Assembly (NCBI GenBank): GCA_964616425.1
Contig: CAZTQY010000003.1
Location: 47,402-111,401 of the forward strand
Source: an uncultured Candidatus Saccharibacteria bacterium
Lineage (GTDB): Bacteria > Patescibacteriota > Minisyncoccia > Phycocordibacterales > DATDWN01
Length of the DNA: 64,000 bases
Direction: 5' to 3'
Part shown: one piece after another, positions 1-64,000 of the stretch
How the letters are laid out: every line of letters begins with the position of its first letter
Numbering within the stretch: the first letter of the stretch is position 1
Position numbers and translations under genes: made by a program
The notes under the pieces: generated by a model
Told to the model about the DNA's origin: nothing
The model's input: the letters and a program-made list of their open reading frames with translations, nothing else
Databases searched by the model: none

Positions 1-279
1 GGTCCTGGGTACAAGTTTGATGATGAACTGAATCCATCTACACCTTCATATAAAGAGGGATATAAAAAGGGTGTAGTCGCGATGGCAAACTCGGGTCCAA
101 ATACAAATGGAAGCCAATTTTTCATAATGACTGCAGACTACCCACTTCCTAACAACTATACGATTTTTGGAAAAGTAGTATCTGGTCAAGACATCGTGGA
201 TAAAATTGCCGGTGTTCAAACCGGGGCTAATGATAAGCCTTTATCACCAGTTACTATGACTAAAGTCACAACCGACTAA
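1..279 (+). CDS. Cyclophilin-type peptidyl-prolyl cis-trans isomerase, C-terminal fragment (5-prime end outside window)
   Basis: Frame 1 is open from base 1. The translation (..GPGYKFDDE..MANSGPNTNGSQFFI..) has cyclophilin signature motifs. Confidence 0.8.
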   Translation, partial: GPGYKFDDELNPSTPSYKEGYKKGVVAMANSGPNTNGSQFFIMTADYPLPNNYTIFGKVVSGQDIVDKIAGVQTGANDKPLSPVTMTKVTTD

Positions 280-287
280 GTAGCATT

Positions 288-317
288 GACTTTTATGGCC
301 TAAGGGTGGTATAATAG
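288..317 (+). promoter_or_regulatory. Sigma-70-type promoter (TTGACT-18-TATAAT) ahead of the RRM protein gene, with about 100-nt leader
   Basis: Sequence ttgacttttatggcctaagggtggtataat read directly. Confidence 0.45.
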
Positions 318-424
318 TACTAATGTAAGTTTCTCATAGGTTTTCGCATTTTCATTTTTGAAAGTAGGAAAAGGAGAGAGTACTAGCCGCCTTACAGTTT
401 AAAATAAAGGCTAGGTAAAATAAA

Positions 425-736
425 ATGGCAAAGAAGTTATATGTAGGAGGAATTGCTTATTCAACATCAGAGACAGCATTGAAAGATGCTTTTGCTCAGA
501 TCGGAGAAGTAACATCTGCTACAATTATCATGGATAGAATGACAGGCCGATCAAAAGGATTCGGTTTCGTCGAGATGGCAAACGATGCTGATGCAGAGGC
601 TGCTATCGCAAAGTGGAATGGTCAGGAACTAGATGGACGAAAGCTTACAGTAAATGAAGCTCGACCAATGGAACCTAGAGCACCACGAACAGGAGGCTTT
701 GATCGTGGAAACGATCGAGGTGGCCGAACATGGTAA
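425..736 (+). CDS. RRM-type RNA-binding protein with Gly/Arg-rich tail
   Basis: RNP-1 motif KGFGFVEM, RNP-2 LYVGGI, and a C-terminal RGG-like tail. Confidence 0.85.
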   Translation: MAKKLYVGGIAYSTSETALKDAFAQIGEVTSATIIMDRMTGRSKGFGFVEMANDADAEAAIAKWNGQELDGRKLTVNEARPMEPRAPRTGGFDRGNDRGGRTW

Positions 737-769
737 TCTCTCCGTTTAGCTTAAACCACTAAACAAACA

Positions 770-796
770 AAAAGCTCCCGGAAGGGAGTTTTTTGT
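770..796 (+). terminator. Rho-independent terminator
   Basis: Hairpin ctcccggaagggag followed by a T-tract. Confidence 0.6.
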
Positions 797-799
797 TGT

Positions 800-1288
800 A
801 TGAAAGTTTTGCCGTGCTACAATATTTATATGAAAAAAAACAAGATAGCGATATTTTTTGTCGTTATTATTTCTTTTGTGATTATTGTGGCTGTTTTATC
901 TAATTTTACATACAAGGCCAGGGTGACGATAGGAGAGAGTGTCTTTACAGTCAAAGTAGCAGAGACAAAATACTTTTTAGAAAAGGGTTTATCTGGTCAC
1001 AAACCTCTACAAAATAACGAAGGAATGTTTTTTGTATTTAAAAAGCCAGATAATTACGGATTTTGGATGAAAGACATGCTGTTTCCTATTGATATTGTTT
1101 GGATTAGTGAAGATTTTAAGGTGACACATATAGAAAAGTCTGTTTTACCAGAAAGCTATCCAAAAGTTTTTTATTCAGATGTTCCTTCTATGTATGTTTT
1201 GGAGATAAATTCTGGTCAATCAGATAAGAAAAATATAAAAATAGGAGATTTTGTAAAATTTGAGCGAAAGGCCGGAAAAAGCTCATAA
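800..1288 (+). CDS. DUF192-family protein with N-terminal TM segment (start may be at 830)
   Basis: Motif GFWMKDMLFPIDIVWI is typical of DUF192/COG1430. Confidence 0.55.
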   Translation: MKVLPCYNIYMKKNKIAIFFVVIISFVIIVAVLSNFTYKARVTIGESVFTVKVAETKYFLEKGLSGHKPLQNNEGMFFVFKKPDNYGFWMKDMLFPIDIVWISEDFKVTHIEKSVLPESYPKVFYSDVPSMYVLEINSGQSDKKNIKIGDFVKFERKAGKSS

Positions 1289-1409
1289 AAAATAGCGTAT
1301 TTTGGCAGGTCACTTTACACTTTTTTTAATTCATTTCATAGCGACCAAAAAAAGGTTTATCCACAGTTTTTACGTGACCCTTTGGAGTACAATTAATGAA
1401 CAAATTTGA

Positions 1410-1447
1410 AAATATCTGCAATTTTTGAAGAAAAATTGCAGATATTT
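1410..1447. promoter_or_regulatory. 38-bp perfect inverted repeat (17-4-17) in the nrdAB upstream region; candidate operator
   Basis: aaatatctgcaattttt gaag aaaaattgcagatattt, about 55 nt upstream of the nrdA start. Confidence 0.4.
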
Positions 1448-1501
1448 AGTCAAAATGAGTCACAAATTATTAAAATTTATCTTTTTTAATTTATTTTCAC
1501 A

Positions 1502-4273
1502 ATGAGTATAACAGTCACAAGGCATGATGGTAAAAAAGAACCTTTCAATGCCGATAAAATTAATCGTTCTATAGAAAGAGCATGTTATGGATTGTTCGAT
1601 CCAGTCTCAAAAGTGACTCAAATTGCGACTGAAACTCAACTCACTCTCTATGATGGAATCACAACTGATGAAATGGATCAGGCGACTATCAACGCTGCAG
1701 TTCAAAATATAAAAGATGACATCGAATACGATATTGTCGCAAAAAGACTCCTACTTAAAACTCTGTATAGACAAGTTATAAAGGATTTTCATCCTGGGGA
1801 CGAATCTGAAGTTTTTGCAGGTAAACATAGAAAGAGTTTTGTTGATTTTATAGAGACAGGAGTTGCGAATGGAAAACTTCACCCAGAAATGAAGGCAAAG
1901 TTTAACCTAGATGAACTGGCTAATACACTAAGATTGGAAAGAGATGAGTTGTTTCAATACGCTGGACTAGATGGACTCATAAACCGATATTTAATAAAAG
2001 ATATAAATCAAAAACCAATAGAAGTTCCTCAGTATTTCTTTATGCGAATCGCAATGGGTCTTTCATATAACGAAAGCAATCCAACTGAAATGGCAAAAAA
2101 GTTCTACAATAAAATGTCTAGATTGGAGTATGTTGCCGGCGGTTCTACAAACCTAGCTGCAGGAACTATTAACCCAGCGCTATCAAATTGTTATCTTTTG
2201 GAGATTCAAGATAACATGAACCACATTGCTAAATCTGTATCTGACGTTATGCTTCTATCAAAAGGCTCAGGTGGAATAGGTGCTTCTGTTACAAAACTTC
2301 GTGCTTCAGGTTCTCCACTTAGAAAATATGGAGGTACATCCACAGGACCAACACCATTTGCAAAAATAATCGATACTGCTATACGTGCTATTCAGAGAGG
2401 GGGAAAGAAAAAAGGTGCACTTTGTTTTTATATGGAAAATTGGCATATTGATTTTCCAGAATTTCTTGATTGGAAGAAGAATAATGGTGATGACTATATG
2501 AGAATGAGAACTGCAAACACTGCTGTTTATCTTTCTGACGAGTTTATGAAAAGAGTTTCTGCTGGTGATGATTGGTACATGTTTGATCCAGCTGAAACAG
2601 AAGATCTAAATGAACTTTACGGTGAAGCTTTTTCAAAGAGATATGCAGAATATGTTGAAATGGCAAACTCTGGAAAAATGAGAGTGTTTAAGAAAGCTCC
2701 GGCTACAGAACAATACAGACAAATTTTAACAGAGCTTCAGAGTTCATCTCATCCTTGGTTAGTCTGGAAAGATTCAATTAACCTTCGTGCTCTAAATAAC
2801 AATACAGGTACTATTCATATGAGTAACTTGTGTACAGAAATCTGTCTGCCACAAGATAAAGATAACGTTGCTGTTTGTAACCTCGCGTCTCTTAACCTTG
2901 CAGCTCATATAAAGAACAAAGAAGTAAATTGGGCTAGATTGGAAGAGTCTGTTCGTCTAGCCGTAAGACAACTCGATAATCTTATTGATATCAATGTTCT
3001 ACCTATCCCAGAGGCAGCAAAATCAGATAGTGAGAATCGAGCTGTAGGTTTGGGTGTGATGGGATTTTCAGATACGATAGAGCAACTTGGTATGTCATAT
3101 GATTCTCCTCATGCTTGGGATTTTGCTGACAGGATATTTGAATTTGTTTCTTATATGGCAATCGATGAGTCAGCTAATTTGGCACAAGAGCGGGGTAGTT
3201 ATGCAAACTTTCAAGGTTCTGAGTGGTCAAAGGGTAAAGTTCCAATCGACACACTTTCTACATTGGAAGCCGGCAGAGGCAAACCGCTAACAGTTTCTAA
3301 AGTTAGTAAACACAAGGGTCTGAACTGGGATGTGCTTCGTGCAAAGGTTTCAAAAGGGATAAGAAATGCAACACTAATGGCTGTAGCACCAAACGCGAAC
3401 ATTGGATTGGTTGCTGCAACAACTCCAGGAATAGATGCTAGGTTTGCTCAAGTATTTTCTAGAAATAAAATTTCTGGTAAATATCTTGATATAAATCACA
3501 ACCTCGTAAAGGATTTGATAAACCTTGGATTGTGGGATGATGTAAAAGAACAGATTATTGAAAACCAAGGAGATATTGCTGAAATCGCTCAAATACCTCA
3601 ACACATAAAAGACATATATAAAACTTCTTTCACAACATCACCATTTGCTTATATAGAAGTTGCTGCTCGTGCACAGAAATGGGTAGATCAGGCTTTATCT
3701 AGAAACATGTATCTTGAAACTAGAGATATAGATGAGACAATGAAGATATACAGTACTGCCTGGGAAAAGGGTCTCAAGTCAACATACTATCTCCACATGA
3801 AGCCTCGACATACAGCTGAACAGTCAACTACAAATGTGAACAAGGCAGCAAAGATAGGAAAAGTTGGATTCGGTGCGTTGAATTTCAGCAACTCAAATGC
3901 TTTTGCTTCTCCACTTCAAAAATCTTTTAGTGTTGTAAACCCAAGCCAGGTTGTTGCTAGTGAGCCTTCGATTAGTGAATCTGCTATAAAACAAGCAAAA
4001 GAGGATGCTATATCTAACATAACATTGGAAGAGGAAATATTAGTTTCTACTTCAAAGGCTGTTGAAGAAATTTTACCTAAAAATAATGTTGAGCCTAGTT
4101 TTGAGCCATTACAAAAGTCTATATTAGATCAGAATAAACCTGAGCTAGTTGCACAAATTCAAAAAAACGAATATAAATCACTTGAGCAGGTAAACAATAA
4201 TATTAAGAAATACAATATCATTGCTCCTGAAGATCCAGCTGATAGTGATAACATCTGTATTGCTTGTCAGTAA
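1502..4273 (+). CDS. nrdA: Ribonucleoside-diphosphate reductase alpha subunit (class I) with N-terminal ATP-cone and long C-terminal low-complexity linker ending in a Cys pair
   Basis: ATP-cone at the N-terminus, catalytic motifs (NLCTEI, PxAxxS-like), C-terminal CIACQ. Confidence 0.9.
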   Translation: MSITVTRHDGKKEPFNADKINRSIERACYGLFDPVSKVTQIATETQLTLYDGITTDEMDQATINAAVQNIKDDIEYDIVAKRLLLKTLYRQVIKDFHPGDESEVFAGKHRKSFVDFIETGVANGKLHPEMKAKFNLDELANTLRLERDELFQYAGLDGLINRYLIKDINQKPIEVPQYFFMRIAMGLSYNESNPTEMAKKFYNKMSRLEYVAGGSTNLAAGTINPALSNCYLLEIQDNMNHIAKSVSDVMLLSKGSGGIGASVTKLRASGSPLRKYGGTSTGPTPFAKIIDTAIRAIQRGGKKKGALCFYMENWHIDFPEFLDWKKNNGDDYMRMRTANTAVYLSDEFMKRVSAGDDWYMFDPAETEDLNELYGEAFSKRYAEYVEMANSGKMRVFKKAPATEQYRQILTELQSSSHPWLVWKDSINLRALNNNTGTIHMSNLCTEICLPQDKDNVAVCNLASLNLAAHIKNKEVNWARLEESVRLAVRQLDNLIDINVLPIPEAAKSDSENRAVGLGVMGFSDTIEQLGMSYDSPHAWDFADRIFEFVSYMAIDESANLAQERGSYANFQGSEWSKGKVPIDTLSTLEAGRGKPLTVSKVSKHKGLNWDVLRAKVSKGIRNATLMAVAPNANIGLVAATTPGIDARFAQVFSRNKISGKYLDINHNLVKDLINLGLWDDVKEQIIENQGDIAEIAQIPQHIKDIYKTSFTTSPFAYIEVAARAQKWVDQALSRNMYLETRDIDETMKIYSTAWEKGLKSTYYLHMKPRHTAEQSTTNVNKAAKIGKVGFGALNFSNSNAFASPLQKSFSVVNPSQVVASEPSISESAIKQAKEDAISNITLEEEILVSTSKAVEEILPKNNVEPSFEPLQKSILDQNKPELVAQIQKNEYKSLEQVNNNIKKYNIIAPEDPADSDNICIACQ

Positions 4274-4298
4274 CATTTAAAATTTAATATAAAATAAT

Positions 4299-5309
4299 AT
4301 GACACTAATTGGAAAACCATCACCAACGGATATGAATTTGCATCCTCTAAATTATAAGTGGGCATATGATTTGTATAACCAAGCTGTTCGAAACACTTGG
4401 TTCCCTCATGAAATAGCACTCAAAGAGGACTTGGAAGATTTTGAGAAAATGACTGAGGATGAGAGACACGCAATCAAGTTTCTTATGGCTTTTTTCAACC
4501 CTGCAGAGCTCATAGTTAACAGATCCATTGCTCTCGGTATATATCCATATTTGAAATCTCCAGAGTGTCACCTATATCTAGCAAAGCAAATGTGGGAAGA
4601 GGCGAACCACTGTGTGTCTTTTGAATATGTTCTAGAAACATTCCCGTTTGATAAAGAGTCTATATTTAACACTCACCTCGAAGTGGCTTCTATGACAGCA
4701 AAGGAGGCTTTCATAAACAGATATCTAACTCGAATGACTGAAGATAAGCTCGATATTGAAACAGTGGATGGTAAGAAAGATTTTATTAGAAACCTAGTTG
4801 CGACAAACATTGTGATGGAGGGTATATGGTTCTACTCAGGCTTTATGGTGGCTCTTTCTTTCCGACAGAGAAACCAACTCAGAAACTTTGGTTCTATGAT
4901 CAACTGGGTTTTGCGAGACGAAAGTTTGCACCTAAAGTTCGGTATTAACTTGGTTCACAATGTGTTGGAGGAAAATACAGAACTACTTACGGAAGAGTTT
5001 GCAGCAGAAATCAGAAACATAATCATCGAAGGAGTTGATCTAGAAGTTGCATACAACAAAGACTTGTTCCCGAACGGTATTTTGGGACTTAATGCTGACT
5101 ATGTAAACCAGTATGTTCAGTATGTGGCGGACAGAAGACTTCAGGAACTTGGAATGCCAAAATACTATAATGTGACTAATCCAGCAAAATGGATGAGTAC
5201 AGCAACAGATGTGTTTGAGTTGGTAAACTTTTTTGAATCACAAAACACAAGTTACGAGGTAGACTCTCACGCAGGGGAATCAAAAAAGAAAGATTCTGCT
5301 TCTGAGTAG
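4299..5309 (+). CDS. nrdB: Ribonucleotide reductase beta subunit (ferritin-like diiron)
   Basis: EEANHCVSFEYVLETF diiron ligand region, directly downstream of nrdA. Confidence 0.9.
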   Translation: MTLIGKPSPTDMNLHPLNYKWAYDLYNQAVRNTWFPHEIALKEDLEDFEKMTEDERHAIKFLMAFFNPAELIVNRSIALGIYPYLKSPECHLYLAKQMWEEANHCVSFEYVLETFPFDKESIFNTHLEVASMTAKEAFINRYLTRMTEDKLDIETVDGKKDFIRNLVATNIVMEGIWFYSGFMVALSFRQRNQLRNFGSMINWVLRDESLHLKFGINLVHNVLEENTELLTEEFAAEIRNIIIEGVDLEVAYNKDLFPNGILGLNADYVNQYVQYVADRRLQELGMPKYYNVTNPAKWMSTATDVFELVNFFESQNTSYEVDSHAGESKKKDSASE

Positions 5310-5356
5310 TTTGACTAAATTTCAGTAAAATTTAATATTAGTAACTGGAGGGACTG

Positions 5357-5656
5357 ATGCTCAGTCTGAAACAGTTGTTGCTGGTTGCAAAGCTGGAAGC
5401 TGTGGTGAGGAAACCGTCTGGACGTGTTGGCTCAGATAATGTTCGTGTTCCGCATGTAATGGAGCCGCAGCCTGTGGTTTTACAGCCACCTAAACCAGAA
5501 GTGCCGAAAAGGCTGTGCCAGGCATGTCAGGCACATGAGCACCATTCTTGTCGCAAATACGCTGTTCTGACGTCTTATGCCATAAAGATGAAGGCTGGAC
5601 GTCTGAAAAGGTTTAATATCACGAGGCCTTGCCAGTGCTCGTGTCGGGCAAACTGA
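5357..5656 (+). CDS. High-GC cassette A gene 1: small Cys/His-rich protein (possible zinc ribbon)
   Basis: Strong SD ggaggg at 8 nt, CQACQ..HEHHSC..CQCSC. The island is about 55% GC against a 38% background. Confidence 0.4.
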   Translation: MLSLKQLLLVAKLEAVVRKPSGRVGSDNVRVPHVMEPQPVVLQPPKPEVPKRLCQACQAHEHHSCRKYAVLTSYAIKMKAGRLKRFNITRPCQCSCRAN

Positions 5657-5687
5657 ACAGCTAGTACGAGAAAGGATTGAGACCGTT

Positions 5688-5963
5688 ATGCCAAGCATTG
5701 AAAGTCTGATGAACATTTTGAAGTTCAACCGATTCGTCGGAGGAGATGATGGCTCGTGCTTCGGGGTCACTGATCCCAGTCGCTTGCGCTCTCTCGGCCC
5801 GAGTGAGCTCCGTCCACTTCCACCCATTCTCTGCGATAGTTGTGAGAAAGGTGAACACAACTGCGCAGGAAAGGTAAAGGCGATTCGCGCTGACTTTGCT
5901 GATGACCGGCTCAAAGTCGAGCGCATCCAGGTGGACTGTGAGTGTTCTACCTGCAAGAAGTAA
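5688..5963 (+). CDS. High-GC cassette A gene 2: small Cys-rich protein
   Basis: Weak SD, CDSCEKGEHNC..CECSTC, followed by a hairpin terminator. The antisense ORFs overlap the hairpin and have no SD. Confidence 0.35.
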   Translation: MPSIESLMNILKFNRFVGGDDGSCFGVTDPSRLRSLGPSELRPLPPILCDSCEKGEHNCAGKVKAIRADFADDRLKVERIQVDCECSTCKK

Positions 5964-6015
5964 CCGCCAGTCTGGCGCTGACGGAAATCCGCCAGCATCT
6001 AGCTGGCGGTTTCCC
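5964..6015 (+). terminator. GC-rich hairpin terminator of cassette A
   Basis: ccgccagcatctagctggcgg followed by TTTCC. Confidence 0.45.
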
Positions 6016-6071
6016 ATTTACACAATATATTTGATATAATTTACACATTATTCTTTGCATAAATTAATCAA

Positions 6072-7112
6072 ATGGCATTTTTCAGTAAAACAAAAAAAGT
6101 TCGTGTTGCAATAAACGGTTTCGGTAGAATTGGCAGACAATTTCTGAAAGAGAGTTGGGATAATGAAAGTCTAGAAGTGGTTGCAGTTAACGATCTAGGA
6201 AGTGTCGATAATATGGCGTACCTTTTGAAATACGATACGGTTTATAAAACATGGAAGCATGATGTGAAAGTAGACGGTGGAAACCTTGTAATAGACGGTA
6301 GAACAGTAAAATTTGTTTCTGAAAAAGAGCCAACAAAACTTCCTTGGGGAGAGCTTGCAGTTGATGTTGTTGTTGAGTCTACAGGACTTTTCACTTCATA
6401 CGACAAAGCCTCTGTTCATTTAACTGCTGGTGCAAAGAAAGTAGTTATCTCAGCTCCTTCAAAAGGTGGAGACGGAAGTGTGAAAGGTGAAACTATACTC
6501 ATGGGTGTAAACGAGGAAAAGTTCGGTACATGTGATGTTACTTCAAATGCGTCATGTACAACAAACGCTGCTTCGCCACTTATTGCTATTTTGGATGAAA
6601 ACATTGGTATTGAAAAAGCAGTTCTGAACACTGTTCATGGATACACAGCGTCACAAGCACTAGTTGATGGTCCGTCTAAAAAAGATTTGAGAGAGGGAAG
6701 AGCAGCCGCACAGAACATCGTGCCTTCTTCTACAGGAGCAGCTATTGCGGTAACACAGGCATTCACGAAACTAGAAGGTTTGTTTGATGGTATTTCTATC
6801 AGAGTTCCTGTTCCAGCTGGTTCTATTGTGGATGTAACTTTTATTTCAAAGAAAAATACAACTGCAGAGGAAGTGAACAGTGTATTGCGAGCAGCTGCAG
6901 CAAGTGATAGATGGAAAAATATTTTCTCAGCTACAGATGAGGAACTAGTATCATCAGACATTCTCGGTAGTCATTATGGTTCTATCGCAGACCTCAAAAT
7001 GACTCGTGTTGTCGGAGGAAACTTGATAAAGGTTATGGCGTGGTATGACAATGAGGCGGGGTATACGAACATGCTGATTGACCACGTGATAAAAACTGGT
7101 AAAACAATATAA
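6072..7112 (+). CDS. gap: Glyceraldehyde-3-phosphate dehydrogenase
   Basis: NGFGRIGR Rossmann motif and the SCTTNA active-site motif. Confidence 0.95.
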   Translation: MAFFSKTKKVRVAINGFGRIGRQFLKESWDNESLEVVAVNDLGSVDNMAYLLKYDTVYKTWKHDVKVDGGNLVIDGRTVKFVSEKEPTKLPWGELAVDVVVESTGLFTSYDKASVHLTAGAKKVVISAPSKGGDGSVKGETILMGVNEEKFGTCDVTSNASCTTNAASPLIAILDENIGIEKAVLNTVHGYTASQALVDGPSKKDLREGRAAAQNIVPSSTGAAIAVTQAFTKLEGLFDGISIRVPVPAGSIVDVTFISKKNTTAEEVNSVLRAAAASDRWKNIFSATDEELVSSDILGSHYGSIADLKMTRVVGGNLIKVMAWYDNEAGYTNMLIDHVIKTGKTI

Positions 7113-7230
7113 ATTCCAAATTTGGCGAACTCCTCGTTCCCAAATTAAAAATATTCGTCACCTTAGCACTAACTAAGGCTCCTCATCTTTTTAATTTCTC
7201 ACGTCGGATTTCATCCAAATTGTGAAATTT
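7113..7230. mobile_element. MITE-like repeat, family alpha copy 1, with terminal inverted repeats and an internal conserved hairpin
   Basis: Starts immediately after the gap stop. TIRs ttccaaatttggcgaa / ttcatccaaattgtgaa. About 90% identical to 39165-39325. Confidence 0.45.
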
Positions 7231-7290
7231 TGATTTTGGAGTTGTTGAATACTTTATATCTATATACCACAGATTTAGTATAATTAAATT

Positions 7291-7737
7291 ATGCGAATCT
7301 ATATAAGTTCTGACCATGCGGGGTTTGAGATGAAAAGAAGTCTCATTGCTTTTCTTGTTGAACAGCAGTTTGAGGTGTACGACTGTGGACCAAAGCAATA
7401 TGATCATGAAGATGACTATCCAGATTATATTTCTATTGTAGCTTCTAGTGTTTCAAAAGATAGAGACTCAAAGGGAATAGTTTTAGGTTGGTCAGGTCAG
7501 GGTGAAGCTATGGTGGCAAACAGATTTCCAAACGTAAGGTGCGCACTTTTTTATGGTGGCAATAAACATATTTTGACTTTAGCTAGAGAGCATAATGATT
7601 CGAATATTCTATCTTTAGCTTCTCACTTTATAACTACCCAAGAGAGTCATCAGGCTGTATTGTTGTGGCTTAAAACACCCTTTTCTGCAGAACCTAGACA
7701 TATTAGAAGAATTAAGAAGATCGAACAATATGACTAA
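7291..7737 (+). CDS. rpiB: Ribose-5-phosphate isomerase B
   Basis: MRIYISSDHAGFE..CG motif set of the RpiB/LacAB family. TATAAT at 7278. Confidence 0.9.
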   Translation: MRIYISSDHAGFEMKRSLIAFLVEQQFEVYDCGPKQYDHEDDYPDYISIVASSVSKDRDSKGIVLGWSGQGEAMVANRFPNVRCALFYGGNKHILTLAREHNDSNILSLASHFITTQESHQAVLLWLKTPFSAEPRHIRRIKKIEQYD

Positions 7738-8401
7738 AGTTCTACCTGCAATAATTCCAGTTAATAAAATTCAACTTGAGGAAGAAATCCAGAGAGTTTT
7801 TTCTTTTGCTAATTTTGTACAAATCGATATTGCAGATGGAACTTTTGCACCAGTGAAAACTTGGCCTTACAACGGCAGAGACGAACAATATTTTGAGGAA
7901 TTAAAAAACCAAATGGCTGGTTGGCCAAAATGGGAAGAAGTCGATATAGAACTACACCTCATGGTTGCACATCCGGAAAATATGTTAGAAGAATGGATTT
8001 CAACTGGAATAGGTTCGGTTGTTGCACACATTGAATCAACAACAGATTTTCAAAAAGTAGTAGATATTTGCAAGTCTCATGAAATGTCACTAGGTGTCGC
8101 TATAAAACCAAGTACAGATATTTCAAAACTTGAACCATTTGTTTCTCAAGTTGATTTTATTCAAGTGATGGGATCAGAAAATATTGGTAGACATGGTGTT
8201 GATCTAGAAAAAAGCGCAATAGAAATGATAAAAGAATTGCGAAAGAAATATTCAGAGAGTATAATTGCTATTGATATAGGTGTTAACGAAGATACTGCAG
8301 AAATTCTTGTTGAAGCTGGCGCAAATAAACTAATTTCAGGTGGCGCAATATTAAATTCAGAAAATCCGGGAGAAGTTTTTGATTTTCTAACATCTCTTTA
8401 A
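7730..8401 (+). CDS. rpe: Ribulose-phosphate 3-epimerase
   Basis: DIADGTFAP..HLMV..ISGG motifs of a TIM-barrel epimerase. Confidence 0.8.
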   Translation: MTKVLPAIIPVNKIQLEEEIQRVFSFANFVQIDIADGTFAPVKTWPYNGRDEQYFEELKNQMAGWPKWEEVDIELHLMVAHPENMLEEWISTGIGSVVAHIESTTDFQKVVDICKSHEMSLGVAIKPSTDISKLEPFVSQVDFIQVMGSENIGRHGVDLEKSAIEMIKELRKKYSESIIAIDIGVNEDTAEILVEAGANKLISGGAILNSENPGEVFDFLTSL

Positions 8402-8402
8402 A

Positions 8403-9305
8403 ATGGCAATGCCAAATTTAACAGACGACAAAATCCGTTTGCTTTCAGAAAAGGCAAAAGCAATACGCATTTCAATCATAGAGATGCTTGTTTCTGCCGG
8501 TTCTGGTCACTCTGCTGGCCCTTTGGGTATGGCTGATATTTTCACTGCACTTTATTTTTTTATTCTACGTCATAATCCAACTGATCCGTTTTGGGAAGGC
8601 CGAGATAGGCTTATACTTTCAAACGGTCACATAAACCCTGTCTTGTATGCAACGATGGCTCACTCAGGATACTTTCCAGTTTCTGAGCTTCTGACACTGA
8701 GAAAGTTTGGCTCAAGGCTTCAGGGTCATCCACATAGAGAGTTTCTTCCAATGTTGGAAAATAGTTCAGGACCACTAGGTTCTGGTTTGTCACAAGCGGT
8801 AGGTATGGCGATAGCAGATAGAATGGATAAAGGAAGAACTTCTGATAGATTTTTCTACTGTTTGCTTGGTGATGGAGAACTAGACGAGGGACAGAACTGG
8901 GAAGCAATAATGTTGGCCAATAAAGAAAGACTTGGAAATTTAATTGTTTTTGTTGATAGAAATAATATTCAGATAGATGGATATACAGAGGATGTTATGC
9001 CTCTTGATTCTGTATTACACAAGTTTGAGAGTTTTGGTTGGCATGCAGAAGAGATAGACGGACATAACTTTGCAGAAATCATCGCTGCTGTTGGGAGAGC
9101 GCAGGCAGTCTTTGATGGACCGAGCGTGATAGTCGCTAGAACTATTCCAGGAAAGGGAGTTTCGTTTATGGAGCGTGACTACAAATGGCATGGTAACCCT
9201 CCAGGAACAGAGTTGCCTGGCGAGCCGCCAAAGGATGAACAAGCAAAAATTGCGTTGCATGACCTCCGTACTCTAGGCGGCCAGATAACATCCGAACATG
9301 AATAA
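8403..9305 (+). CDS. Transketolase, N-terminal (TPP-binding) subunit of a split enzyme
   Basis: GSGHSAGPLGMADI and GDGELDEGQNWEA motifs. Confidence 0.9.
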   Translation: MAMPNLTDDKIRLLSEKAKAIRISIIEMLVSAGSGHSAGPLGMADIFTALYFFILRHNPTDPFWEGRDRLILSNGHINPVLYATMAHSGYFPVSELLTLRKFGSRLQGHPHREFLPMLENSSGPLGSGLSQAVGMAIADRMDKGRTSDRFFYCLLGDGELDEGQNWEAIMLANKERLGNLIVFVDRNNIQIDGYTEDVMPLDSVLHKFESFGWHAEEIDGHNFAEIIAAVGRAQAVFDGPSVIVARTIPGKGVSFMERDYKWHGNPPGTELPGEPPKDEQAKIALHDLRTLGGQITSEHE

Positions 9306-9337
9306 AACTTCCAAAACTGACAAATTTCTTTGTTCTC

Positions 9338-9393
9338 GATTTTACTTTCTCCACGCGCAGTACTAGATGTACAGCTTGGTCGAAAGTAAAATC
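9338..9393 (+). repeat. Hairpin family beta copy 1: 12-bp perfect stem around a conserved 29-nt core
   Basis: gattttactttc [tccacgcgcagtactagatgtacagcttggtc] gaaagtaaaatc. The same core, with a different complementary stem, is at 58277-58330. Confidence 0.45.
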
Positions 9394-9464
9394 TGCGAAC
9401 TTCGAACTTCACACAGTTTTGAAAGTTTTAAGTTTTCAATCCGAATTGTGTTAAAATAATTTAA

Positions 9465-10463
9465 ATGTTAAATTCAAAACAAAAATTAAATCCAAAGATT
9501 TTTGATAAGAAGGTAGAACAACTACCTATTCGTCAGGGATTTGGGGAAGGGTTAGTAAAAGCGGGAGAGAAAAACTCTCAAGTTGTTGGACTTTGTTCAG
9601 ATCTTACAGAGTCAACAAAGATGAATCTGTTCCGTGATAAATTTCCTGAGAGGTTTGTTGAGATAGGTATTGCAGAACAAAACCTTGCATCAGTTGCGAG
9701 TGGAATGTCTGCAATGGGAAAAATCCCATTCATTTCGAGTTATGCAATGTTCTCTCCAGGAAGAAACTGGGAGCAGATACGAACGACTATTTGTTATAAC
9801 GACAGAGCTGTCGTCATCGCAGGAAGTCACGCCGGGATATCTGTTGGTCCAGATGGTGGAACTCATCAGGCAATAGAGGACATAGCTATTACACGTGTTA
9901 TACCAAACATGGTTGTTATTTCTCCGTGTGACGCGATAGAGGCCAGGAAAGCAACTATGGCAGCAGCAGAGCTTGGCAAACCAGTTTATTTGCGACTTGC
10001 TCGAGAAAAAACTCCAGTTATAACTACAGAGGAAACTCCTTTTGAAATCGGAAAAGCACAGATCTACTTTGGAGACGAAAAAGCAAAGGCTGATGCTGGA
10101 ATAATAGCGACAGGAGCTCTTGTTCACAAAGCACTGAAAGTTGCAGAGGATTTGAGTAAAGAGGGAATTACGGTAAAAGTTTTAAATATTTCAACAGTTA
10201 AGCCAATAGACAGTGAAGCAATAATTAATATTGCAAAAACTTGCGGAGCGATAGTTACAGTGGAGGAACATCAGATAATTGGTGGACTTGGTTCCGCAGT
10301 TTCTGAAGTTTTGGTACAAAACTTTCCTGTGCCACAGGAATTTATCGGTGTAAAAAATCTATTTGGCCAAAGTGGTAAACCCGATGAGCTAATTGAACAC
10401 TACGAGATGGGAGAGTCACATATTCTTTCAGCAGTAAAAAAAGTAATTGGAAGGAAAAATTAG
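9465..10463 (+). CDS. Transketolase, C-terminal (pyrimidine-binding) subunit
   Basis: Pyrimidine-binding and C-terminal domain similarity; follows the N-terminal subunit gene. Confidence 0.9.
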   Translation: MLNSKQKLNPKIFDKKVEQLPIRQGFGEGLVKAGEKNSQVVGLCSDLTESTKMNLFRDKFPERFVEIGIAEQNLASVASGMSAMGKIPFISSYAMFSPGRNWEQIRTTICYNDRAVVIAGSHAGISVGPDGGTHQAIEDIAITRVIPNMVVISPCDAIEARKATMAAAELGKPVYLRLAREKTPVITTEETPFEIGKAQIYFGDEKAKADAGIIATGALVHKALKVAEDLSKEGITVKVLNISTVKPIDSEAIINIAKTCGAIVTVEEHQIIGGLGSAVSEVLVQNFPVPQEFIGVKNLFGQSGKPDELIEHYEMGESHILSAVKKVIGRKN

Positions 10464-10484
10464 TCTGAATATTTTATAAATGGG

Positions 10485-10512
10485 AAAGCGCCGGATCTCG
10501 GCGCTATTTCCT
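10485..10512. terminator. Bidirectional hairpin terminator between convergent genes
   Basis: agcgccg gatct cggcgct followed by atttcc. Confidence 0.5.
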
Positions 10513-10519
10513 CCTTTGT

Positions 10520-10906
10520 TCAAAAAATAACAGAGTTGATGTTACTGTCCTCGATGAGTGGGATTGCCACATCGAGTATGGCTGGTGCAGCCTTCACATC
10601 GGTCTTCGCCATCTTTTCGAGAAGAGACGTTAGGCTCATCTTCTTCCCGAAACGCAGTCTTTCCTGACGGCAGAACCTTTGTGCGCCTTCGATCTCAAAC
10701 CCGACATAGTTTCTCTTGCCGATCGTCTCGTGGTTTCGGCGGTGGAGAGAAACGTTAGTCCCGCTCACGTGCTGTACCGTCGTAGAGCAGTCCTCAGCAA
10801 CGACCACGATCTGATCGAGGTCTTTGATGTAGTACGCGTGGGGATGGAAGGAGGGCTTGGTCTTGACCCATTCTGCAAACAGCTTGTCCAACAACTCAGT
10901 ATGCAT
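10520..10906 (-). CDS. High-GC cassette B: hypothetical protein
   Basis: SD agaggt, an AT-rich promoter region upstream, and GC about 52%. Confidence 0.45.
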   Translation of the reverse strand: MHTELLDKLFAEWVKTKPSFHPHAYYIKDLDQIVVVAEDCSTTVQHVSGTNVSLHRRNHETIGKRNYVGFEIEGAQRFCRQERLRFGKKMSLTSLLEKMAKTDVKAAPAILDVAIPLIEDSNINSVIF

Positions 10907-10964
10907 TTAGATACCTCTAGATTTTTATTGTATCAAGGTTGTTTTTATTATTCAACAAAAATGT

Positions 10965-11954
10965 TTATAACTTTCTCAGTTTGTAGTCCTCTGGAGCTTT
11001 TACCAGATACTCTTCTATTTTTTCCGGAGTGAGTAGTCCTTTTTGAGCACCGACTTGTTGTGTAACTGACATTGCATTTATTCCAGCCCAAGCAAATGCC
11101 TCTTCAAGTGATTTACCTAGAGCAATAACGCTAACAATAGTTGATTCGTACGCGTCTCCTGCTCCGGTTCTCTCAAATGGTGTATGTGGGTAAATAGGCA
11201 TAAAGTGCATATCGCCTTTTTCTGATTCAAAAATATAAGCACCGTTGAATCCATCTGTTATCACAACAGTTTTTGGACCAAGTGCATTTACTCCCTTCAT
11301 AAGAGTTGGTAAATCACGACTTGTTTCACCTAATATGTGTTGAGCCTCCTCCACGTTACAGAAAAAGATTTCTGTATTTTTATAAATTCTTTCTAGTTTT
11401 TCTTTACCCATTTTTATTTGGAATGTTCCTGGTTGGAAAGCTAGTTTTGTTTCTGGGTGTAACTCGACAAAGTCTACTATCTGCATCTGGAAATCAAAAG
11501 TATTATCACCAAGTGATGAGAGGTAGATCCATTTTGGAGCCTCATCTACTTTGAAATCGTATTTGTAGTGTTCGTGTTTAACCAAAATAGTTCGGTCAAC
11601 GTCATACCATAGTACGTAGTGGTAGTTTGTTTTATTATCTGGATCTGTGTGAACATATTTTGTTTCTACTCCGTCATTTTGTAGAGAAGATATGGAGTCT
11701 TTTCCGTTCTGGTCACCACCTACATATGCGTATAGTGCAGAAGAAAGCCCGAGTCTAGATGCTGATACGGCTGCGTTTGCACTGTTTCCAACTGCGTAAC
11801 AAATCTCTACAGATTCATACGGAACTTTGTCACCGTATCGTACACAAAGTTTACAATTTTCGTTATGTTCATCACATTTAACCTCTGCGTCGTTCATTCT
11901 AATAAAAGCGTCTACTACTATGTCGCCAATGGCCAGTATGTCTATATTTTTCAT
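10965..11954 (-). CDS. PfkB-family carbohydrate kinase (ribokinase-like)
   Basis: N-terminal GDIVVD and C-terminal GAGDAY motifs. Confidence 0.8.
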   Translation of the reverse strand: MKNIDILAIGDIVVDAFIRMNDAEVKCDEHNENCKLCVRYGDKVPYESVEICYAVGNSANAAVSASRLGLSSALYAYVGGDQNGKDSISSLQNDGVETKYVHTDPDNKTNYHYVLWYDVDRTILVKHEHYKYDFKVDEAPKWIYLSSLGDNTFDFQMQIVDFVELHPETKLAFQPGTFQIKMGKEKLERIYKNTEIFFCNVEEAQHILGETSRDLPTLMKGVNALGPKTVVITDGFNGAYIFESEKGDMHFMPIYPHTPFERTGAGDAYESTIVSVIALGKSLEEAFAWAGINAMSVTQQVGAQKGLLTPEKIEEYLVKAPEDYKLRKL

Positions 11955-12233
11955 ATGTGCTGAATTATATCATAGTGAATTCTATTTTGTTGAATACATG
12001 ATATTATTATTTGTATTAATATATTTAGGGGAACAACCGTTTTTTCTGAAAATAAGGAGGTTTATGATGTATTTATAAAAAGTACGACGCCACACTCCAA
12101 AGGTTATTTTATCCTAGCTCCTTCAGGGGCCGGCAAGACACACTATGTCAAGAATCAAATAGAAAAAAATTGGATTGATGGTGACAATCTTTGGTATTCT
12201 GCGGGAGCACATCCTGATGGTCCGTGGTGGACA

Positions 12234-12563
12234 ATGGGAATTGATGTAATAAATGAAGTTGATGCCAGAAGCGACATTATAACTCAGGAAGCAAAAAAGG
12301 TAGGTTTGTGGATTATTGGCGCATCAAATAATTGGTTAATACCTGATGCGGTAGTTTTGCCACCAAGAGAAGTTAATGTTGAATATATAAAAAAACGTGA
12401 GAATGGTGAATATGATGGTGGTTTAAAATCAGATCAATTGGAACAACTTGATTCACACCGAGAATGGATAAGAAACATGGCTGAAAAAAATGATGTGCCA
12501 ATTTTCGATTCAGTTGGTGAAGCTACAGATTATATTATGAAAATTTATTTAAATAATAATTAG
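12234..12563 (+). CDS. P-loop NTPase/kinase-like protein; reading frame is open upstream to 11994 and contains the Walker A motif without a canonical in-frame start
   Basis: Upstream in-frame YFILAPSGAGKTHY. SD aaggagg plus ATGATG at 12064 lies in another frame and hits TAA after 4 codons. Likely a 1-nt frameshift in the ttt run near 12072. Confidence 0.5.
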   Translation: MGIDVINEVDARSDIITQEAKKVGLWIIGASNNWLIPDAVVLPPREVNVEYIKKRENGEYDGGLKSDQLEQLDSHREWIRNMAEKNDVPIFDSVGEATDYIMKIYLNNN

Positions 12564-12566
12564 AAA

Positions 12567-13421
12567 ATGAAAGGTATAGAAGGCGCTCAATTTGATGATT
12601 TAAAATTAAATTCCGAAACAATAGATAGAATACCACCAGATTTAGGGGGTACTTCTATTGTAATGCAGAGGCATGGTAAATATGAAAGAGAAACAGGTAG
12701 CCTCACTGAAAGTGGTGAAGAAATTTCTCGAGAAAAGTCTACTAAAATTATTGATGATTTTATTGATAAGATCCCAGAAGACGAAAGAAAGAAGCTAGTA
12801 TTGATGGTGTTGGCTAGCCCAACAGAATTAAACGGAGGACAAAGAAGTATGGAAACTGCCAAAGTTGCTATAGATAGTGCACGTAAAGTTTTTGAAAAAT
12901 ACGGTATACCAGAGGGAAATATCTTAACTACAGATCCTCGACCCGTCGAGGATATAGAAGAGCCAAGGATATTTAAAGAAAATCTAGATTACATGAATTT
13001 CTTATTTGATAAATATGGAAAAGGGACACAGTCTTTCTGGAAAGCTTTTGAGGAAGATGTTCATAAGGATGAGAGGTTGCAATTTGGAGCTGAGGGTCCA
13101 GTTGATATGAGTGATAGGTACGCACATTTTATTGATGTTCTTGGAAGGTACTCTCGACAATTTCATGCAAAAAATCAGGAAGACAAGAAAAGGCTTATAA
13201 TTTGGGTTGTATCACATTATGATACAATAACCACATATATTAAAAATCACGTAGCAAATATTCCGCAAGAAAAGTATGTTCCTGTGGATTATGATGGTGG
13301 AGTGACGATGAATATTAATCCAGAGAACGAGGCGAGTATACAAATTGGAGATACTAAAGTTCCTGTAGAATTATCAAAGCAAGGTAATATTACTGCAAGA
13401 GTGAAAAATCAAGAAAAATAA
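12567..13421 (+). CDS. Histidine phosphatase superfamily protein (phosphoglycerate mutase-like)
   Basis: RHG motif (VMQRHGKYE) and a C-terminal SHYD region. Confidence 0.55.
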   Translation: MKGIEGAQFDDLKLNSETIDRIPPDLGGTSIVMQRHGKYERETGSLTESGEEISREKSTKIIDDFIDKIPEDERKKLVLMVLASPTELNGGQRSMETAKVAIDSARKVFEKYGIPEGNILTTDPRPVEDIEEPRIFKENLDYMNFLFDKYGKGTQSFWKAFEEDVHKDERLQFGAEGPVDMSDRYAHFIDVLGRYSRQFHAKNQEDKKRLIIWVVSHYDTITTYIKNHVANIPQEKYVPVDYDGGVTMNINPENEASIQIGDTKVPVELSKQGNITARVKNQEK

Positions 13422-13429
13422 TAATAAAT

Positions 13430-14296
13430 ATGAAAACTTTAAAACAATCAGTACTCGAGGCACGAGAGAAAAAAGTAGCAATCGGTCATTTTAATATTTC
13501 TAACTTGGAAGCGCTTTGGGGTATTTTCAAAGCAGCACAATCACTCAACGTTCCTGTTATCATAGGTGTTTCAGAAGGTGAGAGAGACTTTGTTGGTGTA
13601 AAGCAAGCTGTAGCTTTGGTAAAAAGTATTCGTGAGGAGTTCGACTATCCTATTTACTTAAACGCCGACCACACATACTCATTTGATCGAGTAAAAGAGG
13701 CGATAGATGCAGGTTTTGATTCTGTTATCATCGACGGAGCAAAACTTTCTTTCGATGAAAATGTAAAGATAACAAAACAGTGTGTTGAATATGCTCGAGC
13801 TAGCGGGCGGGAGGTTTTGGTTGAGGCTGAACTTGGTTACATTGGTCAGTCGTCAAAAGTTCTAGATGAGATACCGGAGGGAGTGCTCTTGGATGAGAGT
13901 TCTCTCACTGATCCAGTAAAGGCAAAAGAGTTCGTAGATTTAACTGGTATAGATATGCTAGCTCCTGCAATAGGAAACTTTCATGGCATGCTCAGAGGTG
14001 GTGTTGATCCAAAACTAAATATAGAGAGAACAAAATTGATTTACGAAACTACAGCTATCCCACTTACACTGCATGGAGGTTCAGGTAACTCAGAGGATGA
14101 TTTTAAACAAGCTATAGCAAACGGAGTGTCTATTGTTCATATAAATACAGAAATTCGTGTAGCTTTCAGAGATGCAATAAAGAAGTCTCTTCAAGAAAAC
14201 CCAGAGGAGGTGGCTCCGTACAAGTTCCTAAAGCCAGGAGTAAAAGCAGTCCAAGATGTGGTAGAGAAGAAACTACGATTTTTCAATAACTTATAA
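13430..14296 (+). CDS. fba: Class II fructose-bisphosphate aldolase
   Basis: NADHTYSFD and LHGGSG motifs. Confidence 0.9.
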   Translation: MKTLKQSVLEAREKKVAIGHFNISNLEALWGIFKAAQSLNVPVIIGVSEGERDFVGVKQAVALVKSIREEFDYPIYLNADHTYSFDRVKEAIDAGFDSVIIDGAKLSFDENVKITKQCVEYARASGREVLVEAELGYIGQSSKVLDEIPEGVLLDESSLTDPVKAKEFVDLTGIDMLAPAIGNFHGMLRGGVDPKLNIERTKLIYETTAIPLTLHGGSGNSEDDFKQAIANGVSIVHINTEIRVAFRDAIKKSLQENPEEVAPYKFLKPGVKAVQDVVEKKLRFFNNL

Positions 14297-14342
14297 CTTT
14301 CATTTATAAGATTTTTATTGTATAAATGTCTCGGAGGTTTGC

Positions 14343-14561
14343 GTGTTAGATTCTGATACACAGCCAGTTACATTGGATGAAGCCTTTGAAATCTGCCAGC
14401 GAGCGTTCGCTGGTGGACATGTCGATCACGAGAGAGTGCTCGACATCAAAGCCTATTGCTACGTCGATGACAACTTTGCAGTTGCTTTGTATGAGCGACT
14501 GCACTTGTCTGGACATTTCGTTATGTCCGCCCTGGATCGTGCTGTGTACGAAAGCCTGTAA
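14343..14561 (+). CDS. High-GC cassette C: hypothetical 72-aa protein (GTG start)
   Basis: SD ggagg 8 nt upstream of GTG. A terminator follows. Confidence 0.4.
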   Translation: MLDSDTQPVTLDEAFEICQRAFAGGHVDHERVLDIKAYCYVDDNFAVALYERLHLSGHFVMSALDRAVYESL

Positions 14562-14583
14562 AGTACAACACGGTCTACCTTAC

Positions 14584-14620
14584 CTCGTCTGCACGAAAAC
14601 TCGTTGCGGACGAGTTTTCA
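14584..14620 (+). terminator. Hairpin terminator of cassette C
   Basis: ctcgtctgc..gcggacgag followed by a tttt run. Confidence 0.5.
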
Positions 14621-14674
14621 ATTATTTAGCATATAGGGGTTGATTAATTAACACTTTTTGTTATACTGGCCAAC

Positions 14675-15313
14675 ATGATTAATTTAGATGCACAACTACG
14701 AGACAAGGCAGTCAGTCTTGATACTCTAAAGAAAGAGGCAAAAATGCCTGCTGTTTTTTATGGAAAAAAGACAGAATCTACACCTATTTCTATATTGAAA
14801 AAGGATTTTATTGCAGTTTGGAAAAAGGCTGGTGAGTCAGGAGTGGTTTCTATAAAGACAGAAAAGGGAACAGTTGATACTCTTATCCAGGCTGTTGATG
14901 TTGATCCTGTTACAGATATCCCACGACATGCTGACTTCTATGTATTCGAAAAGGGAAAGAAAGTGGAAGTTTCAGTTCCTCTAGAGTTCGTTGGTGTTTC
15001 TCCTGCAATAAAGGATCTAGGTGGTCTTTTGGTTAGATCTTTGCATGATCTAAAGATTTCTGCAGATCCTCAGCATATACCTCACGACATACAGGTTGAT
15101 ATCTCATCACTTGTTGATTTTTCAAGTCAGATACTTGCTTCACAGATAAAACTTCCAGCGGGAGTTGATCTAGTTGAAAACCCAGAAGAAGTGGTTGCTT
15201 CAGCATCAGCACCTAGAGAGGAAGTTGTTGAAGAGTCTGCTCCTATCGATCTTTCTGCTATTGAAGTAGAGAAAAAAGGTAAAAAAGAAGAAGAGGGAGA
15301 AGTTACTGCATAA
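14675..15313 (+). CDS. rplY: Ribosomal protein L25/Ctc-like with acidic C-terminal extension
   Basis: L25 N-terminal beta-barrel signature. Confidence 0.8.
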   Translation: MINLDAQLRDKAVSLDTLKKEAKMPAVFYGKKTESTPISILKKDFIAVWKKAGESGVVSIKTEKGTVDTLIQAVDVDPVTDIPRHADFYVFEKGKKVEVSVPLEFVGVSPAIKDLGGLLVRSLHDLKISADPQHIPHDIQVDISSLVDFSSQILASQIKLPAGVDLVENPEEVVASASAPREEVVEESAPIDLSAIEVEKKGKKEEEGEVTA

Positions 15314-15419
15314 ACTGTAATAATAACGTAAAAATATCGTCTAATTTAGAGCCATCTGGCTCTTTTTTAGTATAAATTTTAGGAGACAAAAGATTCCAAA
15401 ATGGTGTATAATCATAAAG

Positions 15420-16823
15420 ATGTCGTCACAGTTATTTTTATTGCCAAGAAATAGAATTTACAGCTTTTTATTGCTGTCTTTTTGTGTGTTGGGGCTATTT
15501 TTCAGCCACACTTTTTCTGCATATGCTATTACTGACGCTGAACAAGAAGCTCAGTGGCGAGCTGAATTGGCACAAACAGAAGCTGATATAGCCAAGTGGC
15601 AGTCTATTTTGGATAGCACAAAAGCGAACACTAAATCATTACAAAATGAAGCAGCAATACTTAACGCTAAAATAAAAGAAGCTCAAGCTACAATAAAGAA
15701 AAGAACAATCGCGATAGAACAACTCAATAAAGATATTCAGGCTAAGACCAAAACAATAGGGAACTTGGAGGACAAAATAGAGAGAGGTCATGATTCATTG
15801 GCTCAACTTCTACGACAGACCAATGAGATAGATCAAACCTCGCTACCCGAGATTATTTTGGGTAACAAAGATATATCAGATTTTTTTGCTGATATAGATT
15901 CGTTTCAAATGATAAAAAGATCAATGCAAGAATTGTTCGCTACAATACGAGAAACAAAGGTGGTAACTGAAAAGGAAAAAGCAGATTTGGATATAAAGAA
16001 GAATAAAGAAATAGATACAAAAGCCCTTGTAGAAGCTCAAAAAAAACAAGTTGAGGCCAACGAAAAACAAAAACAATATTTGATTACAGTTAATAAAACA
16101 CAAGAAAAAACTTATGAACAAGTTTTAGCTGAGAGGCAGAAAAAAGCTGCAGAAATTAGAGCTGCATTGTTTAAGCTTCGAGATACTGCCGCTATTTCTT
16201 TCGGTGATGCTTTGGTATATGCACAAGCAGCATCAGCTAAAACTGGTGTTAGAGCAGCATTTCTACTCGCTATTTTGACTCAAGAGTCTAACTTGGGACA
16301 GAATGTTGGTTCGTGTTTGGTCACAGATATAACTAACGGCGATGGTAAAGGTAAAAATACAGGTACAGTCTTTGAAAAGGTAATGAAGTCTCCTCGTGAT
16401 ACAGTCCCGTTTGAAGCTATTACTACTCGACTTGGAATGAGTTGGATGAATACTCCTGTTTCTTGTCCTCCTGGCACAAAATACACTTCGACACGAGGAT
16501 ACGGAGGTGGAATGGGTCCTTCACAGTTTATACCTTCAACATGGGAATTGTTTAAGAGTAAAGTTGGTAGTGCACTCGGCGTTTCTGCAGACTCAGCTGA
16601 TCCTTGGAACCCTCAGCATGCTTTCATGGCTACTGCGATTTATATGAAGGAGCTAGGTGCAGTTTCTGGTTCGTATACAGCAGAGAGGAATGCTGCTTGT
16701 AAGTATTATTCTGGCTCTTCTTGTTCTTCTACTAGAAAACCACCAAATATGTTTTATGGAGAGAGTGTAATGAGCATAGCTGAAAATATCCAGACAACCA
16801 TGATTGACCCACTTAATATCTAA
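15420..16823 (+). CDS. Secreted coiled-coil protein with C-terminal lysozyme-like (lytic-transglycosylase-like) domain
   Basis: Signal/TM at the N-terminus, long heptad-rich segment, and ..LLAILTQESNLGQ.. in the C-terminal domain. Confidence 0.5.
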   Translation: MSSQLFLLPRNRIYSFLLLSFCVLGLFFSHTFSAYAITDAEQEAQWRAELAQTEADIAKWQSILDSTKANTKSLQNEAAILNAKIKEAQATIKKRTIAIEQLNKDIQAKTKTIGNLEDKIERGHDSLAQLLRQTNEIDQTSLPEIILGNKDISDFFADIDSFQMIKRSMQELFATIRETKVVTEKEKADLDIKKNKEIDTKALVEAQKKQVEANEKQKQYLITVNKTQEKTYEQVLAERQKKAAEIRAALFKLRDTAAISFGDALVYAQAASAKTGVRAAFLLAILTQESNLGQNVGSCLVTDITNGDGKGKNTGTVFEKVMKSPRDTVPFEAITTRLGMSWMNTPVSCPPGTKYTSTRGYGGGMGPSQFIPSTWELFKSKVGSALGVSADSADPWNPQHAFMATAIYMKELGAVSGSYTAERNAACKYYSGSSCSSTRKPPNMFYGESVMSIAENIQTTMIDPLNI

Positions 16824-16873
16824 ATCTCTACATTCTTGCCAAAATGAGCCTATTTTGGTAGAGTATTCCGGTA

Positions 16874-17155
16874 ATGAAAAAAGAAATACATCCACAAAAC
16901 TATAGACCAGTACTATTTATCGACAACTCAAATGGCGCTGAATTTATAATATCTTCAACTGTTCCATCTACTGAAACAGCAAAAGCAAAGGCAGACAAGA
17001 AAGAGTACCCAGTTTACCGAGTTGAAATCTCAAGTGCATCACATCCTTTCTATACTGGAAACGAGAAGTCACTAGACACAGCAGGACGAGCAGAGAAGTT
17101 TAAGCAACGAGTTGCAAAAGCTACTGCTACTAAAGCTAAGAAATCAACAAAATAA
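16874..17155 (+). CDS. rpmE: Ribosomal protein L31
   Basis: MKKEIHPQNY..HPFYTG motifs. Confidence 0.9.
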   Translation: MKKEIHPQNYRPVLFIDNSNGAEFIISSTVPSTETAKAKADKKEYPVYRVEISSASHPFYTGNEKSLDTAGRAEKFKQRVAKATATKAKKSTK

Positions 17156-17157
17156 CC

Positions 17158-17194
17158 CCGCCTGCGTTGTTGCAGGTCGGGTTATTTTGTTCAA
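17158..17194 (+). terminator. rpmE terminator; first part of a repeated module also found at 56243-56325
   Basis: cccgcctgcgttgttgcaggtcggg followed by ttatttt. Confidence 0.5.
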
Positions 17195-17292
17195 TGTACT
17201 CCGTGTACACCTCACTCAAAAACCATCCTGCGCCTAGCACTCAGGGCTATTTTCTTGATTTCTTAAGTGACTAATTTGTTATAATTACTTTA

Positions 17293-18267
17293 ATGGATTT
17301 AGAAAAATTTATACAAAACCCAAAGACATCATATCTTGCACAAGAGTTTCAACGACTAGCAAAGCAAGAAGATGAAACTACACAAATGATTGCAAGTGAT
17401 CCATCACTTGCTGATTTGGCGCACAGTGATTTGGAAAATATAAAGTCACAGAAAGATGCTCTAATGAAACAGATGGAGGAAATAGTAGCTGAGGAAGAAA
17501 AAGAAGAAGAGTTCCCGAACGAGATTATTCTCGAGGTTCGAGCTGGCGCCGGTGGAGAGGAGGCTTCTATTTTTGCTGAGGACTTGGCTCATATGTATAC
17601 ACGATATGCTGAAAACCAAGGCTGGTCAGTGGCTCCTATCGATGAATCTCGAAGTGCAGTCGGTGGATACAAAGAAGCAGCCTTTGAGATACATGGCCGG
17701 GGTGTATATAAACAGCTACGTTTTGAAACAGGAGTACACAGAGTGCAGAGAATCCCAGCAACTGAGAAGATGGGACGTGTTCATACATCAACTGCAACAG
17801 TCGCAGTTCTACCACTCCGAAAGAAAACAACTATAGAAATAAAACCAAGTGATTTGGAAATAGAAACATCACGATCTGGCGGGGCAGGAGGACAAAACGT
17901 TAACAAGGTTGAAACAGCGGTAAGAATCATCCACAAACCAACAGGTATAGACGTTCGATCTACGTCGCAGCGAAGCCAGCTCAAAAACCGCGAAGCAGCG
18001 ATGAGTATTTTGACTGCAAAACTTCAAATGATGAAAGATGAGGAAGAGTCAGCAAAGTATTCTGCTGACAGAAAGTCTCAGGTTGGAACAGCAGATAGGT
18101 CAGAAAAGATTCGAACATACAACATTCTTCAGGATCGTATTACAGACCACCGTATAAAACAGTCTTGGCACAATATTGAAAAGATCCTGGCTGGGGGAAT
18201 AGAGCCAATAATAGAGTCAATGGAAAACTTTGATGGGAGTTCTGTTGTGGGTGGTGATGAGGAGTAA
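17293..18267 (+). CDS. prfA: Peptide chain release factor 1
   Basis: GGQ motif plus RIPATE (PxT-type), as in E. coli RF1 RVPATE. Confidence 0.9.
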
Positions 18268-18400
18268 GTCTTGCAAAAATGCCAATATTTTGGTATATTT
18301 TGGCCCACGCATTAAATTGCGATAATTATAAAAATAACAAAATTAGGAATCGCAAGGCACAGATAGTTGCCTGTCCCAACGGGATTGATTTAAAACAACA

Positions 18401-19132
18401 ATGAATAAAACAGATACAAATAATTCAAATAGTGGAAATGGCGTAGTAGACGCTCTATTTTCTGCAGGTGCTCACTTCGGCTTTATCAAGTCTAGACGAC
18501 ACCCTTCAACAAAACCTTTTATATACGGAGTAAAAAACAAAATCGAGATTTTTGACCTTGAGAAAACAAAGGAATCTCTTGATACAGCACTAACTTTTAT
18601 TGAGAGTGTTGCAGCAAAGAATGGTTCTATATTATTTGTTAGTGGTAAAAACGAGGCAAAAGGAGCTATTACTTCAGTTGCGGAATCTATCAACATGCCA
18701 TACGTTGCTGGACGATTTATCGGAGGAACTTTGACTAACTTCCCAGAAATCCGAAAGCGAGTAGAAAAGCTAGAATCTCTAGTTTCTCAAAAAGAAAAGG
18801 GTGAGCTAGTAAAATACACTAAGAAAGAGAGACTTTTGATAGACCGAGAAATCGACAAGCTAAGAGAGTTCTTCTTTGGACTTTCAGTTATGAAGAGACT
18901 TCCAGATGCTATATTTGTTGTAGACGCAAAGCGAGAGTCTATTGCAGTAAAGGAAGCAAAGTACATGGGAATCCCAACTATCGCTATCTGTGGAACAGAT
19001 AACAACCTAAACGAAGTAGAGTTCCCAATACCTGGAAACGATGCTTCAAAGACAAGTATTGAATTTTTCCTTGCAAAAGCAGCAGAAGCTTTCAAGGCTG
19101 GTCAGTTGAAGAAACCAGTAGCTACTGTATAA
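18401..19132 (+). CDS. rpsB: Ribosomal protein S2
   Basis: AGAHFG..RW motifs. Confidence 0.95.
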   Translation: MNKTDTNNSNSGNGVVDALFSAGAHFGFIKSRRHPSTKPFIYGVKNKIEIFDLEKTKESLDTALTFIESVAAKNGSILFVSGKNEAKGAITSVAESINMPYVAGRFIGGTLTNFPEIRKRVEKLESLVSQKEKGELVKYTKKERLLIDREIDKLREFFFGLSVMKRLPDAIFVVDAKRESIAVKEAKYMGIPTIAICGTDNNLNEVEFPIPGNDASKTSIEFFLAKAAEAFKAGQLKKPVATV

Positions 19133-19140
19133 TAATTAGG

Positions 19141-19262
19141 ACTCCCATAGATGGTGCATTTCGTTGTTGGAAAAGTAAATGTTCTCGTCACCTTACGTTA
19201 GAGTAAGGCTCCTCGCTCATTTACCTTTCCCCCTAGAACTGCATCCATCTACGTAAGTCCTA
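19141..19262. mobile_element. MITE-like palindromic element related to family alpha, between rpsB and tsf
   Basis: TIRs ggactcccatagatggtgca / tgcatccatctacgtaagtcc, and an inner tcgtcacctta..taaggctcctc core shared with 7113 and 39165. Confidence 0.4.
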
Positions 19263-19317
19263 TCTACAGTAATGGTTGCAGTGTTTTACTTCTTTAATTT
19301 ATCTTAATCTAATTTAT

Positions 19318-19815
19318 ATGACAGAAATAACAACAGAACTCGTAAAAGAACTACGGGACAAGACAGGTGTTTCAGTTATGCAATGTAAGAAAGCTCTTGA
19401 AGAGGCTGCTGGCGATATGGAAAAAGCTACAGCTCTACTAATGTCAAAAAGTGCTGAACAAGCTCTTAAAAAGGCAGATAGGACTCTAGGGGCAGGTACA
19501 ATAGGTGCTTATATCCACTCTACTGGTAATGTTGGAACTATGGTAGAATTATTGTGTGAGACTGACTTCGTTGCAAAGAACGAAGAGTTCAAGGCTCTGG
19601 CAAGAGATATAGCTATGCATGTTTCAGCATCAGATCCAAAATTCTTAAAAGCTGATGATGAGGGAGCAGAAGCTGAGCCTGAGTCTGTATTACTTACACA
19701 ACCATTCATAAAAAATCCTGATGTTACGATTACAAACCTTGTACAACAGGCAACCCAGAAATTCGGTGAAAAAATAGAAGTCTCACGATTCGTTAGATTT
19801 TCAATTGCTCAATAA
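19318..19815 (+). CDS. tsf: Elongation factor Ts (short form)
   Basis: MTEITTELVKELRDKTGVSVMQCKKAL UBA-like N-terminus. Confidence 0.85.
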   Translation: MTEITTELVKELRDKTGVSVMQCKKALEEAAGDMEKATALLMSKSAEQALKKADRTLGAGTIGAYIHSTGNVGTMVELLCETDFVAKNEEFKALARDIAMHVSASDPKFLKADDEGAEAEPESVLLTQPFIKNPDVTITNLVQQATQKFGEKIEVSRFVRFSIAQ

Positions 19816-19824
19816 TTTCTATTT

Positions 19825-20205
19825 ATGACAACAATATTATTTTTTGTTTCTCTTTTTGTGCTTGCTTTGCTTGTGGTTTCTAGGATTTTTGCAGTAAATG
19901 CAGAAGTTCAGCAATCTACTCCAAAGATGTTTATAAAGAGTGATGAAGCTATAAACAAATTCATTGATTTTGCTGTATTTAAATACAATAGATACAAAAA
20001 AATCGGACACATCTTTTTGTTTGAATTTATACCATCATATGCTTATGAGTTGTTGGTAAAGATGAAAGACTATGTTTCAAAGAAGTATTACAGTTCAGCA
20101 GATGGGTTTAGAGGAAGAAGAGTATTGCGAAGTAATGGTTCTGTATCTTTCTTTTTAGAAAGTCTTTCTGATGATAAAACTCAGCCAGAAGCTAGAAAGG
20201 TTTAG
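19825..20205 (+). CDS. Hypothetical protein with N-terminal TM/signal segment
   Basis: ORF with a hydrophobic N-terminus. No recognisable domain. Confidence 0.4.
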   Translation: MTTILFFVSLFVLALLVVSRIFAVNAEVQQSTPKMFIKSDEAINKFIDFAVFKYNRYKKIGHIFLFEFIPSYAYELLVKMKDYVSKKYYSSADGFRGRRVLRSNGSVSFFLESLSDDKTQPEARKV

Positions 20206-20333
20206 GGTTGACCCGGTAGTAGATTTTGGCATGGCGCTAATGCGCATGATGAATATCAATGTCAAAATTCACTACCGGGTTGAAATTAGTCTAGGTTTTT
20301 GATACATTAGATAGGTTGTATTAAAACAACATT

Positions 20334-20409
20334 GCCACCTTAGCTCAGTTGGTAGAGCACTCGTTTTGTAAACGAGAGCGGGTCAGTTCGAGCCTGACAG
20401 GTGGCTCCA
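20334..20409 (+). tRNA. tRNA-Thr (anticodon UGU) with encoded CCA
   Basis: Cloverleaf folded by hand: acceptor GCCACCT/AGGTGGC, D-arm GCTC..GAGC, anticodon loop TTTGTAA, T-arm GTCAG-TTCGAGC-CTGAC. Confidence 0.9.
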
Positions 20410-20412
20410 AAA

Positions 20413-20440
20413 CAAAAAAACTCCAGTATTGGAGTTTTTT
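20413..20440 (+). terminator. Terminator after the tRNA
   Basis: ctccagtattggag followed by a ttttttt run. Confidence 0.6.
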
Positions 20441-20460
20441 TGTTTTCCACAATTTATATT

Positions 20461-20488
20461 GATGGTGAACTTTCGTTCACTTATAATT
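20461..20488 (+). promoter_or_regulatory. Promoter with embedded LexA (Cheo-type) box GAAC-N4-GTTC between -35 and -10
   Basis: tgatg GTGAACtttcGTTCAC t TATAAT. The -10 ends 6 nt before the HNH ATG, so the transcript may be leaderless. Confidence 0.5.
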
Positions 20489-20494
20489 ATAGAT

Positions 20495-20914
20495 ATGAAT
20501 CAGAACAGAATTTGTATTGGTTGTGGAATTAAAATGACTTTGCGTCATAAAATAAAATATTGCTCTAATAAATGTCAGATGGGTCACCGTTATAAACTTT
20601 GGTTAATTTGTTGGAGAAATGGTTTAAATACAGGTAATGTAGGTATCACATCTGGGAATATATCAGGTCATTTAAGACGTTATTTAATTGATAAATACAA
20701 AAACAAATGCTCTCAATGTGGCTGGAACAAAATGCACCCAATTACTGGAAATGTACCACTCGAAATAGATCATATAGATGGCAATTCAGAAAATAATAAT
20801 GAAGATAATCTTCGTTTGCTTTGTCCAAACTGTCATGCGTTGACTCCATTTTTTAAAAATTTAAATAGAGGAAAAGGTAGAAAGTGGAGAACAGATAAAT
20901 ACATTAAAAATTAA
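20495..20914 (+). CDS. HNH endonuclease
   Basis: EIDHIDGNSENNNEDNLRLLCPNCH plus N-terminal Cys clusters. Confidence 0.8.
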   Translation: MNQNRICIGCGIKMTLRHKIKYCSNKCQMGHRYKLWLICWRNGLNTGNVGITSGNISGHLRRYLIDKYKNKCSQCGWNKMHPITGNVPLEIDHIDGNSENNNEDNLRLLCPNCHALTPFFKNLNRGKGRKWRTDKYIKN

Positions 20915-20933
20915 TATTGTATACTTATATCCA

Positions 20934-21098
20934 ATGGAGCGGAAAAAACTTGTCTATCTAGGTTTGTTTATAGGGTCGTCTGTTGGTGGTTTTATCCCAT
21001 CATTATGGGATGGTGGAGCGTTTTCTATGAGCGGGATAATCTGGAGTGGAATAGGGGGTATATTGGGGATTTATCTTGGTTTTAAATTTGGAGATTAG
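20934..21098 (+). CDS. 54-aa glycine-zipper membrane peptide (GlsB/YeaQ/YmgE-like)
   Basis: GxxxG repeats: GSSVGGFIPS..GIIWSGIGGILGIYLG. Confidence 0.35.
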   Translation: MERKKLVYLGLFIGSSVGGFIPSLWDGGAFSMSGIIWSGIGGILGIYLGFKFGD

Positions 21099-21790
21099 TT
21101 TCGAGTTGAAGTAGCAGTTGTACTTGTTGCAGTTTTTGCCTTTATTTTTTGTAGGTCTGGTTCAGCCTTTTCTATATCTTCTATACTCTGGAATCCATAG
21201 TAGACTTTATCGTTTATGACTATTGCTGGTAGTTCGTCTTTGACTTTGTTTATTGATATAAGAGTTTTAACTGCTGAAAGGTCAATATTGTAGTCAAAAG
21301 AGTACACTCGTAGTTCAGGGTATTCCTCTCGTAACCTAGTTAGAACATAGCCCTCCTTTTCACAATCAGGACATTTATTATCGATTGAGTAGAAATAGAT
21401 TATTGATATAGGAGTTTTCTTACACTTTTCACTTATTTTGTTCATAAGTAGGTAGTCTTTTATTTCTAAAAGAGAGTAGTATCTTTTAAGTGTCTGGACT
21501 TCCACGTCATCAGATCCACGGTCCTTTTCTGTATAAGCTAGCTTTTCTTCTAGAGTTCCAAGTTCAGTAGAGAGTGTTCCGGTACCAACATCCTTGCAAG
21601 AAGATTCCTCAAGTAATGAAAATTGAGTTTCTGAGGACAGGATATCGATAGCAATATTGTCCTGTATATCTCTTATGTCTAGAACTCTTTTGTTGGCAAA
21701 ATAGTTACTAGTAAGTATTGCTGTAGCAAAAATAACCGCAGTTATTGCAAAAGAAAAAAAGTATTGTTTCCAGTTTATTTGATTGTTCAT
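21095..21790 (-). CDS. Membrane-anchored protein with CPDC (thioredoxin-like CxxC) motif
   Basis: N-terminal TM, and CPDC in a region predicted as thioredoxin-like. Confidence 0.45.
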   Translation of the reverse strand: MNNQINWKQYFFSFAITAVIFATAILTSNYFANKRVLDIRDIQDNIAIDILSSETQFSLLEESSCKDVGTGTLSTELGTLEEKLAYTEKDRGSDDVEVQTLKRYYSLLEIKDYLLMNKISEKCKKTPISIIYFYSIDNKCPDCEKEGYVLTRLREEYPELRVYSFDYNIDLSAVKTLISINKVKDELPAIVINDKVYYGFQSIEDIEKAEPDLQKIKAKTATSTTATSTRN

Positions 21791-21794
21791 GTAA

Positions 21795-23042
21795 TTACCT
21801 CCAGGTTGTGTTTATTTTAAAGAGGGCATTGAAGGCCGCTCGTATTATCCAGATAGGTGCAATAAACATATACAAAGATAGGTAATAAATCAAATCCATA
21901 CCCAAATCGAGTTTACCTTCTGACATTCTTTTGGAAATAACAATAAACGTAATAGTTCCGATAGCTGTAGCAAATCCCAACAAAGTAAGTATCTGAGTAT
22001 TCAAATAAAATAAATCAAAATGGATACTTGGCCAGCTCAAGTTCCATCCAACAGTGCTAACAACTTTATATTGGTTGAAAATAGCTCTGATAAAACTCAA
22101 GACAGAAACACTAGAAACAAATACTACAGAAACAATAGATATGGCTGCCATAGGTAAAACAAGCATTCCTACATTTCCGTATTTTCTTTTGAAAAACATA
22201 TAGCGATAGTCCTTTGCGTTTTGAATAAAGCCATGAGACCAACGAACTCTTTGCTTTAGGAGTTTTCGAACAGTGTTTGGTGGAACAGTATAAACAAATG
22301 CATTGTGGGCATGAACTATTTTAAATCCATTTTCCTGCATTCTGAGGGCGATCTCTATGTCCTCAGTGTTGTGTGCATGCCTGTATGGTCCAAGTTTGTC
22401 GAATACGTCTCGTCTAAAAATAGAGAATGGTCCAGGTGTTATATATATAGCGTTCATGTATTGGAACATCTTCCTTGTGAATATTCCAAAGCCATACTCT
22501 ATTTTCTGGAGTAGTTGGAGTATGGATTTTGGTTCCCAAAGTTTAATAGATGGAGCCACCGCCATAGTCTCCTTGTCCTGGAAGTAATATACGATTTTCT
22601 TTAGTGTATCTTTGTGAACATATGAGTCAGCGTCTAGACAACCAACTAGTTCAGTACTAAGTTTTGATAATCCATAATTTAGTGCAGTATATTTACCTCC
22701 ATTTTTCTTTGTGTGGAGTTCAATCTGAGGGTGGTTTTTAAATTTTTGTACAACTTCCCATGTGTTGTCTGTGGAACCATCATCCACTATCATTATTTTC
22801 AGTTTATCCTTTGGGTAGTCCAAGTTGAGTATAGAGTGTATAGTTTTTCCAACTGTTCTCTCTTCATTCCAGCAAGGTACGATAACAGTTACTGTCGGGT
22901 ATTTTTTGACTCCTTGCGCGACAAGCGCCTCCTCAGCCTCGATATTTTTTTTATTTGCAAAGTATGTAATAAGCAAAAAAACTTCAAAATTTAATGAAAT
23001 AAAGAGAAATACATATGTAATTGAGTTTGTTAGGTTGTACAT
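21795..23042 (-). CDS. Family 2 glycosyltransferase, processive type (QxxRW)
   Basis: VPCWNEE, DDGSTD, QRVRW motifs and C-terminal TM helices. Confidence 0.85.
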   Translation of the reverse strand: MYNLTNSITYVFLFISLNFEVFLLITYFANKKNIEAEEALVAQGVKKYPTVTVIVPCWNEERTVGKTIHSILNLDYPKDKLKIMIVDDGSTDNTWEVVQKFKNHPQIELHTKKNGGKYTALNYGLSKLSTELVGCLDADSYVHKDTLKKIVYYFQDKETMAVAPSIKLWEPKSILQLLQKIEYGFGIFTRKMFQYMNAIYITPGPFSIFRRDVFDKLGPYRHAHNTEDIEIALRMQENGFKIVHAHNAFVYTVPPNTVRKLLKQRVRWSHGFIQNAKDYRYMFFKRKYGNVGMLVLPMAAISIVSVVFVSSVSVLSFIRAIFNQYKVVSTVGWNLSWPSIHFDLFYLNTQILTLLGFATAIGTITFIVISKRMSEGKLDLGMDLIYYLSLYMFIAPIWIIRAAFNALFKINTTWR

Positions 23043-24226
23043 TAGCGTATTGTGGCTTGGTATGCAGATTTCGTTACTTCTTCAAGCTTTTTGTGTAAAA
23101 AGTCTACATCTTCAGAGGTTAAGGTTCTATTAAGAGATCTGTATGTTACTCGGTACGCATAGCTTACTTTTCCTTCACCAAACTTTGCAGCATTTTCATA
23201 TTTATCTAGTAGCTCTACCTGCTCAACAAGTCCAGGAGCATTTTCTCGAACTAGGTCGAAATAGTCGTTAGGTAGAAAGTCATTTGTTACAACAAAAGAA
23301 ATATCTCTTACTACAGGAGGGAACTTTGAAACCTCTACGAACTTTTGTCCAAGTTTCAGCTGTTTTGTCACTCTCTCGTCGTCAGACCATAGCAGTCGGA
23401 TATCTGGTAGTTCCATAGATATGATAGCTAGTCTCTCCAATCCAAACCCGAATGCCCAACCATTGTAGACGTTAGAGTCCACTCCAAGTTTCTCTAGAAC
23501 ACTACCCTGAACAACACCTGCACCGAGTACCTCTACCCACTGCCCGTCTTTGTCCACTTCCATCTCTAGGCTGTCGTGCGTATAAGGGAATGTATCTGGA
23601 TTAAATCTATATTTTATTTCTTTGCCGAACACAGACTGTGCAACTTCGATCAAAACATCTTTGAGGTCGTCTTGATTTATTTCCTTCTCAGACTTTTTGC
23701 AGAGGTATAGTCCATCTACCTGGTGGAAGATGTTCATGTGTCTTCGATCGATCTCATCCTTTCGGTAAACTTTTCCGTGACAGATAACGGCCATGTCGAG
23801 ACCCTTTGCCATTTTTTCTTTTATTTCAGGTCTGTTGAAGTAGTACCACCACATAACTGTTGTATGTGTTCGGAGAATATAGTCTTGGTTTACATAGTAT
23901 GTGTCTGACTTGCTTCGAGCAGGGTGACTAGCAGGGAAGTCAAAGAGGTCAAAAGTCTGAACCATAGGTACTATCTCTGGGATAGTTATGACATCGAACT
24001 TTTTGAAAGTGTCGAGTGCCTTTACTCGGTCTGCTATTTCTTTGATAGGGCTACCGTCTTTTCGAGAAAGGTCATCCATTGCTAAATAGCGCTTTATTCG
24101 AGCGCTCTCTGCATCTGTTCTCTCCTCAAGCTCTTTGCGTAGAGTTTGGTCGTTACTGTCTACTTCAATGTACTCTTTTCGATCGAGTTCTGGAGAGGAG
24201 TAGAGGTCCTTCATACTGTTTGACAT
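23042..24226 (-). CDS. pheS: Phenylalanyl-tRNA synthetase alpha subunit
   Basis: Class II motifs 2 and 3 (..FHQVDG.., GFGLERLAII). Confidence 0.85.
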   Translation of the reverse strand: MSNSMKDLYSSPELDRKEYIEVDSNDQTLRKELEERTDAESARIKRYLAMDDLSRKDGSPIKEIADRVKALDTFKKFDVITIPEIVPMVQTFDLFDFPASHPARSKSDTYYVNQDYILRTHTTVMWWYYFNRPEIKEKMAKGLDMAVICHGKVYRKDEIDRRHMNIFHQVDGLYLCKKSEKEINQDDLKDVLIEVAQSVFGKEIKYRFNPDTFPYTHDSLEMEVDKDGQWVEVLGAGVVQGSVLEKLGVDSNVYNGWAFGFGLERLAIISMELPDIRLLWSDDERVTKQLKLGQKFVEVSKFPPVVRDISFVVTNDFLPNDYFDLVRENAPGLVEQVELLDKYENAAKFGEGKVSYAYRVTYRSLNRTLTSEDVDFLHKKLEEVTKSAYQATIR

Positions 24227-24276
24227 ATGTCGAAACTATAGCGAAAAATAGGCGTTTTGTAAAATTTTTGTAATCA

Positions 24277-24415
24277 AAACAAAACTTTTTTCAGACCGCT
24301 CGCTTTTCCAGCGAAAAGCTTGCTTTGTCCTCGGTCGCAACTTGTCAATGAGCCGAGCAAAGCTCGGACTTTGACAGGACCATGCTTGCGACCTGTGGGG
24401 TCATCAAAAAGTTTT
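24277..24415. ncRNA. Candidate structured RNA element gamma, copy A (strand undetermined)
   Basis: Shares cttttccagcgaaaag, tgtcctc, ttgtcaatgagc and ttgaca.ag.ccatgct with 44630-44750. Two helices covary: ggtcgcaa/ttgcgacc and cgagc/gctcg. Confidence 0.4.
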
Positions 24416-24435
24416 GTTTTGAGTAAAATTTAGTA

Positions 24436-24490
24436 AACAAAAAACCCCGCACAGAACCGGGCGCGAACTGCGCGGGGTTCTGTGTGGGTG
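24436..24490 (-). terminator. Strong bidirectional GC hairpin terminator for cassette D gene
   Basis: cacagaacc..ggttctgtgcgggg plus T6 on the minus strand. Confidence 0.55.
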
Positions 24491-24503
24491 GGGATTGATG
24501 AGA

Positions 24504-24896
24504 TTACAGAATGATGGCTGTGACTTTCTCACTTCCACCAACCATCTCAACAACTTCTTCAACTGGGTTGCGTCTGGTGTGGGCGGTCTTGGGTATCGGC
24601 TTGACCTCGAAGGTCTTGCCGTGCTTTTCGACAAGTTCCGCCAACCATACCTCCCAGTTGTCTGGGTTGACCTGTGAAGCATCGATATTCGCGAGTTGAG
24701 GGAACTGTGAAAGAAGAAATGGCTTACACTCGTCCATCACTCGGGGGACTTGGTGAGTGAACACCACATCTCCAGTCATGTAGTTCAGGATGTCGTAGTA
24801 AGCTTCCACGCCCCGTGGAGCAACCAAATAACCAGTTGTGACAGTCAGGATATCGCCCAGATGGAAACTTTTCATCGTTTTCGCCTCGTGGAACAT
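24504..24896 (-). CDS. High-GC cassette D: hypothetical protein (phage-like flavour)
   Basis: Clean 130-aa ORF, GC about 52%, with its own terminator. Confidence 0.5.
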   Translation of the reverse strand: MFHEAKTMKSFHLGDILTVTTGYLVAPRGVEAYYDILNYMTGDVVFTHQVPRVMDECKPFLLSQFPQLANIDASQVNPDNWEVWLAELVEKHGKTFEVKPIPKTAHTRRNPVEEVVEMVGGSEKVTAIIL

Positions 24897-25044
24897 GGGG
24901 CATAAATGCCCAAAATCAACTGCGCGAATTATGGCATATTTATTACCTATTTGTCAATATATAATTTACCCCAAAATTCATCACTTTTTCCTTGTGATGA
25001 CATCCAAATTTTGCTATAATTACTCGCATAACAAATCACAAAAT

Positions 25045-27102
25045 ATGGCTAAAAAAGACTCTTACGGTGCAGATGCGATACAGATTCTCGAAGGACTAGA
25101 ACCAGTTAGAAAGCGACCGGGAATGTACATTGGTACAACAGGACTCGACGGACTACATCACCTTATTTGGGAAATTTTTGACAACTCTCGTGACGAAGCC
25201 ATGGGTGGTTTCGCAAACGACATCGAGGTGACACTCCTACCTGGAAACAGAATCCGAGTTACAGACAACGGAAGAGGTATCCCTGTTGATATTCACAAAC
25301 AAACAAAAGTTTCAGCACTTGAAACTATCATGACAACTCTCCATGCTGGAGGAAAGTTCGGTGCAGAGGACGGAGGTTACAAAGTCTCTGGAGGTTTGCA
25401 CGGAGTAGGTGCGTCTGTGGTAAACGCTCTATCTATCTACTGTAAAGTAACTGTTCACAAGGAGGGCAACGGTATCTACGTGCAGGAATATTCTCAAGGA
25501 AAGAGAAAAGCTCTTGTAAAGAAAGTTGGATCAACAAAGAAAAACGGAACTATAGTTTTGTTCGAACCAGATCCAGCTATTTTCCCAATCATTGAGTTTG
25601 ATGCAAAAAGAGTTGTCGATCATTTGAGACAGCAGGCCTATCTAGTAAAAGGTCTACGTATCACAGTTAACGACGCTTCAAAATACGAAGGTAAAATAAA
25701 AGAAGACGAAGTTTTCAAAATTGGGGAGCTTGGACTCGAGATCCCATCAATGTCTTTTTACTTTGAGGGAGGACTGCTTTCTCTAGTAAAGTTCGTAAAT
25801 ACAACTTTCAAACCTGTTCACAAAAATGTTTTCTATGTTGAGAAAAAAACAAATGAATGGGAGTCAGTGGAAGTATCACTACAGTATGTTGATGATATTT
25901 CTTCTCGTATTCTTGGTTTCGCAAACAACATTCACACACCAGAAGGTGGAACACACGTTACTGGTTTTAAAACTGCTCTAACTCGTGCACTGAACTCATA
26001 CGGACGAAAGAACAACCTTATCAAAGAAAACGATGACAACTTTACTGGAGAGGATGTTCTCGAGGGTCTAACGGCGGTTGTTTCTGTAAAACTACGAGAG
26101 ATACAGTTCGAAGGTCAGACAAAAGCAAAACTTGGAACAGTGGAGGCTCAGTCTTCTGTTAACACTATTTTCTCAGAAGCATTTGCAGAATTTCTAGAAG
26201 AAAATCCGGATGATGCAAAGGCAATCATCAACAAAGTTATCCTGGCTCTAAAAGCACGAAAGGCAGCAAAGGCCGCAAAGGATTCTGTTCTACGAAAAGG
26301 TGCGCTAGAAGGAATGACACTTCCTGGAAAGCTTGCCGACTGTCAGTCAAAGTCAGCAGAGGACTCAGAACTGTTTATTGTGGAGGGAGATTCTGCGGGA
26401 GGTACAGCTAAAACAGGCCGTGATCGAAAGACACAAGCGATACTTCCACTACGAGGAAAGATCCTTAACATCGAGAGAGCTAGACTCGACCGAATGTTAG
26501 AGTCAGAGCAGATACGAAACCTCGTTATCGCACTAGGAACAGCGATAGGAGATACATTTGATATATCAAAACTGCGATATCACAAGATAATCATCGCAAC
26601 AGATGCGGACGTGGACGGTGCTCACATTCGAACTCTTATTTTGACTTTGCTATATAGATTTTTCCGACCACTTATCGATGGAGGTTTTATTTACATCGCT
26701 CAACCACCTCTATATAAAATAAAGAAAGGTAGAGAAATATTTTATGCATATTCAGATGACGAGAAAGCAAAAGTAGTTGGAAAGGAAGAAGTTGCAGAGA
26801 TAGAAGAAATAACAGAGGTAGAACCAGAAGCAGATGGTGTGGAAGAGGAAGCAGAGGAAGACACAAAATCTAAATCCAAGAAGTCTAAAATCTCAATTCA
26901 ACGATACAAAGGTCTCGGAGAAATGAATGCAGAAGAACTATGGGAAACAACAATGGATCCCGCTAGACGAGTTCTAAAACAAGTAACTATTGGCGACACA
27001 GTTGGCGCAGACAAAGTGTTTGATGTGCTCATGGGTTCAGACGTTCCATCTCGAAAGTCATTTATACAGTCGAACGCAACAAAGGCAAATTTGGATATAT
27101 AA
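25045..27102 (+). CDS. gyrB: DNA gyrase subunit B (type IIA topoisomerase ATPase subunit)
   Basis: MAKKDSYGADAIQILEGLEPVRKRPGMYIGTT..; GHKL, Toprim (EGDSAGG) and C-terminal domains. Confidence 0.9.
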   Translation: MAKKDSYGADAIQILEGLEPVRKRPGMYIGTTGLDGLHHLIWEIFDNSRDEAMGGFANDIEVTLLPGNRIRVTDNGRGIPVDIHKQTKVSALETIMTTLHAGGKFGAEDGGYKVSGGLHGVGASVVNALSIYCKVTVHKEGNGIYVQEYSQGKRKALVKKVGSTKKNGTIVLFEPDPAIFPIIEFDAKRVVDHLRQQAYLVKGLRITVNDASKYEGKIKEDEVFKIGELGLEIPSMSFYFEGGLLSLVKFVNTTFKPVHKNVFYVEKKTNEWESVEVSLQYVDDISSRILGFANNIHTPEGGTHVTGFKTALTRALNSYGRKNNLIKENDDNFTGEDVLEGLTAVVSVKLREIQFEGQTKAKLGTVEAQSSVNTIFSEAFAEFLEENPDDAKAIINKVILALKARKAAKAAKDSVLRKGALEGMTLPGKLADCQSKSAEDSELFIVEGDSAGGTAKTGRDRKTQAILPLRGKILNIERARLDRMLESEQIRNLVIALGTAIGDTFDISKLRYHKIIIATDADVDGAHIRTLILTLLYRFFRPLIDGGFIYIAQPPLYKIKKGREIFYAYSDDEKAKVVGKEEVAEIEEITEVEPEADGVEEEAEEDTKSKSKKSKISIQRYKGLGEMNAEELWETTMDPARRVLKQVTIGDTVGADKVFDVLMGSDVPSRKSFIQSNATKANLDI

Positions 27103-27103
27103 C

Positions 27104-27134
27104 AAAAAACCTCCCGTTTGGGAGGTTTTTTGTT
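27104..27134. terminator. Bidirectional terminator between gyrB and the pspC-domain gene
   Basis: cctcccgtttgggagg followed by tttttt. Confidence 0.65.
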
Positions 27135-27381
27135 ATATAGTTTCTGTTTTCTTTTCTTCGGTATGATGATGTTTTTGTGTTTGGTGAAATATTGATGGAT
27201 GCTTTGGAATAATCACCGTGGCTACTATGTAACCGAGAATTGCTGGGACAACACCTGTTAGTATTGCTAATACTATGAAAACAAGTCTAAGCACAGTTGG
27301 GTCAATATCCACATACTCACCGATACCCCCGATAACTCCTGCTAGTATTTTGTCCGTGTCACTTTTATATAGTTTTCTCAT
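27133..27381 (-). CDS. PspC-domain membrane protein
   Basis: ILAGVIGGIGEYVDIDPTVLRLVFIVL motif. Confidence 0.8.
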   Translation of the reverse strand: MRKLYKSDTDKILAGVIGGIGEYVDIDPTVLRLVFIVLAILTGVVPAILGYIVATVIIPKHPSIFHQTQKHHHTEEKKTETI

Positions 27382-27410
27382 ATTTTTATAACTTCCGGAT
27401 TTTGAAAGTT

Positions 27411-28664
27411 CTAGGATTTATTGATAATCTCTTCCTTTAGCTTTATTAGAAGTTCATCAGCTGTCATTTGTCCCAACTGTCCGTTGTCTCGTGACTCCAG
27501 AGTGACTTTTCCAGCTTCAACTTCCTTATCTCCTAATACAATCCAGTATGGCATTTTATTTGTTTTTGCATCTCGTACCTTTGATCCTAGGTTTTCATCT
27601 GCTAGATCAAGTTCAGAACGGATACCTGCTTCTATCAGCATTTTGTGGACCTTTTCTGCATACTCACCATGATTTTCTCGAACAGGGATAACTTTAACTT
27701 GAGTTGGTGAAAGCCATAGTGGGAAAGAACCGCCGTAATGTTCGATAAGGAAAGCCATAATCCTTTCGATTGCCCCAATAGATGATCGGTGTATTACAGA
27801 AGAACAAAGTTTTACCGCTCCATCAGAGTCAGTAAATGAAAGTTCAAATTTACCTGGAGCTAGAAAGTCATATTGTACAGTGAATGCAGTATTTTCAATT
27901 CCACGAACGTCTTTCATTTGGACGTCAATCTTTGGTCCATAAAATGCCGCTTCGTTTTCTGCTTCGGTAAACTTCACATCTTGTGATTGTAGAACTTCGC
28001 GCAAAGCTTGCTCTGCCTCATCCCAGGCCTCATCATTTTTAAAATATTTTTTGTCATCATTTCTGTCTCCCAAAGAAAGTCTGTACCAAAAATCTTCTCC
28101 TTTTTTTAGACCAAAAACTCCTGCAACATGTGTTATAAGGTCCAAGGCTCTTTGCACTTCTGATTTTGATTGCTCTTTATTTGCACAAATAATATGGGCA
28201 TCAGCTAGGCAGAATGAACGAACTCGAACAAGTCCAGAAAGGTTTCCAGAGGCTTCATATCGATACAATTTAGCCATCTCAGCTATACGTATTGGTAGTT
28301 CTCTGTATGAGTGAGGCTTAGAAAGATAAAGTTCGTAGTGATGAGGACAAGTCATCGGTCGTAACATAAACTCTTCACCATCAATATCGATAGGAGAATA
28401 CATCGTGTCCTTGTAATATGGATAATGGCCAGACTTTTTATATAAATCTAGTTTTGCAATATCAGGAGTTGATACATGTTTGTATCCACGTTTAATTTCT
28501 TCATCTACTATAAATCTTTCAAGTTCACGTCGGATTGTAGCTCCTTTGTCGGTGTAAAGAGGAAGACCCTTACCAACAACATCTGAGAACACGAATAACC
28601 CTAATTCTTTACCAATGACTCGATGGTCATTTTTATCCATTTCGTTGTTTTTGTCGTTTTCCAT
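27411..28664 (-). CDS. thrS: Threonyl-tRNA synthetase, catalytic core plus anticodon-binding domain; lacks the N-terminal TGS/editing domains
   Basis: HRVIGKELGLF, RPMTCPHH, class II motifs. Confidence 0.85.
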   Translation of the reverse strand: MENDKNNEMDKNDHRVIGKELGLFVFSDVVGKGLPLYTDKGATIRRELERFIVDEEIKRGYKHVSTPDIAKLDLYKKSGHYPYYKDTMYSPIDIDGEEFMLRPMTCPHHYELYLSKPHSYRELPIRIAEMAKLYRYEASGNLSGLVRVRSFCLADAHIICANKEQSKSEVQRALDLITHVAGVFGLKKGEDFWYRLSLGDRNDDKKYFKNDEAWDEAEQALREVLQSQDVKFTEAENEAAFYGPKIDVQMKDVRGIENTAFTVQYDFLAPGKFELSFTDSDGAVKLCSSVIHRSSIGAIERIMAFLIEHYGGSFPLWLSPTQVKVIPVRENHGEYAEKVHKMLIEAGIRSELDLADENLGSKVRDAKTNKMPYWIVLGDKEVEAGKVTLESRDNGQLGQMTADELLIKLKEEIINKS

Positions 28665-28753
28665 AGTAGATACAGCATATCATATCTTCTATTATTTAGA
28701 ATATGTTTGACAATATTATTTCTTTGTAACACTATTTTGTCTGGGGGGAGTTC

Positions 28754-29050
28754 ATGCACAACTCTACAGAAGAGTGTGCCCTTGTCTATTTGGAAAGGGT
28801 GCATGCGTACGTAACTTGGATCAAGGAGGCAAGAGAGAAATTCGCTAGGAGTTTCGGTAAGGACTGGGTGGAAGAGGTGGGCAGTGATGTTCACCGGTTC
28901 CCACCATTCATCAAGGGGGCTCTCCTATCCTGGAATCTTGAACTTCGTTCTATGGAACGAGTCCTTGGTCTTACTCCCGAGGAGCTTGCGAAGATCGACA
29001 ATGAGTACGGAGTTGAGCGTTATGAGAGAAAGGGGAGATCAGGACAGTGA
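28754..29050 (+). CDS. High-GC cassette P: hypothetical 98-aa protein
   Basis: SD ggggggag, GC about 52%, terminator with T6. Confidence 0.45.
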   Translation: MHNSTEECALVYLERVHAYVTWIKEAREKFARSFGKDWVEEVGSDVHRFPPFIKGALLSWNLELRSMERVLGLTPEELAKIDNEYGVERYERKGRSGQ

Positions 29051-29085
29051 GTAGTTGGCTACCGGCGCGGGGTCCCGCGTTGGGT

Positions 29086-29115
29086 CCCGCGTCGAGGCAA
29101 CTCGACGCTTTTTTA
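29086..29115 (+). terminator. Terminator of cassette P
   Basis: gtcgaggcaactcgac followed by gctttttt. Confidence 0.6.
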
Positions 29116-29155
29116 ATATTAAGATTTATATTCAGAAACAAGAAAATTTAAATTT

Positions 29156-32100
29156 TTACTCTAACAATTTCACTTTATCAACAAGGATGCTTTTTTCTCC
29201 GTTTCGAATAGAAAAAGTGCCTTTTATAACAACACAACTTTCTGGTATAAGAATGTCCTGAAACTCTTCAAGAACTTTTGGAAATGCTACACCTTCAATA
29301 GAGTCGGACAGGTCAGATATTTTAAGGAAAACCATTTTATCTCCCTTTTTTGTTACTACAGGTTTTACTTCATCAATAATACCTCCAAAAACTATAGGCT
29401 GTTTTTCTTTTGCTGATTCTTTCATCTTTTTTATATCAGTAGTTTTGTTCTCTAGTCTTTCTTTGAAAGATTCCAATGGGTGACCGGAAATATAGAGGCC
29501 AAGAAGTTCCTTTTCCCATAGTAGTTTGTCTGCCGCATTTCCATGTGGAGCCTTTTCAAGATTGATTTCTGTTGCTTCTCCACTTCCAACTAATCCGCCA
29601 AAAAGTGAATCTTGATCATTTTCTTTTGCACGTTCTTCTTTGTTATAAGTTAGGAGGCGATCTAGGTTGTGCAGTAGTGTAAATCTATATTGTTCTTTAT
29701 CGTCTGTATCTTTTGCTAATGAGTCAAAAGCTCCTGTTTTGATGAGGGATTCCATGGACTTTTTATTTAGATTTTTATCTTTTATCCTACCAAGGAAGTC
29801 AGAAAGTGTTTTGAATGGTCCGTTAGCTTTTCTTTCTTCGATGATAGATGTTGCTACACTCTCACCAAAGTTTTTTATTGTCGTTAGACCGAAACGTATA
29901 GTATCTATCTCACCTGGATTTTTTGCCTTGTTCACTCCGAACCCTTCGAAAGAAAAGTTTACATCTGGCGGAAGAACAGGAATGTTCATGTGTTTACACT
30001 CACCGATTATTTCAGCAATCATTGCGGTATCGCCAGACTCAGCTGTTAGCACAGCAGACATATATATAGCAGGGAAGTTGGCTTTCATATATGCAGTTTG
30101 ATATGCAACACGTCCGTAACTTGCGGCATGAGCTTTGTTAAAACCGTAACCTTGGAAAGGTTCAAACAAAAGCCAAAGTTCTTCAGCTTTTTTTTCTGTC
30201 ATTCCTCCAAATTTTTGGCATCCTTCTACGAATTTAACATGTTGCTTCTTCATCTCCTCTGGGATTTTCTTTCCAACTGCTTTTCGGAATTTATCCACCT
30301 CACCCCAATCATAGCCAGCTATTTCGATAGCGGTGTAGAGAAGGTCGTCTTGGTACACAAGCACTCCGTATGTTCTAGCCAAAAAGTTTTTCATTTTTGG
30401 ATGTAGATAAACAACGGGCTTTTTACCATGTTTTCTTGCAATGTACTCATTTATGTTATCCATCGGACCAGGACGATACAGAGCTACCATAACGTTGATA
30501 TCGTGAATAGTTGATGGTTTGAGTTCTTTCAATGCACGAGTCATCCCGTCGCCGTTTAGTTGGAATAGTCCAATAGTTTCTCCTCGAGCTAGCATTTCAA
30601 AAGTTTTTTTGTCGTCTATTGGAACAGTGTCCATGTCCACATCTACACCTTCAACTTTTTTTGTAATTTTCACTGCATCTGCAAGTATGGAAAGGTTTCG
30701 TATTCCTAGAAAGTCGAATTTCAAAAGTCCTACACCATCTTCTCCAACGGCGTGCATGTCGTATTGAGTGATGATTTTGTTGTCACCTTTTGTATCGTAT
30801 TGGAGTGGTACATAGTCAGTTAGTGGGGTGGGTGAAATAACAACTCCGGCAGCATGAACTGAGATGTGGCGAGCACAACCTTCGATTTTTTTTGCCATTT
30901 CGATAACTTTTTTTACATCTGCGTCATCGTTATACATTTTTTTGAGCTCTGGATTTTCTTTAATAGCTCTTTCTATTGTCATTGGAAAACCTTGAGCTCC
31001 CATTGGTATAGCTTTTGCTATAGAGTCTCCAAGACTGTACGGCAAACCAAGGGCTCGAGTTACATCTCGAACAGAACCTCGAGCTGCCATAGTACCGAAA
31101 GTACCGATCTGAGCCACTTTATCAACTCCATATTTCCCACGAGCGTAGTCGATAACTTCATCGCGTCTGTTGTCAGCAAAGTCCATATCGATATCGGGAG
31201 CAGATGGTCTAGATGGGTTTAAGAATCGTTCGAAAGGTAAGTAGTACTCAATAGGATCCACGTTTGTAATACGTGTTAGGTATGTTGTTAGAGATCCAGC
31301 AACAGAACCTCGGATGTTTGTTAGTATTCCGTGGTCGTGAGCGTAGTGTAGTAAGTCTGACACCACTAGAAAGTACGGTGCGTAGCCTTTGTCTTTAATA
31401 ACTTTGAGTTCGTATTCTAAACGTTCTACATACTCTGGAGTTTGTTTTAGGTTTCGCTTTTCAAAACCTGCATAAGCTATTTTCTTTAGTTCCTCGTCGT
31501 AAGATAGTCCACTCTCCACAATATAGTTTGGTAAAAACCATTTGCCTATGGAGATTTCTAGGTTGCATCTATCAGCTATTTTGACAGTATTTTCAAGCGC
31601 TTCTGGTATCTGTTTAAAAATTTTATCAGCCTGCTTTTGTGTAATAAAAGAAAAGTCTTCATCGCTTTCTTCTATTTTGTCATCATGTTGCGACTGGATA
31701 GACATTAGAGTCTGTCTGGCTATTCTGTCTTCTGTATTTAAATAATACACATCCTGAGCGCCAACTAATGGGGTATTTGTTTCTTTTGCAAAAGCTACTA
31801 TTTTTTGCATTGTTTGCTCAAAGCCTTTTACCTCGGGATGATGTGTTACTTCTAGAAAAAAGTTCGGGCCGTCATCACTATCCTTAAAAGTTTTTTTGTA
31901 CCAATTCAATCTTTCATTTGCTTGCTCAGTGTTTGAAAGTTGTAAAGATTTTACAATATCGCTAGAAAAGGAAGGAGCAATAGCTATAAGTCCTTCGCTA
32001 TATTTTTCTAAAACTTCTCGGTCAATACGTGGTTTATAATAAAAACCTTCTAGGTGGGCCGCAGTCACAAGCTTGATTAAGTTTTTGTACCCCAAATCGT

Positions 32101-32389
32101 TTTTGGCTAGTAGTACTAGTCGGTAACGTTCTTTATCTACACCAGATTCTTTGCTAAGTCTTGATCTGTAAGCAACATATGCATCAATACCAATAATAGG
32201 TTTAATCTCCTTTTTTTTACATTTTTGATAAAACTCGATTGCTCCATAAAGGTTACAGTTGTCAGTTAGAGCTATTGCTGTTTGCCCGTCTTTTACTGCG
32301 GCGTCTATTAGATCTGGTATTTTTGGCAGAGCGTTTAGTAGGGAGTAGTGAGAGTGAGTATGTAGGTGTACAAATTTTGAGTCGGCCAT
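29156..32389 (-). CDS. dnaE: DNA polymerase III alpha subunit
   Basis: PHP domain HLHTHSHYSLL, polymerase core, and OB fold. Confidence 0.95.
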   Translation of the reverse strand: MADSKFVHLHTHSHYSLLNALPKIPDLIDAAVKDGQTAIALTDNCNLYGAIEFYQKCKKKEIKPIIGIDAYVAYRSRLSKESGVDKERYRLVLLAKNDLGYKNLIKLVTAAHLEGFYYKPRIDREVLEKYSEGLIAIAPSFSSDIVKSLQLSNTEQANERLNWYKKTFKDSDDGPNFFLEVTHHPEVKGFEQTMQKIVAFAKETNTPLVGAQDVYYLNTEDRIARQTLMSIQSQHDDKIEESDEDFSFITQKQADKIFKQIPEALENTVKIADRCNLEISIGKWFLPNYIVESGLSYDEELKKIAYAGFEKRNLKQTPEYVERLEYELKVIKDKGYAPYFLVVSDLLHYAHDHGILTNIRGSVAGSLTTYLTRITNVDPIEYYLPFERFLNPSRPSAPDIDMDFADNRRDEVIDYARGKYGVDKVAQIGTFGTMAARGSVRDVTRALGLPYSLGDSIAKAIPMGAQGFPMTIERAIKENPELKKMYNDDADVKKVIEMAKKIEGCARHISVHAAGVVISPTPLTDYVPLQYDTKGDNKIITQYDMHAVGEDGVGLLKFDFLGIRNLSILADAVKITKKVEGVDVDMDTVPIDDKKTFEMLARGETIGLFQLNGDGMTRALKELKPSTIHDINVMVALYRPGPMDNINEYIARKHGKKPVVYLHPKMKNFLARTYGVLVYQDDLLYTAIEIAGYDWGEVDKFRKAVGKKIPEEMKKQHVKFVEGCQKFGGMTEKKAEELWLLFEPFQGYGFNKAHAASYGRVAYQTAYMKANFPAIYMSAVLTAESGDTAMIAEIIGECKHMNIPVLPPDVNFSFEGFGVNKAKNPGEIDTIRFGLTTIKNFGESVATSIIEERKANGPFKTLSDFLGRIKDKNLNKKSMESLIKTGAFDSLAKDTDDKEQYRFTLLHNLDRLLTYNKEERAKENDQDSLFGGLVGSGEATEINLEKAPHGNAADKLLWEKELLGLYISGHPLESFKERLENKTTDIKKMKESAKEKQPIVFGGIIDEVKPVVTKKGDKMVFLKISDLSDSIEGVAFPKVLEEFQDILIPESCVVIKGTFSIRNGEKSILVDKVKLLE

Positions 32390-32492
32390 ATGTTGGCGTC
32401 ATTATAGCACAGTGAAAAATTTGGATAATGAATGTAATAATTGACAATATCTAAACAATATAACATAATCCAAAAAGGCATGGAGGCCGAAA

Positions 32493-32612
32493 ATGAAGAA
32501 GTATTTTTGGGATGACATTAAGTGGCTGTACCGCTGTCACAAAACCAAGGTCGAGTGGACTCTTGTTTTGGCCATGGTGGTCGTGGTGGTCGTGGTGGTC
32601 GTGATCTTTTAG
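32493..32612 (+). CDS. High-GC cassette E gene 1: 39-aa single-TM peptide
   Basis: SD ggagg at 8 nt. MKKYFWDDIKWLYRCHKTKVEWTLVLAMVVVVVVVVVIF. Confidence 0.4.
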   Translation: MKKYFWDDIKWLYRCHKTKVEWTLVLAMVVVVVVVVVIF

Positions 32613-32658
32613 TACGGCGCTAGATAGTCATTCTCAGTGCCGTAAGGAGAGTTCTCTG

Positions 32659-32874
32659 ATGAAAGTGAAACTCCCAAACCCTCCGAGCACGAGGAATTGC
32701 CTCGCGGTCTGTGGTGGACTAATGATCGCCCAGTTCCTATCTGGGGCAACGGTGCGATCCACCGATATCATGGAGGCGCTCGAATTTGCGACAGCTCTTT
32801 TTCTCATCTTCTGCGTAATTGGTTTCCTGTTCAGGAGACGACAGCCGGAGGATAGGCGAGAGTACCTCTCGTGA
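32659..32874 (+). CDS. High-GC cassette E gene 2: 71-aa protein with C-terminal TM helix
   Basis: SD aaggag at 10 nt, followed by a strong terminator. Confidence 0.45.
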   Translation: MKVKLPNPPSTRNCLAVCGGLMIAQFLSGATVRSTDIMEALEFATALFLIFCVIGFLFRRRQPEDRREYLS

Positions 32875-32887
32875 CCAAGTTCTTTCT

Positions 32888-32926
32888 GGAGGCTACCGCG
32901 CACACGCGCCGGTAGCCTCTTTTCTT
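32888..32926 (+). terminator. Terminator of cassette E
   Basis: ggaggctaccg..cggtagcctc followed by ttttctt. Confidence 0.6.
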
Positions 32927-32942
32927 GTGTTAAAATTTAGAT

Positions 32943-33545
32943 ATGACAACCATTATTGGTATAGATGAAGTTGGTCGAGGACCTTTAGCTGGTCCAGTTA
33001 CTCTGTGTGCTGTTTCTTGTGAAGAAATAACATACAGATCACTTTTTAAAAACAAAAATCTTCCACCACTTGGAAAAGATAGTAAAAAGTTAAAAGAGAA
33101 AGATCGAAAAGTTTATGACAAATTTCTAAGAGAACTTTCTGAAGTCGGAAAGATAAAATTTAAGATAGTTCATGTTTCAAATAAAATCATTGATAGAAGT
33201 GGTATTTCATTTTCGATAAAAAAAGCTATGGCTGATTGTATAAACAGTTTGCAAGTAAAAAATGAATCAAAATTTTTGTTAGATGGAGGGTTAAGAGTCT
33301 CGAGTGAATTTAAAAATCAAAAAACAATAATAAAAGGGGATGAGAAGGAGAGAATAATAGCTTGGGCATCTATTTTGGCAAAAGTTTCGAGGGATAGTTT
33401 GATGATAAAAACATCAAAAAAATACTCCGAATACGGTTTTGATGTTCATAAAGGTTATGGAACAAAGAAACATCGAGATGCTATAAAAAAATATGGTATT
33501 ACTGATTTTCATCGGAGTACTTTTTGTAAAAAGATAAATATTTGA
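32943..33545 (+). CDS. rnhB: Ribonuclease HII
   Basis: GIDEVGRGPLAGPV motif. Confidence 0.9.
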   Translation: MTTIIGIDEVGRGPLAGPVTLCAVSCEEITYRSLFKNKNLPPLGKDSKKLKEKDRKVYDKFLRELSEVGKIKFKIVHVSNKIIDRSGISFSIKKAMADCINSLQVKNESKFLLDGGLRVSSEFKNQKTIIKGDEKERIIAWASILAKVSRDSLMIKTSKKYSEYGFDVHKGYGTKKHRDAIKKYGITDFHRSTFCKKINI

Positions 33546-33640
33546 CTATAAATAAATAATATTGTACTATATATTTTTGAAGCTTAGCTTTTGGCTGAGC
33601 ACAGGCTCTTTTAACAAAGTAAATTAATTGGAGGAAGGTC

Positions 33641-34150
33641 ATGGTACTAGACTGGTACTCCGGTGCCATTATATGGAAAGTAGAAGATGGGGTACTCAAG
33701 TTCCTCGTCTTCTGGACTTGGTTCACAAGTTCGAAATACAGAATCAGTCCAGCTCAGCTCAAGTTCCCAGGTGGGAAGAGCCGGGGCCATCCAGAGGACT
33801 CCAATCCTTTGGACACACTCAGGAGAGAAGTGATGGAGGAACTGGGTCAAGAGTTGGGAGATGTGAGAATACATCCAAACGCTCGACCAATAGCCGTCCA
33901 TTTCTCACCTTCTGAGCAGGAGGTTCGACAGTATCCTGGAGTACCGATGCATCAGAAGATTTTCTTTCTGTTGCACGAGAGTGAGCTGGTTGGGAAAATC
34001 CGCAAGTCTAGCAAGCTTGATGGAGGCTCAGAGATGGGCACTCCGATGTGGCTTCCGGCAAGTGGGATTCCGCTCTATGGTCAGCATCGCAAGGCTGCAC
34101 GTAGAGCAGTAAAACTACTATCTCGAACTCCTCTTCTTCTCACGGCATGA
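33641..34150 (+). CDS. High-GC cassette F: Nudix hydrolase
   Basis: Nudix box GGKSRGHPEDSNPLDTLRREVMEELG. SD ggagg. Confidence 0.7.
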   Translation: MVLDWYSGAIIWKVEDGVLKFLVFWTWFTSSKYRISPAQLKFPGGKSRGHPEDSNPLDTLRREVMEELGQELGDVRIHPNARPIAVHFSPSEQEVRQYPGVPMHQKIFFLLHESELVGKIRKSSKLDGGSEMGTPMWLPASGIPLYGQHRKAARRAVKLLSRTPLLLTA

Positions 34151-34179
34151 TCAACTCATATCGTGGGAAGAATTACACA

Positions 34180-34210
34180 GCCGACCCGGTTTACTGGGTC
34201 GGCCTTTTTC
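34180..34210 (+). terminator. Terminator of cassette F
   Basis: gccgacccgg ttta ctgggtcggc followed by ctttttc. Confidence 0.6.
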
Positions 34211-34256
34211 ATAAACATTTGATTAATTAGAGCATTTAGTGTAATGTGTTCCTATT

Positions 34257-34475
34257 ATGGTAGTACGAATGCGTCACACAAAGGGTCACCGAAACAACAG
34301 ACGATCTCACGATGGTCTATCAAAGCCGGCTGTAACTTTAGACAAAAATACAAACGTTCCACATTTGCGACATAGAGCATCAACAGTTACAGGTCAATAC
34401 AATGGCCGAATGGTTATTGATGTTGCTTCTAAAATTGCAAAGAAAGCTAAAAAAATGAAGAGTGAGGGTCGGTAA
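34257..34475 (+). CDS. rpmF: Ribosomal protein L32
   Basis: N-terminal basic region ..RRSHDGL.. and the HLRH motif. Confidence 0.8.
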   Translation: MVVRMRHTKGHRNNRRSHDGLSKPAVTLDKNTNVPHLRHRASTVTGQYNGRMVIDVASKIAKKAKKMKSEGR

Positions 34476-34543
34476 TCCACACCTCAATCATTTTTAGTTT
34501 TGTTTTGCATTAAAATATTGTACACTGATATACATACAGTTGT

Positions 34544-35434
34544 ATGGCAAACAGGCACCTTTCTAGATCAATAGTTTTACAATCCCTTTTTGAATGGGAT
34601 TTCTCCAACAAGTCTATAGATGAGGCTACAACAATTTTTGTGCGTAATGCTAAGGAATTTGCTCCCGGTATGGGGGATTTTTCTTTTATGGAAACTCTTC
34701 TAAATGGAATTTTGGAAAAGAGAAAAGACATAGATTTGATTATTGAAAAAGCTGCGCCAGATTGGCCAATAGATAAGATAAGTATAATGGATAGAAATAT
34801 ACTTCGACTTGGTTTATATGAGTTACTTTTTTCTGATAGATCTCAGGTCCCACCAAAGGTTGCTATAAACGAAGCTATAGAACTTTCAAAAGCTTTTGGT
34901 GGTGAGACATCTAGTAAGTTTGTTAATGGAGTTTTGGGTGCAGTGTATAAAGAACTGGGCGAGCCGGGAAAAGAAGAGACATCAAAAGATAAAAATAAAA
35001 ATGGTAATGGTGTGGTAAATACTGAACATTTGGGCGGAGCTGTTGTTTTTGCTAAAGATGGAGAAGATATATATCTTGCACTTGTTCATGATGTTTTTGG
35101 AAGATGGACTCTTTCAAAGGGGAAAATTCCTCCTGATGTGGATATAGAAGTTGGAACAATACAGGGGATAAAAGACGAGATGGGTCTGGATGTAACTCTT
35201 AAAGAGAAGCTTGGTGAGAATGAGTATATTGCATATCATCCAGAAAAAGGTAAAACAAAAAAGCATGTTGTTTATTATTTAGCTGAGTCAGCATATACAG
35301 ATATAGTCCCAGAAAAGAAAGGTGGTCTCGATGATGCTAGGTGGTTCAAACTCGCCGAAATTCTCGATCTAAATTTCTATAACGATATACTTCCTCTAGT
35401 TACTAAAGCAATAAATATCTTACTCAAGAAGTAA
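34544..35434 (+). CDS. nusB: NusB antitermination factor fused to a C-terminal Nudix-like domain
   Basis: N-terminal NusB fold (LFEWDF.., LRLGLYELLF); about 150 C-terminal residues with a Nudix-like GKI..E..RE..EE.G-like pattern. Confidence 0.7.
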   Translation: MANRHLSRSIVLQSLFEWDFSNKSIDEATTIFVRNAKEFAPGMGDFSFMETLLNGILEKRKDIDLIIEKAAPDWPIDKISIMDRNILRLGLYELLFSDRSQVPPKVAINEAIELSKAFGGETSSKFVNGVLGAVYKELGEPGKEETSKDKNKNGNGVVNTEHLGGAVVFAKDGEDIYLALVHDVFGRWTLSKGKIPPDVDIEVGTIQGIKDEMGLDVTLKEKLGENEYIAYHPEKGKTKKHVVYYLAESAYTDIVPEKKGGLDDARWFKLAEILDLNFYNDILPLVTKAINILLKK

Positions 35435-35476
35435 ATTGTGTGAAGGAGTCTCTACCTTCTCATTTAATTTTACTCA

Positions 35477-35788
35477 ACACGCATAAATCGTTGCTACGAT
35501 TTTGCTTTTCTCGGCTCGTCAGCCTGCGAAGGTCTCGTAAAATGAAATGAGTCAACGAGACTCTTAGGTGACACATTCTTGTTTTTGTGTTAGTGTATTC
35601 TCAATTATTATTAAATGTAAGATTAGTGTTTTTTGAGACTTCGCAGATAATTTAGAAAACAACGACGAAGATAAAGTAAGCCCGAAGCTTGTTTGAGCAA
35701 AGCGAGTTTGCGAAAGGGCTACATATCTAGGAGATTGTTTTCTTAGATTATTGAGATAAGCGAAATCGTACCAACGATTTACGCGGTT
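35477..35788. mobile_element. MITE-like non-coding element (about 312 bp) with 36-bp imperfect terminal inverted repeats in the nusB-rnc spacer
   Basis: Left TIR acacgcataaatcgttgctacgattttgcttttctc matches the reverse complement of the right TIR gagataagcgaaatcgtaccaacgatttacgcggtt at 30/36. No ORF inside. The mismatches are not RNA-compensatory. Confidence 0.45.
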
Positions 35789-35810
35789 TCAAAAGACACT
35801 AATCTGAAAT

Positions 35811-36512
35811 GTGTATATGAATCCGGATTTAAAAACATTCCAGGAGAAAATAGATATCAATTTCAAAGACGCTGGGTTACTTACTCAGGCTTTTGTGCAT
35901 CGCTCATATATAAATGAAAACAAAGCATCAGGTCTTTCTCACAACGAGCGACTTGAGTTTTTAGGTGACGCAGTTTTGGAATTAGTTATAACTGACTTTT
36001 TATACAAAGAATACGAAAATAAAGCAGAGGGTGAGTTAACCGCATATAGATCAGCTTTAGTTAATGCGGATACTTGTGCCAATATAGCGACAACTCTTGG
36101 TATAAATGATCACCTACTACTTTCAAAAGGTGAGAGCAAAGATACTGGAAGAGCGAGACAATACATACTAGCAAACGCACTAGAAGCTCTTATTGGTGCT
36201 ATTTATCTTGACCAAGGATATGATTCTGCAAAAGTTTTTATTGAGAAAAATTTTACTCCACTAATACACAAAATTATTTCTGACGGTGCATTTATCGACA
36301 GTAAGAGTTTGTTTCAAGAGAAATCACAAGAGTTTGAAGGTGTTACTCCATCATATAAAACCGTAAAAGAGTCTGGACCAGACCATGAAAAGAAATTTAC
36401 TGTGGGCGTTTATGTTGGAAAGGATTTGATTGCTACTGGAGAAGGTAAGTCAAAGCAGGACGCAGAACAGATAGCTGCTAGAGAGGCTTTGGCAAAGAAA
36501 GGTTGGAATTAG
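35811..36512 (+). CDS. rnc: Ribonuclease III
   Basis: ERLEFLGDAVLEL signature and a C-terminal dsRBD. Confidence 0.9.
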   Translation: MYMNPDLKTFQEKIDINFKDAGLLTQAFVHRSYINENKASGLSHNERLEFLGDAVLELVITDFLYKEYENKAEGELTAYRSALVNADTCANIATTLGINDHLLLSKGESKDTGRARQYILANALEALIGAIYLDQGYDSAKVFIEKNFTPLIHKIISDGAFIDSKSLFQEKSQEFEGVTPSYKTVKESGPDHEKKFTVGVYVGKDLIATGEGKSKQDAEQIAAREALAKKGWN

Positions 36513-36574
36513 TAGACACCCTCATGTTTTTGTTGTAAAGTGTTTGTGGCTTAAGTCCTTTCCTGAGGAGTGTA

Positions 36575-36804
36575 TGTTAACAAAAACCTTCGTTCTGAAG
36601 TACAAAGTGAGCATCTTCGAAAAAGCGAAACCGCTGAATTTCGAAGCCACCGAAAAGTCGGCGGAGGCGTTGGCACGGGGTCACGCCAGAAACATCTATC
36701 AGGCGACAGGTGTCGCCAATTTCGACCTTCATTGGCCCGACGGGAGCATCACAAGCTTCATGCTTTCTAAAGAAGAGCGGATGGTCCCAGTCCAGCATGA
36801 CTGA
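36575..36804 (+). CDS. High-GC cassette G: hypothetical 76-aa protein
   Basis: SD gaggag 5 nt upstream of ATG at 36575, followed by a GC hairpin terminator. Confidence 0.4.
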
Positions 36805-36810
36805 GGACGA

Positions 36811-36848
36811 GCGACCGACGACCGGACCCAATGCGGGCCGGTCGTTTA
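36811..36848 (+). terminator. Terminator of cassette G
   Basis: cgaccggaccc aat gcgggccggtcg followed by ttt. Confidence 0.55.
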
Positions 36849-36902
36849 ACTTATATTTTAAATATTTTCAAAAAATTTGTTATACTAAATAAAACTTTAT
36901 TT

Positions 36903-39164
36903 ATGTACCTCAAGTCTATAGAACTAACAGGTTTCAAATCTTTTGCAAAAAAAGCAGAGCTTAACTTTACGTCTCGTGTTTCTGCTATCGTAGGTCCTAA
37001 CGGTTCTGGAAAGTCCAATATCGCAGAAGCTTTCCGTTTTGTGCTAGGTGAGCAGTCTATTAAAAGTTTGCGCGGTAAAAAAGGTGAAGATCTTATTTTC
37101 AATGGAGCAGGTGATTTGCCTCGAGGAAATAGAGCAAGTGTGAAAGTAACTTTTGATAATAGTTCAAAGTTTCTACCGTTAGACTATGAGTTGGTAACTA
37201 TTGAACGCATTGTGCACAGAGACTCAGTGAACGAATACATGATAAACGGATCCCAAGTTAGACTGCGAGACGTTGTTGAGCTTTTGTCGTCTGCTCATAT
37301 CGGAGCATCTGGTCATCATATTATTTCTCAGGGTGAGGCTGACAGAATACTAAATGCTAGTATAAAAGAACGAAAGGCAATGATAGAAGATGCTCTTGGT
37401 TTGAAACTATATCAATATAAAAAACAAGAAAGTGAAAGAAAGTTAGAAAAGACTCGAGAAAATATTGAGAAAGTAGAGTCGTTACGTCGAGAAATAATGC
37501 CTCATCTAAAGTTTTTGAAAAAGCAGGTGGAAAAGGTAGAAAAGGCGATACAGATGAAAGACGAGTTGCAGAAAGAGGCTTTAGAGTACTGTAAACGTGA
37601 AGATGAGTACATAAAGCGAACAGAAGAGAAGATCAAAACTTCAAAAGAACCTCTGATTCACAAAGAAAAAGAGTTGGATAAAGAGCTTGCCGAGGCAAAG
37701 TCTATTTTGGAAAATGCAAAAGATAAAGATGGTTTGTCAGAGGAACTTATTCAGTTGGAAAATGATTTGCACAAAGCTAGGGATGAAAAAGATGGTCTCT
37801 TTAGGGACTTTGGACGTATAGATGGAGAGTTGAACTCTTTGGTTAGGATGGTTAAAAAGCAACAGGAAGTGGCTAACTCGATGGAGCATAAAACAGTAAC
37901 TCTGGTTTCTGTCGAGGATCTTTCCAAAAAAATAGAAGATAGAGTTCAAAAAGCAAAAGAGACAAAAGACGTAGATGCGCTTTTATCTGCCTTGGACGAA
38001 GTTTATAATCTCGTTTCAGATTTTATTGACTACAACAAAGACAAAGTTGAAATGACTTTGATAGAAGATGTGCAGAGAGATATCGATGCTCTGCAAAAGT
38101 CTAAAAAGGAGTTAGAAACAAAACTAGAAGAAATAAAAAAACGTGAAGGGGATTTGTCTGAGTCATATAACAAACTAAAAACAGAAATAGAAAAGGAAAA
38201 GGACTCTAACAGAGATGCAGAAAAAGCAGTTTTTAGAATCATGGCAGAGTCACAAGAAGTACGCTCACAGATTCATAGTATACATTCTGATGAAGAAACT
38301 TTGAGAGTTGTAAAAGAAGATTTTAAAAGAGAACTTACAGAGCTTGGTATGCTTTTGGGTACACATGTATTACAGTTCCAAAATCTTGAATACGACTTTA
38401 GTGAGCCACGTCATGAACAAGACGAGCGAAGACGAAGAATAGAGAAAATTAAAATCCGTTTGGAAGATTCAGGTGTTGCGGGTGGGGCTGAGACACTAAA
38501 GGAATACACAGATGCAACTGAACGAGATGAGTTCCTGGCAAAAGAACTTTTGGATTTAGAAAACTCGGCAAACTCACTCACTGAACTTATAAAGGATTTG
38601 GATGTTCGACTTTCGACAGAGTTCAAAACTGGTTTGGATAAAATAAACCATCAGTTCAAAGAATATTTTGCTCTTATGTTTGGTGGAGGTGAAGCACATC
38701 TTTCTGTTTCCTTGCCACCAAAAAAGAAGAAGGACACTGACTTAATGATGGATGATGGAGAAGATACTTTCAGCGACGCTCCATCTATGACAGCTGAGGC
38801 CGAAGGCTCCGATGGTATCGACATCGAGGTTAATTTACCAAAGAAAAAAGTTAAGGGTCTCATGATGCTTTCCGGAGGAGAAAGGGCTCTGACATCTATT
38901 GCGCTTTTGTTTGCTATATCACAGGTTAACCCACCACCATTTATTATTCTTGATGAAACTGATGCCGCACTCGACGAAGCAAACTCAAAGAAATATGCAG
39001 ATATGATAGAAAATCTTTCAAAGTATTCTCAGCTTATTGTGATAACTCACAATAGAGAGACAATGTCTCGCGCAGGATTATTGTACGGAGTAACTATGGG
39101 AATGGGTGGGGGATCGAAACTGCTATCCGTCGCCTTCGAGGAAGCACTAGCCGTCGCAAAGTAA
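36903..39164 (+). CDS. smc: SMC-like chromosome segregation ATPase (short form)
   Basis: N-terminal Walker A GPNGSGKSN, long coiled coil, C-terminal LSGGE signature and Walker B ILDETDAALD. Confidence 0.8.
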   Translation: MYLKSIELTGFKSFAKKAELNFTSRVSAIVGPNGSGKSNIAEAFRFVLGEQSIKSLRGKKGEDLIFNGAGDLPRGNRASVKVTFDNSSKFLPLDYELVTIERIVHRDSVNEYMINGSQVRLRDVVELLSSAHIGASGHHIISQGEADRILNASIKERKAMIEDALGLKLYQYKKQESERKLEKTRENIEKVESLRREIMPHLKFLKKQVEKVEKAIQMKDELQKEALEYCKREDEYIKRTEEKIKTSKEPLIHKEKELDKELAEAKSILENAKDKDGLSEELIQLENDLHKARDEKDGLFRDFGRIDGELNSLVRMVKKQQEVANSMEHKTVTLVSVEDLSKKIEDRVQKAKETKDVDALLSALDEVYNLVSDFIDYNKDKVEMTLIEDVQRDIDALQKSKKELETKLEEIKKREGDLSESYNKLKTEIEKEKDSNRDAEKAVFRIMAESQEVRSQIHSIHSDEETLRVVKEDFKRELTELGMLLGTHVLQFQNLEYDFSEPRHEQDERRRRIEKIKIRLEDSGVAGGAETLKEYTDATERDEFLAKELLDLENSANSLTELIKDLDVRLSTEFKTGLDKINHQFKEYFALMFGGGEAHLSVSLPPKKKKDTDLMMDDGEDTFSDAPSMTAEAEGSDGIDIEVNLPKKKVKGLMMLSGGERALTSIALLFAISQVNPPPFIILDETDAALDEANSKKYADMIENLSKYSQLIVITHNRETMSRAGLLYGVTMGMGGGSKLLSVAFEEALAVAK

Positions 39165-39325
39165 ACTTCCAAATTTGGCGAATACCACAAGAGTACTTCT
39201 TGTTTTATAAACAAAACAAAGTCGCTCCTCGTTCCCAAATTAAAAATATTCGTCACCTTACAGGTGTAAGGCTCCTCATCTTTTTAATTTCTCACGTCGG
39301 ATTTCATTCAAATTATGAAAGTTTG
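39165..39325. mobile_element. MITE-like repeat, family alpha copy 2 (with about a 40-bp internal insertion relative to copy 1)
   Basis: Starts directly after the smc stop. Same TIRs and the same tcgtcacctta..taaggctcctcatctttttaatttctcacgtcggatttcat core as 7113-7230. Confidence 0.45.
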
Positions 39326-39333
39326 GTGTACTA

Positions 39334-39363
39334 TTGACTATATAGTCAAGATAGTGGTATAAT
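39334..39363 (+). promoter_or_regulatory. Promoter TTGACT-18-TATAAT for cassette H
   Basis: ttgactatatagtcaagatagtggtataat. Confidence 0.5.
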
Positions 39364-39395
39364 ATGTAAGTATAGTTCGTTAACAATTACTTGTG

Positions 39396-39446
39396 AAGTG
39401 GTTAGCCAAAAGCCCCTGAAAATCAAGGGTTTTTGGCTAACCACTT
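39396..39446 (+). promoter_or_regulatory. Leader hairpin with 20-bp perfect stem between promoter and cassette H gene; candidate attenuator or regulatory structure
   Basis: aagtggttagccaaaagccc ctgaaaatcaa gggtttttggctaaccactt. Confidence 0.4.
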
Positions 39447-39510
39447 CTGGAAAGCCCCTTAACTCGCGGGTAGCGAGAAACTTCTCGGCAATTAGCCGAA
39501 AAGGAGAAGT

Positions 39511-40044
39511 ATGATCAAGAACAGCGAACTCAACTTGGGTCAGATCGAGGCGATCGTCAACAAGCTTGGTGGGATGAGTGGTGTTGACCGTTTCCTCGCT
39601 GGTGAGTTGGTTGTCGTCCCGGCATATTCTGCCGTTGTGGACTACAGCCAGTCACTTGTTGAGATGGTCTCTGCAGGGAAGTACGACTGGGTGAGCGAGG
39701 GTATCACTGAGAAGAACTTCCCTAAAACCATGTCGGGCAAAGTTCGGGTCAATTTCGAACTTGTCCACTTCAATCGGAACATCACGTCGGACATCGCAGT
39801 GATGGGGCTCGGTGGGATGGGATTACGCCCTGCGACCATCTGGGAACTTCTAGCATTCGGGGCTAAGTACCCCGAACTTCAGAGAGAGTTTCCTGTCGTC
39901 GCCCTAGGATCGGTCGCCAAGATTGAGGATTCTCGTCATGTTGTCGGTTTCTTCATGATTGTTTCCAAGCGGAGTGTTGATCACCTCTGCACGTGGGGTC
40001 ATGATTGGACACGTAACGTGCGTTTCCTCGCCGTTCGCAAGTAA
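39511..40044 (+). CDS. High-GC cassette H gene 1: hypothetical 177-aa protein
   Basis: SD aaggag, GC about 55%, followed by a terminator. Confidence 0.5.
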   Translation: MIKNSELNLGQIEAIVNKLGGMSGVDRFLAGELVVVPAYSAVVDYSQSLVEMVSAGKYDWVSEGITEKNFPKTMSGKVRVNFELVHFNRNITSDIAVMGLGGMGLRPATIWELLAFGAKYPELQREFPVVALGSVAKIEDSRHVVGFFMIVSKRSVDHLCTWGHDWTRNVRFLAVRK

Positions 40045-40106
40045 GAAAATTGGATTCGTGCTCTTCTCCATAAAAAGAGAGCTCCTCGCCTTGGAGGTCA
40101 AAGGTG

Positions 40107-40135
40107 GCCCAGCATACGTGCTGGGCTTATTCGTA
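40107..40135 (+). terminator. Terminator after cassette H gene 1
   Basis: gcccagcatacgtgctgggc followed by ttattcg. Confidence 0.45.
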
Positions 40136-40280
40136 TATAAATTAAAGTAGTGTTATTCCAAGACTCTCGACAATCGAGGTCTATAGTGATTGCTTCGAAC
40201 TTCACTCAGTTTATGAAAGTTTGAGAGGAATAATTTGACTTTTGTAAAAATTGTGTTAGATTCTTTGGTGGAGAAATTAT

Positions 40281-40484
40281 ATGACAATCATGCATGTTAT
40301 CGGAATTATTGGGTGCCTCAAAAATCGGCGCCCTGTGTCGGAAAGACAGGTTGTGGAAGTGCGAAGGGCTCTTGACCACAACCACTCCCTTCGTTCAAAA
40401 GTGGCTCACCAGTACGGGGTTTCTGTCGAGAAAATCGGCGAGATCCTCAACATGAAGCCACATCTTCCACCACGGAGGCGTTAG
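40281..40484 (+). CDS. High-GC cassette H gene 2: small HTH-type DNA-binding protein (67 aa)
   Basis: Own promoter TTGACT-16-TAGATT, SD ggtggag, and an HTH-like ..LRSKVAHQYGVSVEKIGEIL segment. Confidence 0.45.
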   Translation: MTIMHVIGIIGCLKNRRPVSERQVVEVRRALDHNHSLRSKVAHQYGVSVEKIGEILNMKPHLPPRRR

Positions 40485-40514
40485 ACTAGACATATTTTTC
40501 TGTTCGCGGATTGG

Positions 40515-40549
40515 GGGCTCGGAGACATGATCTCTGAGCCCTTTGTGTT
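40515..40549 (+). terminator. Terminator of cassette H gene 2 (abuts the rnr stop)
   Basis: gggctcggagacatgatctctgagccc followed by tttgtgtt. Confidence 0.5.
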
Positions 40550-42473
40550 ATTGCAAAGCATAGTCCAAAACTCTACGATCTAGATCTGCAGAAACTACTT
40601 TGAATTTTACTGAGTCACCTAGCATAAACTTCTTTCCAGTTTTTTCACCTTTGAGTGTGTAGTTTTTTTCATCGAGAGAGTAAAAGTCATCACCGATGTC
40701 ACGTATCTTTACCATGCCTTCGCATTTTGTTTCTTTGTCTTCAATAAAAATTCCAAACTCTGAAACGCCTGTGATAGTTCCATCAAAAGTCTCACCGATA
40801 TGTTCCATCATGTATTCCACTTGTTTGTATTTAACACTAGCTCGCTCAGCATCACTAGCTCTTTTTTCAAGCTCACTTGAGGCTATACATATACTCTCGA
40901 ACTTTTGGTATTCATCTAGTTCTATTTTACCGCCTTTCAGTTCTCTCTCTAAAAATCTATGAACTAACACGTCTGGGTATCTTCGGATAGGAGAAGTAAA
41001 GTGTGTGTAGTAAGCGAAGGCCAAACTAAAATGTCCAATATTTTTTGTTGAATAAACTGCTTTTTGCATACTTCTAACTGTCGCGGTATTTATGAGTTCC
41101 TCGTTTGGAGTACCTTTTGCATCAGCTAGGAGTTTGTTCAGATCTTTTGAAGTTACTTCTCCGTCTTCGTTGTGTAGATCAAAACCAAGAGCTTTTAGGA
41201 AAGTTGCTAGGTCTTTGATTCTGTCTTTGTCTGGTTTTGCGTGGATGCGATAAACTGACTGCCAACCTTTTTTCTTTATATCTTGGTTCTGAGACATAAA
41301 AATAAACTTTGCTACTGCTCTGTTAGCTAGGAGCATGTATTCCTCAACCAGTTTGTGAGTATCGAGTCTGTGTTTTCTGTATACAGATATAGGTTTTCCT
41401 TTTTCGTCTAATATAAATTTTACCTCATCTGTATCAAAAACCATCGCACCATTTTTAATTTTATTTTTTTCAAGAATTTGAGCAATTTCTCGAAGTTTAA
41501 GTAGTTCATTTCTGTATGGGCCATCTTGTTTACCATCGATAACTTCTTGCGCATCTTCGTAAGTAAAACGTCTGTCACTATGTATAACTGTTCGGCCAAA
41601 CCATTCTTCTAATACTTTTCCGTCACCTGACATTTTAAATACAGCAGAAAATGTTAGCTTGTCCTCGTTCGGGTTCAGTGAACATAGGTCATTGGAAAGG
41701 ACTTCTGGAAGCATGGGTATGGTTCTGTCGACTAGGTATACAGATACTCCTCGTTTCTCAGACTCACGATCTAGTTCTGAACCAGGTGTTACAAAGTGAG
41801 ATACATCGGCGATGTGTATTCCTATCTCATATATGTCATCACCAAGGTCTTTGAAAGAAATAGCATCGTCAAAATCCTTTGCTTCCAAAGGATCTATCGT
41901 CATAGTGATTGTGTCACGCATGTCCCTTCTATTTTTTATTTCGTCAGAGAGAGTTTTTTTGTAGTTCGCTAGAACTTCCTCGGCTTCTGCTTCTTCTGCA
42001 GGAGGGAATTCAACACGAAATCCTTTTTCCAAAACTATAGACTCCATTTCTGCATTGTTTTCACCTTTTTTACCGATAACTTTTACTATTTCTCCACGTA
42101 GAGTATCCCAGTCAACTATTTTTACTAGAACTTTTGTGTCTATTGGAACATTTTCAACATTGTCTAGAAAAATATCTACATACATTCTTTTGTCATCTGG
42201 TACTACAAATGTTTTACCATCGTTTGTTTCAACTGTTCCAACAAACTCTTCTTTGACTCGTTTTATTATTTTCTCAACTTTGCCTTGTTCTCGATTTTTT
42301 ATTTTTTGTCCAAGCAAAACAACTTCAACTGTGTCTCCATGGAAAGCTCGGTTCACATTTGAGGGTTGTATTTCAATACTATTTGTTCGGTCTTTTACTT
42401 CTGGGTTAGGATCAAAAAAACCAACGCCTTTTGAGTTGATGCTTATGGGACCTATTAGAGAATCTTTTTTCAT
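40548..42473 (-). CDS. rnr: Ribonuclease R / RNase II family exoribonuclease
   Basis: RNB domain (DPLEAKDFDDAIS), OB folds, and a C-terminal S1 domain. Confidence 0.9.
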   Translation of the reverse strand: MKKDSLIGPISINSKGVGFFDPNPEVKDRTNSIEIQPSNVNRAFHGDTVEVVLLGQKIKNREQGKVEKIIKRVKEEFVGTVETNDGKTFVVPDDKRMYVDIFLDNVENVPIDTKVLVKIVDWDTLRGEIVKVIGKKGENNAEMESIVLEKGFRVEFPPAEEAEAEEVLANYKKTLSDEIKNRRDMRDTITMTIDPLEAKDFDDAISFKDLGDDIYEIGIHIADVSHFVTPGSELDRESEKRGVSVYLVDRTIPMLPEVLSNDLCSLNPNEDKLTFSAVFKMSGDGKVLEEWFGRTVIHSDRRFTYEDAQEVIDGKQDGPYRNELLKLREIAQILEKNKIKNGAMVFDTDEVKFILDEKGKPISVYRKHRLDTHKLVEEYMLLANRAVAKFIFMSQNQDIKKKGWQSVYRIHAKPDKDRIKDLATFLKALGFDLHNEDGEVTSKDLNKLLADAKGTPNEELINTATVRSMQKAVYSTKNIGHFSLAFAYYTHFTSPIRRYPDVLVHRFLERELKGGKIELDEYQKFESICIASSELEKRASDAERASVKYKQVEYMMEHIGETFDGTITGVSEFGIFIEDKETKCEGMVKIRDIGDDFYSLDEKNYTLKGEKTGKKFMLGDSVKFKVVSADLDRRVLDYALQ

Positions 42474-42540
42474 ATTGCCGTTATAGTATCAAATAATGTG
42501 TTATTTGACCATTTTATAAAGTTTTGTTACTATAGGGGCC

Positions 42541-42990
42541 ATGTTAAAAATACGATTACAGAGAGTAGGAAGAACTCACGAGCCATCATTTCGGCTTGTT
42601 TTGACTGATTCAAAGAATGCAACAAAGAGTGGAAAGTACGTAGAGTCTCTAGGTAGCTTTGATGCTAGAAGAGGAGAAAAGGCAGAGTTTAAAGCTGATA
42701 GAATAAAAGAGTTGATAGGAAAAGGAGCTCAACCTACAGATACAGTTCACAATCTACTTGTTTCAAAAAAGATAATAGAAGGAAAGAAGATTAATGTTCT
42801 TCCGTTGAAAAAAGCTATAGTGAAAGATGTTCCTGCAGAAGCGGTATCTGCTCCTGTTGCAGAGACACCTGCACCAGCTCAAGCTGAACCAGTTGTTGAG
42901 GCAACTCCAGAGGTAGCTCCAGAAGCCCCTGCACCTGCTCCTGCTGAAGTACCTTCAGCTGAAAATCCTACTCCAGAAGCAACTGCATAA
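42541..42990 (+). CDS. rpsP: Ribosomal protein S16 with Ala/Pro/Glu-rich C-terminal extension
   Basis: MLKIRLQRVGRTHEPSFRLV motif. Confidence 0.9.
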   Translation: MLKIRLQRVGRTHEPSFRLVLTDSKNATKSGKYVESLGSFDARRGEKAEFKADRIKELIGKGAQPTDTVHNLLVSKKIIEGKKINVLPLKKAIVKDVPAEAVSAPVAETPAPAQAEPVVEATPEVAPEAPAPAPAEVPSAENPTPEATA

Positions 42991-43062
42991 GCTGTTGACT
43001 CATTGTATATATACTATTAAAATTAATACCGTAAAGGTTTGGTTTATAATTAACTGAAATCC

Positions 43063-43380
43063 ATGGAAAAAGACGTAGAATTTCTTGATTTTGTTATAAA
43101 AGCTTTGGTTGAGAAACCAGAAGACGTAAAAATAGTTCGAACCGTAGATGAGATGGGTGTGCTTATGACTTTGGATGTTAACAAAGACGACATGGGTAAA
43201 ATCATTGGTCGTGAAGGTAACACAGCAAAGGCGATTCGAACACTTCTTCGAGTTGTTGGAATGAAAAATAACTCAAGAGTAAATCTAAAGATAAATGAAC
43301 CAGCTGATAGTGGCCGAGATATGAAACCAACTAGTGCCACAAAGTCTCTTGATGAGGCAATGTCTGATCTAAATCTTTAA
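43063..43380 (+). CDS. KH-domain RNA-binding protein (KhpA/YlqC-like)
   Basis: KIIGREGNTAKAIRTLL (GxxG loop of a KH domain). Confidence 0.8.
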   Translation: MEKDVEFLDFVIKALVEKPEDVKIVRTVDEMGVLMTLDVNKDDMGKIIGREGNTAKAIRTLLRVVGMKNNSRVNLKINEPADSGRDMKPTSATKSLDEAMSDLNL

Positions 43381-43401
43381 TTTGATATCTATAATTTAAA
43401 T

Positions 43402-43432
43402 AAAAGCACCCTAACTGGGTGTTTTTATTTTG
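43402..43432 (+). terminator. Terminator after the KH gene
   Basis: gcaccctaactgggtgt followed by ttttatttt. Confidence 0.5.
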
Positions 43433-43484
43433 GTAAAACTGTGTTATAATAACCGGAGAAATTTAACCCCGGACAGGAGGGCGG

Positions 43485-43889
43485 ATGGCTATGACTGTCG
43501 TCATCTCGAGTAGGGTCCTAAAGTGGACATTGGTGTTGGTTTTCGCCATGTTCGTTGGCAGTTTGGTACTGCCGACACCTCAGGAACTGGTCAGAGATTT
43601 CCAGATCCAACTGCTCATCGAAGAGCAGAACAAGATCTGTGGAATGCTCGAGGCTGAACTTGAGGCAAGCATCCACCAGCTGTACGGAGTTCCTCAGGAT
43701 CTGATTTTGCCCAAGTCAGTCCAGGAGAACTTTCGTCTGAGGTACGCATCATCCAAGGCTTTTACGGAAGAAGGTGCGCGAAGCCTCGACGATGCAATTC
43801 TGGCCTGTACGGTCAGAACCAAATGGCAAAGTCTGGTTGATAGGATAAGTGAGGGAGCTTTCCCTCATAGATACCAGTCAGCTGACTGA
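43485..43889 (+). CDS. High-GC cassette I: hypothetical protein with N-terminal TM/signal segment
   Basis: Extended -10 tgttataat upstream, SD ggaggg, and a strong terminator. Confidence 0.5.
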   Translation: MAMTVVISSRVLKWTLVLVFAMFVGSLVLPTPQELVRDFQIQLLIEEQNKICGMLEAELEASIHQLYGVPQDLILPKSVQENFRLRYASSKAFTEEGARSLDDAILACTVRTKWQSLVDRISEGAFPHRYQSAD

Positions 43890-43899
43890 CACGGGGGAT

Positions 43900-43932
43900 C
43901 AGGGGAGGCCACAGTGGCCTCCCTTTCTCATA
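43900..43932 (+). terminator. Terminator of cassette I
   Basis: ggggaggccacagtggcctccc followed by tttctcat. Confidence 0.6.
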
Positions 43933-43965
43933 TACAAAAATAGAAAATTGTGGTATAAATTCGGA

Positions 43966-44619
43966 ATGAATTTTCATATCATAAGTCTTTTTCCTAACGC
44001 ATTCGACTCATATCTAAATGAGTCTATTATTTCTCGTGCAATAGAGGATAAGAAAATTAAAGTCAGTTTTTATAACCCTCGTGATTATTCTGATGATAAA
44101 TGGAAAAGGGTTGATCAGAAACCATATGCTGGTGGCCCAGGTATGGTTATTCAGGCTCTGCCTGTCATCAAAGCAATACAGAAAGCTTTGATGAAGTTAA
44201 AAGTTAAAAGTAAAAAGTCGAAAGTAAAGATTATTTTTTTCTCTCCTGGTGGGAAGGAGTTTAATACAGACTATGCAAAAAAATCTGCAAAAAAATACAC
44301 TGATATTATTTTTGTTTGCGGGAGATATGAAGGTATTGATGCTCGAGTAAAAAAAGTTTTTAAAATGGAAGATGTATCTATTGGAAATTATGTTTTAACT
44401 GGTGGCGAGTTGCCAGCTATGGTGTTGATCGATTCTATTTCTCGACAGGTTGAAGGAGTGCTCGGTAACTTTAACTCTCTAGAGGAGTCGCGTGTTTCTA
44501 GTCACGACTCATACACAAGGCCAGAAGTTTTTGAATATAAAAAGAAAAAATACAGAGTGCCAAAGGTTTTGCTTTCAGGAAATCATAAAGAGATTGAGGA
44601 GTGGAAAAGAACTAGATAG
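43966..44619 (+). CDS. trmD: tRNA (guanine37-N1)-methyltransferase
   Basis: SPOUT knot motifs: ISLFPN, GGPGMV, YEGIDARV, NYVLTGGELPAMVLIDS. Confidence 0.9.
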   Translation: MNFHIISLFPNAFDSYLNESIISRAIEDKKIKVSFYNPRDYSDDKWKRVDQKPYAGGPGMVIQALPVIKAIQKALMKLKVKSKKSKVKIIFFSPGGKEFNTDYAKKSAKKYTDIIFVCGRYEGIDARVKKVFKMEDVSIGNYVLTGGELPAMVLIDSISRQVEGVLGNFNSLEESRVSSHDSYTRPEVFEYKKKKYRVPKVLLSGNHKEIEEWKRTR

Positions 44620-44629
44620 AATTTTTTAG

Positions 44630-44750
44630 AGACAAAAACTTTTCCAGCGAAAAGTTTTTTCTGTCCTCAGCCTTGATTTGTCAATGAGCTCTGATTACAG
44701 AGTCGTTGACAAAGCCATGCTCAAGGCTTGCGGATGCTCTAAAAAACGTC
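44630..44750. ncRNA. Candidate structured RNA element gamma, copy B
   Basis: Shares the conserved blocks of copy A. The long-range helix covaries (agccttga/tcaaggct), as does the internal hairpin (ctctg/cagag). Confidence 0.4.
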
Positions 44751-44848
44751 TATCTAGTTCTTTGTGTTTTGGGTAACAAAAAACACCACTCCGACCCAAG
44801 GGGGAAAATTTCTCCCACCTTGTGTCGACGCGGCGTCGTGTGTACTGG

Positions 44849-45223
44849 CTAGACTGCGGCGAGCTGCTGTCCGTGAGCTGTCTGCGGATGCTCGCTCCGG
44901 TTCTCGTTGAAGAGCTCTTCGTACCGGCGGTGCATTTCCGCCTGCTCCTCGAACACGGCGATGAAGGCCGCCAAGGCCTTGGACTGATTCGCCTTGTGTT
45001 CTTCGCTCGATTCCATGTGTGAGCGAACGACGCCGGACTTGAGCATGTCGTTGATGGTCGTGGGTCCCTTGTCGCGCTTGACGATCTTGATGATCTTCAC
45101 CCCGCTCAGGACGGCCGCTGCCATCATGAGTTCTTCCTCGTAGGCCATGCAGGGATGTTCCTGCAACAGGCACTGAACCGACTTACCTTTCAACTTCTCG
45201 TACGTGCCGATCGTTTCCGACAT
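44849..45223 (-). CDS. High-GC cassette J: hypothetical 124-aa protein
   Basis: SD ggagg at 8 nt on the minus strand, GC about 58%. Confidence 0.5.
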   Translation of the reverse strand: MSETIGTYEKLKGKSVQCLLQEHPCMAYEEELMMAAAVLSGVKIIKIVKRDKGPTTINDMLKSGVVRSHMESSEEHKANQSKALAAFIAVFEEQAEMHRRYEELFNENRSEHPQTAHGQQLAAV

Positions 45224-45313
45224 GTGTCTGCCTCCAGGTGAGAATCTTTACATTATATTTTTTTACTGTCAAATACTTTTCCACCTTTTTGTATTGCTGG
45301 TACAATAACTAAC

Positions 45314-47038
45314 ATGACTCAAGCTGAAGCTCTCGATATTTTAAAAATGGGCAAAAATGTTTTTCTCACTGGTCCTGCTGGTAGTGGAAAGACTCATGTT
45401 GTAAATGCGTATGTAAAGTATCTCAAGGAACATGCTGTTGATGTTGCAGTGACAGCATCTACTGGTATCGCAGCTACACACATAGGTGGACAAACTATAC
45501 ACTCATGGTCAGGACTCGGAATAAAAGATACTTTGACGGATTATGACATTGAAAATTTGATGGAGAGGCAGTACCTATATAAAAGATTTGAGAAAACAAA
45601 AGTTTTGATAATCGACGAGGTTTCAATGCTTCATCATTTTCGTCTCGACCTGATTGAGTGGATATGTCGTCAGATGAAACGTAACGAGTCACCGTTCGGA
45701 GGAATGCAAATTATTCTTTGTGGAGATTTTTTCCAGCTTCCTCCAGTTTCCCGCAGACGTTTTGATGGGGTGGATTTTATTGAACCTATAGAGTCTGAGT
45801 TCGCATTCAAAGCAGAAAGTTTTTTGAATTCAAAATTTACTATTTGCTACTTGTCTGAACAGCATAGACAAAAAGATAATACTTATTTATCAATTTTAAA
45901 TCAGATTCGTCAAAATAGAGTTAGTCAGAAAACTATAGATCTTTTGAAAACTCGTTTAAATATGGATCCAGATACGGGTAATGTTGTAACTCGTTTATAT
46001 ACTCACAATATTGATGTTGACGAGATAAACAAGAAACATTTGGGTCTGATAGATGGAAGTGAAAAAGTATATAGAATGAACTCAAAGGGGGCTCCATCTC
46101 TTGTTGAGTCTTTGAAAAAAAGTTGTCTTTCTCCAGAAGAATTAGTTTTAAAAAAGGGAGCAAGAGTGATGTTTACAAAAAATCAGCCTGAAGGTGGGTA
46201 TGTAAATGGAACATTGGGAGTTGTAAAAGACTTTAGCTCGTTTGGTGATCCTATTGTAGAAACAAATAACGGCATGACATTTCATGTATCACCTCAGCCA
46301 TGGAAGATAGAAGAAGAAGGAAAAGTTAAAGCAGAAATCGAACAACTCCCGCTCCGTCTAGCTTGGGCTATTACTGTTCACAAAAGTCAGGGAATGTCTC
46401 TAGATGCAATGGAAGTGGATTTATCAAAATCGTTTGTGAAAGGTATGGGTTACGTAGCTTTGTCACGAGTGCGATCACTAGATGGTATGAAGTTGCTTGG
46501 TTTCAATGACATGTCGCTTGAGATTGATATGGAGGTTTTGGAAATGGATCAGAGTTTTCAGGAAAAGTCAGATGAGGCAGTAGATAAACTAAAATCTATG
46601 GATAGAAAAGATATTGAGGATAAGCAGAAAAAGTTTATCGAAAGTATCGAGCCAGAAGAAAAAGTAAAAATTAAAGGAAAGCAACCGCTGAAAGCGAGCA
46701 GTGGTCGTATGACCGGAAAAGAACAAAAGAAAAGTACCCACGAAATTACTCGTGAAATGTTAGAGAAACAAATGTCTCTTGCGATGATTGCAGATAAAAG
46801 GGGAATCAAACAAGAAACAGTTGTCTCTCATGTTGAGGATTTGGTTAGAGAAAACAACTGTCCAGATATTGATTATCTAAAAAAAGAGTTGAAGCGAAGT
46901 GAGCTAGAGGAGATACTATCTGCTTTCGAAGAGCTCGACACTGATACGTTGTCATCAGTCTATAATTTACTTCAAAAAAGAAAAAAGAAGCCAAGTTATT
47001 TGAAAATTAGAATTGCTCGACTTTTTCTTGGTAAGTAA
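45314..47038 (+). CDS. Pif1-family ATP-dependent DNA helicase with C-terminal HTH-like extension
   Basis: Walker A GPAGSGKTH, Pif1 signature CGDFFQLPPV, Walker B LIIDEVSM. Confidence 0.8.
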   Translation: MTQAEALDILKMGKNVFLTGPAGSGKTHVVNAYVKYLKEHAVDVAVTASTGIAATHIGGQTIHSWSGLGIKDTLTDYDIENLMERQYLYKRFEKTKVLIIDEVSMLHHFRLDLIEWICRQMKRNESPFGGMQIILCGDFFQLPPVSRRRFDGVDFIEPIESEFAFKAESFLNSKFTICYLSEQHRQKDNTYLSILNQIRQNRVSQKTIDLLKTRLNMDPDTGNVVTRLYTHNIDVDEINKKHLGLIDGSEKVYRMNSKGAPSLVESLKKSCLSPEELVLKKGARVMFTKNQPEGGYVNGTLGVVKDFSSFGDPIVETNNGMTFHVSPQPWKIEEEGKVKAEIEQLPLRLAWAITVHKSQGMSLDAMEVDLSKSFVKGMGYVALSRVRSLDGMKLLGFNDMSLEIDMEVLEMDQSFQEKSDEAVDKLKSMDRKDIEDKQKKFIESIEPEEKVKIKGKQPLKASSGRMTGKEQKKSTHEITREMLEKQMSLAMIADKRGIKQETVVSHVEDLVRENNCPDIDYLKKELKRSELEEILSAFEELDTDTLSSVYNLLQKRKKKPSYLKIRIARLFLGK

Positions 47039-47100
47039 TACATACTTGACAAGTTTATATTATATGTTATGTTACCACTCAGTAACTAGGAGGGACGTAA

Positions 47101-47652
47101 GTGGCACATATAGATGAGGCAAGAGCAATTGAATACGTCAGGAATATCACTGTTTCGTATCTGAAGCGCAACGGTGTGCCCTGGCAAGTGTGGGATGATG
47201 CCATCCAGGAAGCACACCTCAAGATGGTCGTTCTCCTGCCCAAGTTCGATCCGACTCTGTCGTCGCTCAATACGTACCTGTACGTGCCGGTCATCGGGGC
47301 AGTCATTGATTTGCTTCGGCGGGCCGAGCACTACACGCGGGGTAAGAACCCGCGAACGATGCTTTCGATCGAGGATTGCAGAGAGCGAGTCAGCTCGTAC
47401 TTCCTTGATCGGGTGACAAGGTGTCGGGAAGAAAATCCTGAGCAGAGGTACTTCATGGACGTTGAGTGGCCGGAAATCGCCGCTCAAATGTTGGCTCGGT
47501 TGGAGCCGAGAGAACGGACTGTCGTCGAGATGTTGTACTTCCGCGGCATGTGCCAATCTGAGGTAGCCGCTCAAGTTGGCCTCTCTCAAAGCCGAGTTGC
47601 TCAGCTCAAGGCCTGCGCCTTCAAACACATGCAGGAAGCAGTTGCTAGTTAG
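47101..47652 (+). CDS. High-GC cassette K: sigma-70 family RNA polymerase sigma factor (small, ECF-like; GTG start)
   Basis: Region 2-like DAIQEAHLKMVVLLPKFDP..YLYVPVIGAVIDLLRR; region 4 HTH LEPRERTVVEMLYFRGMCQSEVAAQVGLSQSRVAQL. SD ggaggg. Confidence 0.7.
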   Translation: MAHIDEARAIEYVRNITVSYLKRNGVPWQVWDDAIQEAHLKMVVLLPKFDPTLSSLNTYLYVPVIGAVIDLLRRAEHYTRGKNPRTMLSIEDCRERVSSYFLDRVTRCREENPEQRYFMDVEWPEIAAQMLARLEPRERTVVEMLYFRGMCQSEVAAQVGLSQSRVAQLKACAFKHMQEAVAS

Positions 47653-47653
47653 A

Positions 47654-47690
47654 GGGCAGTCCTACGAAAAGGGACTGTCCCTTTTCGTAT
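47654..47690 (+). terminator. Terminator of cassette K
   Basis: gggcagtccc tacgaaaa gggactgtccc followed by ttttcg. Confidence 0.65.
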
Positions 47691-47740
47691 ATAAAAAAAT
47701 GAAAATGGTATAATGTGAACATAATATAATATTAATTATT

Positions 47741-48139
47741 ATGAACAATACATATTCTTGGTATCAAAATTTAATAAAACCTACCTGGGCACCACCTAGT
47801 TATTTGTTTGGTCCAGTTTGGTCTGTGCTTTATGTTTTAATCACTGTTTCGTATGGTTATGTTGGTTATTTGTATTTTGCGAAAAAGATTCCGTTTGTTG
47901 TGGTTCTACCTTTTATTTTGAATTTAATTTTTAATTTTGCTTTTTCTCCTATCCAGTTTGGATTACAAAATAATGTTTTGGCTTTGGTGGATATTTTGCT
48001 GGTTTTTGGAACTCTAGTCTGGGCGCTGTATTCTATATATCCGTATTTACCATGGGTCTCATACATTAACGTTCCTTATCTTCTATGGGTTTCTTTTGCG
48101 ACAGTTTTACAAATGACGATTACATATCTAAATAAATAA
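47741..48139 (+). CDS. TspO/MBR family membrane protein (short)
   Basis: WYQNLIKPTWAPP..GPVWSVLYVL signature. Confidence 0.75.
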   Translation: MNNTYSWYQNLIKPTWAPPSYLFGPVWSVLYVLITVSYGYVGYLYFAKKIPFVVVLPFILNLIFNFAFSPIQFGLQNNVLALVDILLVFGTLVWALYSIYPYLPWVSYINVPYLLWVSFATVLQMTITYLNK

Positions 48140-48471
48140 TGAAAAAAGATATTGATTTGGGTTTTATTCCACCAGCCAATGTTTCCAAAGAGGCTATTGA
48201 AGGATTGCGACTTAGGAAAAAGTTTGGTCGTGGTGGAACTATGGTTGGTGTTGCTCGCGCTAGGGATTTGAAGAACAGAAGACGATTGTCGAAAAAAACT
48301 ATTATTCGTATGTACTCATATTTTTCTAGACACAATGTCGACAAGCAGGGTAAAGATTTTTTTAATGAAATAAAGCCTTCCAATGGAAAGATTGCGTGGC
48401 TCCTGTGGGGCGGAGACAGTGGAGCAAGGTGGTGTTATGAGGTGTATAATAAGATAAAGTCTAAAAGTTAA
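48139..48471 (+). CDS. Hypothetical basic protein
   Basis: ORF with Lys/Arg-rich composition. No recognisable domain. Confidence 0.45.
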   Translation: MKKDIDLGFIPPANVSKEAIEGLRLRKKFGRGGTMVGVARARDLKNRRRLSKKTIIRMYSYFSRHNVDKQGKDFFNEIKPSNGKIAWLLWGGDSGARWCYEVYNKIKSKS

Positions 48472-48636
48472 AATACCAAAACACAGGAGCCTGTGGGGGG
48501 AGGTTGGGATTGGGACCCAACCGCAAGGCCGGAGCGCGGCGGCGCGAGGAGGGGTCGCAAGAAAAGTCAGCAGACTTTTACTTGTGACGTGACTCTCGAG
48601 CAAGATGGTGTTACGAAGTATATAAAAAAATAAAGA

Positions 48637-49635
48637 ATGAAACTTAGAGCATTGTATATTTTTACTGTCATATTGGTTATCTCTGGATTTTTTTATTTTA
48701 GAAATCCAGAGCATATATTTTTCTCTAGCATAAACATTTTCCAAGAACAAAAATTTTCTATTTTGAATTTTGGTGATGTGATGTTTGATAGAGGAGTTAG
48801 GAATATTATTGAAAACAGGGGTAGAGATCCGTTTGAATACATAAAAAAGGATTTAGATTTGATAAAAAAATATGATGTTGTTATTGCAAACCTGGAGGGT
48901 CCAATAGTGGAGATGGACAGGTCTCTCTGTCAGCAGAAAGCCTATAACTTTCAGTTTGCTCCCGATACTACAGATAGACTAAAGAGCGTTGGAATAAATA
49001 TGGTAAACATAGCAAACAACCATTCATATGACTGCTTTAGTCAGGGTTTTGAAAGTACAAAAAAATATTTGCAAAAAGCTGGGATTGATTATGTTGGTGA
49101 TACAGATATCGAAAAGAGTTATGTTGTTAAAAATATAAACGGAAAGAAAATTGCATTTGTTGGCATAGACCAGACTCTCCAAGCAATACCAGTTTCTAGT
49201 TTTTATCCTTTGATAAAAAAACTTAAATTAGAAAACGACTTTGTTGTAGTTGATATACATTGGGGCACAGAGTATGAGTTGACTGAGACTCCGACCCAAA
49301 CAGCTATTGCTCACAAGCTAATAGATAGTGGTGTAGATATTATTTTCGGACATCACCCACATGTCATAGAGCCAGTTAGGATATATAACGGAAAGGCGAT
49401 TTTCTACTCACTTGGAAATTTTGTTTTTGATCAGGTTGGAGAAAATGAGAATTCTGGTATTGGTGTTGGGGCAGAGTTCCAAAGTGGGAAGATAAAGTTT
49501 GAAATAATGCCTTATAAAATAAAAATATTTGATACAGATTTTCTAAAATACACAGATAAAAATAATTTTTGTGAAAAGTTTTTAAAAGATATAAAACACA
49601 ATAGTTGTAGTTTCGAATTGACAACTGGCCGTTAA
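48637..49635 (+). CDS. CapA/PgsA-family metallophosphatase (poly-gamma-glutamate capsule synthesis-like)
   Basis: ANLEGP, NIANNH, and GHHPHV motifs. Confidence 0.8.
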   Translation: MKLRALYIFTVILVISGFFYFRNPEHIFFSSINIFQEQKFSILNFGDVMFDRGVRNIIENRGRDPFEYIKKDLDLIKKYDVVIANLEGPIVEMDRSLCQQKAYNFQFAPDTTDRLKSVGINMVNIANNHSYDCFSQGFESTKKYLQKAGIDYVGDTDIEKSYVVKNINGKKIAFVGIDQTLQAIPVSSFYPLIKKLKLENDFVVVDIHWGTEYELTETPTQTAIAHKLIDSGVDIIFGHHPHVIEPVRIYNGKAIFYSLGNFVFDQVGENENSGIGVGAEFQSGKIKFEIMPYKIKIFDTDFLKYTDKNNFCEKFLKDIKHNSCSFELTTGR

Positions 49636-49681
49636 AGATTTATATAAGATATAGAACAAAGTCCATGGAGGGGCGAAAACT

Positions 49682-50059
49682 ATGTCTGTAAGTAGGAGTT
49701 GGGTTGTCGAGATCGATGATTCGATGAGCATCGCAATCATCACGTCGGTAAAGCTTCGGGGTAACTTCGGAAACGGGACCAGAACTTTCTATCCGGGTCA
49801 GCGAGTCCTGCTGACCGTGGATGTCACGGCTCTCGGTCTCGTAAAGGGAGATGAGGTCGTTATTCAAAGCCTCAGCATTCCTGGCGGAGGCAGAAAGTTC
49901 ATCCAGATCGGTCCTGTGCCAAGCGGACAGAAGGTTGACATTTCTCACCTCCAAGTTGCTGAGCTTCCTCAGTCGGTGGAGCCTGCACTGCCGGATTCTG
50001 TTCCTCATGACTGCTCGGCAGTCGAGGAGCCGGAGCCGGCTGGCTACGGTCTCGTCTGA
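49682..50059 (+). CDS. High-GC cassette M gene 1: hypothetical 125-aa protein
   Basis: SD ggagggg, followed by a terminator. Confidence 0.5.
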   Translation: MSVSRSWVVEIDDSMSIAIITSVKLRGNFGNGTRTFYPGQRVLLTVDVTALGLVKGDEVVIQSLSIPGGGRKFIQIGPVPSGQKVDISHLQVAELPQSVEPALPDSVPHDCSAVEEPEPAGYGLV

Positions 50060-50075
50060 AGATCTTTTCTTTACG

Positions 50076-50114
50076 CCTCGCGTGTGGTTTTCACCACTCG
50101 CGAGGTTTCACTTT
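50076..50114 (+). terminator. Terminator, copy 1 of a duplicated terminator element
   Basis: cctcgcgtgtggttttcaccactcgcgagg followed by tttcacttt. Confidence 0.6.
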
Positions 50115-50122
50115 AAAAAAAT

Positions 50123-50151
50123 TTGACCATTGGTGGTATTAAGATTATAAA
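50123..50151 (+). promoter_or_regulatory. Promoter TTGACC-17-TATAAA for cassette M gene 2
   Basis: ttgaccattggtggtattaagattataaa, then SD aggagg. Confidence 0.5.
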
Positions 50152-50168
50152 TATGTGTAGGAGGAGCT

Positions 50169-50558
50169 ATGTCAAAAAGCTCAGTTTACTACTATGTCGG
50201 CTACGACAAGAGCGAGGGAGCTGAGCCAAGAGTCGAGTCGGTCTCAGTTGAGACTGCATCGCGGTCCTTGTACTTCGAGTTGTCGGGTACGATTATCTTG
50301 GAGAAATTCATCCACGGCTTGAGTCGGACTTTTTTCCCAGCTGAGAGAGCCAGTATTATGGAGCTGAAGGCTCCATGCTTTTCAAGCAGTGAAGAAGATT
50401 TGGCTTTTATCGGGGCTATGTTCGAAGGTTCCGACGAGTTGGTTTGGGTTCGACTCAGCCAGGTCAAGAAAGCGTTCACTGCGAAGAAAAGCGAAAGGAG
50501 TGAGGTTCATCCAGAAGATCTGTATGTCTACCCACCCGCTGGCTCCGAGCCGTTCTAG
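50169..50558 (+). CDS. High-GC cassette M gene 2: hypothetical 129-aa protein
   Basis: SD aggagg, with its own promoter and terminator. Confidence 0.5.
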   Translation: MSKSSVYYYVGYDKSEGAEPRVESVSVETASRSLYFELSGTIILEKFIHGLSRTFFPAERASIMELKAPCFSSSEEDLAFIGAMFEGSDELVWVRLSQVKKAFTAKKSERSEVHPEDLYVYPPAGSEPF

Positions 50559-50581
50559 TTCCGTCTACCCCTAGTACCTCG

Positions 50582-50621
50582 CGTGTGGTCGTTCACCACC
50601 CGCGAGGTTTCTCTTTGTTAG
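50582..50621 (+). terminator. Terminator, copy 2 of duplicated element
   Basis: cctcgcgtgtggtcgttcaccacccgcgagg followed by tttctcttt. Confidence 0.6.
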
Positions 50622-50698
50622 AACTCACATAAATTTGACGCTTTTTGAAAAATTTATTGAAGTAATTGACATCAAGAACCTAATGGTATAATTGTCTT

Positions 50699-53600
50699 AT
50701 GAAAAAATTAATGTATATTTTAATCGCCGTCATTGTGCTGAACGGCTTTTTTATTACAAAAACGTATTCTTATTCTTCGTCAGATTTAAATAATAATGGA
50801 ATTCTCGATAACACTGAGTCAGAGGTAATAGTGGATACAAATCAAACACTTCCTTCAGGAGAATACATATTCAATGATTTATATATTACTAATGGCGCAA
50901 CACTGACTTTGGAAGGTAACCCGGATTCTCTAGAATCTTTTAAGGGTGTGAAAATAATTTCAAATAATTTAACTGTAGATTTTGATTCTTCAATCTCCGC
51001 AGACAAAAATGGTTACGGATATTTGTCGGGACTAGGAGCACCAACAACTTTGTATTCTGACGGTGCAAGTTACGGAGGTGCTGGTAGTGGTAACAGTACT
51101 TCCACAATATATGGTTCTTCTGAAATTCCATTGGACCTAGGTAGTGGTGGGGTATTAAATGGTGGTGGAGCAATTCAGCTTATAATCAGTAATAGTTTAA
51201 TAAATAATGGAAGCATTTCAGCCAGAGGGGATGCTTCAGGTAGTGGAGGTAGTATATATGTAAGAACTGGTAGTCTCATGGGTTCTGGTGTTTTTGACGC
51301 AGATGGGGGTAGACTTTTTGCACGCGGATATTTTTGGGGTCCTGGTGGAGGTGGTCGTGTAGCCGTGTATTATAATTCATCAAATTTTTCTGGAACAGTT
51401 TCAGCAAATGGTGGTTGTGGTAGCTATGATGGTTGGTCTATGACTTGTGCAGAAAATGGTACTGCGGGCATGTTTGACGTTCTTGGTAATGATTTATATG
51501 TTAATAAATCTTGGAGGTTTCAAAAGAACGATAGTCCAATAAATCTTAATCATATTTATCTAACACCAAATACTGAGTTAAAAACCGATGAGGATGTAAT
51601 AATAAATATTGCTACTCTATTACTTAATTCTAGATCTACTTTGAATTTATCTAAGAATGATACTGTAAATATTCCAAGTATATATTTATCTGGTGAATCA
51701 AAAATAAATCTTTCTGGAGAAGAAATTTTAAATACTAGTTTATTGGATTTGTCTGGTGGCTCAAGTGTAACTGTGGCTCAGAAAAAAGTTTTGAAACTTG
51801 AGATTCCTAAAATATCAATTTCTTTAGATTCATTTATTTCTGCTGATGAAAAGGGATATGATTATGGTACTGGACCTGGATCTTCTCCAGAATATACATC
51901 AGGGGCAAGTTATGGGGGGTTGGGCTATAACAATATACCTAGTTCAATCTATGGGTCAGATTTAGCTCCCATAGATTTTGGTAGTGCTGGTAACGGTCGT
52001 AATCCAAACGGTGGCGGTGCTATCCGTTTGATTGTATCTGATACTCTGTTAAATAATGGGAGGATATCTGCAAATGGTTCAAATACTTCAAGTGGTGGAA
52101 GTGTTTATATTACAACTAAAAAATTGGATGGAACTGGAGTTATTCAGGCGAATGGTGGCCCCTCATATTGTCCAAATATCTGCTTGGGTCCTGGTGGAGG
52201 AGGTCGTGTGGCTGTGTATTATCAAGATAATACATTTACTGGTTCAATAAAGGCTTCAGGTTATAGTGGGTACGGAGGATTTAGTGAGAATGGTACAGTT
52301 GTGTTTGAATCATCAACTCCAGAATGTGCTGTAGATTGTTTTTCAAATGTTTTATTTATTCCTGGACTCGAAGCAAGTAGGTTGTACGAAAAGAAGACTG
52401 TTCTTGGGATAGAAGTTGAAGATCAATTGTGGGAGCCGAATTTTCCAGGGGAAGTGAATAAGCTTTATTTAAATGAGAATGGCTCATCTTTAAATGAAAA
52501 TATTTATACAAAAGATATTATCAGAACTGGTAGTTTATTCGGCTTTTTTCAATTAGATATTTATAAGAGTTTTGAGGACAGTATGGGTAGTCTGGTTTTG
52601 GAGAACAAAATTAATGATTGGGAATCTTTTCCATATGATTGGAGACAGGATGTCCAGGATATTGTCGATAATGGGACAATGTATAAAGATGGTCAAGTTG
52701 TTTCAATAATAGACACTCTTCAGTCATTGGTTGATTCATCAAAAAATGGAAAAGTCACAATTATCTCTCATAGTAATGGTGGTTTGATAGCCAAGGCTTT
52801 AGTTAAAAAAATTGGTGAAATGAAGCAATCAGGTCAAAGTGATTTGATTGATCATATTGATAGGGTTATTTTAGTCGCTTCTCCTCAACTTGGTACACCA
52901 AGCGCTTTATCTGGTGTATTGCATGGTTATAAACAATCGATACCGGCAGGATTAATGACTGAAATTCAGGCACGTAATTTGGCTAAAAATATGCCGTCTG
53001 CATATGGTCTTTTGCCATCAAAAAAATATTTTGATCAGCTTGGTGTTGGATACGTTGGAATTTTCTCTTCAACTTCTCCGGGAATATATAAAAATATTTA
53101 TAGTAGTGAAATAAATAATTATGAAGAGCAAAATAATTTTATTTTGGGTGTGGAGGGTAGGTCTGAACCTAAAGAAACAGACTTGATCAATCCAATTAAA
53201 GGTAACGAACTATTGTTAGAAAAAGCGGAAAATTTGCATGATTTAATTGATCAGAATGTTTTTCCAGATTCAATTAAAGTTATAGATATAGCAGGTTGGG
53301 GTAAGGAAACTATTTCTGGTATAACATATACAGATTCTGATATACAACCAATATACACAATACGAGGAGACAAAACAGTGGTGGTCCCAAGTGCTTTGTA
53401 TGGACAAGGAACAAAGTATTGGCTGGACTTAAGTCAATCAAAATTGCAACATAATAATATTTTAGAAGATTCTCAGCTCCTAGATTTTATTGTAAGTACA
53501 TTAACTCAAAAACCTCCAGTTTTTTCTCTAGTAACAGATAGTGAGCCTCTACAAGTTGGAGATAGATTACATTTGAGTGTTCATTCTCCAGTTTCTATTG

Positions 53601-54244
53601 GTGTGCATGACGAGTATGGAAATTTTACAGGTAAAGTTTGTGATGATAGTGGCCTCTGTAATGTTATAGAGGATATACCAGGAAGTACGTATTTTGAATT
53701 TGGCGAAGGTAAATATTTAAATTTAGGTAATGGGAATATTCAAAAGATTGAATTACATGGAACAGGCGTAGGAACATTCACTTTTGATTTAGACATAGTT
53801 CATGCAGACAAAACGACTACAGACTTTAGTTTTATCGATATTCCAGTTACAAATTTATCAAAAGCAGAAGTTGTGTTAGATCAAAATAATATCCCAAACA
53901 TTAAGCTTGATGTTTCTGGAGATGGTGTTAATGATTTTGATATAGAACCATCTAATAATTTTGATCCAGTTACTTATCTTCAGATAATGAAAAGCACGAT
54001 AAATTCTCTAGATATTTCACGAAATAAAAAAGAAGAATTGAATAAAAAAATAGATAAGATAATAAAATCTATACAGAAGAACAAATTGAAGAAAATTACC
54101 GAGGCTCTAAATAAATTTAAGCAAGAGGTAAATAAGAGCATGTCTAGAGAGGACCGAGAGCATAGTAAAAAAGGGAACATATCAAAATCGGATGCACAGA
54201 TGTTGCTTGATATGTTGAACAAATTATTAGATAATTTAAGTTAA
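50699..54244 (+). CDS. Giant secreted/surface protein (1181 aa): signal peptide, tandemly duplicated Gly-rich beta-helix-like repeat (about 250 aa x2), central alpha/beta-hydrolase (lipase/PGAP1-like) domain, C-terminal coiled coil
   Basis: Internal repeat ISAD.NGYGY..GASYGG..GGGAI.LI.S..L.NNG.ISA.G..SGGS.Y..T.....G...A.GG..GPGGGGRVAVYY. Nucleophile elbow ISHSNGG. Confidence 0.75.
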   Translation: MKKLMYILIAVIVLNGFFITKTYSYSSSDLNNNGILDNTESEVIVDTNQTLPSGEYIFNDLYITNGATLTLEGNPDSLESFKGVKIISNNLTVDFDSSISADKNGYGYLSGLGAPTTLYSDGASYGGAGSGNSTSTIYGSSEIPLDLGSGGVLNGGGAIQLIISNSLINNGSISARGDASGSGGSIYVRTGSLMGSGVFDADGGRLFARGYFWGPGGGGRVAVYYNSSNFSGTVSANGGCGSYDGWSMTCAENGTAGMFDVLGNDLYVNKSWRFQKNDSPINLNHIYLTPNTELKTDEDVIINIATLLLNSRSTLNLSKNDTVNIPSIYLSGESKINLSGEEILNTSLLDLSGGSSVTVAQKKVLKLEIPKISISLDSFISADEKGYDYGTGPGSSPEYTSGASYGGLGYNNIPSSIYGSDLAPIDFGSAGNGRNPNGGGAIRLIVSDTLLNNGRISANGSNTSSGGSVYITTKKLDGTGVIQANGGPSYCPNICLGPGGGGRVAVYYQDNTFTGSIKASGYSGYGGFSENGTVVFESSTPECAVDCFSNVLFIPGLEASRLYEKKTVLGIEVEDQLWEPNFPGEVNKLYLNENGSSLNENIYTKDIIRTGSLFGFFQLDIYKSFEDSMGSLVLENKINDWESFPYDWRQDVQDIVDNGTMYKDGQVVSIIDTLQSLVDSSKNGKVTIISHSNGGLIAKALVKKIGEMKQSGQSDLIDHIDRVILVASPQLGTPSALSGVLHGYKQSIPAGLMTEIQARNLAKNMPSAYGLLPSKKYFDQLGVGYVGIFSSTSPGIYKNIYSSEINNYEEQNNFILGVEGRSEPKETDLINPIKGNELLLEKAENLHDLIDQNVFPDSIKVIDIAGWGKETISGITYTDSDIQPIYTIRGDKTVVVPSALYGQGTKYWLDLSQSKLQHNNILEDSQLLDFIVSTLTQKPPVFSLVTDSEPLQVGDRLHLSVHSPVSIGVHDEYGNFTGKVCDDSGLCNVIEDIPGSTYFEFGEGKYLNLGNGNIQKIELHGTGVGTFTFDLDIVHADKTTTDFSFIDIPVTNLSKAEVVLDQNNIPNIKLDVSGDGVNDFDIEPSNNFDPVTYLQIMKSTINSLDISRNKKEELNKKIDKIIKSIQKNKLKKITEALNKFKQEVNKSMSREDREHSKKGNISKSDAQMLLDMLNKLLDNLS

Positions 54245-54245
54245 T

Positions 54246-54557
54246 ATGGTTGAAAAAATAAAAATAACTAAATGGGTGTATAGATTTTCACTAGTACTTT
54301 TTTTTGTCACACTACTTTCATTGTTTACTGAATTTACTAAGTTTGGCTACAACTTTCTCTATTTAGCGTCTTGGTTGGTTTTGTATTGTGTTTACTTGTC
54401 TCCAATTATGATTTTTTTAGTATTTATTGATTGGATATTTAGGCACGATTCAAGTTCTAAAAAAGGAATTATAGCAGTTATTATAAACGTTCTCATTCTC
54501 ATTGTTGTAGTATATTACGGTAATCATCTTTTTGATAACTTTATGTCATTAAGTTAA
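54246..54557 (+). CDS. Small polytopic membrane protein (103 aa), translationally coupled to the giant protein gene
   Basis: Three hydrophobic segments, 1-nt spacer from the upstream stop. Confidence 0.5.
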   Translation: MVEKIKITKWVYRFSLVLFFVTLLSLFTEFTKFGYNFLYLASWLVLYCVYLSPIMIFLVFIDWIFRHDSSSKKGIIAVIINVLILIVVVYYGNHLFDNFMSLS

Positions 54558-54569
54558 TATAAATAAATC

Positions 54570-55157
54570 TTGCAAACTATCTCAAATTTCATAAAAGAAT
54601 ATCAAAAGACAATACTCTGGGGTATTTTGATTTTTGTCGCAACTGGAGCCATTGAGTATTTTTCTGGTAGATCAGTTTTTGGTCCTGATGGAATGTTTGG
54701 ATGGTGGGAGGGGGGTATTTGGAGTTCAGAAAACTCTCAACGTGTAGCAGATGTTTACACTTTTTCTCACATTATTCACGGGATGTTGTTTTACGCGTTT
54801 CTATGGTTGGTTGCTCGCAAGGTTCCAGCAAAATACAGATTTGTTTTTGCTTTGGGTATCGAGGCTGGCTGGGAACTACTAGAAAACTCGCCGATTATTA
54901 TCGACAGATACAGAGCTGTAACTGTTTCTCTGGGTTATGTTGGTGATAGTATTTTAAATTCTCTTTCAGATATTATGTTTGCGGGGTTGGGATTCTTTAT
55001 TGCAAAGTATTCAAAGTTTTGGATTTCAGTTTTGCTTATTGTCGTTATGGAACTCGGAGCTTTGTATTTTGTCAGAGACAACTTAACTTTAAATATTTTA
55101 ATGCTTGTTTACCCGGTTAAGTTTATTCAAGTTTGGCAATCAGCTGGACACGTATAA
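54570..55157 (+). CDS. Polytopic membrane protein (195 aa)
   Basis: At least 5 TM helices and an IEAGWELLENSP motif. Confidence 0.5.
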   Translation: MQTISNFIKEYQKTILWGILIFVATGAIEYFSGRSVFGPDGMFGWWEGGIWSSENSQRVADVYTFSHIIHGMLFYAFLWLVARKVPAKYRFVFALGIEAGWELLENSPIIIDRYRAVTVSLGYVGDSILNSLSDIMFAGLGFFIAKYSKFWISVLLIVVMELGALYFVRDNLTLNILMLVYPVKFIQVWQSAGHV

Positions 55158-55164
55158 AACGAGT

Positions 55165-55199
55165 TGGCCACCCACGCATGTTGCGGGGTGGCCAGATTT
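55165..55199. terminator. Bidirectional hairpin
   Basis: ggccaccc acgcatgttgcg gggtggcc. Confidence 0.4.
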
Positions 55200-55421
55200 C
55201 TAGAGGGCTATGCCTTGATGTTCCATGGACCACAATAGCAGTCCAATCAACAAGAAGAGCACGATGATGCCGAGTGTGAACGCCCGAGGATGTTTCTCGT
55301 ATAGCTGAGCGAGCTCATCCTCGATTTCTTTGTTTGTTGCGTAAGTGCCCCGGTATTCCAGATTCATGGAGCGCTCGACGTCGGTGGTTAGAGCCTCTGG
55401 GTCGGAGATCTCTTGGGTCAT
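55200..55421 (-). CDS. High-GC cassette N gene 1: 73-aa protein with C-terminal TM helix (start at the internal ATG that has the SD)
   Basis: SD gaggaggg 4 nt upstream of ATG at 55421. C-terminal LGIIVLFLLIGLLLW. Confidence 0.45.
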   Translation of the reverse strand: MTQEISDPEALTTDVERSMNLEYRGTYATNKEIEDELAQLYEKHPRAFTLGIIVLFLLIGLLLWSMEHQGIAL

Positions 55422-55454
55422 GCACCCTCCTCTCAAAATAGCATACAGAAGTGT

Positions 55455-55505
55455 AGAATTTTTTCAAATAAGGAAAGGGCCGTCACCTTTGTAAGATGAC
55501 GGCCT
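55455..55505 (-). terminator. Minus-strand terminator for the small ORF 55549-55719
   Basis: ggccgtca..tgacggcc followed on the minus strand by ctttccttatttg. Confidence 0.5.
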
Positions 55506-55548
55506 TGTATTGCGGATTGTGTGGTGGGGGGGTCTTGCGGGGAACTTG

Positions 55549-55719
55549 CTACTTCTGTACTTCTCGTACGACGTAGCCCGTTTCTGGGCTCCATGCGCGG
55601 ACGACGACCTTGGATTCGGGCTGGTCCTGTTTTTCCTCGACCAACTTGACCTCGTCGAGGGCCAGGAAGTGACGGGGAACCACGTGCCCGACGGAACGGC
55701 GACTCCTTAGTGACGGCAT
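55549..55719 (-). CDS. High-GC cassette N gene 2: 56-aa protein (not in the supplied ORF track; below its length cut-off)
   Basis: SD aggaga 6 nt upstream of ATG at 55719, followed by a terminator. MPSLRSRRSVGHVVPRHFLALDEVKLVEEKQDQPESKVVVRAWSPETGYVVREVQK. Confidence 0.35.
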   Translation of the reverse strand: MPSLRSRRSVGHVVPRHFLALDEVKLVEEKQDQPESKVVVRAWSPETGYVVREVQK

Positions 55720-55866
55720 ATTTGTCTCCTACATAAATAGTAGCACAGTATGGTATATATGTCAAGTATATTTAAATATCAATATTTTAACGTATTTTTG
55801 AATAAAAAATTTAGGAAATAAGTTTTGTGATATAATTTCTTCATTAAAATTTAATTTTTTAAAAAA

Positions 55867-56220
55867 ATGGAAGGAAATAATCAAAATCGATGTGATGTTT
55901 GTGGATCAGGATATGGTCATTGTGGTAAGTGTGGAAACATGTGCGGTTTCGGCGGACGACATATGCTTCGATGGATTTTGGGAATCATTATTATTACTTG
56001 GATTTTTTGTATTGGTATGAAAGTTGGTGAACTAAAAGCGAGTTTGGATCAGTCTTACTTTGGATATGGCCATTCTCGAGTTATGCCAATGATGTATGGT
56101 GCACAAGGCGCTACATGGTCAGGTGATCAAGGAAATGTAATGTTCACTACATCTTCAGCTCCAGCGAGTATGATGACTGGTGTGAAGAGTGGGACTATAC
56201 AAGTTATAAAATCTAACTAG
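55867..56220 (+). CDS. Hypothetical membrane protein with Cys-rich N-terminus
   Basis: CDVCGSGYGHCGKCGNMCGFGG followed by a TM helix. Confidence 0.45.
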   Translation: MEGNNQNRCDVCGSGYGHCGKCGNMCGFGGRHMLRWILGIIIITWIFCIGMKVGELKASLDQSYFGYGHSRVMPMMYGAQGATWSGDQGNVMFTTSSAPASMMTGVKSGTIQVIKSN

Positions 56221-56361
56221 GAAAACAAATAAAATGGCATCATCTGCGGTGTTGCAGTTCAAATTTTTTCGTTCACCATACGCAAAGTATGGCTCACTCT
56301 AAAATTTTCCTGCGCCTAGCATCTGAAACCATTTAATTAGTTTTTAAAAAACAAATAAAAT

Positions 56362-56760
56362 ATGAAAAACAGAGTCGTCCATTTTGAAATATATGCAGAT
56401 GACGTAGAACGTGCAAAGAAATTCTATGCTGATGTTTTTGGTTGGGAATTTACTGATTGGTCTGGTGTTACTGGCACTCCATACTGGGGAGTTATGACTG
56501 CTCCAATGGGAAGTGCTGAACCTGGAATAAACGGTGGACTAATGAAAAGACGAGGACCACAAGTTTCTCCAGATATTGCTGTTATAGGATATGTCTGCAC
56601 AGTTCAAGTAGAAAATATCGATGAAATAATATCAAAAGTTGAGAACGCTGGCGGTGTTGTATCGATGCCAAAATATGCTTTGGGAGATATGGCTGTGCAG
56701 GCATACTACAAAGATACTGAAGGAAATGTTTTCGGGATTCATCAGGTGATAAAGAAATAA
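56362..56760 (+). CDS. VOC-family (glyoxalase/bleomycin-resistance-like) protein
   Basis: VHFEIYADD..FGWEF..GINGGLM..GNVFGIH motifs. Confidence 0.8.
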   Translation: MKNRVVHFEIYADDVERAKKFYADVFGWEFTDWSGVTGTPYWGVMTAPMGSAEPGINGGLMKRRGPQVSPDIAVIGYVCTVQVENIDEIISKVENAGGVVSMPKYALGDMAVQAYYKDTEGNVFGIHQVIKK

Positions 56761-56806
56761 TTGCAAATAGTTTTTTCTTGTATAGAATAAAAAATAGAGG
56801 TGGCCG

Positions 56807-57310
56807 ATGAAGCCGTTCGCTGAGTTGTTGGGGTCTAACAAGGAAAACACCTTCAACTTTTTTCTTTACGGACTGGGTGAGGTAACCGGCAGAAAGAGTG
56901 AGAGTGATCGTGAACTGATGTATGTTACAAGTATTCTGGCACACTTTGCCGGAACACCTTGCTCCTCGAAATACAGGCCGTTTGTTACGCCCACAGATTT
57001 TCGTGTAGTGGTCGATAACTTCGTACTTGGGAGCATTGCGTTTTATGACTCCCATTGTCTTGCAGACGGAGGGGCCAAGACCCTGTTTTTGGCCGGGTTC
57101 TTCCGTAGTCAGATGGCGGGTAGGCATAACGTAAACTGGTGTGACAGTGTTGGCTCGAGTTTGTTCAGACGCGCCGCATCAGTATCCTCAAGTAGGAGAG
57201 AAGCTATCCTGTTTGAAGGTCTCTCACACAGTTTCACCTACTGGACTTTCGTTTGTTCAGAGTTGCAAAAGCATCTACACGAAAGCAGGCTTATGATCAA
57301 AAGTTTGTAA
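56807..57310 (+). CDS. High-GC cassette O: hypothetical 167-aa protein
   Basis: SD agaggtgg, GC about 52%, and a terminator. Confidence 0.45.
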   Translation: MKPFAELLGSNKENTFNFFLYGLGEVTGRKSESDRELMYVTSILAHFAGTPCSSKYRPFVTPTDFRVVVDNFVLGSIAFYDSHCLADGGAKTLFLAGFFRSQMAGRHNVNWCDSVGSSLFRRAASVSSSRREAILFEGLSHSFTYWTFVCSELQKHLHESRLMIKSL

Positions 57311-57321
57311 ATCGTGATTGG

Positions 57322-57358
57322 AAAGGGGCTGGGTATTCGTACCCATGCCCCTTTGTCG
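57322..57358 (+). terminator. Terminator of cassette O
   Basis: aggggctgggtattcgtacccatgcccct followed by ttgtcg. Confidence 0.55.
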
Positions 57359-57388
57359 TAGTTATCCACATATTCTTTATTAACAATG

Positions 57389-57418
57389 TTGACCAGTGAA
57401 CCCTAGTTCACTTATAAT
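57389..57418 (+). promoter_or_regulatory. lexA operon promoter with embedded LexA box (GAAC-N4-GTTC)
   Basis: TTGACC a GTGAACcctaGTTCAC t TATAAT. Confidence 0.55.
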
Positions 57419-57469
57419 AAAAACATAACAAATTACCAGGGTTTAGATTATAAGTTTAACTATCAAAAT

Positions 57470-57661
57470 ATGAGTAAACAAAATTTTGAAAAATCATTGA
57501 AAAAAGAGTTGAGGGTCATAAATGAAATTATAGATATGAAAATTATCCGTGGTCTGTCATATGCTAACGAAGCAAAGAGACATAAGTTTATTCTTTCTAG
57601 TCTTGCAAATATAAAGAGAGCAAATTCTAACTGGATGGTGAGGACATTTAATTTTGCCTAA
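57470..57661 (+). CDS. Small hypothetical protein (63 aa) overlapping the lexA start by 8 nt
   Basis: Co-oriented with lexA and lies downstream of the LexA-box promoter. Confidence 0.4.
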   Translation: MSKQNFEKSLKKELRVINEIIDMKIIRGLSYANEAKRHKFILSSLANIKRANSNWMVRTFNFA

Positions 57662-58241
57662 AATGAGTAACGAAAAATATTCAACATATAGAGACCGTAT
57701 ACTTTCTTTTTATCGAAAGAACCGACGTATGCCTGGGTATAAAGAGATAATGACTCTGGTTGGTTTCAAATCAAAAAATGCAGTCTATAAACTTATCAAC
57801 AAACTAGTTGATGATGGTATTGTAGACAAAGACTCTGAAGGGCATTTAACTCCTATGAAAATTTTTGGCGAAGTTCCACTGCTTGGACTTGTTGAAGCCG
57901 GAATACCAACAACTGTGGACCAAGGTACTGACACACTGAGTTTGGAGGAATATCTGATAGGTGGTAAAAAAAGCTCCGTTTACTTGCTCGAGGTAAAAGG
58001 AGACTCCATGATTGACGAAGGAATACACGAAGGTGACTTGGTTTTGGTTGAGCGTCGTGGGGATCCAAAAGATGGAGATATAGTTATCGCTGAAGTAGAT
58101 GGTGGTTGGACAATGAAATATTTTAAAAAGAAAGGAAGTATCGTGTACCTCAAAGCCGCTAACAAAAACTATTCACCAATATATCCTCAGTATGATTTGA
58201 AAGTGGCAGCTATAGTAAAGGGTGTTATTCGTAAGTACTAA
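57654..58241 (+). CDS. lexA: LexA repressor (S24 peptidase)
   Basis: N-terminal winged HTH, GDSM catalytic Ser, and a downstream Lys. Confidence 0.9.
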   Translation: MPKMSNEKYSTYRDRILSFYRKNRRMPGYKEIMTLVGFKSKNAVYKLINKLVDDGIVDKDSEGHLTPMKIFGEVPLLGLVEAGIPTTVDQGTDTLSLEEYLIGGKKSSVYLLEVKGDSMIDEGIHEGDLVLVERRGDPKDGDIVIAEVDGGWTMKYFKKKGSIVYLKAANKNYSPIYPQYDLKVAAIVKGVIRKY

Positions 58242-58276
58242 ATTTCTGGTCTTTTTGCCCGATTTCTACGTTGCTA

Positions 58277-58330
58277 GTTTTGTTTGTTTCCGCAGAGTAC
58301 TAAATGTACACTTTGGTCACAAACAAAACG
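58277..58330 (+). repeat. Hairpin family beta copy 2
   Basis: gttttgtttgtttc [cgcagagtactaaatgtacactttggtca] caaacaaaac. Core about 80% identical to 9350-9381, stems unrelated but complementary. Confidence 0.4.
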
Positions 58331-58391
58331 TCGCGCCTTGAACTCAAACAAAAATCCTCAGAAATTACAATCATGAATATTTTTAATTTAT

Positions 58392-58679
58392 ATGAAAGTT
58401 CTTAAGTTCAAGTCTCAGGTTTGGAGATGGCCAGGGGATATGGGCTGGCATTTTGTTACTTTACCAAAAAAGCTTTCCGAAGAGATAAAAGAGGTTGGCA
58501 AAATCTATGGCGCTGGATTTATAAAGGTAAAAGCTACTGTTGGAGATAGTGTCTGGGTTACAGCACTTTTCCCCCATAAGATGTCAAAAGCATATTTACT
58601 CTCAATAAAGCAAAATATACGAAAAAAGGAAGGAATCTGGGAAGGTGATATAATACAAGCATCATTAACCCTAGAATAA
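58392..58679 (+). CDS. DUF1905-like small protein
   Basis: WRWPGDMGWHFVTLP pattern. Confidence 0.5.
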   Translation: MKVLKFKSQVWRWPGDMGWHFVTLPKKLSEEIKEVGKIYGAGFIKVKATVGDSVWVTALFPHKMSKAYLLSIKQNIRKKEGIWEGDIIQASLTLE

Positions 58680-58680
58680 A

Positions 58681-58932
58681 ATGAGAATCTTTGTAAAAGT
58701 TAAAGCGGGTAGTAAACAAAACAAAATAGAAGAACCTCCACAGAGACTTTTGCAAGCGGATGAACGCCTGGACGACTACTACACGGTTTATGTTAAAGAG
58801 CCTCCAGTTGAAGGAAAAGCAAATGATGCAGTTATCAGAGTGATAGCTGAACATTTTGATCTCCCTAGATCTCATGTAACTTTGATATCTGGTGCTGTAT
58901 CAAAAATAAAAGTTTTTGAAATATTGAGATGA
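58681..58932 (+). CDS. DUF167/YggU-family protein
   Basis: ..GKANDAVIRVIAEHFDLPRSHVTLISGAVSKIKVF. Confidence 0.7.
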   Translation: MRIFVKVKAGSKQNKIEEPPQRLLQADERLDDYYTVYVKEPPVEGKANDAVIRVIAEHFDLPRSHVTLISGAVSKIKVFEILR

Positions 58933-59198
58933 TAGTAAATAAATCTTTTTCAGATAAAGTTCGTGATGTAGTTAAAAAAATACCTAAAGGCAAGGTCCTA
59001 ACCTATAAAGAAGTCGCGAGAAAGGCCGGAAATGAGAAAGCCAGTCGAGCAGTGGGAAGTATTATGAAGAAAAACTACGATAACACTATTCCTTGTCACA
59101 GGGTTATACGTTCCGATGGCACTGCTGGTGAATATAACAGAGGAGGCTCAAAGAAGAAGCTAATGATCTTAAAAAGTGAAGGTGTTTTGTTAAGTTAA
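58929..59198 (+). CDS. Methylated-DNA-protein-cysteine methyltransferase DNA-binding-domain protein (MGMT family)
   Basis: PCHRVI motif. Start overlaps the upstream stop (ATGA). Confidence 0.75.
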   Translation: MIVNKSFSDKVRDVVKKIPKGKVLTYKEVARKAGNEKASRAVGSIMKKNYDNTIPCHRVIRSDGTAGEYNRGGSKKKLMILKSEGVLLS

Positions 59199-59244
59199 TC
59201 TTTAGATAGTATAATTTGTTCTATTATAAGATTATCCCAAAATT

Positions 59245-59799
59245 ATGAGTAAACAATTGATTGGTGTGTTTGTGGCTATTGTGGTGGTTGGAGGTGGTTT
59301 ATTTATTTATTCAAATTCAAATAAAGCAGAAAACAACACAGTTGATAATGCCATGATGGAGGATGGCAGTACCGTATCTACAGAAACAAAAAGTTCAGAT
59401 GGTAAAAAGATGGCTTTTGAATCATTTATTAAAAATGGTGGTTCATATGTCTGTACTGTAAATCAATATGTTCAAAATATCGAAAGTAAGGGAACAGTCT
59501 ATATTGACGGTAGTAAAATTAGTGGAGAATTTAAAACATCTGTTCAGGGTATGAATATTGGAACTTCATTTATATCAAAAGATGGATATTCATATACTTG
59601 GTCATCAGTAATGCCAAATACTGGATACAAAGTTGCAGTTACTTCTAGTACTAATGCTAGTGATAGTAGTACTGGAACTTCTGGAACATATGGATTTAAT
59701 GCACAAGATATCGGAGATTATGATTGTCAGGCTTGGACCCCAGATGCTTCAAAGTTCGATTTGCCTTCATCTGTTAAATTTACGGAGATAAAGAGGTAG
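59245..59799 (+). CDS. Hypothetical secreted/membrane-anchored protein
   Basis: N-terminal TM segment. No recognisable domain. Confidence 0.45.
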   Translation: MSKQLIGVFVAIVVVGGGLFIYSNSNKAENNTVDNAMMEDGSTVSTETKSSDGKKMAFESFIKNGGSYVCTVNQYVQNIESKGTVYIDGSKISGEFKTSVQGMNIGTSFISKDGYSYTWSSVMPNTGYKVAVTSSTNASDSSTGTSGTYGFNAQDIGDYDCQAWTPDASKFDLPSSVKFTEIKR

Positions 59800-60162
59800 A
59801 GAGGTAAAATATAATAAAAGCCTACTTAGGCTGTATTAAATATTAAGGGAGTTTGACCATAAAAAGTGTTGTCAAATATGATGTTAATAGTAAGTGGATA
59901 ACTTTGTTGACTTTATTGTTGACAAAATATACCTACTTGACGTATACTCCTATTTAACTTCACACGATTGAGTTTTGGCAGATGGAGTGAGGATTACAAA
60001 GCTTATTGGTTCTCTACTACTTTCTTGGGTTTCAATCGCTAACAAAAAAATAAACAAAAAATAAACCACATAGGGGGTGGGGTATTTTTTGTTCGTTTTT
60101 TCATTTCCAAGGGGTGGGTGTTTTTTCGGGTTTTATTATTAGAAAAATACAACACTATATAT

Positions 60163-64000
<3,838 letters not shown>

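Follow-up and report, generated by a model that had tools for sequence, protein, structure and literature searches.

Small GC-rich, Shine-Dalgarno-led gene cassettes between the AT-rich housekeeping genes of a CPR chromosome

Background

The gene units considered here have the anatomy of the phage 'morons'. In the diversity-generating retroelement (DGR) loci of other CPR classes, the target gene alone is GC-rich and led by a Shine-Dalgarno (SD) sequence; RT and Avd next to it are AT-rich. A part of the Parcubacteria is reported to have no anti-SD motif (PMC9297842).

We analyzed a window of 64,000 nucleotides, i.e. the whole stretch of DNA presented above, from a small genome that was placed in our analysis as Paceibacterota/Zambryskibacteria-like within the Parcubacteria (CPR). 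A sequence-only reading had proposed that sixteen GC-rich islands in its intergenic gaps are repeatedly acquired, foreign single-gene units. Our preferred reading, which we hold at about even odds, is that they are moron-like autonomous accessory cassettes from an SD-using pool of about 50% GC.

Results and discussion

Two classes of genes in one genome

The islands amount to 8115 nt (8.1 kb) with a pooled GC content of 51.5%, as against 36.9% in the remaining window, and every one of the sixteen intervals is GC-rich (47.8-57.9%). All were recovered by an independent 200-nt sliding GC scan, in which some backbone segments absent from the island list also passed the threshold. The features are as follows (window coordinates; terminators intrinsic):

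Island 1, 5322..6015, forward: between nrdB and gap, GC 52%; promoter TTGACT/AATATT, SD ctGGAGGgactg; ORFs 5357-5656 (99 aa, GC3 0.49) and 5688-5963 (91 aa, GC3 0.58), small Cys-rich proteins with CxxC...CxCSxC; terminator hairpin 5964-6015 (MFE -28.8)
Island 2, 10485..10944, reverse: between the transketolase C-terminal half and pfkB; ORF 10520-10906, 128 aa orphan, GC3 0.66; SD GAGG; terminator
Island 3, 14328..14624, forward: between fba and the L25 gene; ORF 14343-14561, 72 aa, GTG start, GC3 0.49, GC1 0.63; SD cGGAGGtttgc; terminator
Island 4, 24404..24943, reverse: between pheS and gyrB; TTGACA-18-CATAAT promoter; ORF 24504-24896, 130 aa, DUF7736/phrog_15963; terminator
Island 5, 28718..29115, forward: between a class-II aaRS gene and dnaE; TTGACA promoter, SD GGGGGGAG; ORF 28754-29050, 98 aa orphan, GC3 0.53; double-hairpin terminator (downstream MFE -32.5)
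Island 6, 32441..32926, forward: between dnaE and rnhB; TTGACA-17-CATAAT promoter; ORFs 32493-32612 (39 aa membrane peptide, poly-Val transmembrane segment encoded by (GGTCGT)n) and 32659-32874 (71 aa membrane peptide), each preceded by a GGAGG or AAGGAG SD; terminator at the end
Island 7, 33593..34210, forward: between rnhB and rpmF; ORF 33641-34150, 169 aa NUDIX protein; SD ttGGAGGaagg; terminator 34180-34203
Island 8, 36513..36848, forward: between rnc and smc; ORF 36574-36804, 76 aa orphan, GC3 about 0.63; SD GAGGAG; terminator
Island 9, 39384..40549, forward: between smc and the RNase R gene; ORFs 39511-40044 (177 aa, predicted C-type-lectin fold) and 40281-40484 (67 aa small basic protein), each with an SD; terminator 40513-40543
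Island 10, 43427..43932, forward: between a KH-domain gene and trmD; extended -10 promoter; ORF 43485-43889, 134 aa, N-terminal transmembrane helix; SD caGGAGGgcgg; terminator
Island 11, 44780..45301, reverse: between trmD and pif1; TTGACA promoter; ORF 44849-45223, 124 aa orphan; SD ctGGAGGcag; terminator
Island 12, 47039..47690, forward: pif1/TspO gap; TTGACA-16-TATGTT promoter, SD AGGAGGG; ORF 47101-47652, 183 aa, sigma-70 family, regions 2 and 4, ECF-like; terminator 47654-47680
Island 13, 48478..48633, forward: GC 53%; ORF 48493-48633, 46 aa, Arg/Gly-rich, GTG start, AGGAG upstream; ORF also called in L001
Island 14, 49636..50621, forward: two cassettes downstream of a PGA_cap gene; ORFs 49682-50059 (125 aa) and 50169-50558 (129 aa), each with its own promoter and GGAGG SD
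Island 15, 55165..55770, reverse: two cassettes, GC 54%; TTGACA promoter at about 55760; ORFs 55549-55719 (56 aa) and 55200-55421 (73 aa, C-terminal transmembrane helix), each with SD and terminator
Island 16, 56793..57358, forward: ORF 56807-57310, 167 aa, GC3 0.52; SD GAGGTGG; terminator

Pfam searches bear out the housekeeping flanks that had been named (nrdA/nrdB-gap, tkt-pfkB, fba-L25, pheS-gyrB, class-II aaRS-dnaE, dnaE-rnhB, rnhB-L32, rnc-smc, smc-RNase R, S16-KH-trmD, trmD-pif1 and pif1-TspO), and the view that this is not one classical large island holds. Islands 6, 13 and 15 hold more small genes than had been listed earlier; in all, at least 22 tiny GC-rich genes lie between the AT-rich, leaderless housekeeping genes of this CPR chromosome.

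The compositional contrast is stronger than had been claimed. Pooled GC1/GC2/GC3 is 56/39/59% in islands and 49/35/28% in the backbone, so that GC is higher at all three codon positions and the difference sits mainly at the third. Per-gene GC3 averages 0.591 in islands (sd 0.077, minimum 0.49) and 0.273 in the backbone (sd 0.048, maximum 0.40), the two distributions being disjoint (Mann-Whitney p=6e-10); the maximum in the window, 0.82, belongs to 44849-45223. Amino acid usage is shifted as well (R 6.5% vs 3.9%; K 5.8% vs 8.5%), and once this is controlled for, synonymous choice still differs: AAA/AAG usage is 0.35/0.65 in islands vs 0.71/0.29 in the backbone, and the CGG share is 0.18 vs 0.01.

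The signals of expression divide along the same line. A GGAGG-type core 4-18 nt upstream of the start is found in 17 of 18 island genes, 24504-24896 being the sole one without a clear SD, vs 3 of 47 backbone genes, which is about chance level (Fisher p=1e-11). Likewise, a strong hairpin (55 nt downstream folding at MFE <= -15 kcal/mol) follows 15/18 island genes vs 8/47 backbone genes. Island promoters are AT-rich, with TTGACA-type -35 elements and leaders of 20-35 nt; the earlier description of self-contained units of one or two genes, each equipped with promoter, SD and hairpin terminator, is confirmed. In the backbone the start of the -10 hexamer peaks at -15..-12 (25/47 genes), and in about half of the genes a -10 box, often TG-extended, ends 6-9 nt before the ATG (e.g. 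the genes starting at 15420, 17293, 45314, 50699, 14675 and 42541), an arrangement that is a signature of leaderless genes. The ribosome of this lineage probably still reads the SD, since SDs are kept in cassette homologues of only 26-50% identity, and the cell would thus run two modes of initiation. One genome here contains two gene classes built by different rules, and the same two-class anatomy recurs in dozens of related genomes. Among 45 low-GC relatives, SDs become commoner as the GC3 excess grows, going from 5% to 48%, and ORFs of high GC3 account for 0-0.7% of the widely shared families but 31% of the singletons.

The islands as protein-coding genes

Structured RNAs show as GC peaks in AT-rich genomes, and several islands have long ORFs on both strands, although some long ORFs merely lie in the wrong frame or antisense as a by-product of high GC. 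This might suggest that the islands are structured RNAs or repeats, or else chimeras of assembly or contamination, and not protein genes, a notion to which we attach almost no credence. An Rfam scan matched only a tRNA. No similarity was detected between islands, which rules out a repeat family. Four independent assemblies agree exactly in the sigma-factor island and at its junctions, which are therefore no artefact. Furthermore, domain matches, codon-position GC periodicity, SDs with start codons, a confident fold prediction and dN/dS values of 0.17 and 0.25 for the two cassettes with measurable orthologues together mark the ORFs as real genes. The non-protein reading was rejected for most units; the shortest, 48493-48633 and 32493-32612, are putative proteins.

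Two of the named cassette products could be verified. The sigma-70-family gene 47101-47652 has Pfam Sigma70_r2, Sigma70_r4 and ECF matches, and the Nudix assignment of 33641-34150 stands on a weak NUDIX match (E=6.7e-5); a claimed HTH protein could not be confirmed. The proposed regulon of sigma factor plus targets fares poorly: island promoters fit the housekeeping TTGACA/TAnnnT consensus, and the nearest relatives lack the sigma cassette yet retain GC-rich cassettes. The two ORFs of island 1 are paralogs (BLASTP E=7e-6) and the terminator hairpins of island 14 (about 50076-50109 and 50577-50611) are near-identical, which points to tandem duplication of whole cassettes.

Presence, absence and residence

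Gaps occupied by islands are often nearly empty in close relatives, as the sequence-only reading would have it. Only 5 nt separate tkt and pfkB in L092 and L097; rnc/smc is 9-49 nt in L021, L007, L005 and L010, with other GC-rich DNA in L013 (2433 nt, 53% GC) and L024 (618 nt, 53% GC); between pif1 and TspO, L005 has 16 nt and L025 has 34 nt, as against 705 nt in the window, and L015 has an unrelated unit there, itself GC-rich and SD-led. The pif1 stop codon of L005 and L025 overlaps TGATATAAT, 7 nt upstream of the TspO ATG; in the window a new TGGTATAAT promoter for TspO lies 3' of the island 12 terminator. Presence and absence is thus block-wise, at identical sites and with sharp edges. Most cassette proteins are orphans or CPR-restricted, and for most no homolog is detectable even in genomes with 85-95% identical core proteins; those of island 1 have no homolog in 80 metagenome relatives, that of island 3 has none in relatives, and 10520-10906 has no relative in Pfam, PHROG, PADLOC or IMG/VR.

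Orthologs in place, which would speak for ancient native genes, were encountered for a part of the set: six families have homologs in relatives that lie in, or close to, the corresponding place. Homologs of 33641-34150 (25-33% identity) have raised GC3 and an SD in both L011 and L022; those of 43485-43889 lie upstream of trmD in L008 and L025 (35-42% identity), with the SD kept in L008. Those of 56807-57310 (L015, L040, L036, L027 and L030; 26-35% identity) exceed their own genome core in GC3 in all cases, have AGGAG/GGAGG in 4/5, and lie directly 3' of PGA_cap in L015 and L036; 49682-50059 is 62% identical to its L005 ortholog (dN/dS 0.25; GC3 0.58 in the window, 0.64 in L005). Overall, GC3 is raised in 17/17 homologs and an SD present in 12-13/15. 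The six families are long-term residents of maintained composition rather than fresh imports: synonymous sites are saturated between these genomes (dS 0.8-2.4), so persistence of high GC3 and SDs does not fit simple recent transfer with amelioration, which would not predict the residents' GC3 of 0.34-0.66 (core 0.23-0.32).

These observations lend some weight to a possible, if doubtful, alternative, namely a native second class of vertically inherited, fast-evolving accessory genes in which selection maintains GC3, SD and leader. GC-rich, structured, stable monocistronic mRNAs, for instance, might be barred from leaderless or unstructured initiation and so need an SD, or rare GC-ending codons might throttle expression; presence/absence would be mostly loss and divergence past recognition. 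Besides composition retained in the same gap, it is favored by the dS of shared cassettes (0.79 and 1.32), which lies within the core range (0.75-2.4) and fits vertical descent, and by the arginine and lysine shift, which indicates long-term GC pressure. A further point comes from 39511-40044, which a confident model identifies as a C-type-lectin-fold homolog of DGR variable proteins. This is the largest cassette family, is restricted to CPR, and in Campbell-, Kaiser- and Moranbacteria is GC3-rich and SD-led beside AT-rich RT and Avd. As only the DGR target gene is GC-rich, the property would seem to be kept on the gene rather than to mark its origin. However, the native account must face gaps of 5-50 nt without a remnant of a lost gene, unrelated units in one gap in different genomes, and the lack of homologs for most cassettes even where core proteins are 85-95% identical. 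Moreover, we know of no selective force behind a 30-point GC3 shift restricted to accessory genes, and the lowest GC3 in the window belongs to ribosomal protein genes.

GC-biased gene conversion, or another local mutational regime raising spacer GC at recombination hot spots, would be in keeping with islands at sites of gene turnover, with GC elevation at all three codon positions and with its persistence. We nevertheless judge it improbable: island edges are sharp, neighboring core genes are AT-rich up to their stop codons, and island promoters are AT-rich. AT-rich accessory genes also occupy variable sites (e.g. 12234-13421, GC3 0.20-0.24, absent from relatives), and SD and promoter architecture would be left unexplained.

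Source of the cassettes

The earlier proposal of repeated acquisition retains its distinct codon usage and gap polymorphism, but not the high-GC source nor, for the six resident families, fresh import. Recent transfer from high-GC Actinobacteria or their phages is largely refuted and in our estimate very improbable. It could appeal to the GC3 of 0.82 and to 24504-24896 (Pfam DUF7736, E=6e-22; PHROG 2.6e-22), the only cassette protein resembling phage proteins, those of phages of high-GC hosts; its best tblastn matches come from prophages of Mycobacterium abscessus (48.6%), a phage of Microbacterium and phages of Caulobacter, but identity does not exceed 49%. The pooled 56/39/59% is that of genes at equilibrium in a genome of about 51-53% GC, an estimate resting on regression coefficients reportedly from Lawrence and Ochman (1997), and not of partly ameliorated DNA of 65-70% GC. 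Among 5.8 billion proteins, the sigma factor has only same-species copies and no homolog above 41% identity, and 44849-45223 finds only itself and one 88% copy; the largest family, as noted, is confined to CPR. No cassette could be traced to a donor, further IMG/VR scans giving nothing or one contig, and the junctions have no integrase, repeat or target-site duplication. As to the possible pool, DUF7736 is a phage family, and the single IMG/VR phage contig with the 39511-40044 family has 48.7% GC, the GC3 of that gene being the phage's own.

Conclusions

Under the reading as accessory cassettes, each unit would comprise a -35/-10 promoter, a 20-35 nt SD leader, one or sometimes two small GC-rich ORFs and an intrinsic terminator. 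Whole units would be gained and lost as blocks in short spacers between conserved genes, probably entering by illegitimate recombination, with a mobile or phage-linked pool as their source. Insertion would leave the compact backbone undisturbed, because cassettes carry all their signals and the downstream neighbor may keep or regain its own leaderless promoter. The accessory pool of this bacterial group would be of about 50% GC and SD-dependent, as against a core of about 37% GC that is leaderless or SD-less, and would include DGR-type lectin-fold binders, small membrane peptides, Cys-rich mini-proteins, a sigma factor, a NUDIX protein and a phage-family DUF. The high GC3 of resident cassettes may be kept up by selection acting on the mRNA or by repeated exchange with this pool. 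In anatomy these units match the morons of phages; however, they lie in a cellular CPR chromosome.

Composition and coding content of the GC-rich islands

The GC-rich islands of the window are best read as moron-like islets of horizontal gene transfer in a CPR chromosome, whose promoters and translation starts are built differently from those of the backbone. The window has an overall GC content of 38.7%; the 16 intervals that a sequence-only reading had singled out as cassettes of foreign composition range from 47.8 to 57.9% GC (pooled 51.5% over 8115 nt), as against 36.9% for the remainder, and all of them were recovered by a 200-nt sliding GC scan. This difference of about 15 points lies mainly at third codon positions: the pooled GC1/GC2/GC3 values are 56/39/59% for the curated island ORFs and 49/35/28% for the 47 backbone genes. 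Per gene, GC3 is 0.591±0.077 in the islands (minimum 0.49) and 0.273±0.048 in the backbone (maximum 0.40; Mann-Whitney p=6e-10). The two distributions have zero overlap, and a separation of this kind is not normal intragenomic variance.

Synonymous codon use in islands and backbone
AAA/AAG: islands 0.35/0.65; backbone 0.71/0.29
TTT/TTC: islands 0.28/0.72; backbone 0.75/0.25
CGG, share of Arg: islands 0.18; backbone 0.01
CTG, share of Leu: islands 0.24; backbone 0.05

Synonymous preference within amino acids is inverted between the two classes, and therefore their codon usage differs even with amino-acid composition controlled for; the proposal of a foreign composition stands (GC3 0.59 versus 0.27). 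Pfam likewise bears out the housekeeping nature of the flanking genes, the backbone comprising nrdAB, gap, tkt, fba, gyrB, dnaE, smc, trmD and rpoB, which are syntenic in 80 CPR genomes.

Principal island ORFs
24504-24896, minus strand, DUF7736 protein
33641-34150, NUDIX protein
39511-40044, lectin-fold protein
44849-45223, orphan with GC3=0.82
47101-47652, sigma-70 family protein

The island ORFs display coding periodicity in GC1/GC2/GC3, with Pfam matches to the sigma-70 family (regions 2 and 4), NUDIX (weak) and DUF7736. Both island genes with alignable orthologues are under purifying selection, with dN/dS of 0.17 and 0.25; most core genes lie at 0.03-0.09. One core comparison, of smc with the relative L025, was aberrant, its codon alignment apparently being out of register, and another was saturated. 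Three further readings were rejected. Against structured non-coding RNAs, a gathering-threshold scan of Rfam gave only tRNA-Thr, and coding periodicity as well as an SD with a start codon are seen in the islands. As a repeat family of the MITE or REP type they should resemble one another, but all-against-all island blastn and tblastx yielded chance-level matches only. Finally, a chimeric assembly is contradicted by the sigma island and its junctions, which are identical across four independent assemblies. PADLOC defence models had zero matches to ten cassette proteins, and among cassette proteins only the DUF7736 protein and the sigma factor matched PHROGs at a level that we adopt, the label 'HTH' for 40281-40484 resting on a single weak match (E=0.0018).

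Several islands have individual peculiarities. The Cys-rich mini-proteins of island 1 (5357-5656 and 5688-5963) are tandem paralogues (BLASTP E=7e-6) with a common CxxC...H..C...CxCS.C pattern and are possibly zinc-binding. In island 14 the two terminator hairpins (about 50076-50109 and 50577-50611) are near-identical, CCTCGCGTGTGGT..TTCACCAC.CGCGAGGTTTC, and the proteins have only a short motif in common (TRTFYPGQR / SRTFFPAER), which suggests a tandem duplication of the whole cassette followed by fast protein divergence. The 39-aa peptide at 32493-32612 has a C-terminal transmembrane segment consisting of a nine-valine run encoded by a (GGTCGT)n hexanucleotide repeat, which could be length-variable through slippage. 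The minus-strand DUF7736 gene starts within the longest ORF of gyrB (GTG at 24838), the two having 59 nt in common (24838-24896), and so gyrB itself probably begins further downstream. The islands also give long spurious ORFs on both strands, e.g. 47086-47628 and 5480-5998, both on the minus strand, which could mislead gene callers. Outside the islands, tRNA-Thr(TGT) at 20334-20409 is directly followed by a low-GC gene for a 161-aa HNH endonuclease (20429-20914); this pair is perhaps a mobile or homing element of small size, and of another kind than the GC-rich cassettes.

Transcription and translation signals of the two gene classes

For every gene the 25 nt upstream were inspected, and an SD was called when an SD core lay 4-18 nt 5' of the start codon. 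Such a core precedes 17 of 18 island genes, mostly as full GGAGG or AGGAG, versus three of 47 backbone genes (Fisher p=1e-11), the latter being roughly the chance expectation for AT-rich sequence; the sequence-only reading had seen this split on the island side, and its backbone side is newly seen here. Upstream regions of backbone genes are AT-rich, and in 25 of the 47 a TAnnnT hexamer, often preceded by TG, begins at -15 to -12. A box starting there ends 6-9 nt upstream of the ATG, which is the geometry of a leaderless mRNA, and the core genes thus appear to be leaderless. The -10 boxes of the islands lie at -23 to -40, and their -35 boxes are unusually good, with six perfect TTGACA and 10 of 17 units matching at 5/6 positions or more. 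When the 55 nt 3' of each stop codon were folded, a hairpin with an MFE of -15 kcal/mol or lower was found for 15 of 18 island genes versus eight of 47 backbone genes. Therefore, on SD, promoter and terminator signals, every island is a complete leadered transcription unit, with two such units each in islands 1, 6, 9, 14 and 15, and the cassette anatomy that had been proposed for them is upheld.

Starts of leaderless appearance, with a -10 box that is often TG-extended and no SD, are seen for instance at 14675, 15420, 17293, 42541, 45314 and 50699.

The sigma cassette (47101-47652) encodes a 183-aa protein matching Pfam Sigma70_r2, Sigma70_r4 and Sigma70_ECF, that is, regions 2 and 4 only, as in ECF or group-4 factors. 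It is monocistronic: its promoter is of the form TTGACA-16-TATGTT, and the ORF is directly followed by a terminator; a co-transcribed anti-sigma factor and an autoregulated promoter of the ECF type (AAC...CGT) are absent from the cassette. It had been suggested that the cassettes form a regulon of this factor. The island promoters, with no common non-canonical motif among them, fit the housekeeping consensus, and the nearest relatives without the sigma cassette still carry GC-rich cassettes; both observations speak against such a regulon.

Presence and absence of the cassettes in relatives

A trmD-centred search, restricted to one genome per species, gave 80 syntenic loci, all from Parcubacteria/Paceibacterota and many labelled Zambryskibacteria, the closest being Parcubacteria bacterium C7867-006. 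Backbone proteins between 33 and 55 kb are collinear and 70-95% identical in these relatives, and most island proteins have zero matches among the relatives' loci. The expected presence/absence polymorphism at the spacers is indeed seen, with gaps of 5-50 nt at three of them.

Spacers in the window and in relatives (L numbers denote relatives' loci)
rnc/smc: window 321 nt; empty (9-49 nt) in L021, L007, L005 and L010; filled differently in L013 (2433 nt, 53% GC) and L024 (618 nt, 53% GC)
pif1/TspO: window 705 nt; empty in L005 (16 nt) and L025 (34 nt); unrelated GC-rich unit in L015
tkt/pfkB: window 507 nt; empty (5 nt) in L092 and L097

Where the pif1/TspO spacer is empty, in L005 and L025, the TGATATAAT box, the promoter of the next gene, overlaps with the stop codon of pif1 and lies 7 nt upstream of the TspO ATG. 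The same spacer in the window holds a promoter, an SD, the sigma ORF and a terminator, after which TspO has a new TGGTATAAT box of its own, and the unrelated unit of L015 has the same build as this sigma cassette. The edges of the pif1/TspO junctions are sharp, and repeats and integrases are absent from them. Among ORFs of the 45 low-GC relatives, SD frequency rises from 5% at core-level GC3 to 48% at a GC3 excess above 0.3, and GC3-high ORFs make up 31% of singletons and 0-0.7% of families present in more than eight loci. The two-class description is solid and lineage-wide.

There are also variable genes of the AT-rich kind. Two ORFs at 12234-13421, between pfkB and fba, have no homologue in the 80 relatives and GC3 of 0.20-0.24, and 50699-54244 encodes a 1181-aa LCAT-domain protein (GC3 0.21) that is 32-51% identical in the nearest relatives. 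Therefore, variability alone does not make genes GC-rich here.

A lectin-fold protein related to DGR targets

The 177-aa protein encoded by 39511-40044 is one of a large family, for which 4286 representative clusters were counted at E≤1e-3 and whose named members are all from CPR bacteria: Kaiser-, Moran- and Campbellbacteria and Paceibacterota. In three of the four contexts examined the homologue adjoins the accessory gene (Avd) and reverse transcriptase (RT) gene of a diversity-generating retroelement (DGR), together with an 82-94% repeat of its own 3' end.

Homologues in DGR contexts
L085, L086 and L088 (Campbell-, Kaiser- and Moranbacteria), at about 8001-10500: Avd, RT and variable/template repeat pairs of 82-94% identity

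These contexts make the protein a homologue of DGR variable proteins. Like those of CPR bacteria it combines a C-type-lectin fold with a variable C-terminal region (about 40 hypervariable residues); unlike them, it has no cognate RT, Avd or template repeat within the 64-kb window, and it may therefore be an orphaned or remotely served DGR target.

Source of the cassettes

The GC1/GC2/GC3 pattern of the islands fits genes at equilibrium in a genome of ~51-53% GC, an estimate based on the Muto-Osawa and Lawrence-Ochman regressions. In partly ameliorated actinobacterial DNA, GC1 and GC2 would stay much higher. This pattern, the missing relatives and the restriction of the lectin family to CPR bacteria among its named members all tell against the actinobacterial source that had been suggested. 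For the sigma factor and the ORF with GC3=0.82, only same-species copies were found among 5.8 billion proteins, and DUF7736 alone suggests a link with phages whose hosts are high in GC, its identity to them being at most 49%. Higher-GC relatives were considered as donors and set aside: genomes of the same clade with at least 42% GC also lack SD use, and no island protein matches them.

IMG/VR scans with five cassette proteins gave zero matches, and an alignment-based scan with the lectin family gave a single contig (L091, IMGVR_UViG_3300024331_000091). This viral contig (36.9 kb, 48.7% GC) encodes an RT and has a CPR-related lectin-fold target gene with its own DGR, the GC3 of the gene equalling that of the phage; one of its promoters looks leaderless (gatataattat ATG). 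Possibly a CPR phage, the contig agrees with the cassettes in composition and is a single hint of a phage-linked pool of ~50% GC.

Persistence of high GC3 and of the Shine-Dalgarno sequence

For six island families (at 33641, 39511, 40281, 43485, 49682 and 56807) there are homologues in relatives, placed identically or close by. The GC3 of the homologue exceeds that of its own genome's core in each of the 17 cellular cases, by 0.07-0.40, and 12-13 of 15 homologues keep the SD, even where the proteins are only 26-35% identical. Between these genomes, synonymous sites have diverged to saturation in both gene classes (dS 0.8-2.4). By our estimate, a one-off import would by now have relaxed mostly to core GC3, with 20-45% of the initial excess left, a range reasoned from a two-state model and not fitted. 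Where other CPR classes have DGR loci, high GC and an SD mark the target gene, and the adjoining RT and Avd genes are AT-rich and SD-less. The raised GC3 despite saturation, together with this contrast within DGR loci, argues that the GC-rich state is maintained; repeated exchange of resident copies with a pool, or selection on cassette mRNAs, would keep GC3 high.

Retention of the SD in cassette homologues also argues that the ribosomes of this lineage read it, which is of note because an anti-SD motif has been detected in only 48% of Parcubacteria and is missing in about half (PMC9297842). The 3' end of 16S rRNA, which bears the anti-SD, was sought in 171 loci and found in none. The frameshift SD of prfB was considered as a proxy and dropped, as the release factor encoded by 17293-18267 appears to be RF1 (PAT motif in its translation) with no frameshift site upstream of the gene. 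Both the mechanism by which the GC gap arises and persists and the ability of the ribosome to read SDs are inferred.

Implications

A broader reading, which we advance tentatively and regard as rather doubtful, is that low-GC Parcubacteria run two expression regimes in one small genome with an actively maintained compositional gap. One would be an AT-rich core with leaderless, extended -10 promoters, and the other an accessory set, GC-rich, -35-dependent and SD-led, with a terminator for each unit and with host-interaction proteins such as DGR targets among its products. Selection, or steady exchange with a CPR-specific mobile pool, would sustain the gap, which would then be more than a vanishing remnant of transfer. 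If this were so, the cell, or its phages, could control the accessory set at translation initiation, and the anti-SD would be kept in these lineages chiefly to serve accessory genes; with an actively maintained GC gap, a single small genome would, unusually, have two compositional equilibria. Taken with the reported absence of the anti-SD in many Parcubacteria, the result raises the question of how two differently signalled gene sets are translated.

CPR bacteria are uncultured and have tiny genomes with many small unannotated genes. A rule combining GC3, SD and terminator would separate the accessory layer from the core and so benefit pangenome analysis and the search for host-interaction factors; it would also improve gene calling, because the islands generate spurious ORFs on both strands. 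A full-text literature search returned no paper combining 'leaderless' and 'Parcubacteria', and in the titles and abstracts of 14 of 16 papers on CPR bacteria and the Shine-Dalgarno sequence the two-class organisation is apparently undescribed; coverage of both searches being incomplete, this is not proof of novelty.

Comparison with known systems

The cassettes resemble the hot spots, islets and ORFans of horizontal transfer in free-living bacteria in being short lineage-restricted genes in core-flanked spacers with presence/absence differences. However, genes that are ORFans or recent acquisitions typically have more AT than the genome around them (PMC3514957), a general rule to which our result runs counter, as the cassettes are ~15 points GC-richer and their high GC persists in old residents; they are also single-gene units without integrases or tRNA association. 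A partial parallel for the initiation signals is offered by Bacteroidia, whose ribosomes are blind to the SD and whose mRNAs lack it, the rare gene rpsU having a strong regulatory SD (PMC7797042, PMC9976891). Both cases show an SD-less bulk with a small, strongly SD-led subset, implying two initiation modes per cell. In Bacteroidia, though, the SD gene is an autoregulated ribosomal protein gene and the core uses A-rich leaders, whereas here the SD subset consists of accessory genes of foreign composition, beside a core of leaderless appearance.

Classical genomic islands and integrative elements are large multi-gene blocks with an integrase, a tRNA and direct repeats. The present units measure 0.15-1.0 kb, no integrase domain occurs in the island ORFs, no repeats are common to the islands, and the sole tRNA in the window (20334-20409) adjoins none of them. 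Integron cassettes are promoterless ORFs with attC sites in an integrase-linked array; the cassettes described here lie scattered, each with a promoter, and no terminal repeat is common to them. Nor are they one sequence family at many intergenic sites, as MITE and REP repeats are.

The closest known thing to the cassettes is the phage 'moron', reportedly defined by Juhala and Hendrix as a single-gene transcription unit between conserved genes of lambdoid and other phages. Three of its four features recur here: a single small gene that brings a sigma-70-type promoter and a factor-independent terminator of its own, a position between genes that are adjacent in related genomes, and a composition unlike that of the neighbours. 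The cassettes differ in that their host is a cellular housekeeping chromosome rather than a phage or prophage, in their very high density of 16 occupied spacers in 52 kb, and in departing from the backbone in translation-initiation mode as well.

Follow-up and report, generated by a model that had tools for sequence, protein, structure and literature searches.

A MITE/REP-like family of palindromic elements with a conserved hairpin apex in Patescibacteria

ERIC/IRU elements reportedly insert at TA dinucleotides with duplication of the target, are transcribed as part of intergenic regions and form long RNA hairpins, and their orientation is said to matter, a description that goes back to De Gregorio and colleagues in 2005. 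We know of no cognate transposase for these elements. The Correia elements of Neisseria (CREE or NEMIS) and the RUP elements of Streptococcus pneumoniae have conserved terminal inverted repeats (TIRs), occur in either orientation and possess no invariant apical motif; RUP matches IS630-Spn1. As regards RNA structure, a Kt-7-type kink-turn is composed of a C stem, a 3-nt bulge, tandem G·A pairs and an NC helix. The genomes of CPR/Patescibacteria are tiny and streamlined and, to our knowledge, almost no mobile or regulatory non-coding DNA has been described in them; our search of the literature on CPR/Patescibacteria found none. The ERIC/IRU repeats of Enterobacteria and Yersinia are palindromic, MITE-like and 127 bp long (reviewed in PMC3184786). 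REPs are located downstream of open reading frames (ORFs), in unidirectional or convergent spacers, where fewer than 20 bp separate them from the upstream stop codon, which the repeat end itself sometimes supplies (PMC3733652).

Here we describe a new MITE/REP-like family with a conserved apex. A covariance model was built from an alignment of 88 copies and run without filters over the window, that is, the whole 64-kb stretch of DNA under analysis. It detected seven copies of the element, all in the same orientation (+). Three of these had been recognised in a first-pass annotation and are indeed present, whereas four diverged ones had been overlooked. Element ends were located by alignment-anchored analysis. 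The seven copies are:

7112–7229, + strand: copy 1, subfamily A, with its core at 7155–7184, directly behind the gap stop codon TAA (7110–7112); 128.7 bits.
9305–9428, + strand: diverged copy with type-II apex, behind the tktN stop TAA (9303–9305), flanked by TA at 9303–9304 and TA at 9429–9430, with an A after the right-hand TA; 61.3 bits.
About 17149–17253, + strand: short diverged copy overlapping the rpmE (L31) stop TAA (17153–17155), TA flanks at 17153–17154 and 17248–17249; 37.1 bits.
19139–19260, + strand: copy 3, subfamily C, in the rpsB-tsf spacer, core at 19185–19214; 108.6 bits.
39165–39322, + strand: copy 2, subfamily A, behind the smc stop TAA (39162–39164), core at 39250–39277; 83 bits.
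56221–56346, + strand: diverged copy behind the stop TAG (56218–56220) of the ORF at 55867–56220; 61.7 bits.
58241–58365, + strand: diverged copy with subfamily-B-like stems and type-II apex, behind the stop TAA (58239–58241) of an S24-peptidase-like ORF, flanked by TA at 58239–58240 and TA at 58366–58367; 47.2 bits.

The upstream genes are gap, tktN, rpmE, rpsB, smc and two others; gap encodes GAPDH and smc an SMC-type ATPase (both confirmed by Pfam), and the identities of rpsB and tsf come from homologue comparison. All copies lie behind + strand genes, the distance from stop codon to element start being at most 6 nt in six of the seven and the rpmE copy being the one that overlaps the stop of its gene, and at all seven junctions the spacer is mostly taken up by the element. 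Lengths range from 105 to 158 bp, with a typical size of about 115–135 bp (~120 bases). Copies 1 and 2, said earlier to be about 90% identical and to begin right behind the gap and smc stops, do so and share 108 of 118 positions (91.5%) once the insert in copy 2 is removed; this insert, estimated at around 40 bp, measures 42 nt (39183–39224). Copy 3 differs from both in its stems and has the same architecture. The internal core common to the three copies, with differing loops, was likewise recovered: TCGTCACCTTA-N6-8-TAAGGCTCCTC has three exact occurrences in the window (7155–7184, 19185–19214 and 39250–39277, all + strand), with no match in 100 shuffles and none expected by chance. A weak match to the model at 40146–40227 (- strand; 20.4 bits, E 0.027) may be a degraded copy or due to chance.

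In the 88-sequence alignment the element is a single long imperfect hairpin. Standard pairs occupy 96.9% of the cells, as compared with 83.5% in shuffles and 35–51% when partners are slid, and 19 of the 27 pairs have compensatory changes on both sides. The outer helices are 91–99% paired and the whole element is an imperfect palindrome, which accounts for the terminal inverted repeats of the first-pass annotation; these arms are, however, co-varying stems specific to each subfamily, and it is the centre that is conserved instead. Indeed, the arms differ strongly among subfamilies A, B and C, and the apex of about 30 bases is nearly invariant. Read on the purine-rich strand, the apex is 5'-C GA G GA G[6-7 bp stem-loop]U GA C GA G-3', an architecture of two tandem G·A loops and a 6–7 bp hairpin. 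In the best-supported register, predicted from the alignment, it would form two symmetric 2x2 tandem G·A loops with an invariant G-C pair between them; columns 55–86 co-vary (CG 53, UA 10, UG 6) and columns 58–83 are G-C in 88/88 sequences. Two variants (L035 and L080) have a single GA/GA loop between perfect Watson-Crick helices. The GA dinucleotides beside the apical stem persist while the stem itself co-varies in copies beyond the search pattern (GACGUAC/GUACGUU, GGUGUAC/GUACAUU and GCCAUAC/GUAUGGU, the last representing a compensatory U-A to A-U change in the window copy at 56221–56346). A second apex type, found in the window copies at 9305 and 58241 and in L065, resembles the first with its two strands exchanged. 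On the sense strand, CGTC precedes the 6–7 bp apical hairpin in all exact-core copies and in several variants, with a stem length and tail that misfit the published CGTC families. Brief runs of A and of U border the hairpin (AAAAC...GUUUU), and only a short terminal consensus, RRACTYY, was judged by eye to be common to the family, the arms otherwise differing between subfamilies.

Several described structures were considered and rejected. The hammerhead-like GAUGAG...CGAA of copy 1 is not conserved in the family and has no Rfam match. An integron attC site lacks support from R''/R' boxes, none of which were seen on inspection, and the neighbours are housekeeping genes. Mimicry of 23S rRNA helix 7 was discarded after the core proved absent from the 5' 900 nt of the 23S rRNA in L010 and L035. 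Searching Rfam 15 at gathering score gave a tRNA as the sole match in the window, and around copy 1 nothing was found at E<=10.

A search of a species-representative genome collection confirmed that the family extends far beyond the window: the exact 22-nt core occurs 104 times in 102 stretches from at least 36 assemblies, with up to seven copies per assembly, and is thus identical in at least 36 species. Further copies with variant cores were detected by covariance-model and HMM searches, bringing the number in the collected loci to more than 120. Carriers of the exact core are Patescibacteria-type metagenome-assembled genomes (MAGs) labelled Zambryskibacteria, Paceibacterota, Minisyncoccia, Parcubacteria or 'Saccharibacteria', and within the CPR the family is restricted to Parcubacteria/Paceibacteria. 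Carriage by phages was rejected, as viral contigs gave no core matches. Copy density is 7 per 64 kb in the window and 3 per 72 kb in the DNA of its relatives. Two loci named otherwise, L004 (CAYRVJ010000104.1, 'Alphaproteobacteria') and L064 (JBEBJM010000007.1, 'Nitrospira sp.'), bear subfamily-A copies nearly identical to those of the window and are probably mis-binned CPR contigs; the search for RpsB homologues also returned one sequence named Nitrospira.

The two strands of the element do not fold equally well. The purine-rich strand, complement of the search pattern, is more stable in 106 of 107 copies (mean -48.7 vs -33.4 kcal/mol) and in all seven window copies; for copy 1 this is the - strand (-41.2 vs -25.1 kcal/mol). 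The sense-strand hairpins of the window copies are still stable, at -25 to -44 kcal/mol. In consensus pairs, 256 G-U wobbles are present on the purine-rich strand vs 25 on the other, or 168 vs 24 outside the ascertained core. Since the wobble positions differ between subfamilies, this asymmetry is not a single founder effect, and a mutational bias was rejected as its source because the asymmetry runs counter to the G>C skew that the + strand shows locally. It points to selection on the purine-rich strand in its single-stranded state. The mRNA of the upstream gene contains the other, less stable strand in about 80% of copies. Promoter-like sites (>=10 matches) are directed into the structured strand at 3 of 105 copies, as compared with 22 of 105 at which they face away, and on account of the rarity of the former a stand-alone antisense small RNA gene was dismissed.

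Placement relative to genes is equally uneven. One and the same element end is found 0–9 nt behind the stop codon of the pattern-strand gene in about 80 of 107 cases. The adjoining stops are TAA (44) or TAG (27) and never TGA, which makes up 8% of other stops (P=0.003). Convergent spacers contain 22 copies and divergent spacers 2, and compact junctions such as TAAaATG become 150-nt spacers when the element is present. Judged by eye from translations, the upstream genes are mostly highly expressed housekeeping genes, among them fusA, tuf, nusG, rpoD, efp, groEL, several ribosomal-protein genes, gyrA/B, recA and glycolytic genes. A canonical perfect-stem terminator is found within about 90 nt downstream of 24 of 103 copies, vs 0 in control stretches, which places the element in the 3'UTR, after the stop codon and ahead of a terminator that is distinct from it. 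Moreover, its base is AU-rich with only about 4 U, unlike the GC-rich hairpin and U run of an intrinsic terminator. Hence, of the two roles initially envisaged, a target preference or a function as terminator, the former is retained, a TA target explaining the stop-codon sites, and the latter is not.

At some loci, coding sequence enters the element. In L050 (2098–2607) a RuvC-like ORF runs about 20 nt into it and receives from it the last codons and the stop; ORFs also end a few nt within the element in L036, L087, L008 and L009. The right flanks of copies that follow nusG (L059, L095, L097 and L012) contain a conserved hairpin, tcccgcgcttctcggga, about 25 nt before an ATGGC start. This hairpin presumably forms the leader of whichever gene follows nusG, which may be rplK. 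The notion that hairpin and promoter tail travel as one mobile cassette was abandoned, as the tails of different copies are mostly native terminators and promoters that do not resemble one another, and the rpsB copy consists of the hairpin only.

Orthologous loci in close relatives, reached via homologues of RpsB and RpiB (the window RpiB being without an exact record), are empty or differently occupied. Between the window and L103–L112, L077, L023, L082 and L091, the variable junctions are gap-rpiB, tktN-tktC, rpsB-tsf, rpmE-prfA and smc. The rpsB-tsf spacer measures 37–48 nt in relatives with 87–92% RpsB identity, and the element is present in the window, where gtaTAAtaatTA/GGACT...AGTCC/TAtctac aligns with the empty site gtaTAAttatTAtacta (L104, L105, L106) as a precise 122-bp insertion, with TA duplicated at 19137–19138 and 19261–19262. 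At gap-rpiB, the window and L112 share a copy and L111 has a subfamily-B copy in the same place; L107 and L108 have a 55-nt promoter spacer, and L109 and L110 are empty (TAAaaATG). At tktN-tktC, the type-II copy of the window is replaced in L107 by one of subfamily A, which shares 93% identity with window copy 1, and the site is empty in L109, L110 and L111 (caaTAAtATG or caaTAAaATG). The rpmE-prfA junction has a plain terminator in L106 and an unrelated palindrome in L105. Among smc orthologues, L077 and L023 are without the element and L065 contains a diverged subfamily-B-like copy. Occupancy and subfamily thus vary among relatives with 84–92% protein identity. The initial proposal of a MITE-like mobile family, which would have been undermined had only the first copies existed and relatives carried them at the same loci, is supported on each of these points: copies are far more numerous, their sites vary and a duplicated target is visible.

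Statistics of the flanks bear on this duplication. Clean TA..TA flanks surround four of the seven window copies, the right-hand TA being missing in copies 1 and 2. Under a strict test, TA..TA around a terminal repeat matching at least 10 of 12 positions, 42 of 105 copies qualify. Where the left TA belongs to the stop codon, TAA or TAG stands at the right flank in 12 of 15 cases vs 47% in the background, which is what duplication of the stop codon's TA predicts. From one clean empty-site comparison and these flank statistics, a TA target-site duplication is seen in the aligned sequences. With TA as target and a purine as first base of the element, TAA and TAG stops are regenerated and TGA is never used.

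Between copy 1 and its orthologue in L112, identity is 95.8%, as compared with 67% for the adjacent tail and 37% for the fourfold sites of rpiB; copies in other genomes are 93–96% identical to copy 1, whereas rpiB fourfold sites give 26–37%. Near-identical copies also occur at different loci in different genomes. This conservation of copy 1 indicates recent spread or conversion, or else very strong constraint. The Gap protein is 97.6% identical to its L112 orthologue and the adjacent RpiB 84% (window 6072–7737 vs L112 2796–4447), with identity at gap fourfold sites reaching 64%. The break in similarity falls at the element, which suggests a possible recombination boundary at this position. No transposase or autonomous partner with matching ends was found in the collected loci, the sole long-range match being a spurious one inside lepA.

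A minority of copies have the opposite orientation. Eighteen are inverted relative to both neighbours and about 15% lie inverted before start codons, with the same element end 2–25 nt upstream of the ATG. The genes behind them include tuf (5 genomes), rpsN (4), rplJ (2), dnaK (2), typA (2), dnaJ, rpmA and others. In the rpsN and tuf sets, a conserved TTGACT-17-TAnnAT promoter is located further upstream, and the purine-rich hairpin is thus expected to be transcribed within the leader. Orthologous leader copies of rpsN and tuf differ by compensatory changes, and in rpsN-type cases the 3' foot of the hairpin (GGAAG, GGAGG or GGGAG) is 8–12 nt from the ATG. The idea that orientation is set purely by replication was rejected, because at the 18 inverted copies the genes and the GC skew of the loci are also inverted. 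In L010, an L10-leader hairpin lies upstream and the element between it and rplJ. The region 4296–4493 (- strand) of this locus matches Rfam L10_leader at gathering score (44.4 bits), the match coming from the genuine upstream L10-binding hairpin, and the element stands at the position that the model assigns to the attenuator hairpin.

Other short sequences accompany the family. The 42-nt sequence CCACAAGRGYACTTCTTGT...AAAGTCG, present in copy 2 (39183–39224), is also found in L081, L029, L091, L111 (7592) and L021 (about 4002, - strand). Its strand is constant, but the arm in which it is nested, left or right, varies among copies; in L021 it is directly behind the CCA end of a tRNA gene and itself ends in GCACCA. 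It may represent a second, tiny mobile insert. Just behind the smc copy there is a near-consensus promoter (TTGACT 39334–39339, 18-nt spacer, TATAAT 39358–39363), followed in the region 39334–39510 by a hairpin-rich leader of about 150 nt (e.g. gtggttagccaaaa...ttttggctaaccac) and by an ORF at 39511–40044, which has no Pfam match and whose leader has no Rfam match at gathering score. Many genes (rpiB, prfA and tsf; 7279–7293, 17280–17298; L104–L112) have a TATAAT-like box 6–9 nt before the ATG and no Shine-Dalgarno sequence, a pattern that suggests that leaderless mRNAs may be common in the source organism; the ORF at 39511 instead has AAGGAG. Two unrelated CCCGTAGT... hairpins fill the rpsB-tsf spacer of L087 (170–385), and the unrelated palindrome in the rpmE-prfA spacer of L105 (2330–2468) is GGTCTCTTTTTCTTATAATATTTTGGAG. 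Tandem partial right-arm fragments (ttaattctcaacgtcggatttcactcaaatttgaaatt repeated) behind a full copy in L035 (about 1192–1400) and L060 (about 3860–3910) look like remnants of nested or deleted elements.

We regard it as fairly probable that the element is a non-autonomous mobile palindromic family, MITE-like with a REP-like genomic distribution, moved by an enzyme acting in trans and then sorted by selection. Insertion takes place at a TA, which is duplicated; the purine at the element's first base recreates TAA or TAG, and the original third base of the stop follows the right-hand TA. The simplest candidate for the enzyme, given the TA duplication and the RRACTYY ends, would be a DDE transposase of the IS630/Tc1-mariner type. 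Selection would then decide where inserted copies persist. Most would persist downstream of the stop codons of housekeeping genes and ahead of their terminators, oriented in such a way that the 3'UTR contains the pyrimidine-rich, Shine-Dalgarno-free and weaker-folding strand, which would be harmless there. The purine-rich strand, with its Shine-Dalgarno-like motifs and very stable hairpin, would be acceptable, and might even be of use, only immediately ahead of start codons; the inverted minority (tuf, rpsN, rplJ, dnaK, typA) would thereby acquire a stable purine-rich leader with its 3' foot at Shine-Dalgarno distance. Some factor probably reads the near-invariant hairpin tip, and the apex may be a docking site of the mobilising enzyme or of a host RNA-binding factor that would recognise the single-stranded purine-rich strand. 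Several points count against this explanation. The collected loci yielded no transposase or autonomous partner, copies 1 and 2 lack the right-hand TA, and the duplication is read from a single clean empty-site comparison together with statistics. A MITE mobilised by a DDE enzyme would have conserved termini, whereas here the arms vary and the centre is conserved; cutting and pasting of double-stranded DNA predicts neither strand-specific folding nor an orientation bias of ~80:20; and in most copies the better-folding strand is complementary to the mRNA, with promoters into it being rare.

A conserved apex with variable, co-varying stems and strand-specific folding would both be expected of a REPIN/REP-like single-stranded DNA element, whose apical tagged hairpin would be read by an HUH enzyme (Y1, RAYT or IS200/IS605-type) inserting it beside TA(A/G), the right-hand TA then being part of the element rather than a duplication. 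About 80% of copies are oriented in keeping with the direction of the genes and with the GC skew, and the CGTC that stands unpaired on the sense strand, at the 5' foot of the apical hairpin, recalls the CGTC-tagged REPs. Such a route is nevertheless doubtful: the best-folding strand is the G-poor, leading-strand template, the opposite of the IS608 rule, 18 copies run fully against both skew and genes, TA is symmetric on both flanks with an empty-site alignment that reads as duplication, and no RAYT was seen in the collected loci. Still in its favour is the REP-type distribution, in which spacers are unidirectional or convergent, the upstream stop is less than 20 bp away and the tag supplies the stop (PMC3733652).

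The element might instead be defined by its apex, in that a putative CPR-specific protein would read the double-G·A tip as single-stranded DNA or RNA and a mobile module would spread the site of this protein, seeding a post-transcriptional regulon; this is a speculative proposal that we hold to be rather unlikely. If it were true, the regulon would span the leaders of tuf, rpsN, rplJ and dnaK and the trailers of fusA, nusG, rpoD and efp. More improbable is that the element is mainly a host cis-regulatory RNA, a protein-binding UTR hairpin of a translation and chaperone regulon whose dispersal is ancient and whose mobility is incidental or extinct. A core of 22 nt identical across at least 36 species, covariation that supports the structure, transcribed-leader copies that keep orthologous positions before rpsN (4 genomes) and tuf (5 genomes) while differing by compensatory changes, the enrichment of fusA, tuf, nusG, rpoD, efp, groEL and ribosomal-protein genes among the neighbours and the conservation of copy 1, far above that of its non-coding flanks, all speak for such an RNA. 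However, about 80% of copies place the weaker complementary strand in the mRNA, relatives with 84–92% protein identity differ in presence and exchange subfamilies at one junction, near-identical copies occupy different loci across genomes, a TA duplication is seen and copy density differs strongly between the window and its relatives (7 per 64 kb vs 3 per 72 kb). That the hairpins are intrinsic terminators or stabilisers of mRNA 3' ends, evolved in place at each gene end, we consider very improbable, even though they stand directly behind stops in sense orientation between short A and U runs (AAAAC...GUUUU) and have stable sense strands (-25 to -44 kcal/mol): a separate canonical GC-rich terminator follows 24 of 103 copies, the basal stem is rich in AU and has only about 4 U, 5' leaders contain the element as well, and homology across loci and genomes together with precise insertion exclude an independent origin.

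One repeat family fills many spacers of housekeeping genes in dozens of species, with an identical 22-nt core. It may serve as a marker of recent gene flow among CPR lineages and as a natural experiment on TA sites of stop codons as safe harbours, and it flags probable mis-binned contigs in MAGs. The invariant apex is a candidate handle for finding a CPR nucleic-acid-binding protein or transposase.

No known family accounts for a conserved apex with variable arms, for selection on the folding of a strand that is absent from the mRNA at most sites, or for the same element end being found at either a stop or a start codon. The core of the purine-rich strand can be written as a Kt-7-type kink-turn (GGAGCC...GGU-GAC-GA-A, with C stem, 3-nt bulge and tandem G·A), but this candidate was rejected, since the covariation of columns 55–86 gives two symmetric 2x2 G·A loops with a G-C pair between them and some variants have one GA/GA loop. 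With REP, BIME and REPIN sequences the family has in common its genomic distribution and the formation of larger hairpins of about 100 nt; a CGTC also stands beside its apical hairpin, which, as in REPs, may be recognised as a structure. REP units, however, are 20–40 nt long, GC-rich and devoid of target duplication, whereas the present element is one 120-nt unit with TA flanks. Like Correia and RUP elements, it is short, non-autonomous and bounded by inverted repeats, duplicates TA, is abundant beside genes and is co-transcribed into hairpin RNA; they are defined by conserved TIRs and found in either orientation, whereas here an invariant apical motif is present. The resemblance to ERIC/IRU comprises an imperfect palindrome of ~120–130 bp, TA duplication, location in transcribed spacers near gene ends, a long RNA hairpin and the importance of orientation. 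The two families nonetheless have no sequence relationship and belong to different host phyla, and in the CPR family the centre rather than the arms is conserved, folding is strongly strand-biased, and a defined subset of copies forms the 5' leaders of translation genes.

Follow-up and report, generated by a model that had tools for sequence, protein, structure and literature searches.

Long hairpins at stop codons form an apparently undescribed repeat family of Patescibacteria genomes

Introduction

The question raised by this locus is what kind of element combines a conserved centre with flanking stems that pair perfectly and share no sequence. Two such hairpins occur in the window (the whole stretch of 64,000 nt that was analysed), one between the transketolase genes tkt-N and tkt-C and the other between a LexA-like gene and a DUF1905 gene. 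The initial annotation placed them in the 5' leaders of plus-strand operons and suggested a mobile promoter, an attenuator or a protein-binding stem-loop, with a core that might be exposed as a single-stranded loop.

Extent and predicted fold of the window copies

Both hairpins were found as first described, with a perfect stem of 12 bp in copy 1 (9338–9349 with 9382–9393) and of 10–11 bp in copy 2 (58277–58287 with 58319–58329); the cores of the two copies are alike at 24 of 32 aligned positions, and the stem sequences are unrelated. A 27-nt degenerate core pattern matched the window only at 9355–9381 and 58292–58318, both on the + strand, and had no match in 100 shuffles of the window. Real as they are, these hairpins constitute only the apex of a larger structure. 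The pairing of both copies extends outward to 9303–9430 and 58241–58366, and each full element (beta element) is predicted to be one imperfect hairpin of about 126–128 nt with nine helical segments, P1–P9. The arms 9303–9319 and 9414–9430 of copy 1 are 94% complementary; the predicted minimum free energies (MFE) are −43.1 kcal/mol for copy 1 (z = −6.1) and −37.1 kcal/mol for copy 2 (z = −6.05). The core is not a single-stranded loop in the predicted fold of either copy, where it forms three short helices (CCR/UGG, a 2-bp helix and GUAC/GUAC) with an A.A mismatch between P8 and P9, and GUAC/GUAC closes a 5-nt loop; P8 differs between the copies in a compensated way (GC/GC in copy 1, AG/CU in copy 2). 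The "shared module" reported downstream of the hairpins does follow each copy; it is really the 3' arm of the larger hairpin. The TAA codon of tkt-N is predicted to contribute the first pairs of the outermost helix, P1. The features are as follows:

9303..9430, + strand: full beta element, copy 1, a 128-nt hairpin with inverted arms, flanked by tkt-N (8403–9305) and tkt-C (9465–10463); 106.8 bits with the covariance model R1 (described below)
9303..9305, + strand: TAA stop codon of tkt-N, encoding the transketolase N-terminal subunit (ORF 8403–9305; Pfam Transketolase_N)
9338..9393, + strand: inner variable stem P6 enclosing the apex of copy 1, the stretch annotated initially
9350..9381, + strand: conserved apex of copy 1, with P7 CCA/UGG, P8 GC/GC, the A.A mismatch, P9 GUAC/GUAC and the loop UAGAU
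9394..9430, + strand: 3' arm of the outer scaffold of copy 1, from P5 to P1 (the "shared module")
58241..58366, + strand: full beta element, copy 2, a 126-nt hairpin, between a LexA-like S24 peptidase gene (57654–58241) and a DUF1905 gene (58392–58679), named after their Pfam matches; 147 bits with R1
58239..58241, + strand: TAA stop codon of the LexA-like gene, its last A being the first paired base of P1
58288..58318, + strand: conserved apex of copy 2, with P7 CCG/UGG including a G.U pair, P8 AG/CU and, in the inner part, the A.A mismatch, P9 GUAC/GUAC and the loop UAAAU
17137..17268, + strand: degenerate third beta-type copy after the gene of ribosomal protein L31 (16874–17155); 37.4 bits with R1, E = 6e-6

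The copy after the L31 gene has inverted arms and the apex GUAC-UCCGU-GUAC, and the final 18 nt of the coding sequence are shared with its 5' arm. This arm, including the stop codon, can pair either with 17172–17191, forming a 20-bp local hairpin, or with 17237–17265, forming a long P1; the two alternative folds of 17137–17268 are mutually exclusive. Across the MFE folds, which were computed without a control, some helices reach into the coding sequence; this result was set aside.

Distribution and covariation

The genome scan, conducted with an 18-base core pattern on one genome per species, yielded 42 loci, two to four per genome. Thirty-nine of the 42 are in Patescibacteria, under the labels Parcubacteria, Zambryskibacteria, Paceibacterota, Minisyncoccia and "Saccharibacteria"; the last label is probably imprecise, since the loci in question carry near-identical orthologues of the window genes. 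Every complete genome copy folds into the same rod of ~125–130 nt. In a MAFFT alignment of 37 copies, on which the structure was imposed by us, 84% of the cells are paired vs 34–48% with slid partners, compensatory (double) changes occur in 32 of 44 pairs, and none of 500 shuffles reached any of these measures. When the loop was not fixed, a metagenome scan returned 108 loci; among them the apex loop varies, with UA preferred at its 5' end, and P8 takes one of five Watson–Crick forms in 93 of 102 copies (GC/GC 43, AG/CU 18, AA/UU 13, GG/CC 10, GA/UC 9).

A covariance model of the beta family (CM R1) was used to search for divergent copies. It matched 112 metagenomic places with GC contents of 0.29 to 0.61; in the alignment of 106 metagenomic copies, which was fitted to R1 and so leans towards the structure, 87% of the cells are paired vs 34–43% with slid partners, and double changes occur in 41 of 44 pairs. 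The divergent copies show compensation even in apex pairs that are otherwise invariant (L040:6778, L025:7628, L022:1530), e.g., C-G to U-A in L040:6778 and GUAU/AUAC in L025:7628. Altogether, about 140 distinct beta copies were found in public genomes and metagenomes, nearly all from Patescibacteria. Much of the initial description is borne out at this scale: the search with variable stems, proposed as a check, did uncover further copies with compensated pairing, mostly in Patescibacteria; the stems are conserved in structure and not in sequence throughout the set; pairing is kept in the further copies (84–87% of cells vs 34–48%); and the element is indeed a dispersed, modular repeat.

Rfam 15 at gathering thresholds matched only a tRNA in the whole window, and a search with both copies on both strands and E-values up to 10 gave only chance miRNA and snoRNA matches far below the gathering score. 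The core pattern had no match in viral contigs, and phage carriage was rejected on this ground. No description of the repeat family was found in the searchable literature, and the beta hairpins apparently represent an undescribed family of many Parcubacteria-type (candidate phyla radiation) genomes. What is new, as far as we found, is how sharply the elements are registered on stop codons and how strictly they are oriented, together with their modular conserved apex and their deep retention in streamlined genomes.

Related elements with the same scaffold

The outer scaffold (P1–P5) also occurs with another apex. R1 also gave low-scoring matches that aligned in the scaffold and carried the different apex CGUCACCUUA...UAAGGCUCCUC, which is CU-rich, as in the two alpha elements of the window; the alpha-type relatives L028:1219, L023:4359 and L017:354 matched R1 from end to end with a gap across the beta apex. 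The window contains the following members of this group:

7113..7232, + strand: alpha element 1, directly after the gap stop codon (7110–7112), with the beta-type outer scaffold and a different apex
39165..39325, + strand: alpha element 2, directly after the stop codon of ORF 36831–39164
40176..40225, + strand: orphan 3' scaffold arm, for which no 5' partner was found

Recurrence of the "shared module" at both alpha elements, reported initially, is thus genuine and reflects the common outer scaffold; the further occurrence at 40176–40225 was present as well, as a solitary 3' arm that is probably a remnant. The orphan arm lies downstream of a terminator-like hairpin (40107–40128). The two window alpha copies match perfectly over 36 nt and at 95% over 59 nt, a near-identity that suggests a recent duplication; the second of them has an extra insert of ~40 nt. 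Several "MITE-like" repeats of the window can be explained as one modular superfamily.

Two other repeats were observed. A third family of ~160 nt (24268–24428 and 44606–44763) has inverted arms of 22–30 nt and a common 51-nt core (80% identical); one arm overlaps the stop codon of ORF 43849–44619, and neither copy had an Rfam match. A near-perfect hairpin with 25-nt arms (92% complementary) at 39395–39447 lies upstream of ORF 39511–40044.

Genomic context

In 36 of the 38 genome copies, an ORF on the same strand ends 48–57 nt before the core, i.e., at the base of P1. Among the 134 distinct full-length copies, 116 (87%) have a co-oriented stop codon at the hairpin base, and in 86 (64%) it falls within one 6-nt window; of random positions, 19% have such a stop codon in the whole 55-nt window. 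The stop codons at the base include TAA (45), TAG (32) and TGA (3). The C-termini of the upstream ORFs are native, being identical in orthologues with and without the element, which rules out that the stop codon comes from the element or that the gene is truncated by it. The upstream genes are mostly housekeeping genes: those of S14, S7, S6, S18, L2, L31, EF-P, HU, an RRM protein, MraZ, DnaB, LexA and tktN for the genome copies, and those of S7 (13 of 82), HU (7), RRM proteins (4), SecY, SSB, EF-Tu/EF-G, Hsp20 and SecG for the metagenome set. In the window the gene order is gap-[alpha]-rpiB-rpe-tktN-[beta]-tktC and lexA-[beta]-DUF1905.

The downstream side is variable. Counting ORFs of at least 100 aa, the first one downstream lies on the + strand in 81 cases and is convergent in 33 (about 29%). 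The next start codon is 9 to 363 nt away (10th–90th percentile), in contrast to the upstream stop codon, whose distance is fixed. Within ~80 nt downstream, 35 of 134 copies (26%) have a canonical intrinsic terminator, compared with 1.4% of random windows; this places the element in the 3' UTR. Neither window copy contains or ends in a G+C-rich stem with a U tract; this absence, together with the separate terminators behind many copies, rules out that the element is itself the terminator. The context thus shows the element between a stop codon and a terminator, or between cistrons, and the beta element is tied to the upstream gene, not to the downstream one.

Sequences resembling −10 boxes were observed 6–7 nt before the ATG of rpiB (TATAAT; 7279–7291) and of tkt-C (TGTTAAAAT; 9449–9465), and neither gene has a Shine–Dalgarno sequence before its ATG; their mRNAs may be leaderless. 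The fusA genes of related loci also have no obvious Shine–Dalgarno sequence.

Proposed role of the hairpins

The explanation that we hold, with only modest confidence, to be the probable one is that the beta elements are co-transcribed RNA hairpins of ~130 nt, located in 3' UTRs or intercistronic regions, structurally selected and acting on the upstream mRNA. From the genomic context, we infer that the + strand is the transcribed one. In the alignments, compensatory changes are shown to preserve the predicted pairing, also between copies at the same orthologous site, where 79 compensated vs 38 uncompensated double changes were counted.

The hairpin would act in cis on the upstream message. Since the helix starts at the stop codon and the ribosome unwinds ~15 nt downstream, P1 and P2, which would lie within the stretch that a terminating ribosome must unwind, would be opened in every termination event; the hairpin may thereby interfere with translation termination or gauge it, as is reported of E. 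coli REPs near stop codons. After refolding, the rod would leave no naked untranslated RNA for Rho or endonucleases and would block 3'-to-5' exonucleases, and the conserved apex is a possible recognition knob for a protein or another RNA. Several points speak against an RNA-hairpin role, namely the better fold of the − strand, the absence of the element at some orthologous sites, the signs of mobility and the apparent redundancy of a second exonuclease barrier where a canonical terminator follows.

Retention at orthologous sites and signs of spread

At orthologous sites the element is 75–95% identical in most pairs, with two HU pairs lower; the third codon positions of the adjacent coding sequences are saturated, at 34–82% identity (mostly 42–66%), and the downstream spacer is about 45–69% identical. 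At the S7–fusA junction, copies are kept over 30–61% GC with unrelated P1 sequences (e.g., GCGGGCAGCCC/GGGCUGCCCGC vs UCUUUCAAGU/ACUUGAAA) and the same apex, which indicates long vertical retention. The element is absent at some orthologous sites, namely those of the RRM gene in the window, which has a plain terminator at 769–794 instead, of tkt-N in L024 and of the EF-P gene in L026. In L024 (4222–4490), the tkt-N/tkt-C spacer is 270 nt of unrelated sequence without a beta element. Such presence and absence shows that the element is dispensable at a given gene. Copies of one subfamily, type A, are ~90% identical, judged by eye, after tkt-N, the S18 and L2 genes and a dehydrogenase gene in different species; such similarity at unrelated loci is a sign of spread and points to mobility, and the L031 copy is a chimera of two subfamilies.

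A purely selfish, MITE-like palindromic DNA repeat, whose hairpin would matter only for spreading or for doing no harm, with arm-to-arm correction accounting for the covariation and no function of the RNA, could explain the presence/absence polymorphism, the type-A copies and the chimera, as well as the several copies per genome at unrelated loci, the swapping of alpha and beta apices on one scaffold, the 95–100% identity of the two window alpha copies and the rarity of G.U in variable pairs, where it is about as rare as A.C. We consider this explanation unlikely. No direct repeat that could represent a target-site duplication was found in the flanks of 38 copies; the outermost helix, P1, is the most variable part of the element, not the most conserved, and it covaries, and conserved terminal inverted repeats are absent. 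No autonomous partner was seen; a search with fuzzy patterns for scaffold halves split around a transposase returned too much noise to be read either way. A DNA target cannot recognise in-frame TAA, TAG and TGA alike, and the orientation relative to the upstream gene is strict; the retention at the S7–fusA junction took place in streamlined genomes, and the element is conserved far above synonymous sites. Furthermore, conservation of the fixed asymmetries of the arms (U.G, G.U and Y.Y) shows that they have not simply been homogenised. The family probably dispersed in the manner of a MITE, many copies being kept thereafter.

RNA or DNA, and the strand concerned

The + strand keeps a G.U pair in P7 and, in 80 of 105 copies, a U.G pair in P5, which the search pattern did not impose. 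It has about 8.6-fold fewer Shine–Dalgarno-like 4-mers than the − strand (44 vs 377), and its internal loops are almost all pyrimidine–pyrimidine (755 Y.Y vs 132 R.R cells), including two conserved tandem UC/CU mismatches and a recurrent C.A. CUCC/CCUC motifs were observed at ~1.7 per element over all beta copies. The conserved arm asymmetries and the translation-level register argue for selection on the + strand RNA. The − strand folds ~10 kcal/mol better in 36 of 37 copies, and in variable pairs G.U (~93) is not commoner than A.C (~125; our own sum, two conserved wobble columns excluded), unlike in typical RNA families; given this ratio, the stability of the − strand and the Y.Y loops, a DNA-level share in the covariation, through arm-to-arm correction of the palindrome, is possible.

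It is quite improbable that the element is a DNA-level site, be it a cruciform or protein-binding locus behind highly transcribed genes or a GTAC-N5-GTAC operator. Its size (~130 bp), dyad symmetry, conserved centre and position downstream of highly expressed genes would suit such a site, and a parallel exists in BIME-2, a gyrase site behind highly transcribed genes. The window has more GTAC-N5-GTAC matches than expected (5 vs 0.39), and wobble pairs do not favour one strand over the other. Recognition of a duplex by a protein does not explain arm complementarity that is free of sequence, however, and the stop-codon register is a translation-level feature; the apex loop is variable, P9 is compensated in divergent copies, the host LexA operator is the canonical GAAC-N4-GTTC, and GTAC is not avoided in the window (observed/expected 0.87). 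A LexA operator was considered, given the position of copy 2 behind lexA and the binding of direct repeats by some LexA proteins, and was rejected because the lexA promoter has GAAC-N4-GTTC, not GTAC-N5-GTAC; a restriction–modification link through GTAC was likewise rejected, since GTAC is not avoided. The LexA-type operator GTGAAC-CCTA-GTTCAC was observed at 57390–57418, inside a TTGACC-17-TATAAT promoter upstream of a small ORF and the S24-peptidase (LexA-like) gene.

The − strand could itself be the functional molecule, as a small RNA, antisense or independent, whose internal loops would be GA-rich: its fold is the more stable one, the conserved tandem UC/CU mismatches become tandem GA/AG on it, and the recurrent C.A positions become U.G. 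We regard this as very improbable; no room for a promoter is left where a terminator lies 4–40 nt beyond the element, the conserved U.G (80 of 105) and G.U of the + strand would become mismatches, and CM scores at the same loci are ~100 bits lower on the − strand, partly by construction, R1 being a + strand model.

The 5' leader, mobile promoter or attenuator of a downstream + strand gene, as envisaged initially, is hardly credible. Both window copies do precede + strand genes, with −10-like boxes between the element and the start codon; across the family the constant neighbour is instead the co-oriented stop codon upstream (116 of 134 copies), the expectation that all copies precede plus-strand genes fails with 33 of 122 nearest downstream genes on the opposite strand, and the idea is further contradicted by the terminators (35 of 134 copies vs 1.4% of random windows) and by the variable start-codon distance, against the fixed distance to the upstream stop. 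No promoter or terminator consensus was found inside either window copy, and the fixed position and orientation upstream of a regulated gene that characterise 5' leaders, riboswitches and attenuators were not found. A single-stranded-DNA recombination site, attC-like or an HUH/IS200-type hairpin, is scarcely plausible either: the element recalls one in being an imperfect palindrome about as long as attC, in its fixed orientation immediately behind ORFs, in its conserved unpaired bases and in the lack of a target-site duplication, but the polarity R''(RYYYAAC)...R'(GTTRRRY) of attC is reversed in the conserved triplets GTT...AAC, and the copies persist at orthologous sites among core housekeeping genes in conserved operons, not cassettes.

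Discussion

The closest known parallels to the beta family, read as transcribed hairpins under structural selection, are dispersed bacterial palindromes. In E. coli, REPs located less than 16 nt from a stop codon make terminating ribosomes stall and reduce translation, according to the account of Liang, Rudd & Deutscher 2015 given in PMC12306157. Beta elements resemble REP/BIME in being dispersed extragenic palindromes after stop codons or between cistrons, their transcription being suggested by the context, and the stabilisation of upstream mRNA by the transcribed REP/BIME hairpins matches the proposed beta role. They are unlike REPs in other respects: a REP has ~35 nt, a conserved consensus with 5' GTAG and a link to RAYT (TnpA_REP) transposases, and a beta element has ~130 nt, nine helices and a conserved apex; no REP consensus or 5' GTAG was seen in the beta alignments. 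Only a minority of REPs lie within 15 nt of a stop codon, unlike the beta copies, of which 64% have it in a 6-nt window at the first pair.

ERIC (IRU) sequences are imperfect palindromes of ~127 bp in transcribed intergenic regions, conserved across enterobacterial species; they are present or absent at orthologous sites, occur in both orientations and are reported to affect the stability of flanking mRNA. The beta element is likewise an imperfect palindrome of ~127 bp in intergenic regions, transcribed to judge by its context. Compared by description, ERIC differ in not being registered on stop codons, and the hosts of beta elements are Patescibacteria. Correia elements (CREE/NEMIS) of Neisseria and other MITEs are similar in being short non-autonomous palindromic repeats, co-transcribed with neighbouring genes as long RNA hairpins, and subfamilies and mosaic copies are seen in the beta family in the same way; MITEs carry terminal inverted repeats that are conserved, and their target sites are duplicated (TA for Correia), unlike the beta elements, with their highly variable termini and no duplication. 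The beta element would work like REP, ERIC and Correia and differs from them in size, consensus, terminal repeats and target duplications. An analogy only, with no homology implied, can be drawn with the 3' stem-loop of animal histone mRNAs, a conserved hairpin shortly after the stop codon of highly expressed genes for nucleic-acid-binding proteins; that stem-loop, a eukaryotic structure of far smaller size (6-bp stem), has a dedicated binding protein that reads it, and a beta counterpart of this protein would be conjecture.

A non-coding element of ~130 nt after the genes of S7, S14, L2 and HU is unlikely to be ballast, because the genomes are small and streamlined and the element is kept across a wide GC divergence. 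A more ambitious proposal, rather unlikely and offered tentatively, is a lineage-specific translation-coupled device, with a rod on the stop codons of the most expressed genes that every terminating ribosome would have to open, a dedicated factor reading the apex and global control by ribosome sensing. If true, it would mean that mRNA fate, or termination and recycling, is controlled globally in bacteria with few known regulators; knowledge of post-transcriptional control in the candidate phyla radiation is very scant. The model R1 and the alignments provide a concrete tool for annotating their genomes, and the family offers a natural test of whether bacteria in general tune termination and mRNA decay with stop-proximal hairpins, in the way proposed for E. 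coli REPs.

Follow-up and report, generated by a model that had tools for sequence, protein, structure and literature searches.

The core of the Gram-positive-type LexA operator, also known as the Cheo box, is GAAC-N4-GTTC. Colicins E7 and E9 are HNH nucleases whose expression is controlled by LexA. In M. tuberculosis, putative HNH endonucleases were likewise found to be induced by the SOS response (PMC8151990). The homing endonuclease genes of phage T5 and the segB gene of phage T4 are known residents of tRNA gene clusters; intron-less homing has been described for the T4 endonuclease SegB, and the T5 enzymes are termed homing endonucleases (PMC2330249).

The window analyzed here, a 64-kb stretch of DNA from a tiny-genome, Parcubacteria-like bacterium, carries an HNH endonuclease gene that lies directly 3' of tRNA-Thr(UGU) and its terminator, as the initial annotation had reported (Table 1). 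The terminator hairpin insulates the HNH promoter against transcription from the tRNA gene, and in the relatives L001 and L248 its stem is conserved and its loop altered. The genes that flank the locus, namely rpsB, tsf, a glycosyltransferase gene and pheS, are housekeeping genes, and the products encoded nearby are a 54-aa membrane ORF, a thioredoxin-like protein, a GT2 glycosyltransferase and PheS. The 54-aa ORF (20934-21098), which is downstream of the HNH gene, was considered as part of the same unit and rejected, as it has a -10-like hexamer of its own and is not co-conserved with the HNH gene across loci. An Rfam scan of the whole window returned no match besides tRNA.

Table 1. Features of the HNH and lexA loci, in positions of the 64-kb window.
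Feature	Position	Strand	Details
tRNA-Thr(UGU)	20334-20409	+	ARAGORN; Rfam tRNA 62.8 bits
Intrinsic terminator hairpin of the tRNA transcript	20409-20446	+	A7-CTCCA-gtat-TGGAG-T7; -19.5 kcal/mol, z = -7.9 (RNA fold)
TTTTCCACA, one mismatch from the DnaA-box consensus TTATCCACA	20443-20451	+	upstream of the HNH -35
-35 hexamer TTGATG	20459-20464	+	promoter scan
LexA operator GTGAAC-tttc-GTTCAC (palindrome GTGAACtttcGTTCAC)	20465-20480	+	half-sites as at the window's lexA promoter
-10 hexamer TATAAT	20482-20487	+	7 nt before ATG
HNH endonuclease gene, 139 aa	20495-20914	+	ATG at 20495; Pfam HNH match
Perfect TTATCCACA	57362-57370	+	upstream of the lexA-operon promoter
lexA-operon promoter	57389-57418	+	-35 TTGACC; operator GTGAAC-ccta-GTTCAC 57396-57411; -10 TATAAT 57413-57418
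63-aa ORF, first gene of the predicted LexA-controlled operon	57470-57661	+	conserved in L161-L164
lexA, 192 aa	57663-58241	+	TIGR00498 114.6 bits vs cut-off 110.95; Peptidase_S24 1e-25

The predicted sigma-70-type promoter that drives the HNH gene has a LexA-type operator within it. In a consensus scan the promoter has a 17-nt spacer and 10 of 12 consensus matches, and the operator occupies the spacer from TTGATG to TATAAT and so overlaps the core promoter elements. A second LexA box in the window had been said to share this promoter layout, and the likeness holds over a 23-mer: GTGAAC-N4-GTTCAC-T-TATAAT is present in exactly two copies (20465-20487 and 57396-57418), against 0.03 expected in 64 kb, and none of 100 shuffles reaches two. 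The HNH and lexA promoters match from the first G of the palindrome through the last T of the -10 hexamer. The initial annotation had further taken the occurrence of only two GAAC-N4-GTTC sites as an argument against chance. The count of two is right, but 1.14 would be expected and 29 of 100 shuffles contain at least as many, so that the sites are non-random only as the 23-mer.

The second copy of the 23-mer heads the operon of what is, judged by its profile match (TIGR00498), a genuine LexA. Inspection of the protein reveals an Ala79-Gly80 cleavage site together with Ser115 and Lys152, and LexA proteins that are 80-93% identical to it are found in Parcubacteria. Four relatives (L161-L164) have the same operator at the same promoter position before lexA, and only the N4 differs. 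Neither Pfam, NCBIfam nor PHROG has a match to the 63-aa ORF that precedes lexA, and the GC-rich stretch before lexA has no Rfam match at a relaxed E-value threshold. As the predicted LexA site of the HNH promoter is also that of lexA, the HNH gene is most likely turned on by DNA damage.

Both half-sites (12/12 bases) and the TATAAT hexamer are invariant, and the N4 is variable, in five distinct HNH promoters: those of the window, L001, L248-250, L014 and L017. The HNH genes of the window, L001 and L248 have diverged to saturation at synonymous sites (dS >1), and retention of the half-sites in these orthologous promoters therefore exceeds the neutral expectation. When the lexA promoters are included, the half-sites are constant and the spacer is variable across nine promoters. 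It is extremely unlikely that the palindrome has a chance or structural origin and that the HNH gene is not regulated by LexA. GAAC-N4-GTTC by itself is not over-represented, as such a reading would have it, but the 23-nt match to the lexA promoter and the invariance of the half-sites in all nine promoters, despite saturated neutral divergence, argue strongly against it.

A LexA box is present in only 5 of about 90 HNH promoters examined, which makes SOS control a lineage-specific feature. In other lineages no LexA box precedes the gene in 76 of 80 genome loci or in the four metagenome copies. HNH copies without the box mostly carry another operator-like inverted repeat, TATACCA-N16-17-TGGTATA. 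This repeat was considered as a degenerate pair of DnaA boxes, which was ruled out since the consensus of its arms, TATACCAYC, has no CACA core.

Both the HNH and the lexA promoter are preceded by a TTATCCACA-like element, which the initial annotation had missed. Perfect copies precede the HNH gene in L001, L014 and L248-250 (read from the sequence by eye in the last three), and L017 has CTATCCACA; in L001, L014 and L017 the element is located at position -53 relative to the HNH ATG. All five lexA promoters, of the window and of relatives, have a perfect copy. The window as a whole has only two perfect copies, located at the lexA and nrd promoters. The upstream TTATCCACA suggests that the HNH promoter has a second input, possibly through DnaA. 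That the element occurs both at this clade's LexA promoters and at a ribonucleotide reductase promoter hints at joint control by SOS and replication status.

The initial annotation had placed a -10 hexamer 6 nt upstream of the HNH start codon. TATAAT is confirmed, and the gap to the ATG is seven bases (20488-20494) with no Shine-Dalgarno sequence. Given this layout the HNH mRNA is probably leaderless, as had been proposed, and the HNH homologs start at the same Met in the alignment. In more than 20 homologous loci a -10 hexamer is found 6-9 nt before the ATG, with either operator type. The predicted leaderless layout is routine in this genome: among the long ORFs of the window a Shine-Dalgarno-like motif precedes 4 of 39, and a -10 hexamer abuts the ATG in at least nine.

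The HNH protein has an N-terminal zinc ribbon (C7-x2-C10...C23-x3-C27), an HNH core (C72-x2-C75, D92-H93, N105, C110-x2-C113-H114) and a conserved basic tail. Residues H93, N105, H114, C72, C75, C110 and C113 are invariant in 21 aligned sequences (alignment A1). The protein scores 25.0 bits against Pfam HNH (cut-off 21.4) and 24.8 bits against HNH_3, which is exactly at the cut-off of 24.8. The predicted structure (pLDDT 80) has strands at 90-93 and 106-109 followed by a helix, and the protein is accordingly modeled with a beta-beta-alpha-metal, HNH-type fold. The best PDB matches in a fold search were the HNH domains of McrA, Cap5 and Cas9, which are weak and generic and provide no functional lead, and a sequence search of solved structures gave marginal matches to McrA and NapB only. 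Matches to PHROG 1271 (HNH; 1.5e-19) and to the PADLOC 'homing endonuclease' model (7e-14) were also obtained, and the T5 hegA product is 50% identical to the HNH protein over 58 aa of the HNH core.

LexA control of an HNH gene is the arrangement seen in colicins E7 and E9, and the protein weakly resembles the HNH domains of ZorE and Cap5, so a toxin or defense nuclease could be envisaged, that is, an SOS-induced HNH DNase used for suicide, for abortive infection or as a bacteriocin. The SOS-induced putative HNH endonucleases reported in M. tuberculosis (PMC8151990) would also fit this role. We consider it very unlikely, however, because no immunity, lysis or sensor gene is located nearby, the neighbors are housekeeping genes without a PADLOC match, and no partner gene is conserved across loci. 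Furthermore, the matches to defense proteins involve the generic HNH core only and fall far below the family cut-offs, and the adjacency to a tRNA gene would be left unexplained.

That adjacency is a property of the HNH family as a whole. A tRNA-Thr gene adjoins the HNH homolog in 71 of 80 chromosomal loci. From 351 relatives on viral contigs, 80 were kept for locus analysis, and 60 of these have a tRNA gene within 400 nt, mostly in tRNA arrays; homologs near a tRNA gene on viral contigs usually overlap its 5' end or lie within about 10 nt of it. Across about 150 loci the gene is found on either side of the tRNA and in either orientation, in many cases with an overlap of the tRNA 5' end; in some copies tRNA bases 8-10 provide the stop codon. 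Matches to the HNH protein were found in 222 cultured-phage records. Full-length homologs are present in the T5-like phage HdH2, in jumbo-sized (350-380 kb) Escherichia and Cronobacter phage records, and in Streptomyces and Synechococcus phages. In HdH2, a coliphage, the homolog abuts tRNA-Thr, and the same site is empty in phage T5. The family, which is of phage type and probably selfish, spans Patescibacteria, Cyanobacteria, Chloroflexota, Acidobacteriota and phages.

The location of zinc-ribbon HNH genes next to tRNA genes is apparently a large, undescribed pattern. A literature search returned no paper that ties the HNH family to tRNA-Thr; outside that search was a 2017 paper in Environ Microbiol in which Sanchez-Osuna, Barbe and Erill reportedly describe the SOS regulon of Patescibacteria. 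The family is partnered with tRNA-Thr in the genomes of hundreds of Patescibacteria, Cyanobacteria and Chloroflexota and with many tRNA species in phage arrays, and it turns the observation of homing endonucleases in the tRNA clusters of T4 and T5 into a general, testable rule.

The region directly 3' of a tRNA gene is also a classical integration site, and the initial annotation had seen in the locus a remnant integrative element, so that the HNH gene would be the last cargo of an island once integrated into tRNA-Thr. This explanation is in practice refuted, and we give it almost no credence. A search of the 64 kb for the 24-mer at the tRNA 3' end, with up to 3 mismatches allowed, found no second copy, the window contains no suitable att-like direct repeats, and no integrase or recombinase was found near the tRNA-Thr locus, the neighbors of which are housekeeping genes. 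The variable side, strand and overlap seen across the family likewise contradict it, as does the difference of one gene between filled and empty loci. Adjacency to tRNA genes characterizes the entire HNH family and is not an integration scar.

Among relatives the HNH gene is a single-gene presence/absence polymorphism. The 49 informative tsf–tRNA-Thr loci include 43 that are empty, three with an intact HNH gene and one in which the gene flanks the tRNA on the opposite side. A filled (L081) and an empty (L122) locus differ by a clean single-gene indel of about 460 nt, with 71-73% identity in the flanks; L084 retains a decayed, interrupted remnant of about 22 codons of the 3' end, and the gene is truncated in L031 and L067. 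Given its absence from 43 of 49 syntenic loci, its decay in L084 and the clean empty site in L122, the gene is dispensable. Whether relatives all have the gene at this locus without the palindrome had been raised as a point that could refute the earlier proposal, and the outcome is mixed: the gene is absent from most of them, and most of the existing copies have no LexA box. No diagnostic position distinguishes the tRNA-Thr(UGU) genes next to an HNH gene (56) from those at empty sites (43), and there is consequently no sign of target immunity. Promoter types of HNH copies are mixed within one clade and one host context.

The HNH protein is under strong purifying selection: dN/dS is about 0.06, although synonymous sites are saturated (dS >1 between the LexA-type copies). 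More than 100 Patescibacteria proteins are 60-70% identical to it. The identity of HNH proteins runs roughly parallel to that of EF-Ts (72 vs 76%, 68 vs 72% and 61 vs 56%), and since the two track one another in this way, vertical descent of the gene with many losses is possible.

Each of these observations would be expected of a domesticated SOS effector, in which the host uses the protein as a damage-induced nuclease that processes, for instance, branched or damaged DNA. Such an enzyme would suit a lineage with a very small set of repair genes, and its adjacency to a tRNA would merely be inherited. The operator, the -10 hexamer and the upstream box are conserved over the same divergence, and most of the close relatives examined, defined as those with EF-Ts at least 70% identical or as the nearest HNH homologs, have the gene (L001, L081, L082 and L248-253). 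Domestication is nevertheless unlikely, if worth serious consideration, in our judgment: the gene is dispensable, promoters are unrelated in closely related hosts such as L001 and L252 that share the same downstream genes, and the family is abundant in the tRNA arrays of lytic phages, which is unexpected for a repair gene.

We consider it rather likely that the locus comprises a free-standing, homing-type HNH gene next to tRNA-Thr that is transcribed from a LexA-repressed promoter. This is close to the suggestion in the initial annotation of a damage-responsive nuclease of the kind used by mobile elements, and that part of its proposal is retained in the form of a homing-type nuclease gene with a LexA operator. 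A LexA dimer bound between the -35 and -10 hexamers would block RNA polymerase. Upon DNA damage, RecA filaments would stimulate the self-cleavage of LexA, the promoter would fire, and a leaderless mRNA would be translated into the nuclease. The nuclease would then nick or cut at or near tRNA-Thr loci that do not have the gene, and RecA-dependent repair would copy the cassette, as in the intron-less homing of SegB. Under LexA control a dangerous nuclease would be mostly silent and would be expressed while recombination repair is active.

Some observations count against this reading. A dN/dS of about 0.06 represents stronger and longer constraint than a purely vertical selfish gene should keep, HNH and EF-Ts identities run roughly parallel, the tRNA-Thr genes give no sign of target immunity, and the LexA box is confined to few HNH promoters.

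A broader proposal, which we regard as speculative and rather improbable, is that T5-like and jumbo phages and the chromosomes of Patescibacteria, Cyanobacteria and Chloroflexota share a tRNA-gene-specific homing system, captured here by LexA and DnaA-box-like stress circuits. If this were true, damage or replication stress would lead to programmed cutting and gene conversion at tRNA-Thr, and the gene would encode a domesticated, damage-induced, site-specific nuclease and not a mere parasite. On the evidence of its promoters, the locus provides a clear and comparatively supported case, from a candidate-phyla-radiation bacterium, of a homing-type nuclease gene with a host SOS operator. It would link DNA damage, in organisms whose repair sets are minimal, either to the activity of a selfish gene or to a nuclease that has been domesticated, and it does not overturn known biology.

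The closest parallels to the family are the T5 genes hegA, hegC and hegD, which encode F-Tfl HNH enzymes, and T4 segB, which encodes a GIY-YIG enzyme. Like members of the HNH family, these are small nuclease ORFs between tRNA genes that often end at or inside the next tRNA, and the T5-type systems also exhibit single-gene presence or absence between related genomes (HdH2 filled, T5 empty). Unlike them, the HNH copy of the window is located on the chromosome of a Parcubacteria-like host, downstream of the tRNA and behind its terminator, with a predicted LexA-repressed promoter of its own, and homing by the HNH family is putative, in contrast to that of SegB.

The operator resembles the Cheo box in its core consensus, in its overlap with the core promoter and in its presence at lexA itself. 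It differs in that this lineage has an extended form, GTGAAC-N4-GTTCAC, exactly between the -35 and -10 hexamers, in every case with an upstream TTATCCACA or a near copy. Unlike in the usual autoregulation of lexA, lexA is here the second gene, after the conserved 63-aa ORF.

Colicins E7 and E9 and the M. tuberculosis HNH endonucleases share with the locus an HNH gene under LexA and induction by damage, the latter being predicted for the HNH gene of the window. Unlike the two colicins, that gene has a single operator, no immunity or lysis genes and no plasmid, and its product of 139 aa consists of a zinc ribbon and HNH only, without receptor or translocation domains. It is an intracellular enzyme of a different HNH subfamily from those of the colicins and M. 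tuberculosis, where the linkage to tRNA is absent. The HNH domains of McrA, Cap5 and Cas9/IscB, which provide the best PDB and NCBIfam matches, have the same beta-beta-alpha-metal fold and CxxC...CxxC zinc site, although the match is limited to a core of roughly 60 aa, with fold-search E-values of 0.004 or worse and scores far below the family cut-offs. In contrast to Cap5 and Cas9/IscB, the HNH protein of the window stands free of sensor, SAVED, RuvC and RNA-guide parts.

The tRNA-Thr gene, terminator, promoter, palindrome and HNH ORF that the initial annotation described are all present in the window, at 20334-20914, with the gap from the -10 to the ATG corrected from 6 nt to seven bases. 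The same annotation took the occurrence of just two GAAC-N4-GTTC sites, both in promoter spacers, as an argument against chance. By itself this core is non-significant (2 observed, 1.14 expected); the 23-mer GTGAAC-N4-GTTCAC-T-TATAAT is significant, with exactly two copies in the window, at 20465 and 57396, where 0.03 are expected. The sole further site in the window within three mismatches of the HNH operator, TTGAACTTTCATTTAC at 27832-27847 on the reverse strand, has damaged half-sites.

Features of the HNH and lexA promoter regions in the window
Feature	Position	Strand	Details
tRNA-Thr(UGU)	20334-20409	+	ARAGORN; Rfam 62.8 bits
Terminator hairpin, strong	20409-20446	+	-19.5 kcal/mol, z = -7.9
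-35 TTGATG	20459-20464	+	17-nt spacer to -10; consensus scan 10/12
Palindrome GTGAAC-tttc-GTTCAC, perfect	20465-20480	+	occupies nearly the whole spacer
-10 TATAAT	20482-20487	+	consensus scan
ATG of 139-aa HNH ORF	20495	+	seven bases past the -10
lexA-operon promoter TTGACC-a-GTGAACcctaGTTCAC-t-TATAAT	57389-57418	+	holds second copy of the palindrome
63-aa ORF	57470-57661	+	first gene after the lexA-operon promoter

One base past the stop codon of the 63-aa ORF begins an ORF of 192 aa whose product passes the LexA equivalog model TIGR00498 (114.6 bits, cut-off 110.95), matches Peptidase_S24 (1e-25) and by inspection carries an Ala-Gly cleavage site (VEA/GIP), a GDSM serine motif and an MKYF lysine motif. 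LexA proteins 80-93% identical to it occur widely in bacteria that carry the labels Parcubacteria, Zambryskibacteria, Paceibacterota or Minisyncoccia, so the window belongs to this section of the Patescibacteria. The lexA loci of four relatives share the layout TTGAC(t/g)g-GTGAAC-N4-GTTCAC-t and then a -10, with invariant half-sites and a different N4 in each (TAGG, CATC, TGTG and CGTA). The core fits the consensus for Gram-positive LexA, GAAC-N4-GTTC, and by these comparisons we read the palindrome GTGAAC-N4-GTTCAC as the LexA operator of the window's lineage. The claim that the two promoters of the window are identical in architecture holds for the core promoter, but the lexA operon has a leader of ~50 nt.

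The small ORF between operator and lexA (63-66 aa; MSKQNFEKSLKKEL..LNEIID.KI.RGL.Y..EA.RHKF...) is conserved in the window and the four relatives, with its stop codon 1 nt ahead of the lexA ATG, and matches no family of Pfam, NCBIfam or PHROGs. Further upstream, two stretches (~55200-55700 and 56800-57350) reach 49-55% G+C in a genome of ~35%. They gave no Rfam match even at a relaxed threshold, and their ORFs, such as 56807-57310 (167 aa), are without a Pfam match; a strong hairpin, AAAGGGGC...GCCCCTTT, closes the second stretch just ahead of the lexA promoter.

Among 80 chromosomal loci with HNH homologs (L numbers denote loci of relatives and viruses compared with the window), an exact LexA box lies between tRNA-Thr and the HNH start in L001, L014 and L017 only; it is also found in three contigs (L248-250) with an 88%-identical protein, P0001. 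The LexA-type HNH promoters amount to five distinct sequences (N4 = TTTC, TATG, TATA, GATT and GATT) in which both half-sites and the TATAAT are identical throughout. Since synonymous sites are saturated among the HNH genes of the window, L001 and L248 (dS 1.2-4.7), this conservation indicates a real footprint and not recent common ancestry. Most of the remaining HNH copies have an extended -10, TGGTATAMT, 6-9 nt before the ATG and an upstream TATACCA arm, giving TATACCA-N16-17-TGGTATA (L019 787-812, L027 3954-3979, L081 5072-5098, L100 5091-5117, L251 ~405-440). Carriers of this type include L081, L082 and L251, with proteins that share 68-76% identity with that of the window. Exact TACCA-N14-19-TGGTA has 14 matches in 1.09 Mb of compared DNA, nine of them directly before an HNH gene, and the spacer at HNH promoters is 16-17. 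The repeat may be a family-specific operator, perhaps serving autorepression as known for I-TevI. Because a neighbour-joining tree spreads the TATACCA type over the whole HNH family and confines the LexA type to one clade, where both types are mixed, SOS control of the HNH gene appears to be a derived, lineage-specific rewiring. L005, a bin labelled Zambryskibacteria, has an HNH gene without a LexA box; L163, a contig from a different genome that encodes a LexA which NCBI names as Zambryskibacteria, has the standard operator at lexA.

Upstream of the -35, all LexA-type promoters examined (five of lexA, five of HNH genes) have the DnaA-box consensus TTATCCACA; the survey covered the window (57362-57370 and 20443-20451), L001, L014, L017, L248-250 and L161-L164. 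All five lexA copies are perfect, and the five distinct HNH promoters keep the element within one mismatch (three perfect, two with one mismatch). The TATACCA-type HNH promoters are without it. The 64-kb window has just one more perfect copy, at 1357-1365, just ahead of the promoter of a ribonucleotide reductase (nrd) gene (1502-4273, 923 aa). A second regulator, possibly DnaA, is suggested to act at the lexA, HNH and nrd promoters. The nrd leader also contains a long perfect palindrome, AAATATCTGCAATTTTT...AAAAATTGCAGATATTT (1410-1447), which may serve as a site for a regulator or form a hairpin.

The interval from the -10 to the HNH ATG contains no Shine-Dalgarno motif. Homologs start at the same methionine (M-x3-R-x-C-x2-C), and the distance from -10 to ATG is 6-9 nt with either operator type. 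A longer ORF starting at TTG 20429 would extend across both terminator and operator, and it is unconserved. Across the window, Shine-Dalgarno-like motifs precede only 4 of 39 long ORFs and a -10-like hexamer abuts the ATG in at least nine; in many genes, such as those at 15419, 17292, 45313 and 50698, a (TGn)TATAAT-like hexamer is positioned 5-10 nt ahead of the ATG. On this evidence, leaderless mRNAs seem to be usual in this genome.

The 139-aa protein passes the Pfam HNH threshold, and PHROG 1271 'HNH endonuclease' covers residues 5-125 (1.5e-19). The best PADLOC model is 'homing endonuclease' (7e-14); NCBIfam offers nothing better than matches to the HNH cores of IscB and ZorE, far under their cut-offs. 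In an alignment of 21 members, an N-terminal zinc ribbon (CxxC...CSxxC) and a near-invariant basic tail accompany an HNH core whose catalytic and zinc residues are all invariant. Matches of the AlphaFold model (pLDDT 80) in the PDB are generic HNH domains only (McrA, Cap5 and Cas9). Long forms of 216-223 aa with an extra N-terminal copy of the ribbon (CxxC...YCSxxC) occur in L014 (421-1071), L017 (166-834), L033 and L059, the first two with LexA-type promoters.

The HNH locus is surrounded by rpsB, tsf and genes for a 126-aa membrane protein, a 54-aa ORF, a thioredoxin-like protein, a GT2 glycosyltransferase and pheS. A remnant integrative element had been suspected here, a view that lost its footing: the window holds no second copy of the tRNA-Thr 3' end, no att-like repeat and no integrase. 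Judging from the homologs, tRNA adjacency is a trait of the HNH family and not an integration scar. A tRNA gene lies within 400 nt of the HNH gene in 77 of the 80 chromosomal loci and is tRNA-Thr in 71, mostly UGU or CGU with one GGU, cyanobacteria and Chloroflexota included; six Acidobacteriota copies adjoin tRNA-Ala(CGC). The geometry is variable, with the tRNA up- or downstream of the HNH gene and on either strand. ORFs of the CGU-linked subfamily frequently terminate within the tRNA. Where the overlap is 10 nt, as in many family members (chromosomal L060, L068, L076 and L079; viral L168, L181, L198 and L206-208), the HNH stop codon, TAG, is the tRNA's own invariant U8-A9-G10. With ORF and downstream tRNA gene overlapping in this way, nuclease mRNA and tRNA must presumably share one transcript, cut at the ORF end by tRNA 5' processing.

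IMG/VR contigs contain 351 relatives of the family. Sixty of the 80 viral loci kept from these have a tRNA gene within 400 nt, mostly inside tRNA arrays, and the viral ORF usually stops ~10 nt or less from the tRNA 5' end or runs into the tRNA; the tRNAs concerned are Arg, Thr, Ser, Lys, His, Tyr and others. Matches occur in 222 records of cultured phages; those of Escherichia and Salmonella are the most frequent, and phages of Gordonia, Streptomyces and Synechococcus are among the rest. In the T5-like phage HdH2, gp177, 38% identical over its full length to the window's protein, has a T5.059 homolog on one side and tRNA-Thr on the other, and shares one base with the tRNA; in phage T5 the site is empty, with tRNA-Thr(UGU) coming straight after T5.059. 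HegA, a tRNA-cluster endonuclease of T5, shows 50% identity over the HNH core, and the F-Tfl homing endonuclease ORFs of T5 sit within its tRNA cluster (PMC2330249).

With EF-Ts, the product of tsf, as anchor, 80 metagenome loci were compared. tRNA-Thr(UGU) is found in 63, in most of them ~0.4-0.6 kb past tsf, which shows a conserved locus. Among the 49 loci whose sequence continues for 600 nt or more past the tRNA, three have intact HNH genes (L081, L082 and L091), one a decayed remnant, two marginal matches, one of them within the tRNA, and 43 nothing. In L100, which comes in addition to these, the gene lies on the tRNA's other side. The decayed locus L084 retains ~22 codons from the HNH 3' end, interrupted by additional sequence, and a truncated 54-aa ORF. 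L081 and L122 both have tsf, the 126-aa gene, an inverted tRNA-Thr, the thioredoxin-like gene and GT2. Their nucleotide identity there is 71-73%, and the difference between them is a clean ~460-nt indel comprising exactly the HNH promoter and ORF. HNH promoters can differ despite the same downstream genes, as in L001 versus L252/L253. The presence/absence pattern appears to be that of a free-standing homing-type gene. A host-beneficial role is possible, since no tRNA position was found that tells loci with the gene from those without, HNH and EF-Ts identities run roughly parallel, and a dN/dS of ~0.06 indicates strong purifying selection.

Inversion of tRNA-Thr(UGU) relative to tsf, the HNH gene or both (L081 4918-4993, L122 760-834, L004, L022, L031, L047) points to local rearrangement around the tRNA in some close relatives. 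The 54-aa ORF, a two-helix membrane protein, follows the HNH gene in the window (20934-21098, with its own -10-like hexamer TATACT at 20920-20925) and in the P0001 contigs (L248 671-835); it is truncated in L084 (~3190-3240) and absent at other HNH loci.

Beside the operator, promoter, LexA protein, gene family and indel pattern, which are established, we infer a mechanism for a homing-type gene. LexA seated in the spacer would repress the promoter, RecA-stimulated LexA self-cleavage would derepress it, and a leaderless mRNA would yield the nuclease. The nuclease would cut or nick at or near tRNA-Thr loci without the HNH gene, and recombinational repair would copy the gene. In phages and many chromosomes the ORF is fused to the tRNA 5' end, and this fusion may limit expression through tRNA processing, as proposed for segB, whose ORF abuts tRNA-Arg (PMC2330249). 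In the window, the terminator and LexA-repressed promoter would take over that limit, and LexA control would add timing, with expression in periods of active RecA.

Colicins E7 and E9 are SOS-controlled HNH nucleases. Putative HNH endonucleases are SOS-induced in M. tuberculosis (PMC8151990). Homing endonuclease genes in tRNA clusters are already known from T4 and T5. The Gram-positive-type LexA box of Patescibacteria was reportedly the subject of a 2017 study. Against these systems, three things seem new: a LexA operator combined, in a chromosome of the candidate phyla radiation, with a homing-type HNH gene linked to a tRNA; the breadth of the family's tRNA linkage; and the TTATCCACA element common to LexA-type promoters.
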